This document shows positions 1 through 64,000 of a DNA stretch of 64,000 bases, piece after piece. The position numbers and the translations under genes are program-made. Numbering within the stretch: position 1 is the first letter of the stretch; every line of letters starts with the position of its first letter. Under the pieces are notes generated by a model that saw only the letters and a list, made by a program, of their open reading frames with translations, had not been told where the DNA came from and did no database searches. The stretch lies in assembly GCA_963664945.1 (NCBI GenBank), contig OY761822.1, positions 4,922,205-4,986,204 of the forward strand, in the 5' to 3' direction. The stretch is from Gammaproteobacteria bacterium. GTDB lineage: Bacteria > Pseudomonadota > Gammaproteobacteria > Steroidobacterales > Rariloculaceae.

Positions 1-246
1 CGTGGAAATGAACTTGCTCTCCGTGCCGATTGTCAGCCACCGTGCCACGAAGTCCTCATGGCTCATGCCGACGCCATCGTCTCGAAGAACGAACAGATTA
101 TCCGAGCGGTAGTAGTCGATCTCGACACGATCGGCGTAGGCATCGTGCGCGTTCTTGAACAACTCGCTGATAGCCGTGGGAATTCCGGCGATCTGCTGCC
201 TCCCGAGCATGTCGAGCGTGCGGGCGCGGGTCTTGAAGGTCGCCAT
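1..246 (-). CDS. GHKL/HATPase_c ATPase (paraMORC-like or histidine-kinase fusion), N-terminal part; runs off the window
   Basis: Not in the ORF track. Manual translation from the ATG at 246 (TGATG overlap with the dcm stop) gives MATFKTRARTLDMLGRQQIAGIPTAISELFKNAHDAYADRVEIDY...LRDDGVGMS, with the GHKL ExxxNxxDA and DDGxGM motifs. Confidence 0.85.
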   Translation of the reverse strand, partial: MATFKTRARTLDMLGRQQIAGIPTAISELFKNAHDAYADRVEIDYYRSDNLFVLRDDGVGMSHEDFVARWLTIGTESKFIST

Positions 247-1307
247 CAGGACAGCCTCCCCACATCCTCCAGGTGCTCGATGAATCGCTGGCCAATCAGT
301 GTCGCCAAACGGACTGGAACTGCGTTTCCAATCTGCTTGGCGATCGATGTCATGCTCCCCTCAAATACGAAATCGTCCGGGAACGTCTGCAAACAAGCAG
401 CCTCTCGAATACTGATGGCGCGGTCCTGTTCAGGATGACCAAAGCGCCCGTTCGAGTAGCTTATGCACCGGGTCGTCAGCCCAGACGCGGGAGCGTCCCA
501 GGACATCCGGCCATAGACATCGGTATAACCCGAAAAATCCTTATGGCACTCAAGCCTGAGGTGGTCCGGCCAGTCGCAGTGACCGCCGCCTTCCGGGGTC
601 GCCTTGACGCGCTCCAGATTGCGTTCAGAAAGATTCGCCGCTACGTGATTCGGCACCTCTCCATGCTCCTCGCCCGCTCGAATTGGAGGAAGATGGGAAA
701 TCCAATCCCGGACGGTAGTGTATTGCTCGTTTGGCGTTCCCAGCCCGTTCGTCTCATCCGGTAGATAGACCGCGCCATGACGGCTCGCTACCAGGACGAG
801 CCGGCGCCTGCTTTGCGGTATGCCGTACTTGGACAGTCGGACAGCGCGATGGTCCACGCTGTAACCTGCCGAGTCGAGTCGGCTCAGAAAACCGCCGAAG
901 GGTTCACTGTCGCTATCCAGCTTCTGAAGCCCTGGCACGTTCTCCACGAAAACAAGATCAGGTCGGCAACCCTCCACAAAACTTGCGAAGTGGGCAAGCA
1001 ACGGTACGCGCTCATCGTGATCCAACTCCGGCCGCTGCGTGTTCTGCTTGGTAAAGGGCTGACAGGGTGCACAACCGGTGAACACCACGGGATTCGGTCG
1101 TTCCGACTCCATCCTGCACCGGACTGCGTCGACACTCGCAACCCGGATGTCCGCAGACTCGAAGTAGGCGTCGGGGAAGTTGGCTTCGAAGCTCGCCTTG
1201 GCGTCCGCATCGTGGTCCAGGGCAAACGAAATTTCCATGCCGGCGGCGCGAAAACCGCAGCTTGCGCCGCCACAACCGGAGAAAAAATCGTATACCCGAA
1301 CCGTCAC
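246..1307 (-). CDS. dcm: DNA (cytosine-5)-methyltransferase
   Basis: Motifs FSGCGG (I), APCQPF (IV), ENV (VI), QSRRR (VIII), REAACLQTFP and IGNAVP (IX-X). The GTG start at 1307 overlaps the vsr stop (GTGA). Confidence 0.93.
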   Translation of the reverse strand: MTVRVYDFFSGCGGASCGFRAAGMEISFALDHDADAKASFEANFPDAYFESADIRVASVDAVRCRMESERPNPVVFTGCAPCQPFTKQNTQRPELDHDERVPLLAHFASFVEGCRPDLVFVENVPGLQKLDSDSEPFGGFLSRLDSAGYSVDHRAVRLSKYGIPQSRRRLVLVASRHGAVYLPDETNGLGTPNEQYTTVRDWISHLPPIRAGEEHGEVPNHVAANLSERNLERVKATPEGGGHCDWPDHLRLECHKDFSGYTDVYGRMSWDAPASGLTTRCISYSNGRFGHPEQDRAISIREAACLQTFPDDFVFEGSMTSIAKQIGNAVPVRLATLIGQRFIEHLEDVGRLS

Positions 1308-1771
1308 CGCGTCACCATGACGGCTTGTGTTCGATGATTCAAACCATCCCCCACGGCCCAATTGCGTTTGGTTAGCGAAGCCAACCTGCGTTCTACTGCT
1401 GATTCGTCCTTCGTTTCACACTGCCAGACTATGAGGACCCGCCAACCGAGTGCTTTCAAGGCGGCTTCTTGGCGCGCATCGCGATCAACGTTGGCCGCGA
1501 ACTTTTCAATCCAGAAGCTGGTCCTGGACTTGGGGGTGGAGCTTTTCCGGCATCCGTTGTGTCGATGCCAAAAGCACCCATGCACGAACACGACCAGTCG
1601 ATGCTTCGGAAACACCAAATCAGGACGCCCAGGCAAATCACTTCGGTGCAGTCGAAATCGCAGTCCCATTCTGTGCGCAATCCTGCGGACTGCCAATTCC
1701 GGGGCCGTGTCGCGACCGCGAATCCGAGCCATCATCTCGCGTCGCCGCTTGGTATCCACGATGTCGGTCAT
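1304..1771 (-). CDS. vsr: very short patch repair endonuclease
   Basis: MTDIV..RREMMARIRGRDTAPE, LPGRPDLVF, FVHGCFWH, GWRVLIVWQC. Confidence 0.95.
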   Translation of the reverse strand: MTDIVDTKRRREMMARIRGRDTAPELAVRRIAHRMGLRFRLHRSDLPGRPDLVFPKHRLVVFVHGCFWHRHNGCRKSSTPKSRTSFWIEKFAANVDRDARQEAALKALGWRVLIVWQCETKDESAVERRLASLTKRNWAVGDGLNHRTQAVMVTR

Positions 1772-2076
1772 GAGGCGTCTCCGACCAAGCAGGACACAAG
1801 GGAGGCACAGAGTTCCGCAATCTGAACAGCCGCTGCATCAGCCGTCTCGGCAACGCTGCGCACGCTGGCTGTGAGTTTACCGTAACGATGTTGTAACTCG
1901 ATGGGTGGTATCGGAACGGGAAAGCTGCTTAGCTGGGCTTTGTTGATGCTCGCGATACCCGTCGTTCTCTTGGCAACCGAAAGAAAATATGCTTTTCCGT
2001 ATGCGCTACCCACAAGGTCGCGGAGACAGTCAGTCAATACAAATCTACAATTGGGCCGAACTCGAAAGACATGATT
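1768..2076 (-). pseudogene. hsdS: C-terminal remnant of a type I restriction-modification specificity subunit
   Basis: In-frame NHVFRVRP...AKRTTGIASINKAQLSSFPVPIPPIELQ (HsdS conserved region), preceded by an in-frame TAG at 2077-2079. The 5' part is missing and the stop overlaps the vsr ATG. Confidence 0.75.
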
Positions 2077-2082
2077 CTATCG

Positions 2083-2127
2083 AGCGGGCCAAAACGGATG
2101 ATCGAGCATCGTTAGCGGGAATTGCTG
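2083..2127. mobile_element. single end of the MITE family found complete at 28773-28893
   Basis: TTAGCGGGAATTGCTG at 2112-2127 is identical to the MITE terminal repeat, and the preceding ~25 bp resemble the MITE subterminal sequence. Confidence 0.7.
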
Positions 2128-2208
2128 GGCGTGACCGCCGCAGGTTGAGCATTCATCCGCCGATGCGTATGCTGCCGGGTCCCCGAGAACTGGCTCAAGA
2201 GGCCTCGC

Positions 2209-3195
2209 GTGGCTGACCACAAGCGAATTTTCTTCATCTTCCCCGGACAGGGTTCCCAGTATCGCGGCATGGGCTCAGACCTGGTGGAGGAGTTCGACCG
2301 GGCCGGCGAAATCTTCGACCGGGCCAGCGAGGTCGCCGGTTACGACATGGCGGAACTCTGCTTCGAGGACCCGCATCAGCGGTTGGATCGCACCCGCTAT
2401 ACCCAGCCCGCGATCCTGACCCACGAAGTGGCCTGCCTGCAGGCGTTCTGGAGCCTCGCTCCCGATATCCGCCCGGCAATGACAGCCGGACACAGCCTGG
2501 GTGAATACACGGCGCTGGTCACGGGCGGGGCGCTGAGTTTCGAGGACGCATTGCGCCTGGTGATTCGCCGGGCCGAGTTGATGAGCGAATTCGGCCAGGG
2601 CGGAATGCTGGCCACGGCACTGGATCTCGGCTCCGCGCGAGCGCTGGCGGACCGGCATTTCTGCGGCATCGGCGGGTGCAATCTGCCGGAACAGACCGTG
2701 GTCGCCGGCAGCGACAAGGATCTCGACCGGCTGGCAGCGGATCTGGCAGCCAACTACCCGCGCAAACGGGCCGTGCGGCTCAAGACCGAAGGCGCCTTCC
2801 ATACCTACCTGATGGTGGACGCGGCGCGGCGCTACCGGGAAGTTCTGGAGGCCGTCACTTTCGAGCCCCTCTCCATTGGTGTCTACGCCAACTACACCGG
2901 CGACCTGCACGAAACCGACGAAGACGCCATCCGATCGCGGCTTTTCTTCCAGCTCTTCCATCCGGTCCGCTGGCGGGCGTGCATGGAAGCGGCGCTCGCT
3001 GAGGGCGTGGACACCATTGTCGAACTTGGAGGCGGCATCGGACGGGGCGACGGGCCTGCGGGGAAGCGGCCCAACCTGGAGTCGGTCGTCAGGAAGACGC
3101 TCCGGACCCAGGGCAGGGAAGCGGAATACTTCGGGGCAATCAACACGGCAGGCATTCACGCAGCAACCCAGGCACTGCGGGCGGCAGCCGGCTAG
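2209..3195 (+). CDS. fabD: malonyl-CoA:ACP transacylase-like acyltransferase
   Basis: FPGQGSQ, TQPA, GHSLGEY catalytic Ser, conserved Arg (RRAELM), GAFH, PVRW. Confidence 0.88.
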   Translation: MADHKRIFFIFPGQGSQYRGMGSDLVEEFDRAGEIFDRASEVAGYDMAELCFEDPHQRLDRTRYTQPAILTHEVACLQAFWSLAPDIRPAMTAGHSLGEYTALVTGGALSFEDALRLVIRRAELMSEFGQGGMLATALDLGSARALADRHFCGIGGCNLPEQTVVAGSDKDLDRLAADLAANYPRKRAVRLKTEGAFHTYLMVDAARRYREVLEAVTFEPLSIGVYANYTGDLHETDEDAIRSRLFFQLFHPVRWRACMEAALAEGVDTIVELGGGIGRGDGPAGKRPNLESVVRKTLRTQGREAEYFGAINTAGIHAATQALRAAAG

Positions 3196-3274
3196 TCGAA
3201 CGCGACCGGAGCCGGAGCCGGATTTCAGCAAACCACGCGGCCAATCGGCCTCTTGGGCAACGGTCAATCACACG

Positions 3275-4069
3275 ATGGCAGCAGCAAGACAGAAAGCGAC
3301 CAATGTCACCTGGGAGGAAGGTCTGGTCACGCGGGACGACCGCTACCAGATTCTGCGCCAGAAGGGTGCGACGATTTGGTTCACGGGCCTCTCCGGCAGC
3401 GGCAAGAGCACCATCGCGGTTGCCCTGGAACGCGAACTGTTCAAGAAGGGCAAGCTGTCGTACCGGCTCGACGGCGACAACGTGCGCCTCGGAATCAACA
3501 AGAACCTCGGTTTCTCCGAAGCGGACCGCAAGGAAAACATTCGCCGCATCGGAGAGGTCGCGAAACTGTTCGGCGATGCCGGCACGATATCGCTTTCGAG
3601 CTTCATCAGCCCCTACGCGGCCGACCGGGATGAAGTTCGCCGGCTTCACGAGAACGCCGACCTGCGGTTCGTCGAGGTGTTCGTGGACTGCCCGCTGAGC
3701 GAGGCCGAGCGGCGGGACCCGAAAGGACTGTACAAGCGCGCCCGCGCGGGCGAGATCAAGAACTTCACGGGAATCGACGATCCCTACGAGAAGCCCGTCA
3801 ACCCGGAAATTCATCTCCGCACCGACCAGGTCACCGTGGAAGAGGAGGTGTCGGCCATCATCGACTACCTGGAGCGGCACGGAATCATCGATATAGTCCA
3901 ACCCGCGGGGTCCGCCGGACCGGTCGAACACGGAGCCACGACAGGAGATTCGAAACGCGATGCCGTGGGCGGTGACCCGGAACATGGCGCCGCGGAGGAT
4001 GGCGCGCCGCCGGTGCGGCACGCCATTCCCGCAAGGCGACGCCGCGACGCCGAGGGTGGCGACCGGTGA
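3275..4069 (+). CDS. cysC: adenylyl-sulfate (APS) kinase
   Basis: WFTGLSGSGKST, LDGDNVR, DRKENIRR, RDPKGLY, FTGIDDPYE. Start set at ATG 3275; low-complexity C-terminal tail. Confidence 0.93.
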   Translation: MAAARQKATNVTWEEGLVTRDDRYQILRQKGATIWFTGLSGSGKSTIAVALERELFKKGKLSYRLDGDNVRLGINKNLGFSEADRKENIRRIGEVAKLFGDAGTISLSSFISPYAADRDEVRRLHENADLRFVEVFVDCPLSEAERRDPKGLYKRARAGEIKNFTGIDDPYEKPVNPEIHLRTDQVTVEEEVSAIIDYLERHGIIDIVQPAGSAGPVEHGATTGDSKRDAVGGDPEHGAAEDGAPPVRHAIPARRRRDAEGGDR

Positions 4070-5244
4070 TCAGGCCCCACGGGGCCGACGCCCTGAATCC
4101 CCTGTACGTTGCCGACGACCGGCATCGGGCCGAATTGTTGGCGGAGGCCGAATCGCTGCCGTCGCTGACCCTGAACTCGGCGGCGGCCGCCAACGCCGTC
4201 ATGCTGGGCGGCGGTTATTTCACGCCGCTGGACGGTTTCATGAATCTGGCCGACGCTCTGGGCGTCGCCGAAACGATGCATACCACCGCAGGACTCTTCT
4301 GGCCGGTGCCGGTCCTGAACCTGTGCGCCGACGCCAGCAGCATTGGCGCGGCGCGCCGCATTGCCCTTCGCGACCCCAACATGCCCGGCCACCCGGTGCT
4401 TGCGGTGATGGAGGTGACGAGCATCGAAGCCGCGGGCAATGAACAACTGGACGCCATCGTCCGGGCCGTCTTCGGCACTGACGACAGCGACCACCCGGGA
4501 GTCGCCGCGTTCCGCGGTCTCGGCCGCCACTGCTTGGCGGGGCCGGTCGACGTCCTCAACTTCAGCTATTTCGAACGGGATTTTCCGGATACGTTTCGCA
4601 CGGCCACCGATATCCGCGCGGAGATCGGCCGGCTGGGCTGGCGCACGACCGTCGCGTTCCAGACCCGCAACCCCATGCACCTGGCGCACGAGACGCTGTG
4701 CCGGATGGCCATGGAGCGTCTGGACGCCGACGGCCTCGTGATCCACATGTTGCTGGGCAGGCTGAAACCCGGGGACATTCCGGGCGACGTTCGCGATGCC
4801 TGCATTCGCAGGATGGCGGAAATCTATTTCCCCGCCGATACCGTGTTGGTAACGGGCTACGGCTTCGACATGCTCTACGCGGGTCCCCGCGAAGCCCTGC
4901 TGCACGCCCTCTTCCGGCAGAACATGGGCGCAACGCATCTCATCGTGGGACGCGACCATGCCGGCCTCGGCGACTACTACGGTCCGTTCGATGCCCAGAC
5001 GATTTTCGACGAGATTCCCCCGGATGCGCTGGAAATCGGCATCTTCGCCGCCGACCATGCAGCCTGGTCGACAAAACTCGAGCGGGTGGTGATGATGCGC
5101 GACGCGCCCGATCATGGGCCCGACGACTACCTCGTTCTTTCGGGGACCAGGCTCCGGGAACTGCTGCGCCAGGGCATGCACCCGCCGCCGGAAATCACGC
5201 GGCCCGAAGTGGCCGACATCCTCATGAAGCACTACCGCAAGTAA
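4066..5244 (+). CDS. sat: sulfate adenylyltransferase (homo-oligomeric Sat type)
   Basis: PHG N-terminus, FTPLDGFM, AFQTRNPMHLAHE, YAGPREA, IVGRDHAG, LSGTRLR. Confidence 0.95.
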   Translation: MIRPHGADALNPLYVADDRHRAELLAEAESLPSLTLNSAAAANAVMLGGGYFTPLDGFMNLADALGVAETMHTTAGLFWPVPVLNLCADASSIGAARRIALRDPNMPGHPVLAVMEVTSIEAAGNEQLDAIVRAVFGTDDSDHPGVAAFRGLGRHCLAGPVDVLNFSYFERDFPDTFRTATDIRAEIGRLGWRTTVAFQTRNPMHLAHETLCRMAMERLDADGLVIHMLLGRLKPGDIPGDVRDACIRRMAEIYFPADTVLVTGYGFDMLYAGPREALLHALFRQNMGATHLIVGRDHAGLGDYYGPFDAQTIFDEIPPDALEIGIFAADHAAWSTKLERVVMMRDAPDHGPDDYLVLSGTRLRELLRQGMHPPPEITRPEVADILMKHYRK

Positions 5245-5250
5245 GCACCC

Positions 5251-6087
5251 ATGAAACTCTGCAGCTATCGTCATCGCGGAGAAGCCTCGTACGGGGTCTT
5301 CACCGATTCGGGCATTATCGACTTGGGCCGCCGCCTGGGCGCGACCTGGCCCACCCTGGTCCGGTTGCTCCGGCAAGACGGCCTTGGCGCGGCCCGCGAA
5401 GCGGCTGCCGGCCGTGCGCCGGATACGGGTCTGGAAAACGTTGAGTTCCTGCCGCTCACATTGGAACCCGTCAACGTCATCTGCCAGGGGCTGAACTACA
5501 GAAGGCACCTGGAGGAACTGGGGCGCAGCCCCGCCCCTTACCCGGGCGGTTTTCTGAGAACCCGCCAGTCGCTGGTCGGTCACCTGCAGCCGCTGGAAAT
5601 GCCGGTCATTTCCAGCTATTTCGACTTCGAGGGCGAGTACGGCATTGTCATCGGCAGGCGCTGCCACCGGGTGAGCCGCGAACAAGCCGTGGATCATGTC
5701 GCCGGATACACGATCCTGATGGACGGGTCGGTTCGCGACTTCCAGCGCCGCAACCTCTTTCAGGGCAAGAACTTCTGGCGGTCCGGGGCGCTCGGCCCCT
5801 GCATGGTCACCCGCGACGCGGCCCCCCGATGGCCCGAGACGCGCCTGGAAACCCGCCTCAACGGGAGGGCCATGCAGTCCGCAACGGTTGACGAACTGAT
5901 TCACGACGTACCGTCGCTGGTCTCGTATTTCTCCCAGTTCATCGAGATGCAGCCCGGCGACGTCATCGCCACCGGCACGTCAGGCGGCGTCGGGCACAGC
6001 CGCGATCCGGAAGTCTACATGCGGCCCGGCGATGTGATAGAAGTCGAGATCAGCGGGATCGGAACCCTCCGCAACACGGTTCGGTAG
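5251..6087 (+). CDS. fumarylacetoacetate hydrolase family protein
   Basis: GLNY, DFEGE, DGSVRDFQ, GKNF, GP, PGDVIATGT. Confidence 0.9.
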   Translation: MKLCSYRHRGEASYGVFTDSGIIDLGRRLGATWPTLVRLLRQDGLGAAREAAAGRAPDTGLENVEFLPLTLEPVNVICQGLNYRRHLEELGRSPAPYPGGFLRTRQSLVGHLQPLEMPVISSYFDFEGEYGIVIGRRCHRVSREQAVDHVAGYTILMDGSVRDFQRRNLFQGKNFWRSGALGPCMVTRDAAPRWPETRLETRLNGRAMQSATVDELIHDVPSLVSYFSQFIEMQPGDVIATGTSGGVGHSRDPEVYMRPGDVIEVEISGIGTLRNTVR

Positions 6088-6232
6088 GGACGGATCGCGG
6101 ACGGTCCGCCGCGGTTCGGAGCGCCGCGCCGCCCGCCGCCGCTCCCAATCGCGTCGCGTGGACTGTCCGCCGTGTCGAGATGGACTATCCCCCCGAAATA
6201 CCGACGGGGTGGGCGCGCACGCGGCGCCCGGA

Positions 6233-7726
6233 TCAGCGCCGCGTCATGCTTTCGGCACGGGCACGGTTCAGTCCCGTGAGGGACCGCTCGCGTCCGACGG
6301 CATTGCGAAGCGAAAGCTCGTAGTACTCCACGGCCTTCTGCCGGTCGCCGACCGCCAGGTATGTGTCCGCCAGCAGCTCGGCCATCGGCTGCACGGGCAC
6401 CGCCGGACCGTAGTCGACGGGCAATCCGCTCTCGAGGTCCGTCGCCTGCCGGATCAGCGCCAGCGCCCGGTCGGCATTGCCTGCGGCAAACTCGATCTGA
6501 CCCGCAAGCGCCAGGCGCAGCAGGTGGGGCGATGCGGCCCTGTCGTCGTTCCCGGCCACCGGTTCCTCCCCGCCCATGGACGCAAGCGAAGCCCTGGCGC
6601 CATCCAGGTCGCCCCGGTTGAGCGCGACGAGTCCCCGGACGTAATGGTCGGTGGCGACATGGAACGGGCTGAGCCCCGTGAGATCGATCTCCTGATTGGC
6701 GTAGTGGCTGTCCCATTCCAGCGTGTCGACGACGTATGACGCCCGCGCGGTCACGTAGTTGCCGCGGGGAACAGGGCTGTCGTTGCCGTAACGCTCCACC
6801 TGCTCCTCGATCAGCGCCAGCCGCTCCCGGGCGCGCTCCCGCTCTCCCTGCTGGGTCAGGCTGTAGATCAGCCACGTCAGGGCATGGTAGCCCTGGTTGT
6901 CGAACAGATCGTCCGGGTTCGCCTGCCGGGCTCTGGATTCCTCGAACGAGCGAATGTTGCGGTCGGTGCCCTCTTCCCACATGCCCAGGGCAAAGTAGAT
7001 GTGCGAACCCATGTGCAGGGCGTGCACCGCAGAAGGCGCAACGCGGATGTAGTCGCGGGCCATCCTCAGCCCCAGCGGCGCGTGGACCGGATCGTCGTAA
7101 CTGTGAATCGCGTAGTGCAGCGCGCCGGGGTGCAGGGGGTTCTCCTCCAGGATTTCTTCGGCGATGGCGCCTGCCCGCATGTAATTGGCGTAGTCGCGTC
7201 CGTTGGACACCACGAGAATGGACAGTGCGTAGAATGCCGCCGCGTCCAGGTCGTCGGGATACTTCTCGTGCAGCGCCCTGAGGGCCTCGGAATAGGCGAG
7301 GTTCCGCTCGTCCTGGGCGCCATCGCCGAACAGGATCTCGATGCTCGCCAGGTAGTCCTTCTCCCGCTGGGTCCGCATGCGCGCCGCCCGCGCCTCCGGC
7401 GTGGGACCCAGCCGCTCCAGAACGGCCCGGGACTGCGCAAGATCGTACCGGCGCCAGAACATGTGTTCCCAGGTCAGCGCTTCGCCCCAATAGGCCATGC
7501 CGAAATCCGGATCGATGGCCAACGCCTCCTGGAACGAGGCGCGCGCGTCGGGGTACTCGAAATTGTGAAGCTGCAAGAGCCCCCGCAGGAATGCCGGCTG
7601 GGCTTCGGCGGCGCCGGTCGCTTCGAATTCCGTCATCCCGTAGTTCTGCTGCGCCTGCCCGCCCAGCGAGAGAAAAAACAGCGAAATCACGATTCCAAAA
7701 AATCGAACAGCCTTGATCAGTGTCAT
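6233..7726 (-). CDS. secreted tetratricopeptide-repeat protein
   Basis: ATG 7726 with a GGAGG RBS and a signal peptide. TPR-like repeats (FQEALAIDPDFGMAYWG, HPGALHYAIH, HALHMGSHIY). The upstream extension in the ORF track is spurious. Confidence 0.8.
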   Translation of the reverse strand: MTLIKAVRFFGIVISLFFLSLGGQAQQNYGMTEFEATGAAEAQPAFLRGLLQLHNFEYPDARASFQEALAIDPDFGMAYWGEALTWEHMFWRRYDLAQSRAVLERLGPTPEARAARMRTQREKDYLASIEILFGDGAQDERNLAYSEALRALHEKYPDDLDAAAFYALSILVVSNGRDYANYMRAGAIAEEILEENPLHPGALHYAIHSYDDPVHAPLGLRMARDYIRVAPSAVHALHMGSHIYFALGMWEEGTDRNIRSFEESRARQANPDDLFDNQGYHALTWLIYSLTQQGERERARERLALIEEQVERYGNDSPVPRGNYVTARASYVVDTLEWDSHYANQEIDLTGLSPFHVATDHYVRGLVALNRGDLDGARASLASMGGEEPVAGNDDRAASPHLLRLALAGQIEFAAGNADRALALIRQATDLESGLPVDYGPAVPVQPMAELLADTYLAVGDRQKAVEYYELSLRNAVGRERSLTGLNRARAESMTRR

Positions 7727-7969
7727 TTGAACCTCCTTCGAATCGCCTTCAGCCCAGGCGCGGCTTGATTCTCCACCAGCCCTTCCATGGAACAACCCGG
7801 AAAACGCATGTCCTCGCCTCTTGTTCCCTCGCTTCCGCTGGCGGGCGGCGCCGGACTCGCTACTTGCATCGCGCTCCCCGCCCGCAGCAACAAGGATAGC
7901 TGACGATTCCCGTCTTGACCACGAGTAGGCGGAGCGTGCTAGTGTACGTCGCGTTTTCGGAGGGATCGA

Positions 7970-8602
7970 ATGGCAAGAAACGACATAGTTACGGACGTAC
8001 GCAAGCAGAAGGAACTCAACGCCGGGGTGACGACGCTTCGCATGAGCGAAGTCGTCATCTATACCAAACAGTTCCAGACCATGATCGACTGGTACGAGAT
8101 CTTTCTGGGCCAGGGTCCCACGGTCCTGACCCGGGACTCCGGCGCCATCGCTTGGGAAGGCAACAAGGGGGTCGCGTTTTTCCGCGTGTACGCCGATTTT
8201 CCGTGGACCGAAGTGTTCGGCATTTTCGAGTTTCCGGACATGAACACATCGCAACGCGACGCGGTCGGCGAACAGGGGCCCGGCATTCACCACTTCCAGT
8301 TCCGCATTCCCGTCTTCGACGACCTGGTCACGAAGTACGAGCGGATGAGCCAATGCGGGATCGAACCCCTGCAGGTTTTCAACCATGGACCCGGAACGAG
8401 CATGTACTACCGGGACCCCGATCAGAACATCGCGGAACTGTCCGCGCCCAATTTCGACAACCAGGAAGACTACCTGGCGTATTTCCAGACCGAGGCGTAC
8501 CAGCGCAATTTCGACGGTGTGCGCGTCGACGACATGGGCGAATTGGCGCGCAAGTTCCGTAGCGGAGTACCCAGGGAAGATCTGGTCCGGATCGAGATCT
8601 GA
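7970..8602 (+). CDS. VOC/glyoxalase superfamily protein
   Basis: GIHHFQF, NHGPGTSMYYRDPDQNIAEL; RBS GGAGG. Confidence 0.85.
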   Translation: MARNDIVTDVRKQKELNAGVTTLRMSEVVIYTKQFQTMIDWYEIFLGQGPTVLTRDSGAIAWEGNKGVAFFRVYADFPWTEVFGIFEFPDMNTSQRDAVGEQGPGIHHFQFRIPVFDDLVTKYERMSQCGIEPLQVFNHGPGTSMYYRDPDQNIAELSAPNFDNQEDYLAYFQTEAYQRNFDGVRVDDMGELARKFRSGVPREDLVRIEI

Positions 8603-8670
8603 CGCAGCACCTACAAGGTATAGTCCCTCGTGAGAACGACAAACCCTCAAGGGCACAGGCGGAGAGCAAC

Positions 8671-10440
8671 ATGAACAAGGCGATATTGGCACCCGTATTG
8701 GGAATTGCCCTGTGGTCGTGCACAGACGGCTCCGTCGACGAGGAACTGACCGTCGCGGAACTCTCCGAACATGGCCGCGAACTCTACTTTCTGGCCGACT
8801 CCTGCGTGGAATGCCACGGGGCGGACGGCAGCGGCGGCCTGGCCGCACCCCCGCTGGACGCCGGCATCACGCCGCGGGCGATCGACTACCAGCTTCGCAC
8901 CAACCCCGAGATGGCCGAATTGGCCGATGTGCTCCAGGCGACGCAGCAGGATCTGCTGGCTCTGTCCGTCTTCGTCAGGGAACTGACGGGCGAGCCGACG
9001 GTCTCCATCGACGTGGCGGCGCTCGCGACCGAAGCACCCGTTGCCGAGGCGAATGACCCGACGGCGGAACAGGCTGCCGATGCCGGCACCGCGGTCGCAG
9101 CAGGAAGCGAACGGCTCGCCATGCTCAGGGCCGTCGAGGACTTCTCGGTGGTCGTGGACACCTGGGAGCGGCGGGCCCGGGAGGGCAGCCTGATGCGAAC
9201 CTACGAAGTCACCGTGGCCGCCGAATTCGACCCCGGTGAGCAGAAATTCACGCCCGAGCCCGGCAAGACCTATTTCTACGAGAACGCCGGTACGCGGGGC
9301 ACCCGCAATGTCCAGACCGGCGAAACCTTTTCGCCCGAGGGCATGAAGGTCGTGGTGGGCGACGCCGAAACCCATGAGGTCATCGCCCATTACGAGATCG
9401 CCCCCGAGCTGCGCAGTTCCATGCATTCCACGGCGGTCTCCCCGGACGGACGCTACGTCTACATCTCCGGAGCGGCGCCGAACACCGAAACGGAGCCACA
9501 GGGGGCTGCGCCGGGCCTGTCCCGCGCAGCATCGAGCGTGCTCAAGGTCGATGCGCTCACACTGCAGCCGGTGAGGCAACTGGGTGTGGGCGGGCGCATG
9601 CACCACGCGCAGGTCTTTCAGGATCGTTACATGCTGATCGATACGTTCGCCCAGGATCCGGACGGACTGACGGCGTATCTCTTCGACCCGGAAACCGACC
9701 GGATCATCGGCGGGGTTCACGAAGAGGACCTGGGCGGCAACGCCTATACGGCCTGGACCGACAACGAGTTCATCTACATCATCATGGAACCCGCCGGTTA
9801 CGGGTTCCAGGCGGCACGCAGGCACATGTACGGCGAACTGACCGTGGTGCCCACGTCCTGGGTGGCCCGGCTGGACCCGAAGACCTGGGAAGTCCTGCAG
9901 GAGTACCCGCACCCCGGCCATCGCGCCGACTGGATCTGCTTCGATCACGACGGCAGCCACATGTACGTGCCGGCCACCGGCAACAACGTGGTGAGTCGTA
10001 TCAATACCGATACCGGCGAGATCTCGTGGACGCGCCCAACCGGTCCCGGTCCCTACGGCTGCGCCGTCAACGCGGACGCAAGCGAAGTCTGGATCGCCGA
10101 CAAGGGCGAGTCCACGGGCATGGTGGGCGGGCGCACGGTCACCGTCTACGAAACCGAGTCCGGCAGAAGCATCGACACGCTGTTCTCGGCGTACCACGTG
10201 GATCACATTCTGCTCTCACCCGACGGCAGCGAGTTCTGGGCGACCAGCAACTACGAGGGCGCCATCTACGTCTTCGACGCCGTCACGCGCGAGCAGACGG
10301 AGATCATCGACATACCGGGCGGCGGCGACCTTCACGGCCTGGTCTGGGTGCATTACGACGAAGACGGCGTCGGCCGGGTCGTGCGCGATCAGGGCGGTTT
10401 CCATAACGGCGCCGATCCGCGGCCTGCCGACAGCGGTTAA
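8671..10440 (+). CDS. lipoprotein with N-terminal c-type cytochrome and C-terminal YVTN/cd1-like beta-propeller
   Basis: Lipobox LWSC, CVECH heme motif, and repeated propeller blades (VSPDGRYVY, LSPDGSEFW, DHDGSHMYV). Confidence 0.8.
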   Translation: MNKAILAPVLGIALWSCTDGSVDEELTVAELSEHGRELYFLADSCVECHGADGSGGLAAPPLDAGITPRAIDYQLRTNPEMAELADVLQATQQDLLALSVFVRELTGEPTVSIDVAALATEAPVAEANDPTAEQAADAGTAVAAGSERLAMLRAVEDFSVVVDTWERRAREGSLMRTYEVTVAAEFDPGEQKFTPEPGKTYFYENAGTRGTRNVQTGETFSPEGMKVVVGDAETHEVIAHYEIAPELRSSMHSTAVSPDGRYVYISGAAPNTETEPQGAAPGLSRAASSVLKVDALTLQPVRQLGVGGRMHHAQVFQDRYMLIDTFAQDPDGLTAYLFDPETDRIIGGVHEEDLGGNAYTAWTDNEFIYIIMEPAGYGFQAARRHMYGELTVVPTSWVARLDPKTWEVLQEYPHPGHRADWICFDHDGSHMYVPATGNNVVSRINTDTGEISWTRPTGPGPYGCAVNADASEVWIADKGESTGMVGGRTVTVYETESGRSIDTLFSAYHVDHILLSPDGSEFWATSNYEGAIYVFDAVTREQTEIIDIPGGGDLHGLVWVHYDEDGVGRVVRDQGGFHNGADPRPADSG

Positions 10441-10555
10441 CCCTGGCGAAGGCGGGCCCCGAGTCCCGCATTGCCTCACGGCATGCAAACAGTAGAATTT
10501 GGGTTAACGATGCCTTGCGCGTACAGTTGGCGCGCGAAACCGGGAGGGCCAAGCC

Positions 10556-11584
10556 ATAGAACCTGATACGCAACCACGATCCGGAATTGCGGTCGCGGTC
10601 ACCGTCATCGCGGTCGTCGCGGTCATTTATGGGATGCAGTCGGCGCGCGCCATACTTGTGCCCCTGCTGGTCGCCATCTTCATTTCGGTGCTTTGCGCCC
10701 CCATAACCCGCCTTCTGGAGCGAATCCGCATACCCACCGGTCTGGCCGTCACCATCGTCATCATCCTGATCATCGGCACACTGACCCTGGTCGGCACGTT
10801 TGTGGGCGGTTCGCTGGCGGCCTTTAACGATCGGCTGCCGTTCTACCAGGCACGCCTGGACGAGACATTTACGGAAATGGCTGCCATTTTCGGCCAGGAA
10901 GACATGGCCAGCCTGCTGCAGGACGTGATCCAGCCTGAAGCGGCAATGGGTGTGGTGACTACACTGTTGAACGCGGTCCAGGGCTTGCTGGCGAATTTCT
11001 TCCTGATCGCCTTCTCGGTGGTCTTCATGCTCCTGGAAGCCTCGTCGCTGCCTGCCAAGATTCGACTGGTGCTGCGCGCGTCACAGGGCGAGCCAGAGTA
11101 CTTCAGGCGATTCACCAGCAGCGTGCAACGCTACCTCGGCATCAAGTCGCTCACCAGCCTCGCCACCGGCCTGACCGTTGGCATTCTGGCCGCGGGATTT
11201 GGATTGGACTTCCCAGTGCTCTGGGGCCTGCTGGCCTTTCTGCTCAACTTCATTCCCAACATCGGATCGCTGATTGCCGCCATTCCCGCAGTATTGCTGG
11301 CGCTGATCCAGCTCGGCGGACTCAGCGCCGCGTTCATCGCGCTCGGCTACTTCGTCATCAACATTTCCATTGGCGGGGTCATCGAGCCCAGGGTCATGGG
11401 CCGCGGCCTGGGAATGTCGACTCTGGTCGTCTTTCTCTCTCTGGTCTTCTGGGGATGGGTGTTCGGGCCGATCGGGATGCTGTTGTCCGTGCCACTGACC
11501 ATGACGGCCAAGATCGCGCTTGAATCCAGCGAGAGAACCGCTGTACTGGGAGTGCTCCTGAGCAGCCCGCTCAAACGCGGCTAG
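10556..11584 (+). CDS. AI-2E family transporter (TqsA/PerM-like)
   Basis: LNFIPNIGS, IEPRVMGRGLGMS, WGWVFGPIGMLLSVP. The first ATG is at 10634, but TM1 and a GGGAGG RBS lie upstream, so an ATA start at 10556 is proposed. Confidence 0.85.
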   Translation: MEPDTQPRSGIAVAVTVIAVVAVIYGMQSARAILVPLLVAIFISVLCAPITRLLERIRIPTGLAVTIVIILIIGTLTLVGTFVGGSLAAFNDRLPFYQARLDETFTEMAAIFGQEDMASLLQDVIQPEAAMGVVTTLLNAVQGLLANFFLIAFSVVFMLLEASSLPAKIRLVLRASQGEPEYFRRFTSSVQRYLGIKSLTSLATGLTVGILAAGFGLDFPVLWGLLAFLLNFIPNIGSLIAAIPAVLLALIQLGGLSAAFIALGYFVINISIGGVIEPRVMGRGLGMSTLVVFLSLVFWGWVFGPIGMLLSVPLTMTAKIALESSERTAVLGVLLSSPLKRG

Positions 11585-12792
11585 TTCTCGTAACGCAGGG
11601 CCTCTATGGGGTCCAGGCGCGCGGCACGACGAGCCGGCCAGATGCCGAAGAACAACCCTACGCCGATGCTGAACAGAAACGCCAGCGCAACCGACTCGGG
11701 CGAGACGAAGGTCTCCCAGCCGGCGTATCGGGACAGCGCATTGGCCGCGCCCATCCCCGCGGCGATGCCTGCCAGACCGCCGAACAGGCACAGCGCAATC
11801 GATTCAACCAGGAACTGCAGCATGATGTTGGTTCGCGTGGCGCCGAGCGCCTTGCGTATGCCGATTTCGTGGGTGCGCTCGGTGACGCTGACCAGCATGA
11901 TGTTCATGATGCCGATGCCGCCGACCAGCAGACTGACTCCGGCAATACTGGCCAACAGGAACGTGAAGGTCTGCTGAGCCTCCTGCTGGGTGGCGAGAAA
12001 TTGCTTCCTGTCGATGATGGCAAAGTCGTTGGGCTGACCCGGAAGGATCTTGTGCTCCGCGCGAAGCACGCTTTCGATATCGACCATCGCCCGCTCCAGC
12101 GGCACGTCATCCACGACGCGTAGATTGACGGTTGAAATCCGGCTGTTTCCCGCCACGCGCTGCTCCGCCGTGGAAATGGGGATGTAAGACGAGTAGTCCG
12201 GGCTGGGACCGCCGGAACTTCCGATCCGCTCAAGTACGCCGATCACTTCGAAGCGCTGGTTGTTGACCATCAAGGTCTTGCCCAGCATCTCCTCCGGCGT
12301 CAACTGGAGATTGCCCGGAATATCGTTGCCCAGCACGATCACCCGCCGCAGCGCCTCGTCTTCCTCGTTGCTGAAAAAACGCCCGGCCGCGATCGGGTAA
12401 CTGAACAATTCCGCATACTGATGGGTCGTGCCTATCAGCCGGGTATTGGTGTTGTTGCCCTCGAATTCGAACTGCCCCCGGGTCTGAAGCTCCGGCACCA
12501 CCGCGTCGATGTAACGCGTGTTCTGCTCGAGGGGCTCGATATCGTCGACGGTCAGGGTCATCTGTTCCCTGGACACGCCCCTGGAGTAAAATTGCGACGA
12601 GGACAGCGACAGGATATTCGAGCCCAGTGCCGCGATCTGGTCGTCGATACGCTTCTGCGCACCCGCCCCTGCCGCCAGCATGGCGATGACCGCGCCCACA
12701 CCGATGATGATGCCCAGCGTTGTGAGCATCGAGCGGAACAGGTTGGCCCGGATCGACTGAAACGAGACGCGGATGATTTCTCCGATCAGCAT
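11581..12792 (-). CDS. MacB/FtsX-like ABC transporter permease
   Basis: RSMLTTLGIIIGV, GGIGIMNIMLVSVTERTHEIGIRKALGA, PARRAARLDPIEALRYE. Confidence 0.93.
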   Translation of the reverse strand: MLIGEIIRVSFQSIRANLFRSMLTTLGIIIGVGAVIAMLAAGAGAQKRIDDQIAALGSNILSLSSSQFYSRGVSREQMTLTVDDIEPLEQNTRYIDAVVPELQTRGQFEFEGNNTNTRLIGTTHQYAELFSYPIAAGRFFSNEEDEALRRVIVLGNDIPGNLQLTPEEMLGKTLMVNNQRFEVIGVLERIGSSGGPSPDYSSYIPISTAEQRVAGNSRISTVNLRVVDDVPLERAMVDIESVLRAEHKILPGQPNDFAIIDRKQFLATQQEAQQTFTFLLASIAGVSLLVGGIGIMNIMLVSVTERTHEIGIRKALGATRTNIMLQFLVESIALCLFGGLAGIAAGMGAANALSRYAGWETFVSPESVALAFLFSIGVGLFFGIWPARRAARLDPIEALRYEN

Positions 12793-13073
12793 GGGCTTTG
12801 ATCGCTCCAGATTTCGGCTCGACTGCGATCATAAGCCTAGCACCGACCGCCGCAGCGTCAAGGCGCCGCAACTGAAGAATTGTGGAGAACCTCCGGAGTC
12901 TCGGCCCGCGGTGGCCGGCGGATGCGATCGGCTACTCGACACATCGCGCAATTGAATTGTAGGATCGTCGTATCAGGGGAACCTCGCGAGTGGGCACGTG
13001 CAAACGCACGAATCGGTAGTGAAGGCACGACGCAGATCGGCGCCCGGCAGACTCGGCTGGAGATGACAGGACG

Positions 13074-14042
13074 ATGCGCACGGCGTTCAGAGGTTCGTTG
13101 GCCAGCATCTGCGGACTGCTGCTCGCCGCCTTCGCAGCGCCGGCCGGGCCTTTTTCGACATTGTCCATTCTCAGGCCGTACGTACCGGAATCACCTCACA
13201 AGGCCTATGGTGTCATGCTCGCGGGGCTGGGATCCGATCGTACGGCGCCGTTGCACGATTGGGTGAACAAGGCGGATCGAGCGATTCTGCAACCCTCTCG
13301 CGTTGCCCTTCCCTTCGAGTTTTCGGAGGATCTTGACGCGGCCGAAACAACAGGGTACCTGTTCTCTGCCGAGTCGGGTCGGCGCGTTCAGGTCGAGATG
13401 CTCCGGGAGAGCGACGCCGAGCACACCGAGGTGTTCGTCGACCTGTTTCGACTCGATGGCAACCTGCCGCGCTACGTGTCCAGCACACCGGCAACTCCGC
13501 CCATCGGCCCGGCGCCCTCCAGCCGGCAGATTTCACTGAACGTGATGGACGATGGCGACTACATCGTGCGTGTGCAACCCAGCCTGGAAGCACAGGCTGG
13601 CCGGTACCGCCTCGCAATTCGCCTCGAACCGCAATTGCGGTTCCCGGTTACGGGCCACGGCACCCGCTCGATCCAGAGCGGGTTCGGCGCCTCCCGGGAC
13701 GGCGGAGCCCGCGAGCACCACGGCGTCGACATCTTCGCCCCTCGGGGCACCCCGGTGACCGCCGCGCTGGACGCTCGCGTGAGCCGCGTCGACACCACCA
13801 GTCTGGGGGGCAAGGTGGTGTGGCTGCAGCCGCTGTTCGGAAGCACGCGCCTCTATTACGCACACCTGGATTCCCAGAGCGTCGAACCCGGTCAGTATGT
13901 GTTCGCCGGAGAGACCATCGGCACCGTGGGAAATACCGGCAATGCCCGCACCACGCCGCCGCACCTGCATTTTGGCGTTTACATTCGCAACCGCGGCGGC
14001 CCGCGCGATCCCTACCCGTTCCTCGCGCAGAATCGACGGTGA
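13074..14042 (+). CDS. secreted M23 family metallopeptidase with a PPC-like accessory domain
   Basis: Signal peptide; HHGVD, YYAHL, GNTGNA, PHLHF zinc motifs. Confidence 0.9.
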   Translation: MRTAFRGSLASICGLLLAAFAAPAGPFSTLSILRPYVPESPHKAYGVMLAGLGSDRTAPLHDWVNKADRAILQPSRVALPFEFSEDLDAAETTGYLFSAESGRRVQVEMLRESDAEHTEVFVDLFRLDGNLPRYVSSTPATPPIGPAPSSRQISLNVMDDGDYIVRVQPSLEAQAGRYRLAIRLEPQLRFPVTGHGTRSIQSGFGASRDGGAREHHGVDIFAPRGTPVTAALDARVSRVDTTSLGGKVVWLQPLFGSTRLYYAHLDSQSVEPGQYVFAGETIGTVGNTGNARTTPPHLHFGVYIRNRGGPRDPYPFLAQNRR

Positions 14043-14239
14043 GCCTGCGCGAACAAATCGAGCAGTCGTTGCCGGGCTGGAGCCGCTGGTACCCCAGTCT
14101 GTTCGACGCTGCCCGGGACCTGGGCATCATCCGCGCGAGAGTGTGCCCGCCGGATAGTCTTCTGCTGTCCAAACGCCATGGTAAGGTTCGCAAAGGCGCA
14201 GAGAACGCGCATCGCGAGCAGTGGGGCGGAACCGGGTAG
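14039..14239 (+). CDS. small hypothetical protein (66 aa)
   Basis: GTG overlaps the M23 stop (GTGA). Translation: MSLREQIEQSLPGWSRWYPSLFDAARDLGIIRARVC...EQWGGTG. Confidence 0.6.
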   Translation: MSLREQIEQSLPGWSRWYPSLFDAARDLGIIRARVCPPDSLLLSKRHGKVRKGAENAHREQWGGTG

Positions 14240-14265
14240 TCCAGCATGGAATTGGGGAATCAATC

Positions 14266-14862
14266 GTGAAAACAACTTTGACCGCTCTCCTGGCAGACAG
14301 AATATCGTCCTTGCGTCGCACCGCCGCGGCCTCGGCCGCATCACTTGCGCTGGCGGTCGCGGCCCTGCCCGCATGGGGTGTTGAGGCGGGCGATACCGCC
14401 CCCGCCTGGGTCGGAGCCGATGCCCGGGACCGGCAGGTGTCGTTTCCCCGGGTTCTGGAGGGAAAGCCGGCCGTCATGGTGTTCTGGGCAACCTGGTGTC
14501 CTTACTGCAAGGCATTCATGCCGTATCTTGAACCGATCCTGGACGACTACTCCGACCAGGGCGTGCAGGTGATTGCCATCAACACGCGGGAAGACGAGGC
14601 CGAAGGCGACCCCGCGGCGTACCTTGAGGATCTCGGCTTTTCTCTTCTGGGGATACTTGAAGGTGACGAAATCGCCGCCGACTACGATGTCCATTTCATA
14701 CCGGGACTGATGGTCGTGGACGGTGCCGGCGCCGTATCCTGGCGCAGGGAGTCCACGGATTTGCCGCCGGGCCGGGAGCTGGCGGAATTCTGGTCCTCGG
14801 AGGTTCGGGCGGCGCTGGACGCGGCGCTGGCATCCGCACCCTATACGTCCCCGGCGCCGTAG
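14266..14862 (+). CDS. TlpA-family thiol:disulfide oxidoreductase
   Basis: FWATWCPYC motif, N-terminal signal or anchor, and the cis-Pro region (FIPG). Confidence 0.88.
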   Translation: MKTTLTALLADRISSLRRTAAASAASLALAVAALPAWGVEAGDTAPAWVGADARDRQVSFPRVLEGKPAVMVFWATWCPYCKAFMPYLEPILDDYSDQGVQVIAINTREDEAEGDPAAYLEDLGFSLLGILEGDEIAADYDVHFIPGLMVVDGAGAVSWRRESTDLPPGRELAEFWSSEVRAALDAALASAPYTSPAP

Positions 14863-15218
14863 CGCCCGACACGGTGGCGCTTGAAGCCGCGGCACCCGGC
14901 AACGCCCCGCCAGCTACGCCGCAACAAACTGTAGTGACGGTTGCCGAGCATAAGCGTTCCGGCGCCGGGGGATGAACTGGAACCTGGCGCCTGCAAAGCA
15001 AGCCATGAAGCCAAGTTTCCGCTGGAACTGAGTCGCCATCCGCCTATTGCGGAACGATTACTGCCGAGCAGCCGCCCATACCTGCATTTTCTGAATATTG
15101 TTCTGCGGAAGTGGAATAAATACAGCCGCTTACAGGGTGTATCCTGTGCTCCCGCCCTGACTGCAATCGCGCACCCCTCGTGCGCGATTCCCGAACACGC
15201 GGCAGGTGAACGACAACA

Positions 15219-15509
15219 ATGCAGATGATCATCGCCAATCGGCTCCTTGATGGACGCGTCGTATTCCTCGACGACTCCGGCGGCTGGGTGAGCGAAATCG
15301 CCGACGGTTTGCTGCTCGCCAGCAAGCAGGCTGCGGAGCATCGGCTTCTGACGGCTCAACGGTCCGTGGAAGAAAACGTGGTGGTCGATCCTTATCTCAT
15401 CGACGTATCGGCAGATACCGGTCGGCCGCGCCCCGTCCTGGTGCGGGAACGTATCCGCGCCTTCGGTCCGTCGGTGGGCATCGTCCCGCAGAGTCACGCG
15501 GGCGGCTAG
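15219..15509 (+). CDS. DUF2849 family protein
   Basis: IIANRLLDGRVVFL, VVDPYLI, RERIRAFGPS; typical position upstream of this sulfite reductase type. Confidence 0.85.
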   Translation: MQMIIANRLLDGRVVFLDDSGGWVSEIADGLLLASKQAAEHRLLTAQRSVEENVVVDPYLIDVSADTGRPRPVLVRERIRAFGPSVGIVPQSHAGG

Positions 15510-15511
15510 CC

Positions 15512-17185
15512 GTGTACCGATACGACGAGTTTGACCACAAGCTGCTGGCAGAGCGAGTCCAGCAGTTTCGTCGCCAGGTCAAGCGGCGTCTTTCCGGTGA
15601 GCTTTCGGAGGACCAGTTCAAGCCGTTGCGGCTGATGAACGGCCTGTACATGCAGCTGCATGCCTACATGTTGCGCGTCAACATTCCCTACGGCAGCCTC
15701 TCCTCCCGGCAGATGCGGAAATTCGCCCACATCGCCCGCACCTACGACCGGGGATTCGGCCATTTCACCACGCGCCAGAACATTCAGTACAACTGGATCA
15801 AGCTGGAAGAAGTCCCGGACCTGCTGGAAGAACTGGCCGAAGTGGAAGTCACCGCGATCCAGTCATCGGGCAACTGCGTGCGCAACATCACCTCCGACCA
15901 CTACGCCGGCAGGGCCAGGGACGAGCTTGCCGACCCCCGCGTCTACTGCGAATTGCTGCGCCAGTACACGATACTGAACCCTGAGTTTTCCTACCTGCCC
16001 CGCAAGTTCAAGATTGCCATTACCGGCTCGCCCCGCGACCGCGCCGCCGTGGCCCTGCACGACATCGGCCTCAGGATGCACCGCAACGAGGCAGGGAAGA
16101 TCGGGTTTGAGGTGCTCGTCGGCGGCGGCCAGGGACGCACGCCCTTCCTCGCCCACACGATACGGGACTGGCTTGCCCCGGAGGACATGCTGTCCTACGT
16201 GGAGTCGATCCTTCGCGTCTACAACATGCACGGGCGGCGCGACAACATGCACAAGGCGCGCATCAAGATCATCGTCAACCAGATGGGGATCGAGCGCTAC
16301 CGCGAGCTGGTGGAGGCCGACTGGGAACGGATCAGGGACAGCGCGCTCAAGGTTCCCCAGGCGGAAGTCGACCGAATCGACGCCTATTTCAGGCCGCCCG
16401 AGTACGAATGCCTCGCCGACATACCCGACGAGTTGAACGAAGTCCGGTCGCGCATTCCGGAATTCGATCGGTGGATGGCCGCCAACGTCGCCGAACACCG
16501 GGTGCCCGGTTACAGCATCGTCAACCTGTCGCTGAAGGCGCCCGGCCTTCCGCCCGGCGACATGACCGCCGACACCATGGATGCCGTGGCCGACCTCGCC
16601 GACCGGTACAGCCTGGACGAGATTCGCGTGAACCACCGGCAGAACCTGAGCTTCGTGGACGTGCGTCAGCGGGACCTGTTCTCGCTCTGGAAGGAATTGA
16701 AGCTGCTCGACCTGGCCACGCCCAACATCCAGTCGGTGAGCGACATCATCTGCTGCCCCGGACTGGACTACTGCAACCTGGCCAATTCACGCTCGATACC
16801 GGTGGCCCAGGACCTCAGCCGGCATTTCGTCGATGTCGACCACCTGGCGCTGGTGGGCGACTTCACGATCAACATCTCCGGGTGCATGAACGCCTGCGGG
16901 CATCACCATGTGGGCAACATCGGCATCCTTGGAGTCAACAAGCGCGGCAAGGAGTTCTTCCAGTTGACCCTTGGCGGCTCGTCCGACGAGAATGCCTCCT
17001 TGGGCGATCGGCTCGGCCGCGCCCTGCCCCAGGACGAAGTGCCGGCCGCGGTGGAGACCATCGTGGAGGCCTATCTGGCCATGCGGTTGGACGGCGAACG
17101 GTTCCTCGACACTTACCGGCGGGTGGGAATCGCACCCTTCAGAGAGGCAGTCTACAACCCGGTACCGGCCCGAGCCGTAGCGTAA
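15512..17185 (+). CDS. cysI: siroheme/4Fe-4S sulfite (nitrite) reductase, CysI type
   Basis: MYRYDEFD, HFTTRQNIQ, LPRKFK, CPGLDYCNLA, ISGCMNACGHH. Confidence 0.92.
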   Translation: MYRYDEFDHKLLAERVQQFRRQVKRRLSGELSEDQFKPLRLMNGLYMQLHAYMLRVNIPYGSLSSRQMRKFAHIARTYDRGFGHFTTRQNIQYNWIKLEEVPDLLEELAEVEVTAIQSSGNCVRNITSDHYAGRARDELADPRVYCELLRQYTILNPEFSYLPRKFKIAITGSPRDRAAVALHDIGLRMHRNEAGKIGFEVLVGGGQGRTPFLAHTIRDWLAPEDMLSYVESILRVYNMHGRRDNMHKARIKIIVNQMGIERYRELVEADWERIRDSALKVPQAEVDRIDAYFRPPEYECLADIPDELNEVRSRIPEFDRWMAANVAEHRVPGYSIVNLSLKAPGLPPGDMTADTMDAVADLADRYSLDEIRVNHRQNLSFVDVRQRDLFSLWKELKLLDLATPNIQSVSDIICCPGLDYCNLANSRSIPVAQDLSRHFVDVDHLALVGDFTINISGCMNACGHHHVGNIGILGVNKRGKEFFQLTLGGSSDENASLGDRLGRALPQDEVPAAVETIVEAYLAMRLDGERFLDTYRRVGIAPFREAVYNPVPARAVA

Positions 17186-17679
17186 TGGCATTGCTGAAGA
17201 ACAACGCGGTGACCAAAGATCCGTTCACCGACGTTTCCGGGCAGGAGACGATTCCGGCGCAAGGCGCCATTCTGGTGGACCTGAACCAGTGGCGAACCCA
17301 CCGCGAACAGCTCCTGCGGCGACCGGACCCCGTGGGCGTCCGGCTCGGGAGCGCCGAGCCACCGGACATGATCGCCCGCGACCTGGATTCGCTGGCGATG
17401 GTGGCGCTGGAGTTCCCGGTGTTCAGGGACGGACGGGCGTATTCCTACGCGCGGCTGCTCCGCGAACAGTATCGCTTCAGAGGCGAGATCAGGGCGGTGG
17501 GCGACGTGCTGCTGGAGCAGCTTCATTTCATGGAGCGCACCGGGTTCGACGCATTCGAGTTGGAAAGCGACGACCCGGTGGGCGATATGCAAATCGCCTC
17601 TTCGGACTTCGACGTCTGGTATCAGCCGGCGGCGGACGGCCGCAAGTCGGCTGTACAGCTACGGCATTCGCACGACTGA
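17185..17679 (+). CDS. DUF934 family protein
   Basis: ATG overlaps the cysI stop; FPVFRDGRAYSYARLLR, RAVGDVL, GFDAF. Confidence 0.88.
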   Translation: MALLKNNAVTKDPFTDVSGQETIPAQGAILVDLNQWRTHREQLLRRPDPVGVRLGSAEPPDMIARDLDSLAMVALEFPVFRDGRAYSYARLLREQYRFRGEIRAVGDVLLEQLHFMERTGFDAFELESDDPVGDMQIASSDFDVWYQPAADGRKSAVQLRHSHD

Positions 17680-17772
17680 CAATCAGCCCTTCCCGGGCAC
17701 AGCCCCGAACGTCTCAATCAGGATCCGCTGTGATCGGCGACTGACTTTGAATCAGGCCTGCGGCAGTGTCCC

Positions 17773-18486
17773 TCAAAGCGGCCGGATACGGAGATTTCGG
17801 AATCGAATCAACCCGCCATTGTTCTGGAATGCAATGGGGCCGCTGGCGTGGGTGTCATCCTCCAGATCGGCCGTGAGCGTGCCATTCAACATCACGGTGA
17901 TGCGATTACCCTGCGCCGTGATCTCGTAGGTATTCCATTGCTCTTCGGTCAATACTTCGGCCATCGGCGGCTGGTGCCCCACGATCGATCCCGACCGGTT
18001 GTCCAGATTCTCGTTGGTGTCGTAGATGTTGACCTCGTAGCCGCCCATCGCGCTGATCGCCTGCGGGTCGCCGTTGCGGATGAAGATGCCGCTGTTGGAG
18101 TTCGGACCCGACCAGAATTCCGCGTGCAGCAGAAAGTCGGTGTAGTGTCCCCTCGTGACCAGGAAGGAGCCCGTGTAACCATCGGCTTCCACGTAGTCGT
18201 CGATGATGTTCCACTCGGCTTCACCGACGGCGTTGAAGGAAGTCAGGTCATGACCGGCGAAAAGAATGGCCCATTCCGGCTCGCTCAACAGGGACGCCTG
18301 CGTCGTAGTCTGGGCAATCGGCGCCGCAGGCTCCATTTCGGCGGCGTCGGTCATCGCCTCGGAGGAACCATTTTCAGCAGCCGCATCCTCGACCGCTTCG
18401 TCGCTCGCGGACATTTCCCCGGAAGGCTCGCAGGCCGCGAGAAAGAATCCGGATAGCAATAACAAAACGGTACGCGAGTAATACAT
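17773..18486 (-). CDS. DUF1080 (3-keto-disaccharide hydrolase-like) lipoprotein
   Basis: Lipobox LAAC; NSGIFIR, GYEVNI, WNTYEI, GPIAFQ, FRNLRIRPL. Confidence 0.85.
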   Translation of the reverse strand: MYYSRTVLLLLSGFFLAACEPSGEMSASDEAVEDAAAENGSSEAMTDAAEMEPAAPIAQTTTQASLLSEPEWAILFAGHDLTSFNAVGEAEWNIIDDYVEADGYTGSFLVTRGHYTDFLLHAEFWSGPNSNSGIFIRNGDPQAISAMGGYEVNIYDTNENLDNRSGSIVGHQPPMAEVLTEEQWNTYEITAQGNRITVMLNGTLTADLEDDTHASGPIAFQNNGGLIRFRNLRIRPL

Positions 18487-18666
18487 GATGTGCTCCCTCC
18501 AAGCCTCTGCCATGGTGGTTTCCAACTACAGTGCCAAGGCACAGTAGAATACACGAGTGTTCAGTTCTGCACAGTAACCGCACCCGCACATTCGCAGAAC
18601 CATCGATCGACGCGGCGGGAACGATTGGCCGGACGCAACGGACTTGCGGAATCGTCGCTGCGATTT

Positions 18667-18891
18667 TTGTCCACATCCGCCCGACGAGCGTCCGCTAGGT
18701 GCAACAAAAGCGGTAGTTGGAGCGCTCTTCTCGTACAGCGCTGAGATAAAATAATATAACCCTTTGATTTATAATAGAAAAAGAAATTTGACGTTTTTTT
18801 AACCAATTTGACTCGAAACGGCGCAGCATCGCGCCATATGCGCCTCAATCCATGTATTTTCCACAGAGTTATCCACAGAATTTGTGGATTC
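18667..18891. promoter_or_regulatory. DnaA-box cluster with an IHF site and a Fis-like site (DARS-like element)
   Basis: TTGTCCACA 18667-75; TTTTCCACA 18857-65; perfect TTATCCACA 18869-77; inverted TGTGGATTC 18883-91. IHF consensus match AATCAAAGGGTTA on the minus strand at 18757-69; AT-rich tract 18744-18810. Confidence 0.65.
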
Positions 18892-18951
18892 TTTGGGTGC
18901 TGGCCGTTCAGGTAGAATGCATACCATCATTTTCCGACAAGTAGTCCCGCC

Positions 18952-21147
18952 ATGATATTTCACGCCCGCTCCAGGCACCGACCGTTTCACTACGGCCAGT
19001 TTCCCCTGGAAACGCTACCGCGCGATGACAACATCACCGATGTGGAATCCACGGTACCTCCCAAATCCGTTCCGGCGAGAAATGGCGACGGCGGCTACCT
19101 CGCCCATGTGGCAGATCACTATCGAAAGGTTTTCGCCCGGCTCGTAGACGACGAGGTCGCACCCAGGCGGGCTCCGGTTCCCGACGATCTCGACCGCCGA
19201 GCGGCCGACATCAAGGGCAACGCCTACTTCATGGATGCTTCGCAGGTTGGCATCTGCAGGATCCCGGACAACGCGTGGCTGATCGACGCCGCGAAGAACT
19301 CCGACTCCTACGCCATCGTGCTGCTGGTCGAGGACGGCAAGATCCCCGACAAGGGCAACCTGGCGCACGACTGGGTCGCCTCGTCGGTGCGCGCCGTCAG
19401 CGATATGCGTGCGGCCGAGATTGCGGTGGTAGTGGCCGGGCATATCCGTCACATGGGTTTTTCGGCGCGGCCCCACATCCGGGGCCATGAGTGCCTCGAT
19501 GCCCAGCGCCTCGCCGTGCTTGCAGGACTCGGGGTGCGAGACGGCGACAGGATCCGTAATCCATTCATCGAGAAATTCTCCATAGCCGTCATCGCCACCA
19601 ATTACGAAATGGCCACCGACCGCCCGTTGCACGCCAGGGCGCTCAACGCCAGAGGCCTGCGCTTCTGGTGGGGCATCAACGGGGCACAATCGGGCCGGGA
19701 GCGGCGCCGGCGCGCATCGCGGCCGTCTCACTACAGCCGCTATCCCATGGAGACGGTCAAGCAGGTCGATCGGCCGACGACATTGATCATCGACGACGAG
19801 GTACCCCGGGTGCCGAAGCGCGCGGCGTTCTTCGAGCGCGCCCTGCAGGGCGATCTCGGCGCCAAGGCACAGACCGAGCGCAGCCGCTTTTCGTTCAAGC
19901 ACCCCACGTCACAGAGCCTGCTCAAGACCATCCGGTCGCTGGTGCCCTACCAGGACGGCGATGCCGCCGCCGATCCGGACATGGACCGCTACGGGGACCC
20001 CGCGGCCAATGCCAAGGCGGTCAAGGCACTGTCATATTTTCTCGGCTCCGACCTCACCGGAATATGTGAAGTGCCCCGCTACGCCTGGCACTCCCACAAG
20101 GAAGACGGCCGCCCCATCGAGATGTACCACCGCTACGCCGTGGTCATGCTCATCGACCAGGGGTTCGACACCATGGAGGGCGCCAGCGGCGACGACTGGA
20201 TTTCCGGGACCCAGTCCATGCGCGGCTACCTGCGCGGCGCGGAGATCGCCGGCGTCATGGCCGAGTTGTTGCGCGGGTTCGGTTTTTCGTCCCGCTCCCA
20301 GACCAATGCGGACAGCGATGTCCTGCACATTCCGCTGATTCTCTGGGCCGGGCTCGGTGAACTCAGCCGTATCGGCGAACTGGTGCTCAACCCGTTCGTC
20401 GGCCCGCGCTTCAAGTCCGTTGTCTTCACCACCGACTTTCCCATGGAGGTGGACAAGCCCATCGACTTCAAGCTGCAGTACTTCTGCGACAACTGCCTCA
20501 AGTGCGCCCGCGAGTGCCCCTGCGACGCGATCCCGTGGGGCAACAAGGTGATGTTCAACGCCTACGAGATGTGGAAGATCGATGCGGAGCGCTGCGCGAG
20601 GTATCGCCTGACCAACTCAAAGGGCGCGGCCTGCGGGCGCTGCATGAAGACCTGCCCGCTGAACAAGGTGGTGGACATGGACGGTCCGCTGGTGACGCGA
20701 ATGGCGAGCTGGCTCGGCATCAACGCCATGTGGCTCAAGCCGCTGATGGTCCCCATCGCCACCCGTCTGGACGACTGGCTGGGCAACGGCAAGCGCAATC
20801 CGGCCAAGAAGTGGTGGTTCGATCACGAAATCGTCAATGGCGTGGCGATGAAGCCGAAACGGGGAACCAACCAGCGCGATCTCCGGGTGGGCCGCCACAT
20901 CGACCCGAACAAACAGAAGATCGCCTACTACAACGCCAACGTGATGCCGCCGCCCGACGCCCCCGGACCGGTGAAGGTGGACCGCAAGGCGGCAGTGGCC
21001 TCAGGAGAGGTGTTGGAGACGCCCGAAGAAGCCGCGGCACGGGTGGCGCGCGGCGGAGCGACGCCTGAGCACTACATCCCGACCCCACCGACCGGTATCG
21101 ACCCGGCCGAGGCCGAACGCGTCGCAAGTCCGTACAAGGGCAAGTAG
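18952..21147 (+). CDS. rdhA: cobalamin-dependent reductive dehalogenase, cytoplasmic non-respiratory type
   Basis: Duplicated RdhA-like domain; AGLGELSRIG, NPFVGPRFK; CDNCLKCARECP and CARY...CGRCMKTCP 4Fe-4S motifs. No Tat signal. Confidence 0.88.
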   Translation: MIFHARSRHRPFHYGQFPLETLPRDDNITDVESTVPPKSVPARNGDGGYLAHVADHYRKVFARLVDDEVAPRRAPVPDDLDRRAADIKGNAYFMDASQVGICRIPDNAWLIDAAKNSDSYAIVLLVEDGKIPDKGNLAHDWVASSVRAVSDMRAAEIAVVVAGHIRHMGFSARPHIRGHECLDAQRLAVLAGLGVRDGDRIRNPFIEKFSIAVIATNYEMATDRPLHARALNARGLRFWWGINGAQSGRERRRRASRPSHYSRYPMETVKQVDRPTTLIIDDEVPRVPKRAAFFERALQGDLGAKAQTERSRFSFKHPTSQSLLKTIRSLVPYQDGDAAADPDMDRYGDPAANAKAVKALSYFLGSDLTGICEVPRYAWHSHKEDGRPIEMYHRYAVVMLIDQGFDTMEGASGDDWISGTQSMRGYLRGAEIAGVMAELLRGFGFSSRSQTNADSDVLHIPLILWAGLGELSRIGELVLNPFVGPRFKSVVFTTDFPMEVDKPIDFKLQYFCDNCLKCARECPCDAIPWGNKVMFNAYEMWKIDAERCARYRLTNSKGAACGRCMKTCPLNKVVDMDGPLVTRMASWLGINAMWLKPLMVPIATRLDDWLGNGKRNPAKKWWFDHEIVNGVAMKPKRGTNQRDLRVGRHIDPNKQKIAYYNANVMPPPDAPGPVKVDRKAAVASGEVLETPEEAAARVARGGATPEHYIPTPPTGIDPAEAERVASPYKGK

Positions 21148-21745
21148 TCCGGAAACTTCACCGGCAATCGGGACAGATTGCAAAATCCTGAAGGCGAAAT
21201 CAGGTCATCCAGATCTGCCCGGTACAGGGCTCGCAAAGATTCGGTGGGCCAGGCCAGCGACACCAGCCAACCCACCAGCAAGGCGAAGAGGAAGGACGGC
21301 GGCATGGTTTCAAGCGCTGCAAAATACGGCCCCGCCACTTCAAGTTCCTGCAGCACGAACTTGCTGACGATGGTCATGGAAAACCCCGCCACCATGGACG
21401 CGATCACCGCGCGTTCGGCGAAGCCCGACCAGAACAGCGACAGGGTGATCATCGGGCAGAACGTCGCCGCGATTCCCGACCAGCCGAAAATCACGAACCA
21501 GAATATCGTCCGCTCCGGCGAAAGCACCGAAATGGTGATCGCCAGACTCAGCGCCAGCGCCGCCATGACCAGGGTCACCCTTCGGCACAGCCTCGCCGCG
21601 GCGGCATCCCCAAGGCCGGAATTGAACGGGCGCCCGTAGAGGTCGTGGGCCAGCGAGCCGCGGCCATGACGAGCAGCGACGATACCGTGGACATGATCGC
21701 CGCCAGTACCGCCGCCACGTACAGGCCCACGATATTGTCGGAATC
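21072..21745 (-). pseudogene. 3' fragment of a Na+/solute (PutP-like) symporter, frameshifted
   Basis: IVGLYVAAVLAAIMSTVSSLLV (SSS motif), a frameshift near 21660, then SLAHDLY...IFWFVIFGWSGIAATFCP. The 5' two-thirds are absent. Confidence 0.75.
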
Positions 21746-21922
21746 ATGTTCAGCGCGAACGCAGTATGCTTCGGTGGTCCACTGTTTTTTTCTTGAGACA
21801 AACCGCAGAAATTCCCGGACCAGGAGCTTGCGGGTGGCATCGCCGACCCATGGTTCAATATTGATCGCACTACATATCGCATTCTGATACTTTATGCAAT
21901 CCTTTTGTTGCTAATAATACCG

Positions 21923-22705
21923 ATGCGAGCCTACGACTACATTGCCGACCTGGCGGCCAACGGTCGCCATTGCTTCACCTCGCGCGACGCTCGGGAACGC
22001 CTCGACGTATCTGCCGATGCAACCAGGCTGGCGTTGGACCGCCTCGCACGGAAAAAACGCATCGCGAGTCCCGCGCGTGGGTTTCACGTCATTCTGCCGC
22101 CGGAATACCGTTCGCTTGGTTGCCTGCCGGCCGAACAATTCGTTCCGGACCTGATGCGGTGGCTGGACCAGCCTTACTACGCCGGTTTGCTCTCAGCCGC
22201 CCAATTCCACGGCGCCGCCCATCACAGGCCGCAGGAATTCCAGGTCATGCTGAGCAGGCCTCGACGCCCCGTTCGCTGCGGCCAGGTACGTGTCGCCTTC
22301 ATTGGTCGCAAGCGCTTGCACGATGTAGCGGCGCAGAGTTTCAACACGCCGCGCGGCACCCTCCAGGTCTCGACCCCCGAGGCAACGGCTTTCGATCTGG
22401 TCGGATTCCAGCGCCGCGCAGGGGGCCTGGATCAGGTAGCCACCATATTGTCCGAACTCTCCGAACTGATGGATCCATACAAGCTCCTCGCGGCCGTCGA
22501 AACGGCGCCGATCACGTGGGCACAGCGGCTGGGCTACCTCCTCGAATCGGTCGATGCCGGAAGATGGGCCGCACCTCTGAAGGAGCATGTTCGAAAAAAC
22601 GCCAGGCGGACGACTACCCTGCTTCCGGGGGCCACCGACAGAGAATCGTTCCGCGCGGATGACTGGAAGCTTCGCATCAATACCAGTATTGAGACCGACC
22701 TCTGA
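21923..22705 (+). CDS. type IV TA antitoxin, AbiEi family
   Basis: N-terminal wHTH-like region; GFHVILPPEY, YYAGLLSAAQFHGAAH, STPEATAFDLV, QRLGYLLE. Confidence 0.85.
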   Translation: MRAYDYIADLAANGRHCFTSRDARERLDVSADATRLALDRLARKKRIASPARGFHVILPPEYRSLGCLPAEQFVPDLMRWLDQPYYAGLLSAAQFHGAAHHRPQEFQVMLSRPRRPVRCGQVRVAFIGRKRLHDVAAQSFNTPRGTLQVSTPEATAFDLVGFQRRAGGLDQVATILSELSELMDPYKLLAAVETAPITWAQRLGYLLESVDAGRWAAPLKEHVRKNARRTTTLLPGATDRESFRADDWKLRINTSIETDL

Positions 22706-22725
22706 TCCCCCGCGACTACATCACT
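22702..22725 (+). pseudogene. first 8 codons of the cognate AbiEii toxin
   Basis: (C)TG ATC CCC CGC GAC TAC ATC ACT (xIPRDYIT) overlaps the antitoxin stop and is followed by unrelated sequence. Confidence 0.6.
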
Positions 22726-22831
22726 TCCCGGGACGCCACTCATCGGTGAGTTCCCGGCTTGATCTCCCGCCTGCGCACCAGATGCGGACATATGGCAATA
22801 AAACAGGGTGGGCTGACCGCCTTACGCACTC

Positions 22832-25800
22832 CTATTGGGGCCGCGATACGATTTTCGGCACGACGACCTCCCAGGTGTCGGCATGCAGCCTTGCGCGAAA
22901 GTCCTTGTCGGATCCGTCGGTTGCCCAGCGGCGGAAGATACCGTGCACCGACGCACCGATAATTTTCATGTCTTGTCGTGGTGTCCACTTCCTTGCCATG
23001 CGTCCGACGGGTTGCCCCGCGCTGTCACGTAATTCCCAGCAACCGTTGCTGTGCACAAGCGACAACGGATCTTCCGGCTCAAGCTGGGCGATTGCACGGT
23101 GCATTTGGCTTCGGGGCGATCTCCAACCGGCGAATGACAGTACGACGTCCTGCATACCGCAGACCGAGACTTTCTCGTAAAGGCGCGGATCGGAAATGTC
23201 GCAACCTGGCGCTCTGCGTCTGATGACCGAAGGGGCGTCGAGGAGCGGTTGCAGTAGATTTTCGACGCGTTCACAACTGGCTGCGTGGAGCGGATTGTCC
23301 AGGGGATGACTTGAGTCGTTATTGTCAACCCGCAGCAGCGTAAGCGTCTCGCGCGCGCGGGTCATCGCGACGTAATAGAGCCTGCGCGGCGCCTCTGCAT
23401 CCTCACTTCGGCCCGGTGCTTGCCATCGTCCATCAAGGATCGCGACATGATCAAATTCCAGGCCCTTGGCCCGATGGGCGCTGGTGAGCAGTAGCCCCTG
23501 CTGCTTGCGGCGTACTTCCCGGCTCCATTCGCCGAGCCAATTCTGAACAAACGTGACTGGAAGCCGAGAAGCGGCGGACTCTTCGAGAAACAACTCGTCG
23601 AGTGCCTGTATCAGGAGCTCGCCCCACGGATCCTCTGAGCATTCGTCCCGGTGGCGCTCGAGTGTGCGCTTCGAGACCGTGGCCGTGCCGCTGGACCGGA
23701 GCGCACCGAGAAATTCCTGTGTCCCTCTCGCACGCCAGAATGACGCAGCGTCCTCTCGGGCGTTCTGTGTCGGAATACCGTGCAGTTCGCAGGCACTTCG
23801 TACCGACTCCAGGTCCGACCAATGCCTGGCGACGATGGCGCAGCGATTCCACCGCCAATCCGGATCGAGTTCTGACAGGCGCCGGAGTTCTGCGATAGCA
23901 GTGACGGCCTGAGTAGTCTGTCCTCCCTGCAGGTGCAGAATCTGGACCCTACCCTGAGCCATCCTGTCAATCCGGGACCAGCGCCCACCGGGCGGAGTGG
24001 CCTTACGCCCGGAATCGACCCGTAAATCCTGGCCTCGCTTGAGGCGGTCCCTGGCCGGTTCTATGCAAAGGTTGGCTGCATCGATGATGTTCCTGCTCGA
24101 ACGGTAGTTTTCGACAAGATATTCTTCCCTTGCTCGATAGTCTTCGGCAAAGCGCCGGATAAAGGCGACCGATGCCCCTTTCCACGCATAGATGTTCTGA
24201 TCGTCGTCCCCCACGGCGAACAGGTTCAGCCTGGCGTCTTCGTCCGCGAGAGTTCTTCCGGCGAGCGCCGAAACCAGTTCGTATTCGGGTTTGCCGATAT
24301 CCTGGTATTCGTCGACAAGTATCCAGGAAAGCTGACCGATCAATTGCTCCCGCCTGACGCCGGCGGAGCCCTCCTCGCTGCTCAAGAGTTGCGCGGCATC
24401 CTGAAGGATGTTCCGGAACGTGTCTTCGTCGGGGTCGCCGGCGGTTTGTGAAAACGAAATTCCCAGAATTCGCAAGGCCAGAGCGTGGCAGGTCATCACA
24501 TACACGCCCTTGGCAACGTTGCCGATCAAATCGTGGAGTCGTCGCCGTACCTGCACGGCGGCGTGGCGGTTATAGGTCAATGCCAATATGCGCCTCGGAT
24601 TCTCGCGCCTTACGCGGATGAGATAGGCAATCCGATGCACCAGCACCCGAGTCTTGCCGGACCCGGGTCCAGCGAGGACCAGCACGTTCGTACGTTCGCG
24701 TTCGTCCGCAACGATTTTCTCCTGCGCGCGGTTGCCAAGCTGCTTTACGATCTGTTCGTAGTGCTCCGGAAGCGTTTCGCGCCTCAGCGCTTGCTCCTTG
24801 CCCTTGAACCACTTGCGCACGAAGGCCTCGTTGTCGAACTCGAAGTAGTCCATCGCCAGTCGCAATGCCAGGCGAATGTCGGCCATGCCGAGACGTGCGT
24901 ACTCGGCGACGAAGTGGATCTGTGCGGTCTTCTGGGAATAGTGCTCCTTGAGCGGTCGGAAATCCGCCACCGTGAAGGGCTTGCCGTCGCGCGTGACCTT
25001 TAATGTCATGGCCGGTCGAAACACGGTCAACCCACGATTGAGCGTAATTACCTCCTGCTCGTGCATCCAGAGCAAGGCACGGTCCACCAACGGTTGTGTC
25101 ACCCGGTTCCTTAACTCCGACCTTAGCGCCAAGTCGCCCTTGACCGTTTTTTCGAGGTCGCCATAGGTCGTCTCCACCAGCAAGTCGACGCCTCGAACAC
25201 CCGCCGGCACCTTGGCGATCAGGTGCTCCAGGAGGAGCGCTGCACCGTCTCGGCGAAGACGGGCGATGCGTTCGATGCTCATCCAGTTCCGCCGCAGCCG
25301 AACTCCGATGGTCTCCAGGTCCCGGGCGCGAATCTCTATGCTCCGGGTTGCGTCGGGTTCGTCACGACCGTCGGCCGAGAGGCTGCGCAAGAGCCTGACC
25401 AGGCGTTCAGGCAGAGGGTTGCTGATCTCCCTCTCACGCAGCCGCTGCGAGAGTGGGCGAAGCGCCAAGCGCGTCCATGTATTGATCTCCTGGTCCGGCG
25501 CCTCCTCACGAAGCTCGTCGATCAGGGCCTGTTCCAGTTCGCGCGCGAGCGCGAGACGTCGCTTCGACGCGTTGTCGACCCCCGCGTGGACGTACACGGT
25601 GATGCGCATGTCGTTCGATGCGATCCCGAGTTGATCCAATGCACTGAATATGTAACGCAGTTGCTGGATCGAGCAACCGCACTCGTTGATCAACTCGTCC
25701 GTCGAGATGCCGACGTCCGGATCTGCTTCCGCCACCCGACGAACTACCTTCAGCATCCGCTCGCGAACATCCTGTCGAATACCGCGTTTGGAACCTTCGC

Positions 25801-28057
25801 GCACGATTCGCTCGTAGGCCTCCCTGTAACTGCGCACGCGCAGGGAAGACGGAAAAATCGATGTGAGGTTCTCGTCGCGCCGTGCCAGCCTCGCCTCTTC
25901 AAGCCACGCGAGGGAGGTACGAACACGATCGTCGTCCGTCGCGCTGTCGCGCACGAAGTCACCGTCTCGATCCTCAATCAGGATCTCGCCGCTGGTTGCG
26001 ACTATCGCGTCCGGGCTGTCCTCGTAGTGACGCCGACGGCGCCGGTCCAGGCGGCGAAGCGCCCGAAGAACCGCCTGAATGTCGTTGCGCTCCAACCGTG
26101 AACGAGCGGAGAGCGAAAACTGCTTTTCCGGGTCGTCATCATCGAACAGCAGCAGACAATGTGCCCGTGCGCCATCCCTGCCCGCCCGACCCGCCTCCTG
26201 CAGGTAACTCTCCAGCGAGCCCGGAATCTCCGCATGAACAACCGTGCGCACATCCGGTTTGTCGATACCCATGCCGAAGGCGTTGGTGGCAACCACCACG
26301 TCGATGTCGCCATCGTGAAAGCTGCGCTGCACTTCCCGCTTTCGCTCCGGAGAAAGACCGGAGTGGAAGTGCTGCGCGCGCAGTCCCCTTTCGGCGAGTG
26401 CCTGAGATGTTTCCTCTGTGCTGCGTTTGGTGGTGCAGTAAACGATGGCACCGCCCGAGCCTCCCGCGCCGATCGCATTGCCGATCGCCTGATGGATGTG
26501 TTCGATTCGCTGTGATTCCGAGGTCGGCATGACCAGAAATTCGAGATTGTTGCGTTCCGCACCGCCGTCGATCACGTCCAGGGTTGCGTGCAGTGTCTGC
26601 TCGAAGTGCGTACGGATTTCCTCTACGACATCGTGCTTGGCAGTTGCCGTCAGGCACAGGACCGGCGCCGTTTCCTCTCCGTCGTGCTCGGCAATGTAGC
26701 GGGCGACGTATCGATAATCGGGGCGGAAATCGTGACCCCACTTTGAGAGGCAGTGCGCCTCGTCCAGGACCCACGCCCCGATTCGGCGGCCGGCAATCAC
26801 CTTGCGGAACGACCGGTTTCGAAGCTGCTCCGGCGCCACGAGTACAATTCCGGCATCGCCGAAACGGATCTGATCCAGGGCGTCGGCACGCTCCGGCATG
26901 GAAATCAGTCCGTTAATGGTGGTGACGCAGGTGATGCCCTGACGGCGCATCGCCGCCACCTGGTCGGCCATTAACGCGACCAGCGGCGAAATCACCACGG
27001 TGAGCGCGCTGGTGGCCTGGTAGCGCATCAACGCGGGAAGTTGGTAACAGAGCGACTTTCCTGCGCCGGTGGGCAGAATCCCGAGCACATTCGCCCGGCC
27101 AAGGTGACGCTCCGTAATGGCCCGCTGCAGGCTCTCGCCATCCGGACCCCTCGGCTCGTCTCGAAATCCCGGGTGGCCGAACCACCTCGTTATCGCCTTC
27201 GTCGCGTCAAGGCGCTCCGAACACCACGGGCAACGGGGAGCGGAACAGCGCGTGTCGCGAAGCCTGATGGCCAGGCGACTCGGACTGAAGCGGTACTCGA
27301 CGTAGGGCGGGATGATGGAGTTGCCCCCTGCGGCCGGCAACCACGCCAGCAGGTAGGTGAGCGCAAGCGGGTCCGTACGGGCATCGCGGACGATGACGGA
27401 GGCCTGGTCAGGACAGCCGTACTCGGCAATACGCCGTACGATGGCCGGGACTGCATCGGCGAGGGTCGGCGGCGCTTCGGAGCCGCGAACTATTCGGAAG
27501 AACTGGTCGAAAGCGTGTTCCTTCACGCCGGTGGCAAGAAGAGCATGCCAAACCATCAACAGGTCGCTGTCTTTCGACTTCATCGAATCGACGATATCGG
27601 CAAGCAACTCCAGGGTCAGCTCCGCATCCAGCAGCGGGTCATTGACCTGAACCCTTGCGAGCGCCGGTTCCTTGTACTGCTTGACAAGGTGGTGATAGGG
27701 GTTTTCCGGAAACGCCAGAGGACTGAGGTAGAGAGTATCTATGGCGGGCAGGCGCAGGAGTTTGAGATCCAATCCAGACTTCGCCAGAAGCTCCATGTCA
27801 TGTTCAATGATGTTGTGTCCGACGATGCAAGAGGCGCCTTCGGAGAATTGATCGAGCTCGGCAAGAGCCTGGCGCAATCCGCTGGCATGACCCTTCCATG
27901 AATAGGTGCTCGATTGATCGGTGCGTACCGCGCCAATAGCCCCAATTTTCGACTTGCCCTCAAGATCGATCGAGAGCAAGCCGGTAAAGCCAAGCGCCCC
28001 CAGACGCTTGCCACTCTCTTCGGAATCCTTCCAGGGCGAAATGTTCATCAACGACAT
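22832..28057 (-). CDS. RecQ-family helicase fused to an N-terminal DEDD exonuclease-like domain and a C-terminal UvrD helicase
   Basis: IDLE/GHNIIEHD/IDTL; PTGAGKSLCYQ, VLDEAHC, WGHDFRPDY, QEAGRAGRDG; LAGPGSGKT, VDEYQD, VGDDDQNIY, AHRAKGLEF, YVAMTRA. Confidence 0.9.
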   Translation of the reverse strand: MSLMNISPWKDSEESGKRLGALGFTGLLSIDLEGKSKIGAIGAVRTDQSSTYSWKGHASGLRQALAELDQFSEGASCIVGHNIIEHDMELLAKSGLDLKLLRLPAIDTLYLSPLAFPENPYHHLVKQYKEPALARVQVNDPLLDAELTLELLADIVDSMKSKDSDLLMVWHALLATGVKEHAFDQFFRIVRGSEAPPTLADAVPAIVRRIAEYGCPDQASVIVRDARTDPLALTYLLAWLPAAGGNSIIPPYVEYRFSPSRLAIRLRDTRCSAPRCPWCSERLDATKAITRWFGHPGFRDEPRGPDGESLQRAITERHLGRANVLGILPTGAGKSLCYQLPALMRYQATSALTVVISPLVALMADQVAAMRRQGITCVTTINGLISMPERADALDQIRFGDAGIVLVAPEQLRNRSFRKVIAGRRIGAWVLDEAHCLSKWGHDFRPDYRYVARYIAEHDGEETAPVLCLTATAKHDVVEEIRTHFEQTLHATLDVIDGGAERNNLEFLVMPTSESQRIEHIHQAIGNAIGAGGSGGAIVYCTTKRSTEETSQALAERGLRAQHFHSGLSPERKREVQRSFHDGDIDVVVATNAFGMGIDKPDVRTVVHAEIPGSLESYLQEAGRAGRDGARAHCLLLFDDDDPEKQFSLSARSRLERNDIQAVLRALRRLDRRRRRHYEDSPDAIVATSGEILIEDRDGDFVRDSATDDDRVRTSLAWLEEARLARRDENLTSIFPSSLRVRSYREAYERIVREGSKRGIRQDVRERMLKVVRRVAEADPDVGISTDELINECGCSIQQLRYIFSALDQLGIASNDMRITVYVHAGVDNASKRRLALARELEQALIDELREEAPDQEINTWTRLALRPLSQRLREREISNPLPERLVRLLRSLSADGRDEPDATRSIEIRARDLETIGVRLRRNWMSIERIARLRRDGAALLLEHLIAKVPAGVRGVDLLVETTYGDLEKTVKGDLALRSELRNRVTQPLVDRALLWMHEQEVITLNRGLTVFRPAMTLKVTRDGKPFTVADFRPLKEHYSQKTAQIHFVAEYARLGMADIRLALRLAMDYFEFDNEAFVRKWFKGKEQALRRETLPEHYEQIVKQLGNRAQEKIVADERERTNVLVLAGPGSGKTRVLVHRIAYLIRVRRENPRRILALTYNRHAAVQVRRRLHDLIGNVAKGVYVMTCHALALRILGISFSQTAGDPDEDTFRNILQDAAQLLSSEEGSAGVRREQLIGQLSWILVDEYQDIGKPEYELVSALAGRTLADEDARLNLFAVGDDDQNIYAWKGASVAFIRRFAEDYRAREEYLVENYRSSRNIIDAANLCIEPARDRLKRGQDLRVDSGRKATPPGGRWSRIDRMAQGRVQILHLQGGQTTQAVTAIAELRRLSELDPDWRWNRCAIVARHWSDLESVRSACELHGIPTQNAREDAASFWRARGTQEFLGALRSSGTATVSKRTLERHRDECSEDPWGELLIQALDELFLEESAASRLPVTFVQNWLGEWSREVRRKQQGLLLTSAHRAKGLEFDHVAILDGRWQAPGRSEDAEAPRRLYYVAMTRARETLTLLRVDNNDSSHPLDNPLHAASCERVENLLQPLLDAPSVIRRRAPGCDISDPRLYEKVSVCGMQDVVLSFAGWRSPRSQMHRAIAQLEPEDPLSLVHSNGCWELRDSAGQPVGRMARKWTPRQDMKIIGASVHGIFRRWATDGSDKDFRARLHADTWEVVVPKIVSRPQ

Positions 28058-28275
28058 TCAGATCGGTCAAGCCGAAATGTTATCGCAACGGTTATCCTTG
28101 CGCGCATTGGCGCGCGTTGGGCGAAAAGCGCCGCATCGTACCCACCCAGCAGACCGAGCCGTATCGAGTGGCCCGGGAAGGTTTCAGAGAAATTTAACGC
28201 CGAGGTGAAGCGTTGACGAGAACCTGCCGATCAAGCGACCAGCCTTGGTGTACACGCTTCTGAGCGGGCTGGGTC

Positions 28276-28719
28276 CTACTGCCCCTCCACCGCATTGATC
28301 TCAACAGTGGAGTCATGCATCCACCCACTCTCCTCGTCGCCGATGGTGATGATCTCGCCGTCGTTGAAGAACGAGTGCCTGCCTTCGTACCAACGCATGA
28401 CGATCCCCGTCTCCCTGAGCTCCGGCGAAAGCCGCACCTGGACCCACTCGCCCCGGCGGCCGATGATGGGCAGCACCGTGCCCTCCGGCGCCAGTACAAG
28501 GACCGACGACCCGCTGCTCGGACCCGAGTGCACGTTGGCATGGGTCGTTGGGACTATTGCTTGTTCTTCCGCGACCACGGCCTGGTCGGTACCGTCCGGC
28601 TCCTGACCGAAGGCGCTGATCATCGGCATGAGCAGTGCCGCCGCGGCGGCGAACATGATCGCAATCGACCTTGCCGGGCTTGCAGGCCCGACGGCTCGAC
28701 TGAGTGACTTGATAGGCAT
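28276..28719 (-). CDS. secreted bacterial SH3-domain protein
   Basis: Signal peptide; ANVHSGPS, VLPIIGRRGEWVQV, GWMHDS. Start uncertain. Confidence 0.65.
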   Translation of the reverse strand: MPIKSLSRAVGPASPARSIAIMFAAAAALLMPMISAFGQEPDGTDQAVVAEEQAIVPTTHANVHSGPSSGSSVLVLAPEGTVLPIIGRRGEWVQVRLSPELRETGIVMRWYEGRHSFFNDGEIITIGDEESGWMHDSTVEINAVEGQ

Positions 28720-28772
28720 GCGCCTGAGTGAATACCGGATGGCGTGGCCTGTCAAGCCATATGGGGGCAAGC

Positions 28773-28893
28773 CAGCAATTCCCGCTAACGACGGCCGCTC
28801 ATTCGTATTGGTCTGCGAAATCGGCGAAATTCGCCATTCGAGCGTGATTTTGGAGTCGATATTCGGCCTCTCGACGCTTAGCGGGAATTGCTG
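28773..28893. mobile_element. 121-bp MITE with 16-bp terminal inverted repeats and a 9-bp target duplication
   Basis: CAGCAATTCCCGCTAA 28773-88 and TTAGCGGGAATTGCTG 28878-93, flanked by GGGGCAAGC at 28764-72 and 28894-902. Confidence 0.88.
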
Positions 28894-28934
28894 GGGGCAA
28901 GCCATATGGGGGGCTGTATGGTCGTCTGGTGAAC

Positions 28935-29078
28935 TGGCAACCCACGTACGCCTCGGCGAATCGCATCTGCCGAATCTCCCGCAGCAACTTCGTTCGGTTC
29001 ATGGGATGCCTCCTCTCGGTACCCCATCAAACCGGACAGATCATTTGCTACTGATTTTCAGCCGCTCGCCAATTGACA
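28935..29078 (-). mobile_element. left-end remnant of an ISNCY/IS481-like element
   Basis: TGTCAA end at 29078, subterminal TAGCAAATGATCTGTCCGGTTT, RBS GAGGAGG, and truncated transposase start MNRTKLLREIRQMRFAEAY (ATG 29002). Confidence 0.65.
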
Positions 29079-29186
29079 GTCGAGCGGGGAAGTAGCAATC
29101 TGGCTCCACGAAATGACCGGGTGTCGCCACCCGCACCTCCGGGGCGGGCGGCCCGCCGGTCGCCGTGCCTATCGCGGAGCATGACG

Positions 29187-30512
29187 ATGCATGAAAGACA
29201 TTGGCGACGGAAGGTCCTGGCGGCGGCGGGCGTAGCGGGTCTGTGCGCCCTTGCCGGCTGCAGCCCCCCCGATTCGGGTTCGCGATCGACTCCGGAAATG
29301 AATCCGGAGGCAACGACGGGACTGGCCGCGGGAACGGCGGCAGGAGCGGGTCCGGAAGCGGCGCCCGGTACAGCGGCAGACCTCGTCCCCGCCCAGACCG
29401 TGCAGAGCGTGGACATGGGCGACTACGAAGTCGTCCTGGACTGGCCCAGGCCCCTCCCCGACGACGACCTGTCACACGACGGCTGGACCTGGGGATCGGG
29501 CGCCGGCGTGCTGGTGGAGAGCCCGGACAAGGTCTGGGTGGCGCAACGCGGCGAGATCGAGCTGCCGCCCGGCGCCGAGCCCTGGATCTGTCCCTGCCTG
29601 CTGGAGCCGCGCCGGACCAATACCGGCAGACGGGCCTACTCCGGCAATCCCTACCCTTACGAGATGCGGCGGCATCACATCGTGTTCGCGGTGGACCGCG
29701 AAGGCTACGCCATCGAGGAATGGCTGCAGCACGACGAGTACCTGGCGCCGCCGCGCGGCTCGGGACTCGGCGAGATGGGCCGCGGCCCGCACAAGCTGCT
29801 GATGAATCCCTACGACCCCGAGCGTCACATCTGGATCGTGGACGACGACGCGCACCAGATCAGCATCTTCACCAACGACGGCGAGTTGGCGAGGACCATC
29901 GGCGAACGCGGCGTCCCCGGGCGCGGTCCCAACAACTTCAACCGCCCCACCGACATCGCCTGGCTGCCGGACGGCACGTTCTTCGTCGCCGACGGCTACG
30001 CCGGCACGCGCGTGGCCAAATTCGACCCGGACGGCAATTTCATCATGGACTGGGGACGCCCGCCGGCCGATCCTGCCAATCCCGGCCCGTACGAGTTCTG
30101 GTCGGTCCACAGCATCGGCATCAGCCGCGACCGGCGCATCTACGTCGCCGACCGCGAGCACATGCGGATGCAGGTGTTCGACGAGGACGGCAACTTCCTG
30201 GACATGTGGCCCACGGGCTACGACTCCCAGGTCCTCGCCCACATCGTCACCGAAGACGACTTCGTCTGGGTGGCCGACTGGAATTCCGGGCGGCTCGTCA
30301 AGTACGACCTCGACGGGCGCTACATGCTGGACATCGGCGAACCGGGCGCGCTGCCGGGCCAGTTCGACGGCGTCCACCAGATCGAAGTCGACCGGGAGGG
30401 CAACCTCTACGTCACCGAGGTCGCCAACGACCGCTCGCAGAAGTTCCGCCCCAAGCCCGACGCGGACCCGGCCAGGCTGATCCGGCCCATGGTCGGTCGC
30501 GGGACGCTGTAG
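29187..30512 (+). CDS. NHL-repeat beta-propeller lipoprotein (peptidylglycine lyase-like)
   Basis: Lipobox LAGC; FNRPTDIAW, VADGY, RVAKFD, YVADRE, QVFD repeats. Confidence 0.85.
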   Translation: MHERHWRRKVLAAAGVAGLCALAGCSPPDSGSRSTPEMNPEATTGLAAGTAAGAGPEAAPGTAADLVPAQTVQSVDMGDYEVVLDWPRPLPDDDLSHDGWTWGSGAGVLVESPDKVWVAQRGEIELPPGAEPWICPCLLEPRRTNTGRRAYSGNPYPYEMRRHHIVFAVDREGYAIEEWLQHDEYLAPPRGSGLGEMGRGPHKLLMNPYDPERHIWIVDDDAHQISIFTNDGELARTIGERGVPGRGPNNFNRPTDIAWLPDGTFFVADGYAGTRVAKFDPDGNFIMDWGRPPADPANPGPYEFWSVHSIGISRDRRIYVADREHMRMQVFDEDGNFLDMWPTGYDSQVLAHIVTEDDFVWVADWNSGRLVKYDLDGRYMLDIGEPGALPGQFDGVHQIEVDREGNLYVTEVANDRSQKFRPKPDADPARLIRPMVGRGTL

Positions 30513-30603
30513 CTCCGCCAGCGGGCCGATCGAATTCGATCGAGGATTCCGAATGCGGATGCCGGTCAAGGGCGACGTCGATCAAACCGTCGTCGAATCC
30601 TCA

Positions 30604-33600
30604 ATGCGACCTTCCTCCATCTTCGTTTTTCATGGAACATGGGTTCCGGGCGGCGGCCCCGGATTCGACAACGGCGGCCAGTTCATAGTCTGGGTCGAGA
30701 CATCGAACGAGCAGCGCGCGGAAGCTTCGGGCAAGGAGAGCGCACATCCTTGTCACTTGTCGGATCCCACGAGGCTGAAAGATATCGTCTCGGCAGACCT
30801 GTCCGTCGGCAAGGCACTCATCGAAACCGTGCAATCCGCACCGGCGCGCTTCCACGCAACGCTGCCCAGCGCCGCAGAGCGGCCCTTGCCCAGTATTGAA
30901 ATGGCGCAACTGAGCGGGAAATACCTGTCTGACGACTTCGTCTGGAAAACCTGGGAAATCCACGGAATCGCCATCGGACGGCCATTGGCGCTGCTTAGGG
31001 AACTGCAGTTCATCGCCGGTTTCACCCGCCCCGGCCGTCACCTGGGAGGCGATCTGGTTTTCTGGATTCGATACGCGCAGCAATTGCGCAGTGTCGTGCG
31101 TCAACACCAGTTCCTGCCTGTCATGAAATGCGCGCGGCCGGGCCGCAAGGGCGGCGGCATGCGCATTCACGCCGGCTGGTCGCCCGAATCGGCGATTTAC
31201 GAGCGCGGCTTGCGGGAGTTCGCCGCGTGCATCCCGGGCATCTGCAGGAACGTCAGCGACAGGCTACCGAAGAAACGGCGCACCGCCCGGATCGATGGCC
31301 TGTCAGGCATCGATTTGCTCAGGCACTTTTCGGAGCAGCAGGTGGACAGGCTCGTCGCGGACACGCCGGTCACCAAACAGTTGCTGAAACGATTGGAGGG
31401 CAGTTGGCTGATCAACGCCCTGGGACCCGGCGAACGCGACGACCTCGCGGGACAGGCGGCCGACGGCGACCTCACGACCGAACGATGGAAGCAGTGGCGC
31501 GCCTGGCAAGGGGAAATCCTCGGCCGATCGAACGATTCCCAGGACACGCGCGGCGACGGCTTCACGCTCGGGCTGCGACTGCACCAGGTCGACGAGCGCC
31601 GCGACAACGACTGGCGTATCAGCCTCTTCGTCGCCTCCAGCGAGGATCTTTCCCTACGAATCGATCTGGCGGACTGGTGGGCGCTCCCGGACGGCAAGCG
31701 GGCCCGATGGCTGAAGCATTTCGGACGGCAGTTCGAACGCCACCTGCTGGTCGGCATGGGTCACGCGGCGCGGATGTGCCCCTTGCTTTGGCAGGGAATG
31801 GAGTCGGCGCAACCCACCGGCGTCGATATCGACCTTCAGGCAGCGTATGAATTTCTGAAGGACGATGCGCCCGTGCTTGAATCCGCCGGATTCAGGATTC
31901 TGCTGCCGAGTTGGTGGACGCCCCAAGGCCGAAAACGCGCCCGCATCCGCATCAACGCCGTCGGCAAACCGCGGGCGTCCGGGGAGGCGGGCTCGGGCAG
32001 CGGCCATTTCGACATGCCGTCGCTGGTGCGCTTCCGCTACGAGCTTGCCATCGGCGGGGAGCCGGTCAGCGAGCAGGAATGGAAGGATCTGGTCGGCGCC
32101 AAGTCGCCCCTGGTCCGTTTCCGCGGCGAGTGGATGGAGCTGGACGCCCGGCAGATGGACAGCATGCTGGAACTATGGCGGCGGCAGGAGCGCGAGGACG
32201 GCGCGTCCACCGTCGGCAACCTGCTGAAACGATTCGCCGAAGCGGACGAGGAAACCACGGAATTCGTCCTGGACCAGGTTCTGGACGACATCCTCGGCAA
32301 GCTGCGCCGGCAGCGGGGCTTCAAACCCCTGGACCAACCCGCCGGCCTGCGGGGCCGCCTGAGACCCTACCAGATGGAGGGGCTGTCGTGGCTGGCCACG
32401 CAGGAATCCCTTGGACTGAACCCGTGCCTGGCGGATGACATGGGCCTCGGCAAGACCCTCCAGGTCATCGCGCTACTGCTGCATGAGCGCGGGCGGATCA
32501 AGGGGGGGAATGAACCCCGGCCGCCGCCCACGCTCCTGATCGCGCCGACCTCGGTGCTGAGCAACTGGCGGAAGGAAGTCGAAAAATTCGCCCCGCGGCT
32601 GAAGAGCATGATCCACCATGGCAGCGAGCGGCTAAACGAGGCGGCGGCGTTCGGCAAGGCCATCGCCGCCGCCGATATCGTCATCACCTCGTTCGCCATC
32701 GCGCGCCGGGACGGCAAGCTTCTCAGGCAGGCGAAGTGGCGGCGAATCGTCGTGGACGAGGCGCAGAACATCAAGAACCCCAGGTCAGCCCAGGCCAGGG
32801 CCATCCGCTCGCTGAAAGCCCCCTCCAGGATCGCGCTGACCGGAACGCCGATCGAAAACCGGCTGATGGACTTGTGGTCCCTGTTCAACTTCCTGAATCC
32901 GGGCTACCTCGGAACCGCGGCGCAGTTCAGGCGCGCCTACGAAACGCCCATACAGCGCGGAGACGACCAGTCGAGGGCCAGGCAGCTTCATCGGCTGGTG
33001 CGGCCCTTCCTCCTGCGCCGCCTGAAGACCGATCCCGCGATCATCGATGATCTGCCCGAAAAACTCGAGCAGAAAGTCTACTGCAACCTGACCAGGGAAC
33101 AGGCATCGCTCTACCAGGCGGTTGTCGAGGACGCGCAAGAACAAATCGAGGAGTCGGAAGGGATTCAACGCAAGGGACTGATGCTTTCCACGCTTACGAA
33201 GCTGAAACAGATATGCAACCACCCCGCCCAGTTCCTGCAGGACGAAAGCGCCTTCAGCGAGGCCCGCTCGCACAAACTCACACGCCTGAACGAGATGATC
33301 GGGGAGGCGCTGGACGAATCCGACAGCCTGCTGGTGTTCACCCAGTTCACCGAGGTGGGGAAGCGGCTGGAAGCCCTCGCGCGCCGCAAGCACGGCTGTC
33401 CCGTCCACTATCTCCACGGTGGAACCAGCCGCCGGCGCCGCGAGCAGATGATCGAGAGCTACCAGGACGCGGACGCGCCTCCCGGTATTTTCATCCTGTC
33501 GCTCCGGGCGGGCGGCGTGGGCATCAACCTGACCCGGGCGAATCACGTGTTTCATTTTGACCGTTGGTGGAATCCCGCGGTGGAGGATCAAGCCACGGAC

Positions 33601-33813
33601 CGCGCCTACCGCATCGGCCAGAGAAAAACCGTCTTTGCGCACAAGATGGTGACCGTGGGGACGCTGGAGGAACGCATCGACCGCATGATCGAGGAGAAGA
33701 AGGCGCTGGCCGAAAGCATTGTCGGCGCCGGCGAAGGCTGGCTGACCGAGATGGACAATGCCGCGTTCCGCGAACTCATCCGGCTCAACCGCGCCGCGAT
33801 CATGGAGTCGTAG
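30604..33813 (+). CDS. SNF2/SWI2-family helicase
   Basis: LRPYQ, LADDMGLGKT, VDEAQNIKN, ALTGTPIEN, GINLTRA, DRWWNPAVEDQATDRAYRIGQ. Start may be 30553-30604. Confidence 0.93.
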   Translation: MRPSSIFVFHGTWVPGGGPGFDNGGQFIVWVETSNEQRAEASGKESAHPCHLSDPTRLKDIVSADLSVGKALIETVQSAPARFHATLPSAAERPLPSIEMAQLSGKYLSDDFVWKTWEIHGIAIGRPLALLRELQFIAGFTRPGRHLGGDLVFWIRYAQQLRSVVRQHQFLPVMKCARPGRKGGGMRIHAGWSPESAIYERGLREFAACIPGICRNVSDRLPKKRRTARIDGLSGIDLLRHFSEQQVDRLVADTPVTKQLLKRLEGSWLINALGPGERDDLAGQAADGDLTTERWKQWRAWQGEILGRSNDSQDTRGDGFTLGLRLHQVDERRDNDWRISLFVASSEDLSLRIDLADWWALPDGKRARWLKHFGRQFERHLLVGMGHAARMCPLLWQGMESAQPTGVDIDLQAAYEFLKDDAPVLESAGFRILLPSWWTPQGRKRARIRINAVGKPRASGEAGSGSGHFDMPSLVRFRYELAIGGEPVSEQEWKDLVGAKSPLVRFRGEWMELDARQMDSMLELWRRQEREDGASTVGNLLKRFAEADEETTEFVLDQVLDDILGKLRRQRGFKPLDQPAGLRGRLRPYQMEGLSWLATQESLGLNPCLADDMGLGKTLQVIALLLHERGRIKGGNEPRPPPTLLIAPTSVLSNWRKEVEKFAPRLKSMIHHGSERLNEAAAFGKAIAAADIVITSFAIARRDGKLLRQAKWRRIVVDEAQNIKNPRSAQARAIRSLKAPSRIALTGTPIENRLMDLWSLFNFLNPGYLGTAAQFRRAYETPIQRGDDQSRARQLHRLVRPFLLRRLKTDPAIIDDLPEKLEQKVYCNLTREQASLYQAVVEDAQEQIEESEGIQRKGLMLSTLTKLKQICNHPAQFLQDESAFSEARSHKLTRLNEMIGEALDESDSLLVFTQFTEVGKRLEALARRKHGCPVHYLHGGTSRRRREQMIESYQDADAPPGIFILSLRAGGVGINLTRANHVFHFDRWWNPAVEDQATDRAYRIGQRKTVFAHKMVTVGTLEERIDRMIEEKKALAESIVGAGEGWLTEMDNAAFRELIRLNRAAIMES

Positions 33814-33824
33814 CCGTGGCGGGG

Positions 33825-34652
33825 ATGGCGCGCACATGGTGGGGGGAGCGGTTTCTCGACGTGCTGGCGATCACCATGGACAGCGGACGGCTGAGACGCG
33901 GTCGAGCCTATTCCGGTCCGGGCCGCCTGTTGTCCTTCGACATCGCCGGCCATACCGTCAACGCCACCATGCGCGGCAATGTGAATGCCTACTTCGGGGT
34001 CTACAAGGAACCGCGCTACGAGGTCACGGTGCGGCTGAAACGGATTGCCGCGACGGACTGGGACGACATCGCGGAACGGATCAGCCATCACGCCGCGTTC
34101 CTGTCCCAACTGCTCATGAACGAAATGCCCGCCGCGATCGAAGACGCTTTCGCCGCGAAGGGCGTTCACCTGCTACCCCGGGAACGGGCGGACCTGATCG
34201 CTTCATGTTCGTGTCCGGATTACGCTTCGCCGTGCAAGCATGTCGCGGGCGTCTATTACAAGATCGCGTCGCTGCTGGACCGCGACCCGCTCCTGCTGTT
34301 CCAGTTGCGGGGAATGAAGTTCGAGAAGCTGCGCGGGAAGCTTGCGGCCTCGCCCCTGGGCCAGGCGCTGATCGACCAGCGAGAAGACGGGGAGCGAAAA
34401 CTCGAATACCATGGCCACAGGTACACGGCCCCCCGGGTGGAACCGCTGTCGGCAACAGACCTGAAGTCGTTCTGGAAGGGCGGGAGTCCACCCCCATCGG
34501 CCCGCGACGGAAGTTGTGAGGCGGCCAGCCCCGCGATACTGGTCAAGCGGGGCGGCGACTACCCCGGCTTCTGGAATCGGAACAATTCCTTTATCGAGGC
34601 GATGGAACTCCTTTACACGCGGGTCGTGAACAAGAACAAGGCATCGTTGTAG
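33825..34652 (+). CDS. SWIM zinc-finger protein
   Basis: TWWGERF, RLRRGRAY, CSCPD..PCKHVA, DPLLLFQLRG. Confidence 0.9.
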   Translation: MARTWWGERFLDVLAITMDSGRLRRGRAYSGPGRLLSFDIAGHTVNATMRGNVNAYFGVYKEPRYEVTVRLKRIAATDWDDIAERISHHAAFLSQLLMNEMPAAIEDAFAAKGVHLLPRERADLIASCSCPDYASPCKHVAGVYYKIASLLDRDPLLLFQLRGMKFEKLRGKLAASPLGQALIDQREDGERKLEYHGHRYTAPRVEPLSATDLKSFWKGGSPPPSARDGSCEAASPAILVKRGGDYPGFWNRNNSFIEAMELLYTRVVNKNKASL

Positions 34653-34667
34653 ACGATCGCGGTCAGC

Positions 34668-35939
34668 TCAACGGACCAGGGCTCCCAGGCGCAGCGCATC
34701 GAGGGGGCGAAGCGCGACGGCCAGCACGGCCGCAACCAGTATGGAATCGAATGCCGCCACGTTGGTCAGGGAGAAGATACCTGCCTGCGCCATGTAACCC
34801 GCCAAAATCGCGAGCAACCAGGCAAGCATCGCTCGATAGACGACGAGCGGTCGTTTCTTGCGGGCGGCTTCGTCGAACCGTGTCCGGAAGAGCAGCGTTT
34901 CCACGGCGTAGATGCTCGAAATCGGCGGAATGGTGATCCCGAGCAGAAGCAGGTAGGCCACCAGGTATTCGTCCACCCGTGTGAGGGCCAGCGCGGTGCC
35001 GACGATGCCGAAGGCCGCGATGATGGCCCAGAGCCTTGAACCGCGAAATATGGTCGCCATCGCGAGGGAGCCTGAGTACAGCGACAGCACGTTCGACGAC
35101 CAGGCCGCGAGCACGAGCAGGGCGAACGCGGGCAGGCCGATCCCGATCAGGATCATCACGTTGAGGATGTCGGGTTCGCCCATGGCAACGGCGGGAACCG
35201 CGGCAAGCGACAGCGTAAACGGAAACGAAATTCCCAGCGCAAGGAAGGCGGACCATGTCGCGGCCCTGCGCGAGCGCGCAAAGCGACTGTAGTCCGGTTG
35301 AATGGTGACGCCGGCGATGTAACTTCCGATGACGGCGGAGACGGCGGTATACAGGCTCATCGGTTGACCGCCGGTGGGCACGGTCCAGTCCTCTACCTCG
35401 GCGTAGGAAATGCCGGCTGCCACGCCCAGGAAAATCACCATAACCGGCACAAGCGCGAGCGCGAGCTTGTCGATTCCCTTGAACCCGGACAGCGTGACCC
35501 CGACCATCAGGGAGCTGCCCACGATCACGTAGAGTTCGATCGGCCAGTCCACTCCAAAGACGGTCGCGCCCAGTTGCGCACCGGCGCGGCCGAACATGGT
35601 CCCGGTGACGCCGTACCAGCCGAGCAACGAGCAGGCGACGGCCAGGTTCGCGACCTTGCCACCCCAGCGGCCGAACGCGAATTCGCTCAGCACGTAGGCG
35701 GAGAGGCCCGATTTCTGGCCGCACAGACCGGTCAACGCCGCCAGGCTGCCGAGCACGAAGCAACCGCAGGTGAAGGCGATGACCGCGTCCCTCAGTCCGA
35801 GGGAGGCGCCCATGGTCGCGGCCATGAGAAAGGCCGGAATGGCGATGGTTCCGCCGACAATCACCAGCGCGATGTGCCGGCCGGAATAGGTCGCCGACGA
35901 CGGTACCTGGGTCCTGGGGTAGTCGGAGCCTGCGCTCAT
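34668..35939 (-). CDS. NCS1-family cytosine/purine/hydantoin permease (CodB-like)
   Basis: About 12 hydrophobic segments; FGRWG, GWYGV, PDYSRFARS, NVLSLYS. Confidence 0.85.
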   Translation of the reverse strand: MSAGSDYPRTQVPSSATYSGRHIALVIVGGTIAIPAFLMAATMGASLGLRDAVIAFTCGCFVLGSLAALTGLCGQKSGLSAYVLSEFAFGRWGGKVANLAVACSLLGWYGVTGTMFGRAGAQLGATVFGVDWPIELYVIVGSSLMVGVTLSGFKGIDKLALALVPVMVIFLGVAAGISYAEVEDWTVPTGGQPMSLYTAVSAVIGSYIAGVTIQPDYSRFARSRRAATWSAFLALGISFPFTLSLAAVPAVAMGEPDILNVMILIGIGLPAFALLVLAAWSSNVLSLYSGSLAMATIFRGSRLWAIIAAFGIVGTALALTRVDEYLVAYLLLLGITIPPISSIYAVETLLFRTRFDEAARKKRPLVVYRAMLAWLLAILAGYMAQAGIFSLTNVAAFDSILVAAVLAVALRPLDALRLGALVR

Positions 35940-36029
35940 TTCAGGTCCCAACGCCGCTAGTCCGCACCGGACAGGGACCGCCGATGCCCGGGCACCGCGG
36001 CGACAGGGCCAGATATTGGCTGCACGGCA

Positions 36030-36887
36030 CTACGCGGCTGACAACTGTCCGTGCCCGGCGCGGCCTTCAGCCGCCACGACCAGCGTGTTCCCGAATTCGA
36101 TGTCGGACTGAAAAAGCCCGAAGTCGGCCAATTCGCGCTCCGGCGGCGGTTGCATCCCCCACACCCTGCTGTTGGTCCACCCCACCCGCTTGCCCAGCGC
36201 CGCATTCTCCGCGGCCTTCAAAGCGGCAATGGAGGGGTCGATGACAGGGACGAACGCGCTCAACCGGCTGGCCAGGTAGGCCTGAAGTTTGCGATAGAAG
36301 CCGACTTCGAGAGTACAACCGAGGATGATGGATTCGGCCCGGCGTTCGGCCACCGCCCGGTACGCGGCACGTTCCAGTCTGTCGCGCGTGCGCTCGGGGT
36401 CCTGGTGAAACTCCTCTACTCGCAAATCGACCGCCTCGAACGAAACCAGCTTGTCCTTGCCGCCGTAGTCGTGCACGGCCTGCTTCATCTGGTCTTCCCA
36501 TTTCCACTGCCCGATGATGACGGAGAAGTTGTTGGCCAGGTTGAGGGCGGCGGCAACGGACGCCTGGCACGGGGCAACGACGACGGTGTCGCCGGCGACT
36601 TCCCTCGCAGCAAGCAATGCCGGATCGTAGAAGCAACCGATGATCAGCGCGTCGTAGTCGTGCAGGGCGCAGTATCGGGCCGCCTTCACGGTCTCGTTGA
36701 AAATGCAGGCCTCGTACGCGCGGTATTCGAGGTTGCTCATGGCGGGCGAGACCGCCGAACCGGCCAGGGACGTCACGTGCACCGTGGTTTCCGGGTACTT
36801 GTATCGGCGCGCCATGTCGGCGAACACCTCGTCGTAGGCCGATGTTCCGACCGGATTCAGGTACATCACCTTGATGTCCATTTTCAT
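36030..36887 (-). CDS. Asp/Glu/hydantoin racemase family protein
   Basis: LNP N-terminus, catalytic Cys pair IIGCFYDP and IILGCT, PVIDP; RBS AGGAGG. Confidence 0.88.
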   Translation of the reverse strand: MKMDIKVMYLNPVGTSAYDEVFADMARRYKYPETTVHVTSLAGSAVSPAMSNLEYRAYEACIFNETVKAARYCALHDYDALIIGCFYDPALLAAREVAGDTVVVAPCQASVAAALNLANNFSVIIGQWKWEDQMKQAVHDYGGKDKLVSFEAVDLRVEEFHQDPERTRDRLERAAYRAVAERRAESIILGCTLEVGFYRKLQAYLASRLSAFVPVIDPSIAALKAAENAALGKRVGWTNSRVWGMQPPPERELADFGLFQSDIEFGNTLVVAAEGRAGHGQLSAA

Positions 36888-37038
36888 CGATATGGTCCCT
36901 CCTGCGCCTTGCCCCTGGAACGTTGACCCGGCTGCCAACCCGCTTGACGAGCGGGCATGTGTTTCGGTTGCCGAACCGCGCGGCCGGGAAGCTTCGGGAC
37001 CTGAACATCCACGGTCGAACCATCGGCCGAGCAAATCC

Positions 37039-37126
37039 ATTGCGCCTTGCGGGCATGAATGTGTCAACGACACCAACGGGTAGATGATGAGGTGCCCCGG
37101 GCGCGCTCACCCACCTGTATGGGTAG
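37039..37126 (-). promoter_or_regulatory. putative activator-dependent promoter with two CTACCC-N4-GGGTAG-like operators
   Basis: CGACACCAACGGGTAG 37068-83 and CCACCTGTATGGGTAG 37111-26. Minus-strand TTGACA (37067-62), 17 bp, then CGCAAT. Confidence 0.6.
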
Positions 37127-37282
37127 GCACGCGCGCGAATTCGAAACGGGCCGGAAATTGGCAAAGGATCTGGCGGTTCGGAGGCCACTGAAAGAGGGCG
37201 AACCGGAACGAATCGCCCGTGCGCTGCGCGATGCCGCGGCACAACGTGCAATGCGCGTTGTCGAGCCCCGCTTAAGGCCCGA

Positions 37283-40006
37283 TCAGGGAATCAGCCGGAG
37301 ATTGCGCCCGGCCGCCACGGCCAGCATGCGCTTGTTGACGTCGAGCTTCGTAAAGATGTTTTTCAGGTGAAACTTGACCGTGTTTTCGGTCATGTCCAGC
37401 GCCCGCGCGATCCCCTTGTTGGACAGCCCGCTGGCGAGCTGTTCCAGGACCTCGCGCTCGCGCGGGCTGAGCACGGCCGCCGCATCGTCGGCGCCTGCGT
37501 CGATCGCGGCTTCCTTGAACCGATCCAGGCAGGCGGAAACGAATCGATGGGTCAGGCTGCCAAGCTGCAGTTCCCTTCGTTGGCGGTAAAGACGGGCCAG
37601 CAGCCGTTCAAGCGGTTTTCCGAAGTCAAGAAGCGGCCGGTAGGCGCCCTGTGCGACAGCCCACTCGATGGAGGCCGTCAATCCCTTCAATGCATCTTCC
37701 TGGCGGCCGCTGGCGTCAAGCAACAGCGCTCTCAGCAGTTCCGAGTCGAGCCTGCTCCAGCGATTGCCCGAGGCGGCGGCCAGTCCGGCGATCAGTTCCA
37801 CGGCCTTGAACCCGGCTTTGTGGTTGCGCGTGGCAAGGGCAGTCAACCCGTTGGCGACGCCGATCAGATGATCCCGCCGCCAGTCGGGCAACGCCCCGGC
37901 GCCGGGCCGGGACCGGATCGTGAGGTCCTTCTGGTGAAAGAGTCGGCGTGCGCGCTTGAGTTCGCCCGCGCGCACCAGCAGCAGGTATTCGTAGGCGTCA
38001 AGCAGGTCGGACAATCTCTCAAGGCTGCGATTCTCCGCGGTTTGCCGTCCGGAGGAAAGCACGGAAAACGCGGCCTCCAGACCCTTCTGGGCATAGGCGA
38101 GCAAGGCGGCGGTGCCGTAGCCGGCGGCGTACACGTCAAACCAACCATCGTAGTCCTCGGCGTACGCGAGCGCGGCACGCAGCTGTTCGGTCTCGTGTTC
38201 GTCGCGCAGATAATGGGCCGCCGCCCGGATGATGTCGGCGACGGCCTTCAGGCCGCTGTCGGCGCCGAAATTGTCCTCGGCCATGTCGTGAGCCTCGTCC
38301 AGCGTGGCGATGGCTTCGTTCAGCCGCCCCAGGAACAGGCTCGCCTGGCCTTCGTGGAGAAGGGCGTAGTTCAGACCCAGCACGCAATTGACCTCGCGCA
38401 TGTAGCGCTGCGACGTCTTGGCGTATTCCAGTGCCTCTTCGAAGGACCCGACGGCCAGCGCACCCACCGCCGCGATCGCGTAGATGATCGACCGGCCGGT
38501 GGAATCGGATCGCGTGAGGACCTGCTCCGTGGCGAGGATCGCCTTGATGCTGTCGCTGTCGGAGAGCCGGTCCTCGTAGGCTTCAAGCAGGTTGCCCATG
38601 AGCACGGTGTCGCGCCTGAGCGGTGCGGTTGCGTTGGTGCGATCCGAGAGCAGGTGCGAGTTCGTCTCCTTCAGCGACTCGAACAGCTGGTGGGCCTGGG
38701 CGATCTCGCCGTCCTTGATGAGCTGGTAGACGCGCGAGACCTGCAATCGCGGGAAACGGCCCAGTTCCGTCAGCGGAAAGTGCGAGATCAGTTGACGGTA
38801 GCGGGAAATGCCGCCGAAAAGGATCAGCTCCCAGCCCCCGGCGTCTTCAATGATGCGCGCGGCATATTCGAGGTTGCCCGCCAGGCACGCGTGCTCGACG
38901 GCCTGCACGGGCAGTTCGTGTTCCTCGTACCACTGCGCGGCCCGAAGGTGCAGCGCAAACAGTGCGTCGGGCTCGGTGCGCTCCAGAACGTTTTTCAGGA
39001 ACTCCGCAAACAGGTGATGGAAGCGATACCAGGCGCGCCCCCGGCCCACCGAGATGATGAGGGAATGCTGCTGCTTGAGCCGCTCGAGCAAGTCAAGGCA
39101 GTCGATTCGTTCGGACAGGCAATTGGCGAGATCGGCGTTGAACCGCTCGACGATGGACGTTCGCCTGAGTACGCGGCGAATGTTGTCCGGAAGATCCTGA
39201 TAGACCTGCTGGGCAAAGTAGTCGGCGATGTCGCCGGCGGATCCGGACAACTTGCGCACCACGTCTGCGAGCGAGGCTTCCTCGTGCAGCAGCGAACGCG
39301 CCATCTGCAACGCCATCGCCCAACCCTCGGTACGCTGCATCAGCGCGGCGATGTCCCGGTCGCTGCCGGAGGTGGCAAGGATTTCCCGCGCCTCCTCGGT
39401 GCTGAACCGCAGATCGTCGGCGGAGAACTCCTGCACCAGGCCGTTGATTTTCAGTGCCGAGTACCGGAATCCGGGCTTGCTGCGGGTGGCGACCGCGATG
39501 TGCGCATGTTCGGGCAGCAGTTCCAGCACGCTCTCGAATACGCGATCCGCGGACGGGCTTCCGGCGCGGTGATAGTCGTCGAAAATGATGGTCAGGCGGC
39601 CCCGGTGCTTGTTGAGCGCGGCCATCACGGCGCGCACCGCCGCATCGGGCGTCACGTCGACCAGACCCTGGTAGGCGAGCTTCTCGAGCGGTCCCATGTC
39701 CACGCCCGAAAAGCTCAGTGACAGGATCAGGTGCGACAACAACTGATCCGGTTCCCGATCGATCTCGTCGGTGGCAAGCCAGGCGACCTGGCGGCCGGCC
39801 TCCTTCAGGGCATCGGCCCACTGCGACAGCAGCGTGGATTTGCCGTATCCGGCGGGCGTCACGACCAGCGTGAGCACGCCGGCGAGCGTCGCATCGAGCC
39901 GCTGCAGCAGCGTGGACCGGCGGACCTGGGAAACAAGGCTGAACTGCGGCTCGAACTTGCCTTGCAAGAGCCAGGATTCAAAGTCGTCGAGTTGCTCGTC
40001 CATCAT
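37283..40006 (-). CDS. MalT/AlkS-family large ATP-binding LuxR regulator
   Basis: PAGYGKSTL, DDYH, TEGWAMALQ, YRFHHLFAEF; C-terminal LSPREREVL...NTVKFHLKNIFTKL. Confidence 0.92.
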   Translation of the reverse strand: MMDEQLDDFESWLLQGKFEPQFSLVSQVRRSTLLQRLDATLAGVLTLVVTPAGYGKSTLLSQWADALKEAGRQVAWLATDEIDREPDQLLSHLILSLSFSGVDMGPLEKLAYQGLVDVTPDAAVRAVMAALNKHRGRLTIIFDDYHRAGSPSADRVFESVLELLPEHAHIAVATRSKPGFRYSALKINGLVQEFSADDLRFSTEEAREILATSGSDRDIAALMQRTEGWAMALQMARSLLHEEASLADVVRKLSGSAGDIADYFAQQVYQDLPDNIRRVLRRTSIVERFNADLANCLSERIDCLDLLERLKQQHSLIISVGRGRAWYRFHHLFAEFLKNVLERTEPDALFALHLRAAQWYEEHELPVQAVEHACLAGNLEYAARIIEDAGGWELILFGGISRYRQLISHFPLTELGRFPRLQVSRVYQLIKDGEIAQAHQLFESLKETNSHLLSDRTNATAPLRRDTVLMGNLLEAYEDRLSDSDSIKAILATEQVLTRSDSTGRSIIYAIAAVGALAVGSFEEALEYAKTSQRYMREVNCVLGLNYALLHEGQASLFLGRLNEAIATLDEAHDMAEDNFGADSGLKAVADIIRAAAHYLRDEHETEQLRAALAYAEDYDGWFDVYAAGYGTAALLAYAQKGLEAAFSVLSSGRQTAENRSLERLSDLLDAYEYLLLVRAGELKRARRLFHQKDLTIRSRPGAGALPDWRRDHLIGVANGLTALATRNHKAGFKAVELIAGLAAASGNRWSRLDSELLRALLLDASGRQEDALKGLTASIEWAVAQGAYRPLLDFGKPLERLLARLYRQRRELQLGSLTHRFVSACLDRFKEAAIDAGADDAAAVLSPREREVLEQLASGLSNKGIARALDMTENTVKFHLKNIFTKLDVNKRMLAVAAGRNLRLIP

Positions 40007-40178
40007 TGTCGTGCGTTGAACGCCGCAAGGTGCGTGCACGCCTGTCGCGCGCGAAATCGGGCATCACCCGCCTGTGGCACGCGACCGGCGGGCAGCGCCT
40101 GCTGCGGCGTCGAGCGCGCGCGGTGCCGTGAGGTTCTCACATTACCAGCCCGAGGCAAAGCACGCAGACCCCGTAGGT

Positions 40179-42265
40179 CAGGGCTATTTCACGCTAGCCG
40201 GAAGTCGGTGATTTGAGGGGTTGGTCTCGGGGGTCTGGCTTTTCGGCGTTGTTTGGTGTACAACGCGCTGCATGTCGGCGGAATTCGACAAGGCGGCGGT
40301 GGTGGTCGGGGAGGTTGAGGTGCGTCCGGTCCGCGCGGAGGAGCGGCGGCGCTGGGATGCGCTGATGGAGGAGCACCACTACTTGGGTTTTCGGCAGTTC
40401 GCGGGGCGTGGTCTGCGCCATGTTGCGGAGTGGCGCGGGCACTGGCTGGCGCTTTTGGGCTGGCAGTCGGGGGCGTTCAAGTGCGCGCCGCGGGACCGCT
40501 GGCTGGGCTGGCACCGGTCGGTGCAGTTCCGGCGCCTGCACCTGATCGGGAACAACACGCGGTTTTTGGTGCTGCCGGCGGCGTCGGGGGTGCCCAACCT
40601 GGCGTCGCGGGCGCTGTCGCGGAGCGTGCGGCGGCTGAGCGGTGACTGGGCGGCGCTGCACGGGCATCCGCTGGAGTTGGCCGAGACGTTCGTGGACCCG
40701 GCGCGGTTTCGGGGCACGTGCTACGACGCGTCGAACTGGACGCGGGTGGGCCGCACGAAGGGCTTCGCGCGCCACAACGGCTCGTACACGGACCCGCACC
40801 GGGCGCCGAAGGAGATGTACGTGCGGGTGTTGCGTCGGGATGCGCGGCGGCGGCTCGCGGACCCGGCGGACCGCCCGGAGTGGTCGTGTCGGGCGGTGCC
40901 GGTGCGCTACACGCGCGCGGAGTTGCGTTCGCTGCGCGACCTGTTCGCGGAGGTGCCGGACGCGCGCCGCGGGCAGGGCCGCAAGCACCGCCTCGCGACG
41001 GTGCTGGCGATCTGCGCGCTGGCGCGGCTCGCCGGGCAGCACGGCCCGGCGGCGACTGAGCGCTTCGCGAGGAACCTGGAGCAGAAGGAACTGCGCGCGC
41101 TGCACGCTTGGCGCGACCCGGCGGCGGGGCGCTGGGTCGCGCCGTCGGACTCGACCGTCTGCCGGGTGCTGATGAACACCGACCCGGACGCGTTGCAGGA
41201 GGTGCTGTCGCGGTGGGCGGCGCCGCGCCTCGCGGCGGCGGACGACCCTCAGGTGCTGGCCGCCGACGGCAAGCGCATCCGCGGCGCCAACCGGCACACC
41301 GACGACGCGACGTACTTCGAGACGGTGACGCTGGTTACCCACGCCGGGCGCCCCGTCGCGAGCCGCTGCTGCCGCGACGACGGCGGCGAGATCGCGGCCC
41401 TGTGTGCGCTGCTCGAGGATGTCGACCTGCGCGGCTGCGTACTCACCCTGGACGCCCTGCACGCCACCCGCGACACCGCACGGACCATCGTCGAGACGCA
41501 CGGCGCGGACTACGTGCTGTCGGTCAAGGCGAACTGCCCCGACACCTTCGCCCAACTCACGGCGATCGACTGGGACGGCAACGACGTGCGCCACCACGCC
41601 GACGAACCCGCGAAGGCGCACGGGCGCATCGAGGCGCGCCGCATCGCCGCGCGCGACCTGCCGCCGAAGACGCTCGGACCCTTCCCCGGCGCCCGCCAGG
41701 CGTTCCGCGTCGTGCGCGAGCGCACCGACGCCAAGACCGGTGCAACCTCGGCCGAGACCGCCTACGGCATCACCACGGTGCCCGCCGAACGCGCCGCTCC
41801 GGCGCGGCTGCTGGCCTGGAACCGCGGCCATTGGCAGGTCGAGAACGCCAACCACTACCGCCGCGACGCCACCATGGGCGAGGACGCCAGCCGCGTCCGC
41901 AAGGGCCACGCACCCGCCAACAACGCCATCTTGAACAACATCGCGCTCGCCGTCGTGTTCCACCGCGGCTTCCGCTACCTGCCCGAGGCGAACCTCCACT
42001 TCATGATGCGCCGCGCAGACGCGCTCGACGCCATCCTGTCCCCGCACTGAGACACCCGGCCCCGCCGCCGCAAACCGCGCCCCCCCGCAAACGTCGCCGG
42101 CGACCCCTCTCCGCGCCGCGTTCCCGGACCCGCTTCCCCACCCACCCGGTGACGAATACGCCGCGCTCCATACACCAGCCCGGAACCCTCCGCACGCCTT
42201 GGCCCCCAAGCGGCCCGCGGAACGTCGCTTAGCCCGGCGTCGATCCGTAGCGTGAAATCACCCTG
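40179..42265 (+). mobile_element. complete ISAs1-family insertion sequence
   Basis: Terminal repeats CAGGGCTATTTCACGCTA and TAGCGTGAAATCACCCTG (16/18 match). 10-bp target duplication CCCCGTAGGT at 40169-78 and 42266-75. Confidence 0.93.
40272..42050 (+). CDS. ISAs1 transposase with N-terminal DUF4338 (DruA-like) domain
   Basis: HHYLG, NNTRFLVLP, ETFVDP, GTCYDASNW, GRTKG; then PDARRGQG, ADGKRIRG, TLDALH, VKAN, HGRIE, HWQVEN. Confidence 0.9.
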   Translation: MSAEFDKAAVVVGEVEVRPVRAEERRRWDALMEEHHYLGFRQFAGRGLRHVAEWRGHWLALLGWQSGAFKCAPRDRWLGWHRSVQFRRLHLIGNNTRFLVLPAASGVPNLASRALSRSVRRLSGDWAALHGHPLELAETFVDPARFRGTCYDASNWTRVGRTKGFARHNGSYTDPHRAPKEMYVRVLRRDARRRLADPADRPEWSCRAVPVRYTRAELRSLRDLFAEVPDARRGQGRKHRLATVLAICALARLAGQHGPAATERFARNLEQKELRALHAWRDPAAGRWVAPSDSTVCRVLMNTDPDALQEVLSRWAAPRLAAADDPQVLAADGKRIRGANRHTDDATYFETVTLVTHAGRPVASRCCRDDGGEIAALCALLEDVDLRGCVLTLDALHATRDTARTIVETHGADYVLSVKANCPDTFAQLTAIDWDGNDVRHHADEPAKAHGRIEARRIAARDLPPKTLGPFPGARQAFRVVRERTDAKTGATSAETAYGITTVPAERAAPARLLAWNRGHWQVENANHYRRDATMGEDASRVRKGHAPANNAILNNIALAVVFHRGFRYLPEANLHFMMRRADALDAILSPH

Positions 42266-42619
42266 CCCCGTAGGTATTGATTCCGATGGCCGCCGCCCAG
42301 GACAGACGGGACGCATAGTCGGTCGGACCGTACCCGACCACATGGCGGCAGATCCCGAAACGCGCGATCAGCAACACGAAAACCGCGATGAGGGCGGTCC
42401 ACGCGCTTCGACCCAGAACGGACCCCGATGCATAGACGAGATACAGGAGCGACATCATGACAATCGCCTGGACCGGTTCGGTCGGGGCAAGTGCAGGCCT
42501 CTTGGCGTCCCTCAGCGCGAGGCTCGCGAGGTTGTAACCGATCGCCAGAATGAAATACAGCCCGACCGCGAAGTTCAATTGCCGCTCGTCCATACGTTGC
42601 CCTCGTTCAAACCACTCAA

Positions 42620-43997
42620 CTAGCGCTGCCAGGCCAGCGCCCGATCCAGGCTCGCCCTGAAATGCGGCAGTCCCCACCGCAGGGAAAAGGCCGCAACCAG
42701 CGCCGCCGCGCCGGACACGGCCACCATAGAATAGCGAAGCGCGGCGGGATCACCGAACCAGTAGTCGGTCAACAACGCCACGAGCGTCGGCCCGAAACCG
42801 ATGCCGATCAGGTTCACGGTGAAGAGATAAAATGCGCCCACCTGCCCCCGCATCTCGTTGGGCGCCATTTGCTGCAACGCGGACACGGCCACGCCCCAGG
42901 GCGCGCTGGAGAACAGGATCATCGGCGCCATGACGACGAGAGACAGGTTGGCGCTCGGCATCAGCGGGTAGGCGACGGCCGGCACCACCACCCCCACCGC
43001 GCACAGCGACGCGGTGCGGAACGGACCGCCGACGCGCCCCCCTCGATCGATGCGATCGGCCATCCAGCCGCCGAGATAGACGCCCGAGCCGCCAAAAACC
43101 AGCAACAGCGCACCGTACGCCACTGCGGCGTCGGAAACGGCCCAGCCGTACGTCCTTGCCAGGAACGTCGGGGTCCACAGCGCCATGCCGTTGACCAGCA
43201 ACCCCAGGCAACCGAAACCGACGGCATGGGCCGTGAACGTGCGGGCGTTCAGCCTGAGAAACCGGACGAATTCGGTCAGGGTGACCCCCGGCTTGCCTTC
43301 GGCGTCGTGTGCGCGCAGGCGCTGGCGGCGCAGCGGTTCCCTGATGGTTGCCAGCAGCACCAGCACGAGCGCGCCGGGTGCGGCCACGAAGAAGAACACG
43401 GTCTGCCACGGCGCCACGGCGCCGAAGACGGGCAGTACAAGATCGGGCATGCCCTCCACGGCGACCACAAGCGCCCCCCCCGACCATGTAGGCGATGCCG
43501 AATCCCAGGTAGGTGCCCATGACGTACGTGCTGCTCGCCCGGGAAATGAGGTGAGGCCTGAAGTAGTCGGCGATCAGCGAATAGGCCGCCGGATTCAGCG
43601 CCGCCTCACCGAAACCGACACCGACGCGCGCCAGGAACAGATGGGTGAACGTGCGCGCGATGCCGCACGCGGCGGTCATCACGCTCCAGAGCGCGACACC
43701 GACGGCGATGATGCCCACCCGGTGGCGCCGATCCGCGAGCCGCCCGATGGGAAAACCCATGAGCGTGTAGAAGAGCGCGAACGCGAAGCCGTGCAACAGG
43801 CTGACCTGGGTATCGGAAACGCCGATGTCGCGCTTGATGGGTTCGATCAGGAGGGTCAGGATGGAACGGTCCACGTAGGAGACGATGTAGGCAAACATCA
43901 GCACCGCCACGACATACCAGGCGTAGGGCTCGGGCGGATACGGGAGCGAGCGGGCGTCGCGCGCGGGGCGCTGGTTCGAAGGCGCGGTGCCCGACAT
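42620..43997 (-). pseudogene. MFS transporter (spinster-like) split by a +1 frameshift in a G8 run
   Basis: SYVDRSIL, GRLADR, ARVGVGFGEA, then a frame change at C8 43474-81. With G7 the reading is MVGGALVVAVEG into the 3' ORF. Confidence 0.8.
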
Positions 43998-44058
43998 GCC
44001 TCAACGGCTCCGTCGGCGCCGAACGGGGCGCCGGACGAGGTGGCGATCCATCATGAAT

Positions 44059-45768
44059 CTACGGCGGTCCACGCCCGGACGGAGTCCCATCGGCGGTTGC
44101 GGCGTCCAGCCCGTAGACGGCCCTTGCCTCTTCGGCACTGATGTAGCCGTTCTTCAGATCGGCCAGAATCCTGGCGCGGGGCCGCTGTCGCGGATCGCCG
44201 AAACCGCCGCCGTTGGCGGTGACGATGCGCACGATATCGCCGCGCGCCAGTTCAAGATTGGCCGCGCGGGGCAACGCGGTGACGCCGCCGTCGGGCTCAA
44301 GCAGCTCAAGGCGGTTGCAGGAACCGTCCTGGCCGCCGGCAACGCCCCAGGGCGGTGTCGCCCGGCGGGTGTATTCGGCTGTCAGCCAGGCCCGCCTGCC
44401 CAGTATCCGGTAGCGCAGATCGATCCCCTTGCCGCCGCGGTACCGGCCGGCCCCGCCCCCTTCGCCGTTCAGGGTGAGTCTTTCGACTTCGATTCCGTTG
44501 CGGGCCTCGTTGATCTCCACCGGGCAATTGAAAGTGTCGCCATGGGATGCGGAGAATTGCGCGTTCTCCCCGTCCTTCAAGGCACTGCCTCCCCATCCGC
44601 CCACTTCGGGCTCGATGAAGGTGTGATCGGCGCCGCCGACATCCTCGCTGCGAATGAGCGTCGCGCAGATCGAGGAAAAGTGCCCTGCCGGCATTCTTTC
44701 GGGCATGTGCGGCGCCAGAGCCTTGCAGATCAGGTCGCCCGAACGGATCTTGTTCTCGTAGTACAGGCCGACCGCTGCCGGGGCCTCGGCGTGAAACAGC
44801 GTGCCGGGCGTGGTCAGCAATCTGAGGGGCCGAAAGCTGCCCGCATTGGCCCATTGTTCCGGGGCCACCACCCCCTTGAACGCGGCCTGCGCGCTGACCC
44901 GGGTGCTGTGCACGGTCGCGTTGAGCGGGCCCGGGTCCTGGGGCGGGTTATCGCGCAGGTCCACGATGAACGCGTCGTCCGTGATGGTGACCGCCGCTCG
45001 GACCACGCGCCCGTCGTCCATCCGGTCCTCGGCGTCGAAGCGGCCCTTGGGAAGCCCTTTCAATCCATTGCGCGAGACCTGCTCGCCGTATTCGAGATAG
45101 CGGCGGATGGCGTGATCGAGCTGTTCGGCGCCGTACTTGCGGCACAGTTCGCGAAGCCGCTGTTCACCGGTGCGAAGCGCGGAAATTCCGGCCCACAGGT
45201 CGCCGATGCACTGCTCGGGCAATCGGCTGTTTGCGCGAATGATGTCGAAGAGGGCTTGCACGGCCGTACCTGCCTCGAAGAGCCGCACATCGGGCAGGAT
45301 CAGGCCTTCCTGAAACACTTCCGATGCGGATGGCGACAAGGAGCCCGGTGTCATACCGCCCAGATCCAGCCAGTGCCCCTTGCTGGCCGTCCAGGCGATG
45401 AGGCGGTCTTCATGGAAAACGGGCATGGTCAGCGAGACATCGTTGATGTGGCTCACCCCGCCGGTGTACGGATCGTTCGAGATGAACACGTCCCCGGCGC
45501 GCACGTCGCCGCGGAATTTCCCGATGACGGTCTTGACCGCGGGGTCGAGCATGCCGACGAAGCTCGGAATGCCGGCGCCGGCGCTGGCCAGTTCGCCCTC
45601 GGCATCGGTGATGGCCACGCCGAAGTCCAGAACCTCGTAAATGACCGAGCTCATGGCCGCGCGGGCCATGGAGGAGAACATCTCGTCGGTGATGGCGGTG
45701 AGCGAGAGCTGGATGATTTCGGCGGTGAACGGGTCCGGATCGTCGATGAAGCCCGGTGAGTTGTTCAC
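44059..45768 (-). CDS. hydantoinase B/oxoprolinase family subunit (copy 2)
   Basis: RAAMSSVIYE, NDPYTGGVSHINDV, GHWLDLGG, FQEG, GAGRYRGG, TANGGGFGDP. Confidence 0.92.
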   Translation of the reverse strand: MNNSPGFIDDPDPFTAEIIQLSLTAITDEMFSSMARAAMSSVIYEVLDFGVAITDAEGELASAGAGIPSFVGMLDPAVKTVIGKFRGDVRAGDVFISNDPYTGGVSHINDVSLTMPVFHEDRLIAWTASKGHWLDLGGMTPGSLSPSASEVFQEGLILPDVRLFEAGTAVQALFDIIRANSRLPEQCIGDLWAGISALRTGEQRLRELCRKYGAEQLDHAIRRYLEYGEQVSRNGLKGLPKGRFDAEDRMDDGRVVRAAVTITDDAFIVDLRDNPPQDPGPLNATVHSTRVSAQAAFKGVVAPEQWANAGSFRPLRLLTTPGTLFHAEAPAAVGLYYENKIRSGDLICKALAPHMPERMPAGHFSSICATLIRSEDVGGADHTFIEPEVGGWGGSALKDGENAQFSASHGDTFNCPVEINEARNGIEVERLTLNGEGGGAGRYRGGKGIDLRYRILGRRAWLTAEYTRRATPPWGVAGGQDGSCNRLELLEPDGGVTALPRAANLELARGDIVRIVTANGGGFGDPRQRPRARILADLKNGYISAEEARAVYGLDAATADGTPSGRGPP

Positions 45769-45848
45769 GGCCGGCGAACGCCCGCCGGCGCCAACCCCGC
45801 GGCATCGCAGCGCACGTCCCCTTGAAACAGCAACGGAATCATCGTGGT

Positions 45849-47522
45849 TTACCGTGCCAGCCCGTACTCCTCGTGGGCCTGCTCCGGGGTGATGTAGCCG
45901 TTGAGCAGGTCACGCTCGATGGCGTCGCGGTCGCGCTCGCCGGGGTCCCCGTAACCGCCGCCGTTGGCCGTGGTCAGGCGGATGACCTCGCCCTTCTCGG
46001 CGCGCACCGTGGTGCACATGCCGAAGCGCTCGACCCGGCCGTCGTTGCGCAGGATCTGTGCGTAGTTCGTGCTGCCCTCGGCACCGCCGGACAGCCCCCA
46101 GGGCCGGCTCTCGGTGCGGCTGGCGGCATACGTCAGAAAAGCCTCGTCGGAAGTCACACGGTAGTCGAGCACAACCCCCCTGCCGCCCCGGAATCGCCCG
46201 GCGCCGCCGCCGGCCATGTTGAAGGCGTACTGCTCGACCGCCAGGCCGTAGCGGCTCTCGAACAACTCCACCGGGACGTTGTAGGTCTCGCCGTTTCCGC
46301 AACAGAACTGCCCGTTGTCGCCGTCGAGCCCCCTTGAGGCGCCCCAGCCTCCCACCAGCGGTTCGCCCATGACAAAGAGGTCGCCGGTGTCCGGGTGAAG
46401 CCCGGAAATGAACGTGGCGCCGACGCTGCGCTGGTGCCCGGCCGACAGCGCATCCGGAAGGACCGGTGCGAGGGCTTTCCACATCACGTCGATGGCGGCG
46501 ATCAGCGCTTCGTAGTACAGGGAGACCGGCGCCGGGGAGCACGCGGAAATCAGGGTGCCCCGCGGGCAGACGACTTCAAGCGGGCGGAAACAGCCGCCGT
46601 TGGCCGGAAGTTCCGGGTTCGTGACGGCCTTGAACAAACATCTGGCCCCGGTGACCAGCCCCGTGTACGAGCAGTTGATGGGGCCGGGCACCTGGGGTGA
46701 GGTGCCGGAGAAATCGGCAATCATCCTGTCGCTTGCCACGGTGACCTTCACGCGAATGGTGAACGGCCCGTTTCCGAGTCCGTCGTCTTCCACCACGTCC
46801 TCGGCCTCGTAGACGCCATGGGGGAGCTTCGCCAGTTCCGCGAGCGTCATGCGCTCGCCGTAGACCAGCAGTGCCTCCATCGCCGCCAGCACATCGTCAC
46901 GCCCGTACTTGTGCACGAGTTCCAGAATTCGGTTGCCGCCGACCCGCGCGGCGGCCACGCCGGCGTGCATGTCCCCGATTGTCGAATCGGGCAACCGCAC
47001 GTTGTCCCGTATCAGCTGGACCAGAGAATTATTCAGACGCCCTTCCTCGTAGAGCTTCAGAAACCTGAAGTGCAGGCCCTCCTGAAAGATCTCCGTCGCC
47101 TCGGTGGACACGCTTCCCGGTTGCGTGCCGCCCACCTCCGTCCAGTGCGCCTTGTTGACCGTGAACGCGATCAACCGCTCGCCGTGAAACACCGGCAGAA
47201 CGATGACGACATCGGAAAGGTGCGTGCCGCCGCCCGCGTAGGGGGAGTTGGTAATGATCACGTCGCCCGGGCGGATATCGCCCGGGTCCGGATAACGCTC
47301 CAGCGTGCTCTGCACCGCGGTATCGAGCGTGGCGAGAAACGCCGTGACGCCGTTGCCCTGGCCAAGGAGATTTCCCTTCGCGTCGGTGACGCCCACGGCG
47401 AAGTCGGTGGTCTCGTAGATGATGGGGCTCATCGAGGTGCGTATGACGGCGTTGAACATCTCCTCGCCGATCGCCACCAGCGAGTCCTTGATGATCTCCG
47501 TCGTGAATACATCTGTTGTCAT
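45849..47522 (-). CDS. hydantoinase B/oxoprolinase family subunit (copy 1)
   Basis: RTSMSPIIYE, PYAGGTHLSDV, AHWTEVGG, FQEG, GAGRFRGG, TANGGGYGDP. Confidence 0.92.
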   Translation of the reverse strand: MTTDVFTTEIIKDSLVAIGEEMFNAVIRTSMSPIIYETTDFAVGVTDAKGNLLGQGNGVTAFLATLDTAVQSTLERYPDPGDIRPGDVIITNSPYAGGGTHLSDVVIVLPVFHGERLIAFTVNKAHWTEVGGTQPGSVSTEATEIFQEGLHFRFLKLYEEGRLNNSLVQLIRDNVRLPDSTIGDMHAGVAAARVGGNRILELVHKYGRDDVLAAMEALLVYGERMTLAELAKLPHGVYEAEDVVEDDGLGNGPFTIRVKVTVASDRMIADFSGTSPQVPGPINCSYTGLVTGARCLFKAVTNPELPANGGCFRPLEVVCPRGTLISACSPAPVSLYYEALIAAIDVMWKALAPVLPDALSAGHQRSVGATFISGLHPDTGDLFVMGEPLVGGWGASRGLDGDNGQFCCGNGETYNVPVELFESRYGLAVEQYAFNMAGGGAGRFRGGRGVVLDYRVTSDEAFLTYAASRTESRPWGLSGGAEGSTNYAQILRNDGRVERFGMCTTVRAEKGEVIRLTTANGGGYGDPGERDRDAIERDLLNGYITPEQAHEEYGLAR

Positions 47523-47525
47523 CGG

Positions 47526-49607
47526 TCAATCCTCCCCGGAGATGGCCACGTGGTAGTTGCCGTAGCCGTCCACGGATACTTCGTGACCCGGCGCCACGAC
47601 GAGGGTCACCGCCGGCTCCTGCACCACGGCGGGCCCCTCGAACGTCATGCCGGGTTCCAGTTTCAGGCCATCGTAGATCGCCGCCTCGTGAACGCCGTGG
47701 CGGTCGAAATCCACGGTTCGGCGCGGCAGCGCGGCCTGTTCGAGTGTCCGCCCCGTGACCGGTTTGCCCGAGAGCTCGGGTTTTGCGACGGGAACGATCG
47801 CCACGAGGTGAAAGTTGACGATCTGAACGCTCGTGTCCAACCGGTAGGTAAAGCGCTGCTCGTGGGCGTCGTGAAAGCGGGCGATCGCGTCAGCGACATC
47901 GAATCGATCGTCGGGATCGGAAATGGGCAAGGCGACCTTCACCGTGTGTTCCTGGCCCTGGTAGCGCATGTCGGCGTGGAACTCGAACGCGACCCGCGAA
48001 GCGGAAATGCCTTCTTCGGCGTAGTCCCCGTGCGCCTGATCGATCATCGACGCGAACGTTTCGGTGACGACCGGGGCGCTCGCGGGCTCCATTTGCATGG
48101 GCCGGGTCTGAAGGTAGTCCCGGCGCAGGTCGGTGAGCAGCATACCCCAGGCGGAGAACACCGCCGAGTTGACGGGCACGATGACCTGGGGCACTTTCAG
48201 TTCCTCGGCGAGCGCCACCGCGTGCATGGCGCCGCCGCCGCCGAAGGCGACCAGGGCGAAGTCGCGCGGATCGTAGCCCTTGTTGGTCGAAACGAGCCGA
48301 AGCGCGTTGGTCATGTTGGCGTTGGCGATTCGTATCACGCCCCGGGCAAGCGACTCGCGATTCATGCCGAGCCGGTCCTGGAGCGGTTTGAAAGCCGCGT
48401 CCACGGCCTCCCAGTTCGGGTCGATTTCCCCGCCCGCGAAACTGTCCGGATCGATCCGCCCGAGCACCAGGTTCGCGTCCGTCGTGGTCGGTTCGTCCCC
48501 TCCCCTGCCGTAGGCCGCCGGTCCCGGAACCGCACCGGCGGATTGCGGGCCCACGTGCAGCTTGCCGCCCCCGTCCACCCACGCGATCGAACCGCCGCCG
48601 TTGCCGATCTCGACGATTTCCGACACCGGCGTCTGGATGGGATAGCCGGGGTTCTTGCGGGTCCTGCCGATGTAGTAGTCGGTGCCGACCTTCACCTCAC
48701 CGTTTTCGATGAGCGCGCACTTGGCGGTGGTGCCGCCGATATCCAGCACGATCAGGTTCTGTTCGCCGATGGCCTTGCCGAGGTAGGCCGCGGCGAATAT
48801 TCCGCTGGCGGGCCCGGACTCCACCATCGTGATGGGGTTGGCCTTCGCCGCCGAGACGGTGGCGATTCCACCGTTGGACTGCATCATGAAGGCCTTGCCC
48901 CCGAATCCGCCCGCGGCCAGTTTGTCCTCCAGCGATTCGATATAGCGATTCGCGATCGGGTGCACGTACGCCGCAAGCACCGTGGTATTGGTCCGCTCGT
49001 ACTCCCGCCACTCGCGGCTGATCTGGTGGGAGGCGAGCACCGAAATCTCCGGCCACAGCCGCTTGATCCGCTCCACCACGCGGCGCTCGTTGTCCGGATT
49101 TGCGTAGGCGTGAAGGAAGCACACGGCGATAGCCTGCACGCGCTGCGAACGGAAGAAGTCCAGCAGTTCGGGAAGCGGGTCGAGATTCACCGGCAGCAGC
49201 ATCCCACCCTTGTACGTGACCCGCTCCTCGAGTTCCGCTCTCAGGTAGCGCTCGACAAAGGGCCTGGGTTTTCTGAAATTGAAATTGAACAGATCGGGGC
49301 GGTTTCCCCGTGCAATCTCAAGCACGTCGCGAAATCCCCTGGTGGTGATCAACGCGGTCCTGACGCCCTTCTTTTCGGTGAGCGCGTTGATCACGACCGT
49401 GGTTCCGTGCGCGAAGAACGACAGGTCCGCCGGAGACAGGACGGCCTTCGTCATGGACGCCATGACCCCTTCTTCGAAGTTCGGCGGCGTCGTATCGGTT
49501 TTCGCCGTGCTCACGGGACCGCACGCGTCGGTCGATGCGTCCACGGAGTAGAACACGAGGTCCGTGAACGTGCCGCCGACGTCGCTGGCTGCCCTGAAGG
49601 TGCTCAT
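47526..49607 (-). CDS. hydantoinase A/oxoprolinase family ATP-binding subunit
   Basis: DVGGTFTD, HGTT, EYER, SGPASG, DIGGTT, GPQSAGAVPGP, RYQGQ. Confidence 0.94.
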   Translation of the reverse strand: MSTFRAASDVGGTFTDLVFYSVDASTDACGPVSTAKTDTTPPNFEEGVMASMTKAVLSPADLSFFAHGTTVVINALTEKKGVRTALITTRGFRDVLEIARGNRPDLFNFNFRKPRPFVERYLRAELEERVTYKGGMLLPVNLDPLPELLDFFRSQRVQAIAVCFLHAYANPDNERRVVERIKRLWPEISVLASHQISREWREYERTNTTVLAAYVHPIANRYIESLEDKLAAGGFGGKAFMMQSNGGIATVSAAKANPITMVESGPASGIFAAAYLGKAIGEQNLIVLDIGGTTAKCALIENGEVKVGTDYYIGRTRKNPGYPIQTPVSEIVEIGNGGGSIAWVDGGGKLHVGPQSAGAVPGPAAYGRGGDEPTTTDANLVLGRIDPDSFAGGEIDPNWEAVDAAFKPLQDRLGMNRESLARGVIRIANANMTNALRLVSTNKGYDPRDFALVAFGGGGAMHAVALAEELKVPQVIVPVNSAVFSAWGMLLTDLRRDYLQTRPMQMEPASAPVVTETFASMIDQAHGDYAEEGISASRVAFEFHADMRYQGQEHTVKVALPISDPDDRFDVADAIARFHDAHEQRFTYRLDTSVQIVNFHLVAIVPVAKPELSGKPVTGRTLEQAALPRRTVDFDRHGVHEAAIYDGLKLEPGMTFEGPAVVQEPAVTLVVAPGHEVSVDGYGNYHVAISGED

Positions 49608-49619
49608 GCCGGGGCCGCC

Positions 49620-51926
49620 TCAGAAATTGTAGCGGTAATCGAGACGCCAGATCCGGGGGACGGCCGGATGGACGAACAACGGCGTGACGATTTCCGAATT
49701 GTAGATTTCGTCGGTCGCGTTGTTGAGGTAGGCCGACACGGTCCAGTCGGGACCCTCGAGCCCGACACGCAGGTTGAGCAGGCCGAGCGAATCCCTCGGA
49801 TGGGTGTTTTCCGGGGTCCAGTACTGCTCGCCGCGCAATTCGTAGTCCGCGCGCGCGAAGTACGTCAACCCGTTGCCCGCGTCCGCGCGAGCCTGCGCGC
49901 CGATGTTGAAAGTGCCGTCGGCGACGTACGGCAGGACATTGCCGACCGTTCCGGGCCTTTCGTCATAGGCGGTGATTTCGGTGTCCGTCGTGCCGTAGGC
50001 GGCGTAGAAATCCAGATTGTCGCTGGCGCGCCAGACCGCCTCGATTTCGATGCCGCTCAGTTCGGCCTCGTCGATGTCCTCGAAGACCTGCACGAAGGCC
50101 TGCCCGTCGAAGGGGAAGTACTGGGTGTTTTCAACGGACGAATCGAACCAGGCGGCATTGAGCCGAAGCCCGCCGAACTGGGCCTTGACCCCCAGCTCGA
50201 ACGCGCTGTTTTCTTCCTGATCGATGACGTCCTTGGCCAGTTGGCTGATGACGCCGATACCGGGGTAATTGTACTGCCCGGCACGGTAACCGATGCCCCA
50301 GCTGCCGTAGAGGTTGACGTTATCGGAAATGCCGTAGCCCAGGGTGATCTTCGGCTGAAACTTGCTGAACATCTTCTCGTTCTGGTCCCTGGACGGACGC
50401 GTGTGGGCCAGTAACTGCTCGAACGTGGAGTAGGCGCCGCAGTTGACGTTCGGTACGTCGCTCGCCGATCCGGTGCACGCTCCACCGCCATAGGGCACGT
50501 GAACGCCGTTGAGCGGTTCGCTGTACACGCGCCCGGCGGTATTGTAGGAATTGATGTTCTGTACGCGCGTTTCCTCGTCGTATCGCGCGGCCAGGGAAAG
50601 CGTCAGCGCCTCGCTGACGTCCACATCCAGACTGGCGAAGACGGCCCAGGCGTTGCTGTCCTCCAGGAACGACAGGAAGTTCCCGGGCGCGGTTCCCGTC
50701 GGATTCGTGCTGCTCTCGAACTCCGGTACGGTGGTGGGACGCTTGATGCCCAGCCCCTTGTCGTCTCCGGAGGCCGTGGTTCGCAGCCGCTCCCAGGACA
50801 GGTAGTAGGCCCCGGCCTGAGCGTGCATCCGCTCGCCTATATCGGACTCGAATCTGATCTCCTGGCTCCATCCCTCCACGTTGGCGTAGGTGTGCTGAGT
50901 GCCATCGAGAATTGAAAGATAGGGTGCGCGGTCGGCAACGGAGGAGGCCTCCAGCTCGTCGAACGTGGTCACGGACTTGAAATCGGCGAAGCCCAAGTCC
51001 CTGTCGATCTTGAGCGAGATGCTGGCGGTGTCGCGAAAGCCCCGGTCGGGGTTGTTGGCCACGTACGGGATATTCACCAGGTTGGCGCCCTCGGCGTTGA
51101 CCTGCTCCGGCGTGACCCCCAGTTCCGCCCCGGTCCCCACGAACACGCCGAATTGCTCGAAGTTGGCCGCGCCGGGCCAATGAAACCCGATGCCCTTGCC
51201 TTCATGCTTGGAGATCTGGGCCTTGAGATCCACGAGCAGGTCGGAACCCGGCGACCAGCTCAGTCGCCCCCGAATGGTCCTGTCGCTGAACGGATCCACT
51301 TCATCGTCCAGCGTCACGTTGCGAAAGTAACCGTCGCGTTCAAGCACCCGGCCGGACAGCCGAAACGCCAGATCCTCCGCGATGGGGCCGCTGAAGGACG
51401 CCTCCACACCGATTTCGTCCGCCGTTCCGTAGCTCATCTTGACGTAGCCCTCGGGCTCGCTCGTCGGCGGGTTGGTCGTGATGATGATGGCGCCGTTGGT
51501 GGCGTTTCGCCCGTACAGCGCCCCCTGGGGACCCTTGACCACCTCGATCTGGCGGACATCGAATATCTGGCTGATGAACTGGCGCGCGTTGACGATCAGC
51601 ACGTCGTCCACCACCACCGCGACGGGCAACTCGCCGTTGCGTACCCGGCTCAGCCCGCGCACGGTGAGAAAGGACGTTCCCATCGTCTGGGATTCGGCGA
51701 GCGTCACGTTGGGCGTGAGCTGGATGAAGTCCGCTGTCTGGACGATGCCGGCGTCTTCGATCTGCTCGGCGGTGTAGGCGTTGACCGTGATGGGAGCGTC
51801 CTGAATGGTTTCCTCGACGCGCCGGGCCGTCACCACGATTTCTTCCAGTTCGGCTTGCGCCAGCACCTCGAAGCTGGCCGCCAGGGTCATGGCAATACAA
51901 ACGAATCTCAGTCGGCAATCGATCAT
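49620..51926 (-). CDS. TonB-dependent outer-membrane receptor
   Basis: Signal peptide, LEEIVVTARR TonB box, IEVVKGPQGALYGRNATNG, C-terminal YRYNF. Confidence 0.93.
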   Translation of the reverse strand: MIDCRLRFVCIAMTLAASFEVLAQAELEEIVVTARRVEETIQDAPITVNAYTAEQIEDAGIVQTADFIQLTPNVTLAESQTMGTSFLTVRGLSRVRNGELPVAVVVDDVLIVNARQFISQIFDVRQIEVVKGPQGALYGRNATNGAIIITTNPPTSEPEGYVKMSYGTADEIGVEASFSGPIAEDLAFRLSGRVLERDGYFRNVTLDDEVDPFSDRTIRGRLSWSPGSDLLVDLKAQISKHEGKGIGFHWPGAANFEQFGVFVGTGAELGVTPEQVNAEGANLVNIPYVANNPDRGFRDTASISLKIDRDLGFADFKSVTTFDELEASSVADRAPYLSILDGTQHTYANVEGWSQEIRFESDIGERMHAQAGAYYLSWERLRTTASGDDKGLGIKRPTTVPEFESSTNPTGTAPGNFLSFLEDSNAWAVFASLDVDVSEALTLSLAARYDEETRVQNINSYNTAGRVYSEPLNGVHVPYGGGACTGSASDVPNVNCGAYSTFEQLLAHTRPSRDQNEKMFSKFQPKITLGYGISDNVNLYGSWGIGYRAGQYNYPGIGVISQLAKDVIDQEENSAFELGVKAQFGGLRLNAAWFDSSVENTQYFPFDGQAFVQVFEDIDEAELSGIEIEAVWRASDNLDFYAAYGTTDTEITAYDERPGTVGNVLPYVADGTFNIGAQARADAGNGLTYFARADYELRGEQYWTPENTHPRDSLGLLNLRVGLEGPDWTVSAYLNNATDEIYNSEIVTPLFVHPAVPRIWRLDYRYNF

Positions 51927-51976
51927 CGGCTTGCTCCGTGTTGTTGTCGGCGGGCCGTCTCCCCTTTTACGATTCG

Positions 51977-52074
51977 ATTGTCTTAGCGCGGGCAACGCGA
52001 ACAAACCGCGCGAAAGGGTAGTCAGCAGACCTTTTCTGACCCTGTCAGCGCCCCTGACCTACCCGTTCGGGTGG
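51977..52074 (-). promoter_or_regulatory. putative activator-dependent promoter with two CTACCC-N4-GGGTAG-like operators
   Basis: CCGCGCGAAAGGGTAG 52006-21 and CTACCCGTTCGGGTGG 52059-74. Minus-strand TTTGTT, 17 bp, GACAAT, in the same geometry as at 37039-37083. Confidence 0.6.
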
Positions 52075-52184
52075 TTGAACGGGGACCGGCCTGGGTATTC
52101 CCTTGCACGCCGTCTGGTTCGGAGTTGCCGGGCCGGGGGCCATCGAGCCGGGACCGGTCGACGGTCGCGGGCGGATTGATATAA

Positions 52185-53120
52185 GTGAAAATACTAAACG
52201 CTGAGCGGGTGGCGGAATGTCTCGACTACAAGGCTCTGATCGAGGCCTTGAGATCCGGGCTTGCGGGGACTGGATCGTCTCCATCGCGAATGAGGCTTGA
52301 GACAGGGTCATTGGACGACCGGAAGCTGCTGTTGGTAAAGCCGGCCTGGGATGACGACGCGGCCATCATCAAGCTGCTGACCCTGAACGAGATGAACAGA
52401 AAGACGGAACTGCCCTTCATTCAAGGGGTGATCGTCGCATTTGACCAGGCGACCGGAAGTCCGACATGCATCATGGACGCACGGGAGCTTACCTGTCGGC
52501 GCACCGCGGCTGCGTCCGCGCTGGCGGCGGACTACCTGGCGATTCCGAACGCGCGCGTCCTGACGCTGATCGGTACCGGAACGCTGGCGCCGCACATGGC
52601 GCTGGCACACGCGGTGAACAGGCCCATCCGGCTCGTCAATGTATTCGGACGAAGCCCGGAGAAGGCAGAGGCAACCGCCGAAGCGATCCAGCGTGCAGAC
52701 CCGAGCGTCAATACCCGGGTGGCGGCGGACCTTCCCACAGCTGTATGCGAAGCGCAGATCGTATGTGCGGCGACTTCAAGCGCTACGCCCCTGGTAAAGG
52801 GAGCCTGGATATCCAATGGCACGCACATCGACCTGGTGGGAAGCTACAGGCCCGATGCACGAGAAGCAGACGACGACGCCATTGCCATGGCCCGCGTATT
52901 TGTGGACGATCGCGCTGCCGCGATGAAGGAGGCGGGAGACATTCTGGTACCCGTCGAGAAAGGCGTGATTTCCCAATCCGATGTGATCGGCGACCTTGCC
53001 GAACTGTGCGGCGGCGTCGTCCAGGGTCGCATCGGCGAAAGCGAGGTCACGGTATTCAAGTCGGTAGGTATGGCGCTGGAAGATCTCATTGCGGCAAAGC
53101 TTGTCCTTGGGAACGCATAG
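52185..53120 (+). CDS. ornithine cyclodeaminase/mu-crystallin family imine reductase
   Basis: KPAW, RRTAAASALAA, GTGTLA, HIDLVGS, FKSVGMALED. Confidence 0.9.
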   Translation: MKILNAERVAECLDYKALIEALRSGLAGTGSSPSRMRLETGSLDDRKLLLVKPAWDDDAAIIKLLTLNEMNRKTELPFIQGVIVAFDQATGSPTCIMDARELTCRRTAAASALAADYLAIPNARVLTLIGTGTLAPHMALAHAVNRPIRLVNVFGRSPEKAEATAEAIQRADPSVNTRVAADLPTAVCEAQIVCAATSSATPLVKGAWISNGTHIDLVGSYRPDAREADDDAIAMARVFVDDRAAAMKEAGDILVPVEKGVISQSDVIGDLAELCGGVVQGRIGESEVTVFKSVGMALEDLIAAKLVLGNA

Positions 53121-53124
53121 TTGT

Positions 53125-53245
53125 AGCGCACCCTCTTTCACTGAACCACCCGGCGATGAAGGCGCCTACTGGCGCTTGATGCTCGACTATTGCCGACAGG
53201 ACAATCTGCAAGCCGTTCTCGACGAGGAGTGGCACATATGGAGGG
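53125..53245 (+). pseudogene. short internal fragment resembling a defence-island helicase
   Basis: AYWRLMLDYCRQDNLQAVLDEEWH; no start context or further domains. Confidence 0.35.
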
Positions 53246-53279
53246 GCCGTTCAATTCGGATCGTCAGGGAGCAGGTGCA

Positions 53280-53372
53280 ATAGCGCACCGCCATGTTCCG
53301 GCCGCACACGCCGCAGACGGCCAAGGCCCGCAGCGGCGCCGGCCCCTCGCGCGGAGGGCTACGGCGCCTCGC
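53280..53372 (-). pseudogene. large serine recombinase zinc-ribbon fragment
   Basis: PRREGPAPLRALAVCGVCGRNMAVRY resembles the LSR LxGLxxCxxCGxxM motif. Confidence 0.5.
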
Positions 53373-53375
53373 GTC

Positions 53376-53600
53376 ATGGGAATGCGCGTTGCCGCGGACC
53401 TGCCGGCCGATATCCTCGAACTGGCGCGGAAGTGCGCCGGCGATCGGCACCTGAGCCTGTCCCGGTGGGTAACCAACCTCGTTCGCGATGCAACCGTCAC
53501 CGACTGGCCCGCGGATTTCCTGGACGTCCTGGAACAGGGCGGTGCGGACCTGGAGGAGCCCGATGATCCGTTGCCGGAACAGGTCGAGACGCTTTCTTGA
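53376..53600 (+). CDS. VapB-like antitoxin (RHH-like)
   Basis: 74 aa; SLSRWV, WPADF and an acidic tail; TTGA overlap with a PIN-like start. Confidence 0.6.
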   Translation: MGMRVAADLPADILELARKCAGDRHLSLSRWVTNLVRDATVTDWPADFLDVLEQGGADLEEPDDPLPEQVETLS

Positions 53601-53711
53601 CCTGGCTGCTGGACACGAGCATCTGCGTACCGCTGATCAATCGAACCGGCGAAACCGGCAGTCCCGCAGTCCAACGGCTGCTTGGTCGGACGCCGCGTCC
53701 ATTGCGGCCGG
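53597..53711 (+). pseudogene. truncated VapC PIN toxin
   Basis: MTWLLDTSICVPLIN PIN N-terminus. The remaining catalytic motifs are absent and the frame runs into the convergent lrp gene. Confidence 0.6.
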
Positions 53712-54203
53712 TTATCGAAGGGATAGCTGATCCAGCGGCAACGCCGTGCGGCCAAGCACCTGCTCCAGGCCGAAACCGGTCTCGACCTGGCTTACCGACG
53801 GCAGGCACAACAGCTTGTCGCGCATGAACCGGTTGTAGGCTTGCAGGTCCGCGGTGACCACGCGCAACAGGTAGTCGTAGCCGCCCGACATGGCCCAGCA
53901 TTCCATGACCTCGGGATAACTGCGCACGCTGGACTCGAATGCCCGGACCTCTTCCTGCCGCTCGCGGGTGAGCCGCACTTCCGCGAAGGCGTTGACCGGC
54001 AATCCGACGGCGCGCTGATCCAGTAGCGTGACGTAGCCTCCGATGTAACCCGCCCGCTCGAGCAGCCGGATGCGCCGGGCGCACGGTGTGGCGGTCAGGG
54101 CCACCCGGTTGGCGAGTTCCGTGGTGCTGAGCCGGGCGTTGGGCTGCAGTTCGGCGAGAATCCTGATGTCGATGGTGTCGAGTTCGTGAGTTGGCCGTTT
54201 CAT
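53712..54203 (-). CDS. Lrp/AsnC family transcriptional regulator
   Basis: LDTIDIRILAELQ.NAR, VALTATPCARRIRLLE, GGYDYLLRV. Confidence 0.93.
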   Translation of the reverse strand: MKRPTHELDTIDIRILAELQPNARLSTTELANRVALTATPCARRIRLLERAGYIGGYVTLLDQRAVGLPVNAFAEVRLTRERQEEVRAFESSVRSYPEVMECWAMSGGYDYLLRVVTADLQAYNRFMRDKLLCLPSVSQVETGFGLEQVLGRTALPLDQLSLR

Positions 54204-54324
54204 TCAATAATCCGGATAGAAGTAGATAATAAAACCAAGTTAATACGATTATACGTTAGTAATTGAACAAATAATCTACTCCGATTGGGCTAATATTTTT
54301 GTCAGAGTCAATCAAATTGGAGAT

Positions 54325-55143
54325 ATGTTGATGAACAAGTCATCGTTTGCCCGGTTCAAACAGCGTTTGCGGCGACAGGTGCTCAACCACCCCGTCATCA
54401 CCGCCAACCCCTACACCCGATGGTTCCGGAAGGGGAACATCTACCACGAGCAGGCGCGGGCCTTCCTGGTGCAGTTCTCGGTCTTTTCCAATGAATTCCT
54501 GTTCGCCCAGCTACGCAAGATGGTCAACGCGGACACCATCGAGGGAATGCGGGCCTCCAAGGAGATCCTCGCCAACGAGATCGGAGTGGGATACCGCGGC
54601 CGCGCCCGGGACGACGACGAACTGGGCAGCCTGGTGGGCACCATCGAGGGCGGCACCTTCCGCTTCGGCGCCGCGCACTTCGAGTTGCTGTTGCGCATGG
54701 CGAAGTCGTTCGACCTGACCCTGGCGGACCTGGGCAAACGCCGCTTCGGAACGCCCGAGACCCTGCATTTCTGCGACGAACTCATGCGTCTGTACGGCAG
54801 CGAGGACTACGCCGTTGCCGAGGCCGCATCCTGGTCAGTGGAAAACTGGGCCGCGGCCGGGTTCTGGGACGAACTGGTGCGGGGCTGGCAGAGATTCGGG
54901 ATGCGTCACAACATGCCGGGCCTGAAACTGACCTTTTTCCGTTGGCACGCCCGGCTTGAGCAAACCCACGCCCAGCACACTTGGGACGAGCTGGAATGCT
55001 TCTGCCGTGAACGCGATGTGGACGAGGATGCCTTCATCCGCAGCGCCAACGAAATGCTGGAAGGCGTCCACGTGTTCTGGAAGGGCCTGGACGAACAGCG
55101 TCAGCGTCTCGAGGAGGCGCCGGAACTGCCGATCGCTTCGTAG
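54325..55143 (+). CDS. heme-oxygenase-like fold protein (TenA/PqqC/diiron-oxidase type)
   Basis: HPVI, QFSVFS, LANEIG, AHFELL, VENW, FFRWHARLEQTH, FWKGL (E/H metal-ligand pattern). Confidence 0.7.
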   Translation: MLMNKSSFARFKQRLRRQVLNHPVITANPYTRWFRKGNIYHEQARAFLVQFSVFSNEFLFAQLRKMVNADTIEGMRASKEILANEIGVGYRGRARDDDELGSLVGTIEGGTFRFGAAHFELLLRMAKSFDLTLADLGKRRFGTPETLHFCDELMRLYGSEDYAVAEAASWSVENWAAAGFWDELVRGWQRFGMRHNMPGLKLTFFRWHARLEQTHAQHTWDELECFCRERDVDEDAFIRSANEMLEGVHVFWKGLDEQRQRLEEAPELPIAS

Positions 55144-55216
55144 TCCGCCAGTCTCGCCGCTGCGTGTCGAAGGGTGCGTGCGTTCAACCCTTGCGCGCGT
55201 CGCGGGCGCGGAGCGG

Positions 55217-55357
55217 GCCAGGGATGGCGCGGAGCGACGCGCCCCCGATCGGAGCCCCGCCAGGGATGGCGGGGCGGAATTGAGCGCGCAAGCTTGAGTG
55301 CCACCCCCTCTCGAAGCGATGGCAGGGCCGCCAGGGATGGCGGGGCGGAATTGAGCG
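55217..55357. repeat. REP-like repeats built on a GCCAGGGATGGC hairpin
   Basis: 30-bp direct repeat CCGCCAGGGATGGCGGGGCGGAATTGAGCG at 55257-86 and 55328-57, with a third core near 55217. Confidence 0.75.
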
Positions 55358-55396
55358 AGCAAGGGCGGTTCGCGCGCGCCCTCGCGGCCCGGAACC

Positions 55397-57622
55397 TCAG
55401 AATCGAATCGTGTAATTCAGCTTCGCCGTCAGGTCGGCGTTCATCGAGCGATACGTGCCGTCCTCGTCATGGTCCACGAGGTTGTGATTCAGCACCAGGT
55501 AGACTTCCCTGCCGGCCTGCGGAATCCAGTGCAGGCGTGAATTGATCCCGAATTCGTAGGAGTCGTTGTCCCACTGCACGAGATTGACCCAGGACAGTCT
55601 CGAGGAGAGAACGACATCCGTACGCAACCGGGTGAGCCGGGATATGAACGAGCCCTGCGGCAACTCGATGTCGTCGACCTGATATTGAAGGTCGAGGGCG
55701 AAGTGCGACGAGGGGCGCCATGTGATTCCCGGCCGCAACGTGACTTTCCGGCCGTCGTAGAAATCTCCCGACTCGTACGCCATGCGCGCGGCAACCTTGC
55801 GCTGATCGGCGCTCGCCGCGTCGACGCGGCACCCGGCAAAAGCATACAGGCCCGTCGCGATCACTACATTGTCGGCGGGATTCCGCGCCCGGCGGATGGT
55901 GAACGGGCGGACCAGGCCTTCCGTGTCCCGGGAACAACTGGCGAAAACCCGGTCGCCGGCGTGGGAGAAGAATCCGGTGCGAAAACCGGCTGACTCGCTC
56001 TGCAGACTCCCGTCGGCCAGGCGCTCGCTGCGCTGGAACTGCGGCCCGCCGAACAGCGCCCGATAGAACGCGCCCCGGGGCCGATGGGAGTAACCGATGC
56101 TTCCCGAATACTGGCGTATGCCGACGCGGTTGGCGAAGCCCAGGGCGGGATTGAAATGTTCGCCCAACTGCGTGTAGCTCAGATTGCCGTTCCACTTGTC
56201 GATACTGCGAATTCGGAATCCGCCCCCGAACGCGGTGTCGTCGCCATCCAGTCCGGGGGTCGAGGATTTCTGGAGCCAGGCATCGGCTTCCGCGGTGCGC
56301 CTGCCCGGCAGGCGTGTGTTCAGATAGCGAAAGTCCGTCCCCACGACCGTGTTGTCCAGATTGGAGTGCGGGTCTCCGTCGGTCACGATCACACCGACGT
56401 TCGATTCCTCCAGAACATTGGCGACGGCCCGGCCCACGAACAGGTTCGTTGCCTCGACATCTTCGAAGGCCGCTTGGCGAATATCGATGACCCCGAGGTT
56501 CCAGCGGCCCAGCCGGCCGGTCAGCTTCGCCCCTGCCTCGATATCCACGGGTTGCCGGGACTCGCTCAGGCCGATGGAGCGCGAGAAGAACGGGCGGCCG
56601 TTCTGACCGGCCGCGCCGCCATCGCCCCCGCCCCCCCGTCCCGCAAGGCGCGCGAACTCGAAGATGTCCGCATCCTGCAGGAAGAAGTCGCGTTTTTCCG
56701 GAAACAGCAGGCTGAACCGGGTGAGATTGACCTGGCGGTCGTCCACCTCGGTCGCGGAGAAATCCGTGTTCAGCGTCAGCACGCCCGTCAGCGCCGGAGT
56801 GAACTTGTAGAACACATCCACGGAAGGCTCGGTCGCGGATTCGGAGCCCGTCGGAATGAAAGACCGGGACTCCCGGCTGCTCAGGGATGGAACGACGTCC
56901 AGGCCGATCCCCTGCTCCAGTCCATCCAGGCCCACCAGCGTGCCGGCGATGCTCGGATTCTGCTGGCGGGTCCGGGACATCCAGCCGGAGGTCTCGTTCG
57001 TGCGGGCAACCCCTCGGGTGAAATTGATCCCCCAACTGTCGCTGCCCGGATCGAAGGACAGGGTCTTGAACGGTATGGCCATCTCCGCGGTCCACCCTTC
57101 CTCGTGCACGGTGGCCTGCGCGCGCCAGATGCCCACCCAATCGAAATTCGTCTGGGTGGTGTTGCGGTAGATGGCCTCGGAGCGCACCCCATTGGGGTTC
57201 AACTGAAACAGGTAGCCGTTGCGGCGATCGAGGAACGGGTCGAGGATGACACCGAAGTAATCGTCGTCTTCGATTTGTTCGCCCTGGCGAAGAATCTGGG
57301 CCGTGATTTCATCGGGCTGGCTGTCCAGCAGACGCGCACCGATGTAGAGGTGGGTATCGTCGTAGAGCAGGACGACCAGCGTCGTCTCGTTCGGTTCGTC
57401 GTATTCGTTGGGGTTGATCTGGTGAAAGTCGTCGATGGGCGTTGCGAGACTCCAGATCGCCTCGTCCAGCACGCCGTCGATGACGGGCGCCGAATCGACG
57501 CGCACGATACGCATGGTTTTTTGCCCGGACACATTGCCGGACTGCGGCTGCGCTGTCGCGGCCGCGTTCAGGGCCGCCACGCACATGGCCGTGACCAATA
57601 CCTGGATTGTGCTGCGATGCAT
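55397..57622 (-). CDS. CBM9-like plus DUF5916 outer-membrane protein
   Basis: Signal peptide; PVIDGVLDE, WTAEMAIPFKTL, NTDFS..EVD, FPEKRDFF, C-terminal YTIRF. Confidence 0.85.
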   Translation of the reverse strand: MHRSTIQVLVTAMCVAALNAAATAQPQSGNVSGQKTMRIVRVDSAPVIDGVLDEAIWSLATPIDDFHQINPNEYDEPNETTLVVLLYDDTHLYIGARLLDSQPDEITAQILRQGEQIEDDDYFGVILDPFLDRRNGYLFQLNPNGVRSEAIYRNTTQTNFDWVGIWRAQATVHEEGWTAEMAIPFKTLSFDPGSDSWGINFTRGVARTNETSGWMSRTRQQNPSIAGTLVGLDGLEQGIGLDVVPSLSSRESRSFIPTGSESATEPSVDVFYKFTPALTGVLTLNTDFSATEVDDRQVNLTRFSLLFPEKRDFFLQDADIFEFARLAGRGGGGDGGAAGQNGRPFFSRSIGLSESRQPVDIEAGAKLTGRLGRWNLGVIDIRQAAFEDVEATNLFVGRAVANVLEESNVGVIVTDGDPHSNLDNTVVGTDFRYLNTRLPGRRTAEADAWLQKSSTPGLDGDDTAFGGGFRIRSIDKWNGNLSYTQLGEHFNPALGFANRVGIRQYSGSIGYSHRPRGAFYRALFGGPQFQRSERLADGSLQSESAGFRTGFFSHAGDRVFASCSRDTEGLVRPFTIRRARNPADNVVIATGLYAFAGCRVDAASADQRKVAARMAYESGDFYDGRKVTLRPGITWRPSSHFALDLQYQVDDIELPQGSFISRLTRLRTDVVLSSRLSWVNLVQWDNDSYEFGINSRLHWIPQAGREVYLVLNHNLVDHDEDGTYRSMNADLTAKLNYTIRF

Positions 57623-57894
57623 CAATGGACAACCCGCCGGCGCCGATCGCCGAGTCATTGAATTATCGCACCGGTTGACGCGTCCACAGGCAGCATCGAC
57701 CGCGACTGGATGAATCTTTTCATTACGTTTCGTTAACGCCGGTACCGCAGCCCGCGGCAAGAGTCCCGCCGCATTGGGCGGAGGATCGCCCCGCCGAAGT
57801 CGGCCGATCGACCGGCGATGCATCCCGGCTGAATAGTGTCGAGTCAAGCCTGTTCTGTCGCATCGGCGATAGCCACGCAGTTCGTGGCAAGGCG

Positions 57895-57931
57895 CGTCCC
57901 TTGGCAATATCGGGAACATTGCCAAGGGACG
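57895..57931. repeat. perfect 14-bp inverted repeat with a 9-nt spacer
   Basis: CGTCCCTTGGCAAT-ATCGGGAAC-ATTGCCAAGGGACG in a divergent intergenic region. Confidence 0.8.
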
Positions 57932-58050
57932 GAACCCGACGGTATCGCCTTATTTCGAGCCGTCATTACAAGGGAACGAAACATTATTTTGCGCCGTGCA
58001 GCGCAGTGTTTAGGCTTGTGGATCACTCTACGATGAATTCGGAGTCAGCC

Positions 58051-58542
58051 ATGTCAGCCACCGACGACTTTCTAGCCAACAACGCCCGGTATGCCGCCAG
58101 TTTCGACAAGGGCGACGTGCCGCTGCCGCCTGCGAAACAGACCGCCATCGTCGCCTGCATGGACGCCCGCATCGAAACCGGAGGCCTTCTCGGGCTGGAG
58201 GAAGGCGACGCCCACGTCATCCGCAATGCCGGCGGCGTCGTCACCGACGACGTGCTGCGCTCGCTGACCATTTCCCAACGCCTGCTGGGGACTCGCGAGA
58301 TCATCCTCATCCACCACACCGACTGCGGCATGGTGACCTTCTCCGACGATGCCGTGAAGGCCCAGATCGCAGCCGATACGGGCCTGCGCCCGTCGTTCGC
58401 CATGGAGGCGTTTCCCGATGTCGAGGAAGACGTGCGCCAGTCCGTTCGGCGCATCGAAGCCTGCCCGTTCATTCCGGTGAAGGATTCGATCCGCGGCTTT
58501 GTCTACGACGTGGCGACGGGACAACTGAACGAAGTGTCCTGA
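58051..58542 (+). CDS. beta-class carbonic anhydrase (small clade-D type)
   Basis: CMDAR, RNAGG, HHTDCG, GFVYDV. Confidence 0.92.
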   Translation: MSATDDFLANNARYAASFDKGDVPLPPAKQTAIVACMDARIETGGLLGLEEGDAHVIRNAGGVVTDDVLRSLTISQRLLGTREIILIHHTDCGMVTFSDDAVKAQIAADTGLRPSFAMEAFPDVEEDVRQSVRRIEACPFIPVKDSIRGFVYDVATGQLNEVS

Positions 58543-58680
58543 GGGCGCGGCGAAAGCCCGCAGCGATGTCCCGCGGGTGCCGGATCCGGCGAGCCCGGAG
58601 TCTGGACGACGCCCGTTGCCGGTGACAATTCTTCACGGAGCGACGCAAGTCGGCCGCCTACAATCGCAGAGTCGTCCAGT

Positions 58681-59940
58681 GTGAAAGCGAGGCCAACACC
58701 AATGGGTACTCCGGAGCGACTCAATCTGCGGACAACGATTCCCGCCGCCGTTCCCTGCCGAATCAACCAGGCAGTCGAATTTCGGCGGCGGATCGCCGGA
58801 GCCCTCCTGTGCCTGGTCTTACTGGGAAGCGCGTCTGCCCAGGAATCCCTGACCCTCAGGGAGATGGGCATGTTCTTCGTGGGGGGTGAAGTCCGGGAAA
58901 CGGCAGGTTTCGAGCAACATGTGGACCAGGCGCTGGTGCACTATCTCGTCCCCGACCCGGACCGGCCGAAGGCGCCCGTGGTGATGTATCCGGGCCTCGG
59001 TCTGTCGTCCTATATCTATCTCTCCACGCCGGACGGGCGCGAGGGCTGGGCGCAGCAATTCGCGCGTCGCGGCTTCAGCGCCTATGTCTACGATCCGGTC
59101 AACACCGGGCCATCGGGCTTTGCCGTGGGACCGTTTCGAAGCGCCGATGAACCGGCCCCGGGAGTCGCGACCTGGAACATAGGCCAGGTGTGGCGGCGCT
59201 GGGGTTTTGGCGACGCGCCCGGTGAACCCTATGAAGACGGCCGTTTCCCGGTCGAACACATCGACCAGTTCTATGCCTCGTGGCCGCCTCGGGTGGGCGG
59301 CGCCGGCGGCGGCGGTGGAATGCGAGCGGGTGGTGGCGCGGCTGCCGCCGCAGCGACGGGCGGCGGCGGGGCGGGGGGCGGCAGGGCGGCGGGCGCCATG
59401 GGTGCCGGAGCCGGCAATCGGGGCGGAGGCGCAGCGGGCGCCGGGGCTGAAGGAGCCGGTGGCGCGATGGGAGCCGGCGCAACAACGGGCGGCGGACTGC
59501 CGCCTCCACAGGGCGACAATCCCAATGTGCTGGCGCTGGAAGCTCTCCTGGAACGCATTGGGCCGGCCGTGCTCATGCCCCACTCCGCGGGCGGCCCGAT
59601 CATCTTCAACACCGCGCGCAAGCGCCCCGAACTGGTCACCGCCATCGTCGTGCTCGAGCCCACCGGGTGTCCGACCGCGGCGGAGGCTGTCGAGCCGATC
59701 GCCCACATCCCCTTCCTGGCGGTTTACGGGGACTATATCGAGTCGCGCAATCAGACCGGACGGCTTGAATCCTGTCGGGCCACCGCAGCGCTGGTACGGG
59801 AGATGGGCGGCCTCGGAGAGATGCTTGAGTTGACCGAGGAAGGCATCCGCGGCAACTCGCACATGCTCATGCAGGACGACAACAGCGCCGACATCGCATC
59901 TCGCGTCATGGACTGGCTGGAGCGCGTGGCGTCTCAGTGA
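58681..59940 (+). CDS. secreted alpha/beta hydrolase with a Gly/Ala-rich insertion
   Basis: TPDGREGW, HSAGG nucleophile elbow, LEP, GNSHMLMQD. Start uncertain. Confidence 0.75.
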   Translation: MKARPTPMGTPERLNLRTTIPAAVPCRINQAVEFRRRIAGALLCLVLLGSASAQESLTLREMGMFFVGGEVRETAGFEQHVDQALVHYLVPDPDRPKAPVVMYPGLGLSSYIYLSTPDGREGWAQQFARRGFSAYVYDPVNTGPSGFAVGPFRSADEPAPGVATWNIGQVWRRWGFGDAPGEPYEDGRFPVEHIDQFYASWPPRVGGAGGGGGMRAGGGAAAAAATGGGGAGGGRAAGAMGAGAGNRGGGAAGAGAEGAGGAMGAGATTGGGLPPPQGDNPNVLALEALLERIGPAVLMPHSAGGPIIFNTARKRPELVTAIVVLEPTGCPTAAEAVEPIAHIPFLAVYGDYIESRNQTGRLESCRATAALVREMGGLGEMLELTEEGIRGNSHMLMQDDNSADIASRVMDWLERVASQ

Positions 59941-61289
59941 CGAGCGCCACTGTCGCCTGGCGGACCGGACGCGGTTGAAACCAACGGCAATTCCAATTCG
60001 ACACTTAGCCCGCCGCCGGGGCTGTTGCGGGCGCTCACGCGACCGTTCAAGTGGGAAACAACCCGCTGCGTGATGGCCAGTCCCACGCCTGTTCCCCGGC
60101 CCCGGCGACCGTGCTGAAAGGGTTCGAATATCTTCTGCAGATCCTGGCTGGCCACGCCCGGTCCATCGTCCCTGACCTGAAGGTGCGCGATGCCGTTGCT
60201 CGCTTCCAGGCTGATCTCGACCCTGGTGCCTTCAGGCGTATGGCGCAGGGCGTTGCGCACCACGTTCTCCACAGCGCTGTGAAGTAGGTCGGGGTTGGCG
60301 CGAACCATAGAGCTCCTGGCGCCCGCCTCCCATACCACCGACTTGCCCTTGGCGCTCGCCTCGTAGGATGCATCCTGTGCAACGCCTTCGACGACTTCCA
60401 CCAGGTCGATTTCCTGCAATTCGGTTTCCGGCGGGGACTCATCGAGGTGCGCAAGGCTCAGCGCGTGGCGGGTCAGCAATTCCAGGTGATCCGACTCCTG
60501 CTCGATGCGCCCGAGCTGGTCGTCCAGTTCTTCGGGCTTGCGCCGGGCCAGCTCGATCGCGATCCGAATCCGCGCCAACGGGCTGCGCAACTCATGGGAG
60601 ATGTTGCGGAACAGTTCCGTACGCGTGGTGATCAGATGTTCAAGCCGCTCTGCCATGCGGTCGAATTGTCGACCGAGCTCGCCCACTTCATCGTCGCGTC
60701 CGCGAGCCCCGACCTCCACGCGCGTGGTCAGATCGCCGGCGGCGAGCTTGCGTGTGGCCGCCACGACCCGACGCAACGGATTGGTGAGGGATCGGCTCAG
60801 GACAAAACAGACCAGCGGACTGATGACGAACGCGGCGACGATTACCGTCCAGCGCATCAACGGCGTACCAAGAGCACCCAGGATGAGAGGCACATTCGGT
60901 CCCAGCACGGCCAGGTACTCAACGCCGTCGGCGGAAACCAGTTGTCGCGGCCGATAGCGGGGAAGGCGAGCCTGCGGATCCGCGCTCGTGAGCGTCGTCT
61001 CCACCGGTGGAGGGATATCGCGCCGCAGAATTTCCTCGCCCGCCGGATCGAACACGAACAGCGTCAGGTCCGGCGGAAAGTTGGAAGGATTGCGCAACCA
61101 CCCGCGAAGGCGATCCTCACCGCCGTCCTTGAGCACCACGTCGGCGCGCCCGATCAACTCGTCATAACTCAGTTGACCCTGTTCATTCCAGGCGTTGACC
61201 ACGGTGTAGGTGCTGTAGGCCATCACCGCCAGCAGCAGGAGCATGGCGGCCCAGAACGAAAAGAAGATTCGCCAGAACAATCCAATCAC
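59934..61289 (-). CDS. sensor histidine kinase (CpxA-like)
   Basis: Two TMs, HAMP, SHELRSPLARI, ENVVRNA, DDGPG, GTGVGL; GTGA overlap with the response regulator. Confidence 0.92.
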   Translation of the reverse strand: MIGLFWRIFFSFWAAMLLLLAVMAYSTYTVVNAWNEQGQLSYDELIGRADVVLKDGGEDRLRGWLRNPSNFPPDLTLFVFDPAGEEILRRDIPPPVETTLTSADPQARLPRYRPRQLVSADGVEYLAVLGPNVPLILGALGTPLMRWTVIVAAFVISPLVCFVLSRSLTNPLRRVVAATRKLAAGDLTTRVEVGARGRDDEVGELGRQFDRMAERLEHLITTRTELFRNISHELRSPLARIRIAIELARRKPEELDDQLGRIEQESDHLELLTRHALSLAHLDESPPETELQEIDLVEVVEGVAQDASYEASAKGKSVVWEAGARSSMVRANPDLLHSAVENVVRNALRHTPEGTRVEISLEASNGIAHLQVRDDGPGVASQDLQKIFEPFQHGRRGRGTGVGLAITQRVVSHLNGRVSARNSPGGGLSVELELPLVSTASGPPGDSGARH

Positions 61290-62008
61290 GGTGAAGCGGG
61301 CTCCCAATCCGACAACAAGAGATAACCTGCGCCGCGGACGTTGCGGATGGGCGAGTCGCCACCGGAATCCTTGCCGATCTTGGTGCGCAGATGGGAAATA
61401 TGGGTATCGATGGCCCGTTCGTAGGGCATTCGGCCACGCCCAAGCGCGAAGCGAGTGAGTTCGTCCTTGGAAACAACCCGATCGGGGGTGCACATGAGGG
61501 CTTCGAGTGCGCGGGCTTCGGCGCTGGTGAGTTTCGCCGACCGTTCGCCGACGTGTGCCAGGCACTTGATCCGTTCCAGCACCAGCGGTCCCACCTCAGT
61601 GGTCGCCGTCGCCGCCAGCGGCGCGGTTCGTTTCATGATCGCCTGCACCCGCAGCAGCAATTCCCGCGGGTTGAAGGGCTTGGGCAGGTAGTCGTCGGCG
61701 CCCAGTTCGAATCCCGTGATCCGGTCGCGGTCGTCTCCCCGCGCCGTGAGTATCAGCACGGGAACATCCGACTCCATTCGCAGATGGCGCAGCACCTGAA
61801 ACCCGTCCATCTCGGGCATGGTCACATCCAGGATGACGAGCTGCGGAAGCGAGTTCCTGAGCGCCCGCAGGCCTTCTTCGCCACTCTGGAACGTCGCCGT
61901 GACATATCCGTCGGTACGCAACAGCTCGCTGAGCATGTAGCACAGCTCCGGATCGTCATCGACGATGACAACCTGGCAGTCGGCCATGACTCGAGTCTGG
62001 GTGCTCAA
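61286..62008 (-). CDS. OmpR/CpxR-family response regulator
   Basis: VDDD, LDVTMP, GADDYLPKPF, RAIDTHISHLR, VRGAGY. Confidence 0.94.
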   Translation of the reverse strand: MSTQTRVMADCQVVIVDDDPELCYMLSELLRTDGYVTATFQSGEEGLRALRNSLPQLVILDVTMPEMDGFQVLRHLRMESDVPVLILTARGDDRDRITGFELGADDYLPKPFNPRELLLRVQAIMKRTAPLAATATTEVGPLVLERIKCLAHVGERSAKLTSAEARALEALMCTPDRVVSKDELTRFALGRGRMPYERAIDTHISHLRTKIGKDSGGDSPIRNVRGAGYLLLSDWEPASP

Positions 62009-62045
62009 GACCCCTCCCGCGAATTCCCCCTGCGGCGGCGCCAGT

Positions 62046-62414
62046 TCAAAGTTCTTCCTGAAGCATCAACGTGTTTCCGTCAGGATCCTGCAAGGTCAAC
62101 AGCTTCGCGTGCCCGTCGACGGTGACGACTTCACTGGTGGCGATGTGTCCAACCGCCAGCTCGGCAGCCGCAGCTTCGATGCTTCCCACGCTGAATATCG
62201 GCGTGGTATCGCCGGGGTCGCCTCCATCCACCTGCGCCAGACCGATGCGCACATCCGCCGTTGAAGTGGCCAGTTCGCACCACGCGGGTTCCTGCAACGT
62301 ACGCGCGACCTCGAATCCAAACGTCTTCCGGTACCAGGCCACCGATTTCTTCAAGTCGCGTACCGGTATGGAGATGATCGCGCCTGGCTCTAGATCGACG
62401 ACTGGCATGCTCAC
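62046..62414 (-). CDS. VOC/glyoxalase family protein
   Basis: IPVRDLKKSVAWY...DPDGNTLML. Confidence 0.85.
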   Translation of the reverse strand: MSMPVVDLEPGAIISIPVRDLKKSVAWYRKTFGFEVARTLQEPAWCELATSTADVRIGLAQVDGGDPGDTTPIFSVGSIEAAAAELAVGHIATSEVVTVDGHAKLLTLQDPDGNTLMLQEEL

Positions 62415-62503
62415 GACCCCTCCCACCGTTCCCCCCGAATTCTACACCCGGCCCGGCGGATTGGCCCGCGTATCCCCACAATACCCGGGCCGTCGCCCGG
62501 CGC

Positions 62504-62535
62504 GCTTTTCAAATCTATAGCTTTTCAAATCTATA
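62504..62535. repeat. perfect 16-bp tandem repeat in a divergent promoter region
   Basis: GCTTTTCAAATCTATA twice (62504-19 and 62520-35). Confidence 0.85.
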
Positions 62536-62594
62536 CGTTTGTTCCACCGCGACCGCCGAATGAAGCCACTTGAAGCAGGTATTATCGGATCATC

Positions 62595-63656
62595 ATGCAG
62601 CGCGCCACGCTGATCCTGTTCGCCTGCCTTGCCGCAGCCCAGGTTCGGGCCCACCACGGCCCGGTGGGCGCGCCCGCCTTTTACAACACCGACGAACTGG
62701 TCATCCTCGAGGGCGAACTCACCGAGATCTTCTGGCGCAATCCGCATGTGCGCTTCGAACTCAAGGTGGTGGACGAGTCGGGGGACGAGGCGTTCTGGGA
62801 GTTGGAAACCGGTGTCCCAAGCCAGATGGAAAGCGGCGGATTCACGGTCGACCTGTTTCCCGTCGGCGCGCAGGTGAAGGCGGCAGGCTTCGTATCCAGG
62901 CACCGGGACGATTTCCTCGGACTGCGCAACATGCTGCTGCCCAACGGGCTGGAGTACGCCGGCGGCCGCGGCGAACTCATCTGGTCCGACCGGCGGCTGG
63001 AACCGGAAAACGCGCCCGATCGCGCGCGTCGAGCTTACGAACCCGAAACCGAGGCGGACGGCATTTTCGGCATCTGGGGCATGGGCCTGCGGCCCAGCCA
63101 GTGGATGGCCGAGCAGGACTACGACCACGTGCTCAGCGAGGCCGGGCGGGCGGCCAAGGGCGCCTTCCGGCCGATCGATCACCCGATCCTTGACTGCGTG
63201 CCCAGGGGCATGCCCGAGCGCATGCTGCCGGGCTCGATGGAATTCGTCGACGCAGGCAACCGCATCGTCATGCGCCACTTCTGGTGGGGCGGCGACCGGA
63301 TTATTCATCTCGACCGGGATGCGCCGCCCACAGGAACACCCCACAGTCACCTCGGTTATTCGGTGGGCCGCTGGGAAAGTAGCAACGTCCTGGTGGTCGA
63401 CACCACACTCGTCAACTACCCCTACTTCGACCGCGAGGGGACCCCTCAGAGCGACCAGGTGGAATTCGAGGAGCGTTTCACGGTGACGCTGGCCGAGGGC
63501 GAGGCGCCGGCCCGCCTCGATTATCGCCTGACCGCCACGGACCCGGTGATGTTCGATGAACCCCTGGTCATCGAGACGGCGTTCAACTGGGCCGCGCGCG
63601 GAACTATCGAAACCAGCAGTTGCGAGTTGTGGGAGCGCTCGGAGCAAGGAGACTGA
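62595..63656 (+). CDS. DUF6152-type secreted protein
   Basis: Signal ending in AHH; WRNPHV, W.LE, CVPRGMP, GYSVGRWE, LVVDT, ERFT, DP. Confidence 0.75.
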   Translation: MQRATLILFACLAAAQVRAHHGPVGAPAFYNTDELVILEGELTEIFWRNPHVRFELKVVDESGDEAFWELETGVPSQMESGGFTVDLFPVGAQVKAAGFVSRHRDDFLGLRNMLLPNGLEYAGGRGELIWSDRRLEPENAPDRARRAYEPETEADGIFGIWGMGLRPSQWMAEQDYDHVLSEAGRAAKGAFRPIDHPILDCVPRGMPERMLPGSMEFVDAGNRIVMRHFWWGGDRIIHLDRDAPPTGTPHSHLGYSVGRWESSNVLVVDTTLVNYPYFDREGTPQSDQVEFEERFTVTLAEGEAPARLDYRLTATDPVMFDEPLVIETAFNWAARGTIETSSCELWERSEQGD

Positions 63657-63661
63657 ATTAC

Positions 63662-64000
63662 ATGAACCGCAAAGTTGTCAGATCGGCGCTACTCGCCACC
63701 GCCAGCCTGGGCATGGCTTCCGGCGCGTTGGCCCAGATGGGCGGCGCGCCGGCCGGCATGTCGGCATCGGGCAAGAACCTCACCGGCCTGTGGGAGCGCT
63801 CCCGGGGATACAGCGCGGGCGTCCACCTGACCGAGGCCGGGCAGGCGAGAACCGAGGGGCTGACCGTCATGGACGACCCGGAGGTTTTCTGCGAGGGCTA
63901 CAACGTGCCGCGCACCTCGTTCGCCTCCAACACCGCCGTGCGCATGGCCGAGTTCCCCGACCGGCTGGAAATCTACTACGAGCACAACGCCGCCGAACGG
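63662..64000 (+). CDS. secreted protein related to the C-terminal domain of the upstream gene; runs off the window
   Basis: MNRKVVRSALLATASLGMASGALAQ...NLTGLW...LTEAG...DDPEVFC..PR. Confidence 0.65.
   Translation, partial: MNRKVVRSALLATASLGMASGALAQMGGAPAGMSASGKNLTGLWERSRGYSAGVHLTEAGQARTEGLTVMDDPEVFCEGYNVPRTSFASNTAVRMAEFPDRLEIYYEHNAAER

Follow-up and report, generated by a model that had tools for sequence, protein, structure and literature searches.

In a Gammaproteobacteria bacterium of the Rariloculaceae, a window of 64,000 nucleotides (the whole stretch of DNA analyzed, contig OY761822.1) includes eight genes, all on the minus strand, for a TonB-dependent receptor, an A (alpha) subunit and two different B (beta) subunits of a hydantoinase-type enzyme, an MFS transporter, a MalT-like regulator, a two-cysteine racemase and an NCS1 permease (Table 1). 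The evidence supports the view that this set is one conserved, co-regulated unit of two operons (receptor-A-B1-B2-MFS and racemase-NCS1) with the activator gene in between; the carriers of the regulon are sponge-associated marine bacteria. The enzyme is of the same ATP-dependent ring-opening kind as HyuAB and CapAB, but here one A is encoded with two different B subunits. As a general mechanism, the scavenging and opening of a chiral cyclic amide by this regulon is quite probable; the complete explanation, in which the amide contains proline, is offered tentatively.

Table 1. Features of positions 34668-53120 of the window
Feature	Position	Strand	Basis or remark
NCS1-family permease (CodB/Fcy-like), racemase operon gene 2	34668..35951	-	PF02133, 46.7 bits
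Two-cysteine racemase/epimerase, Asp/Glu/hydantoin racemase family, 285 aa	36030..36887	-	PF01177, 88.2 bits
Putative operator, racemase-NCS1 promoter	37067..37126	-	conserved blocks, 7/7 aligned genomes
Box CTACCCGTTGGTGTCGT of racemase-NCS1 promoter	37067-37083	-	followed by TTGACA
Palindrome CTACCCATACAGGTGGG of racemase-NCS1 promoter	37110-37126	-	
MalT-like (LAL/STAND) activator: NTPase, MalT-type TPR, LuxR HTH	37283..40006	-	GerE, 68 bits; TPR_MalT, 48.6 bits
Target duplication CCCCGTAGG flanking the insertion sequence	40169-40177 and 42266-42274		
ISAs1-family insertion sequence, outside the system	40178..42265	+	transposase NF033564, 165.8 bits (cut-off 70)
Small hydrophobic ORF, 139 aa, doubtful gene	42258..42677	-	translation; 3' end clipped by the insertion sequence
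MFS transporter, in two frames	42620..43997	-	MFS_1 matches in both halves
HydB2, metal-dependent hydrolytic beta subunit, paralogue 2	44059..45768	-	PF02538, 503 bits
HydB1, metal-dependent hydrolytic beta subunit, paralogue 1	45849..47522	-	PF02538, 562 bits
HydA, ATP-binding alpha subunit (ASKHA fold)	47526..49607	-	Hydant_A_N, Hydantoinase_A, Hydant_A_C
TonB-dependent outer-membrane receptor, operon gene 1	49620..51926	-	plug and barrel domains
Putative operator, receptor-A-B1-B2-MFS promoter	52005..52074	-	conserved blocks, 7/7 aligned genomes
Box CTACCCTTTCGCGCGGT of receptor operon promoter	52005-52021	-	
Palindrome CCACCCGAACGGGTAGG of receptor operon promoter	52058-52074	-	
Delta1-pyrroline-2-carboxylate/Delta1-piperideine-2-carboxylate (Pyr2C/Pip2C) reductase (OCD/mu-crystallin family), non-member neighbour	52185..53120	+	NF004793, 330.1 bits (cut-off 322)

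The gene order given in a preliminary description of this DNA is real, with all genes but one on the strands assigned to them, and needs three corrections: an open reading frame antisense to an insertion sequence, a frameshift in the MFS gene, and two gene starts. The exception, a 671-amino-acid minus-strand frame (40194-42209) described as a membrane protein, was rejected: it matches no family, sits in a patch of 72% GC and is antisense to an ISAs1 element (approximately 2088 bp, with inverted repeats and a target duplication of 9-10 bp) whose transposase gene (40221-42050, plus strand) encodes a DruA-like N-terminal domain. The genome has 20 near-full copies of the element, 16 of them identical. 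It is absent from the contiguous relatives L023-L026 and G015 and from L064, which joins across the empty site, and the empty-site joint (40168 to 42266) also occurs in contigs of runs X1, X6 and X7. The MFS gene is split by a single inserted G that brings a G run to eight bases (approximately 43474-43481; a one-base gap against G015), its N-terminal half matching MFS_1 positions 1-145 and its C-terminal half positions 143-347 in another frame; the extra base is missing in G015, L064 and contigs of runs X5, X6 and X7, and present also in X1. The small ORF beside it has no Pfam match, and the 68-bp gap between the MFS and regulator genes of G015 has no space for it. The racemase and the receptor truly start downstream of their longest-ORF starts, at ATG 36887 (with AGGAGG ahead of it) and ATG 51926 (with a signal peptide), and the regulator probably starts with MMDEQL at 40006.

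HydA is the sole A gene of the locus and has all three A domains with intact ATP-binding motifs (DVGGTFTD at residue 9, DIGGT at 289 and GAVPGP at 358; reference PMC8453981). Its closest solved relatives are N-methylhydantoinase (7hk5, 436 bits) and then CapA (6yra, 376 bits), the former being the closest solved match also of B1 (288 bits) and B2 (226 bits). Both B subunits keep the Asp-His-Asp-His metal site when aligned to CapB (ligands Asp41, His99, Asp102 and His124; PMC8453981), as Asp40, His101, Asp104 and His126 in B1 and Asp48, His107, Asp110 and His132 in B2. Each forms a separate starred clade in the tree, and dN/dS is 0.065-0.073 for B1 and 0.10-0.12 for B2 (0.065-0.124 for the B genes overall). 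The preliminary description had allowed that one B might be inactive or a recent duplicate; because the two share 44% identity, have intact metal tetrads and show dN/dS of 0.07-0.12, they are neither recent duplicates nor decayed, and on these sequence criteria are old paralogues under purifying selection. The genome as a whole encodes four B domains against just three complete A domains and a single short HydA-like gene, and thus there is no separate A for B2.

The same eight genes recur among relatives in two architectures, as the preliminary description's idea of a conserved set would have it. The contiguous form is found at L023-L026 and L028 (= G015), and L064 carries the part from A to the MalT-like gene before its contig ends; a split, convergent form, in which B1 goes with NCS1 and B2 with the receptor and MFS genes, was checked in full in G012, G123, G077 and L068 and deduced from B2 and B1 coordinates in G113, G137, G144, G151 and G223. 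The earlier emphasis on a TonB receptor is also borne out: this enzyme clade is generally linked to such receptors, at 39 of 65 metagenome loci and at 30 of the 35 loci at least 12 kb long. Receptor orthologues in the same position are 80-81% identical, and the receptor is 38% identical to that of the genome's second HydAB locus.

Whatever the substrate, B1 and B2 might form an obligate mixed core (A-B1-B2-A) instead of alternative enzymes, an unlikely arrangement that is judged apart from the weighing of substrates. CapAB, a particle of (alpha-beta)2 composition, is joined through contact between its beta subunits (PMC8453981), which leaves room for a particle with two different betas. In the contiguous architecture B1 and B2 are neighbours and transcribed together, and acetophenone carboxylase, of the same superfamily, forms particles of paralogous subunits, as the molecule names of its structures show. 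The split architecture, however, puts B2 in an operon apart from A and B1; G001 has A-B1 without B2; for each B type there are relatives with a simple A-B pair (L027, L029 and L057 for B2; the single-B loci L038-L041); and metagenome locus L106 has one A with three Bs (L109 has one A with two).

Loss of B2 would also fit an ordinary locus, in which A and B1 simply act as a 5-oxoprolinase or N-methylhydantoinase, with B2 as a spare copy that is redundant or decaying. The deletion of most of B2 and part of the MFS gene in G001, which keeps A-B1, together with the MFS frameshift and the insertion sequence behind it in the window, speaks for B2 and MFS being dispensable, and a single B is frequent among relatives. 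Such a locus is nevertheless very improbable, given the divergence, metal site and constraint of B2 and its retention with B1 in two architectures. Furthermore, a fused oxoprolinase-type gene (1215 aa) exists elsewhere in the genome, a racemase is not needed to break down 5-oxoproline or N-methylhydantoin, and the cluster is without creatinine deaminase or carbamoylsarcosine amidase.

Co-regulation is indicated by the promoters of the two operons, both of which have a CYACCC-N5-GGTRGG palindrome and, 43 or 53 nt downstream, a third box (CTACCC-KTT-G-G-GTT). Shared operator-like palindromes had been noticed earlier, and the case for them is now stronger: they are conserved in all seven aligned genomes, a whole-genome search finds palindrome and box together at these two promoters only, and each of the two operons of the split architecture has related motifs 5' of it. 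The operator region of the receptor operon is also common to the divergent reductase gene. The regulator (dN/dS 0.11) scores 247 bits against the MalT equivalog, under the cut-off of 537, and its AAA_16 and nSTAND matches are likewise under their cut-offs.

The racemase (dN/dS 0.09-0.12) has OpaE (9qbx, E 1.2e-24) as its best solved relative, followed by the allantoin/hydantoin racemases 3qvj and 5lfd (allantoin racemases, E 5.9e-13). OpaE epimerizes a D-Phe residue of a cyclized non-ribosomal peptide, and its catalytic cysteines (Cys90 and Cys199; PMC12661438) both align with cysteines of the window racemase. The NCS1 permease (dN/dS 0.06-0.10) scores 182 bits against the NCBIfam cytosine permease, under the cut-off of 326, and has orthologues 84-92% identical in the same position at L020, L023-L026 and L028.

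These genes could instead belong to a hydantoin-type pathway, in which a 5-substituted hydantoin, allantoin-like or thiohydantoin-like ring would be racemized and then opened by A and B, and the resulting N-carbamoyl amino acid would be processed by a carbamoylase that is either unlinked or not of the M20 type. An NCS1 permease with a PF01177 racemase is the classical hydantoin-utilization pair, and Pseudomonas sp. NS671 (hyuA, hyuB, hyuC and hyuE) is reportedly a precedent for an ATP-dependent hydantoinase with a racemase. The match of all three subunits to N-methylhydantoinase points the same way, as does the common low-GC marine form of the operon, which has an extra pair of genes for DUF917 ("S-Me-THD-like") and a short HydA. 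This pathway is nonetheless rather unlikely: the racemase is nearer to OpaE than to allantoin racemases, the proline-linked neighbours described below would be left unexplained, and, consistent with the lack of an N-carbamoylase reported earlier, in a search for carbamoylases of the M20 type alone, no TIGR01879 match passes the cut-off genome-wide (best 37 bits, cut-off 204) or occurs in the conserved clusters examined.

The divergent gene previously assigned to the cyclodeaminase family is present and falls in the Pyr2C/Pip2C reductase equivalog, but is not a member of the conserved set. It flanks the cluster only in its own genome, G015 and G001, with 58-61% identity among them versus 80-92% for the cluster genes. 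The window gene as query found no OCD-family gene at L023-L025, nor did proline-gene queries find a proline-linked neighbour there (L023, the one of the three whose flanks were scanned, is flanked by housekeeping genes); at L026 the reductase is replaced by PutA. The genome has one other OCD-family gene, joined at a third locus to genes for an NCS1 permease, a short HydA and DUF917.

Neighbours linked to proline recur elsewhere. PepQ, which passes the Xaa-Pro dipeptidase equivalog (477-504 bits, cut-off 339), is divergent from A in five of the eight split-type genomes (G012, G123, G137, G151 and G223); it is on another contig in G113, and no match was found in G077 and G144. PepQ also adjoins the A/B2-like locus L027, PutA is near L115, L081 has an AMP_N-type M24 peptidase between B and racemase, and L089 has an OCD-family gene inside the operon. 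The second receptor-linked HydAB pair of the genome is co-linear with the sole PutA and the sole strong PepQ encoded there; for that pair, PepQ is on other contigs in five relatives. The link is patchy, which counts against a proline-containing substrate: such a neighbour occurs at only 3 of the 65 metagenome loci, and the PepQ orthologues of G015 and G001 are distant from the cluster and have none of these genes around them. Also pointing away from proline, the neighbourhood in Firmicute relatives has no proline genes but those for an M20 peptidase and a histidine ammonia-lyase-type enzyme.

A lactam might also account for the reductase. D-ornithine and D-lysine are converted to Pyr2C and Pip2C, and opening of ornithine lactam, lysine lactam or a valero- or caprolactam-like ring would yield ornithine or lysine, the D-forms of which would reach proline or pipecolate via the adjacent bifunctional enzyme (bifunctional by NCBIfam). 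The third locus described above and PutA neighbours, compatible with proline as end product, agree with this, and caprolactamase CapAB is of the same family (PMC8453981, PMC6061476). However, both subunits are far under the NCBIfam CapA/CapB equivalog cut-offs (508, 255 and 230 versus 1000 bits), the reductase is not conserved in the set, and Xaa-Pro dipeptidase neighbours are unexplained. The known alpha-amino-caprolactam racemase, moreover, is PLP-dependent and not of PF01177, and lactam use is improbable overall.

Proline-containing 2,5-diketopiperazines (cyclic dipeptides) may be favoured over hydantoins and amino-lactams, with some reserve. The preliminary description had named a cyclic dipeptide as an example, and the idea gains comparative support from the proline-specific neighbours and the match to OpaE. 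The receptor would bring a scarce compound across the outer membrane, and NCS1 and MFS would carry the same compound, or two related ones, across the inner membrane; the racemase would interconvert stereoisomers at the carbon adjoining a ring carbonyl. By analogy with CapAB, A would activate the ring amide with ATP and pass the intermediate to a B subunit, where metal-bound water would open the ring. If B2 binds A, the single A may pair with either B1 or B2 and thereby have two specificities; a mixed A2-B1-B2 particle is a further possibility. The Xaa-Pro dipeptides released would go to the prolidase PepQ, PutA and the Pyr2C reductase encoded beside related loci. Besides the patchiness of the proline link and the classical pairing of NCS1 with the racemase, it counts against diketopiperazines that the closest solved enzyme, N-methylhydantoinase, does not act on peptides and that the Pfam name of DUF917 ties it to thiohydantoins. 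We know of no hydrolase of proline-containing cyclic dipeptides. In favour of such a substrate, PF01177 racemases and DUF917 are over-represented in cyclodipeptide-oxidase clusters described in the literature (PMC11055893).

The minus-strand gene cluster is a genuine, conserved and co-regulated HyuAB/CapAB-type system that stands out in three respects: an ATP-binding subunit (HydA) common to two, and elsewhere three, diverged hydrolytic subunits (here HydB1 and HydB2), dedicated TonB-dependent uptake, and a footprinted MalT-type operator. The genome (5.9 Mb in a single contig, with the window at G000:C1:4922205-4986204) has 'Candidatus Rariloculaceae' and Pseudohongiella-like Pseudomonadales MAGs as its named relatives; one public run containing part of the stretch is labelled sponge metagenome, and no RNA runs are listed among the public runs that contain it. 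Pfam and NCBIfam scans reproduced the minus-strand order of the preliminary description (receptor-A-B1-B2-MFS, regulator, racemase-NCS1) and also recovered the divergent cyclodeaminase-family gene reported there, a member of the OCD family whose product exceeds the cut-off of NF004793, the equivalog of Delta1-pyrroline-2-carboxylate (Pyr2C)/Delta1-piperideine-2-carboxylate (Pip2C) reductase, by a narrow margin (330.1 bits versus 322). Gene starts were refined using orthologue alignments and the N-terminal signal peptide.

Features of the hydantoinase-type gene cluster, with their positions in the window and the basis of their identification
Feature	Position	Strand	Basis
TonB-dependent receptor	49620-51926	minus	Pfam and NCBIfam scans
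HydA	47526-49607	minus	Pfam and NCBIfam scans
HydB1	45849-47522	minus	Pfam and NCBIfam scans
HydB2	44059-45768	minus	Pfam and NCBIfam scans
MFS transporter	42620-43997	minus	Pfam and NCBIfam scans
ISAs1 element	40178-42265		Inverted repeats and 9-10 bp target duplication
MalT-like regulator	37283-40006	minus	Pfam and NCBIfam scans
PF01177 racemase	36030-36887	minus	Pfam and NCBIfam scans
NCS1 permease	34668-35951	minus	Pfam and NCBIfam scans
OCD-family gene, predicted Pyr2C/Pip2C reductase	52185-53120	plus	NF004793 cut-off passed

Annotation of the region was corrected with respect to an insertion sequence artefact, a frameshift and two gene starts. The membrane protein proposed earlier, a 671-aa minus-strand ORF, has no family match, occupies a patch of 72% GC, and was ruled out as a real gene because it is antisense to an ISAs1 transposase (609 aa, with an N-terminal DruA-like domain; Pfam DruA, Druantia protein, 72 bits). 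The element shows the features of an ISAs1 insertion, with a transposase, inverted repeats at its ends, a duplicated target and relatives in which the site is empty: position 40168 is joined directly to 42266 in contigs of three public runs, and the metagenome contig L064 (96-99% identical) is without the element. The element looks recently active because the genome contains 20 near-full copies, of which 16 are identical; its depth in public runs is 20-200x that of the flanks. A small hydrophobic ORF (139 aa) clipped by the insertion has no Pfam match, and the related genome G015 has no room for such an ORF. A single surplus G within a G8 run interrupts the MFS gene; the surplus base is also found in public run X1 but not in G015, L064 or contigs of runs X5, X6 and X7, where the frame is intact, so the frameshift reflects either a pseudogene at strain level or an error in the homopolymer. 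Insertion-free contigs of X1, X6 and X7 show numerous mismatches to the window from 42300 to 42408, beside the insertion, and the X1 contig (19 differences in all) agrees with the window again further right; this patch (42266-42410) could be an effect of recombination or of assembly.

HydA contains Hydant_A_N (145 bits), Hydantoinase_A (313 bits) and Hydant_A_C (74 bits) domains and all of the nucleotide-binding motifs (DVGGTFTD, DIGGT, GAVPGP) by the definitions of the CapAB paper (PMC8453981). Both B1 and B2 contain a Hydantoinase_B domain, align over their whole length with both CapB (6YRA) and N-methylhydantoinase (7HK5), and possess the metal ligands defined and mutated in CapB as Asp41, His99, Asp102 and His124 (PMC8453981), namely D40/H101/D104/H126 in B1 and D48/H107/D110/H132 in B2, a tetrad read in every aligned row of the B1 and B2 clades. 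The A-B complex is predicted to be an ATP-dependent cyclic-amide hydrolase of the HyuAB/OplAB/CapAB superfamily.

An amino-lactam substrate, which we consider quite unlikely, has on its side the family's inclusion of caprolactamase CapAB of Pseudomonas jessenii (PDB 6YRA) and the related OplAB lactamases, two-subunit ATP-dependent lactam hydrolases that likewise have DxGGTxTD, DxGGT and GxxPGP in A and an Asp-His-Asp-His metal site in B, with full-length alignment scores against CapAB of 376 bits (A), 196 bits (B1) and 190 bits (B2). Scores against the CapA and CapB equivalogs (NF050156 and NF050157) are, however, only 508 bits (A), 255 bits (B1) and 230 bits (B2) versus a cut-off of 1000, the residue opposite CapB Tyr136 is Val (B1) or Leu (B2), and that opposite CapB Leu38 is Glu in both. 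Unlike CapAB, the window locus has a second B and is accompanied by genes for a racemase, a MalT-like activator, a TonB receptor and two transporters of the inner membrane.

The top-scoring solved relative of all three subunits is N-methylhydantoinase, a fused A-B enzyme (PDB 7HK5, 9H03; against 7HK5, A scores 436, B1 288 and B2 226 bits), and the window enzyme may share with it and with HyuA-HyuB the ATP-dependent opening of a five-membered cyclic amide. That the locus encodes an oxoprolinase or methylhydantoinase of the ordinary type, its second B being redundant, is highly improbable. In contrast to N-methylhydantoinase, its subunits are separate, its B is duplicated, creatinine-pathway genes are absent, and it includes a racemase although N-methylhydantoin has no stereocentre; a carbamoylase was not found. 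The earlier claim of one A with two Bs stands, neither B being decayed: B1 and B2 share 44% identity across 552 aligned positions, form separate starred clades inside one 31-row clade of the B tree (53 sequences), keep their metal tetrads, and have dN/dS values, measured against three orthologous clusters, of 0.065-0.073 (B1) and 0.10-0.12 (B2), next to 0.06-0.13 for A, receptor, regulator and NCS1 and 0.09-0.12 for the racemase. The genome encodes four B domains, three full A domains and one short HydA-like gene, and B2 is therefore without an A of its own; in the A tree, the window A joins the A subunits of B2-type pairs with moderate support (86). A 1152-aa B1-B2 fusion considered in metagenome locus L026 was ruled out, as B1 ends there with a stop.

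The gene set around the A-B-B triplet, whose conservation of neighbourhood had been singled out for checking, recurs in two architectures. The contiguous order receptor-A-B1-B2-MFS-regulator-racemase-NCS1, free of the insertion sequence, is found in L023-L026 and L028 (= G015) at 78-92% identity, and L064 has A through the regulator before the contig ends. In the second, split architecture the same eight genes form two operons facing each other, racemase-receptor-B2-MFS and A-B1-NCS1-regulator. Every gene of this form was verified in genomes G012, G123 and G077 and locus L068, and matching B2/B1 coordinates make it probable in G113, G137, G144, G151 and G223. Among the order-wide sample, 19 of 401 genomes have a match at E<=1e-120. 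Copy number varies elsewhere: locus L106 has one A and three Bs, L109 has one A and two Bs, L069, L071, L076 and L078 have two A-B pairs each, and L027, L029 and G196 have single A-B pairs of the B2 type. In L106 (metagenome contig, 2705-17753), A, B1 (84%), a third B (63% to B1), NCS1, B2 (74%) and MFS follow one another behind a MalT-like gene and a TonB receptor. Genome G001 has the complete set apart from some of the MFS gene and from B2, of which residues 11-108 are left; the first ~100 B2 codons are fused by deletions to an MFS fragment (L019 17333-18011) and the middle of the MFS gene is lost, with A, B1, regulator, racemase and NCS1 intact. This loss of the B2-MFS module is an independent event.

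The shared operator-like palindromes of the preliminary description were confirmed as a footprint in both promoters (52005-52074 for the receptor operon, 37067-37126 for the racemase operon), detected solely through alignment of orthologous promoters from seven genomes. Common to both is an inverted pair of CYACCC hexamers with a 5-nt spacer and, downstream of it at a distance of 43 nt in the racemase operon and 53 nt in the receptor operon, a third box, CTACCC then KTT-G-G-GTT. The 17-nt palindrome pattern alone matches the genome 4 times versus 6 for the reversed control, so that the specificity of the operator lies only in its combination with the third box, and the two co-occur at these two promoters only in the whole genome. 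By itself, the hexamer CTACCCR shows no enrichment in the window (8 matches versus 7.18 expected), and a repeat search of the whole region returned only coding-sequence similarity between the B paralogues and inverted repeats attributable to chance. Related motifs precede each operon of the split form, even with a regulator of just 35% identity. The most obvious candidate to bind the operator is the regulator whose gene lies between the two operons. It resembles MalT/LAL proteins in its STAND NTPase, MalT-type TPR and LuxR HTH domains (GerE and TPR_MalT above their cut-offs, NTPase models below theirs) but scores 247 bits against the MalT equivalog, which has a cut-off of 537. MalT boxes are asymmetric and occur in arrays, and here too the hexamer is present three times upstream of the promoter (two inverted, one direct), but the box, CYACCC/GGGTRG, is unlike that of E. 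coli MalT.

A receptor adjoins A-B in 39 of the 65 metagenome loci found with B1, and in 30 of the 35 loci of at least 12 kb. The window receptor is 38% identical to that of the second HydAB locus of the same genome. At G000:C1:5874391-5887652 (L060 2392-15653), a TonB receptor is divergent from HydA-HydB-PutA-PepQ, after which comes a sodium/solute symporter of the VC_2705 type; this locus holds the only Pro_dh gene and the only strong Xaa-Pro dipeptidase of the genome. A third hydantoinase-type locus (G000:C1:1282857-1288048, minus strand) combines a short HydA and DUF917 (S-Me-THD-like) with an NCS1-like permease and the other OCD-family gene, with a TonB receptor fragment match ~4 kb away. 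A low-GC (31-36%) marine operon is widespread (L122, L102, L089, L066 and about 30 more loci) in the form receptor-A-B-(cupin)-racemase or OCD-NCS1-DUF917-short HydA, uniting two different ATP-dependent ring-opening systems; in L089 and L066, the two such relatives in which the scan extended beyond NCS1, that gene is followed by DUF917 ('S-Me-THD-like') and a short HydA, and L089 has an OCD-family gene in place of the racemase. Whatever the substrate, three features are undescribed for the HyuAB/CapAB family in the literature searched: one A for two or three diverged Bs, systematic coupling of an enzyme clade to TonB-dependent receptors, and a footprinted MalT-type operator at both operons through which control is presumed. 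Searches for TonB with hydantoinase B, or for sponge symbionts with hydantoinase, found nothing relevant.

Classical hyu clusters consist of an NCS1 permease, a hydantoin racemase, a hydantoinase and an N-carbamoylase. The window locus is similar in that an NCS1 permease and a two-Cys PF01177 racemase adjoin the ring-opening enzyme, but it differs in having no M20-type carbamoylase match, in having a hydrolase of the ATP-dependent A/B type, and in its additional TonB-dependent receptor and MFS transporter. The reported lack of N-carbamoylase was borne out for the M20 type, the best TIGR01879 score genome-wide being 37 bits versus a cut-off of 204, and none was found in the conserved clusters examined. 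Hydantoin-type rings are thus a rather unlikely substrate in our assessment, although the pairing of NCS1 with a racemase is classical for hydantoins and the closest solved enzyme to the subunits is a hydantoinase, both of which count against cyclic dipeptides. The racemase (PF01177, 88.2 bits versus a cut-off of 31) has its best match among solved structures in OpaE of oxepinamide biosynthesis (PDB 9QBX, E 1.2e-24), followed by allantoin/hydantoin racemases, and the Cys residues of its 'IIGCF' and 'LGCT' motifs align with the catalytic pair of OpaE, Cys90 and Cys199. Through these two residues OpaE is described as inverting a D-Phe residue, its target being an amino-acyl carbon inside a cyclised peptide (PMC12661438). 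OpaE is biosynthetic, fungal and quasi-unidirectional, whereas the window racemase belongs to a bacterial uptake/catabolic operon.

The system probably takes up a chiral cyclic amide, epimerises it and opens its ring at the expense of ATP, and we tentatively favour proline-containing cyclic dipeptides as the substrate. A predicted Pyr2C reductase gene adjoins the cluster in this genome, G015 and G001; PutA takes the reductase position in L026 and is also near L115; PepQ (Xaa-Pro dipeptidase, above its equivalog cut-off) is divergent from A in five of eight split-type genomes and also lies beside L027; and an AMP_N-type M24 peptidase and an OCD-family gene are found inside the operons of L081 and L089, respectively. 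Both OCD-family genes of the genome adjoin hydantoinase-type loci, and its only PutA and only strong PepQ follow the second receptor-linked HydA-HydB pair on the same strand. By a rough estimate, these proline-gene adjacencies are far above chance, with related genomes not independent. A bacterial pepsin-like protease accompanies the single-B form in 4 of 4 genomes of a sister genus (L038-L041); this A1 family aspartyl protease is kept there among housekeeping genes such as AlaRS, RecA and PEPCK. Cyclodipeptide-oxidase clusters are reported to be enriched in PF01177 racemases and DUF917 (PMC11055893). Counting against the dipeptide reading, the queries used found no proline-linked neighbours in L023-L025, PepQ has no match at all in G077 or G144, just 3 of 65 metagenome loci show a proline-linked neighbour, five relatives of the second HydAB pair have PepQ on contigs other than that of the pair, and the neighbourhood of the Firmicute relative L035 has other genes and none for proline. 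PepQ adjacency is not conserved in G015 or G001.

Somewhat more tentatively still, these loci may encode an ATP-dependent bacterial diketopiperazine hydrolase composed of HydA/HydB with interchangeable Bs, paired transporters, a TonB receptor and an OpaE-like epimerase. A dedicated TonB-dependent receptor would feed the system, a single ATP-binding subunit would work with two (here) or three (L106) interchangeable hydrolytic subunits, each linked to a separate transporter of the inner membrane, and the epimerase would make cyclic dipeptides with D-residues as well as those with L-residues usable. As metabolites and signals of microbes and hosts, cyclic dipeptides are abundant. Marine metagenomes contain the receptor-A-B-racemase-NCS1 module widely, and the proposed route, if true, would be a general one for the consumption of cyclic dipeptides in the sea and in sponge hosts. 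Diketopiperazine-opening enzymes were termed 'unknown enzymes' in a 2013 study (PMC3852281), and a speculative sentence elsewhere guesses that some 'oxoprolinase' genes are cyclic dipeptide hydrolases (PMC6061476). Because the literature searched contains this one such sentence and no gene assigned to diketopiperazine hydrolysis, nor a characterised family for comparison, the locus is worth testing as a concrete candidate with defined subunits, racemase, transporters, regulator and operator.

Directly downstream of the NCS1 gene, on the plus strand (30553-34652), are genes of an SNF2-family helicase (1086 aa, with DUF3670) and then a SWIM zinc-finger protein (362 aa), a pair unrelated to the cluster. 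At the other side (54325-57925) are a plus-strand Haem_oxygenas_2 (iron-containing redox enzyme) gene and, on the minus strand upstream of the reductase gene, an 842-aa CBM9/DUF5916 protein.
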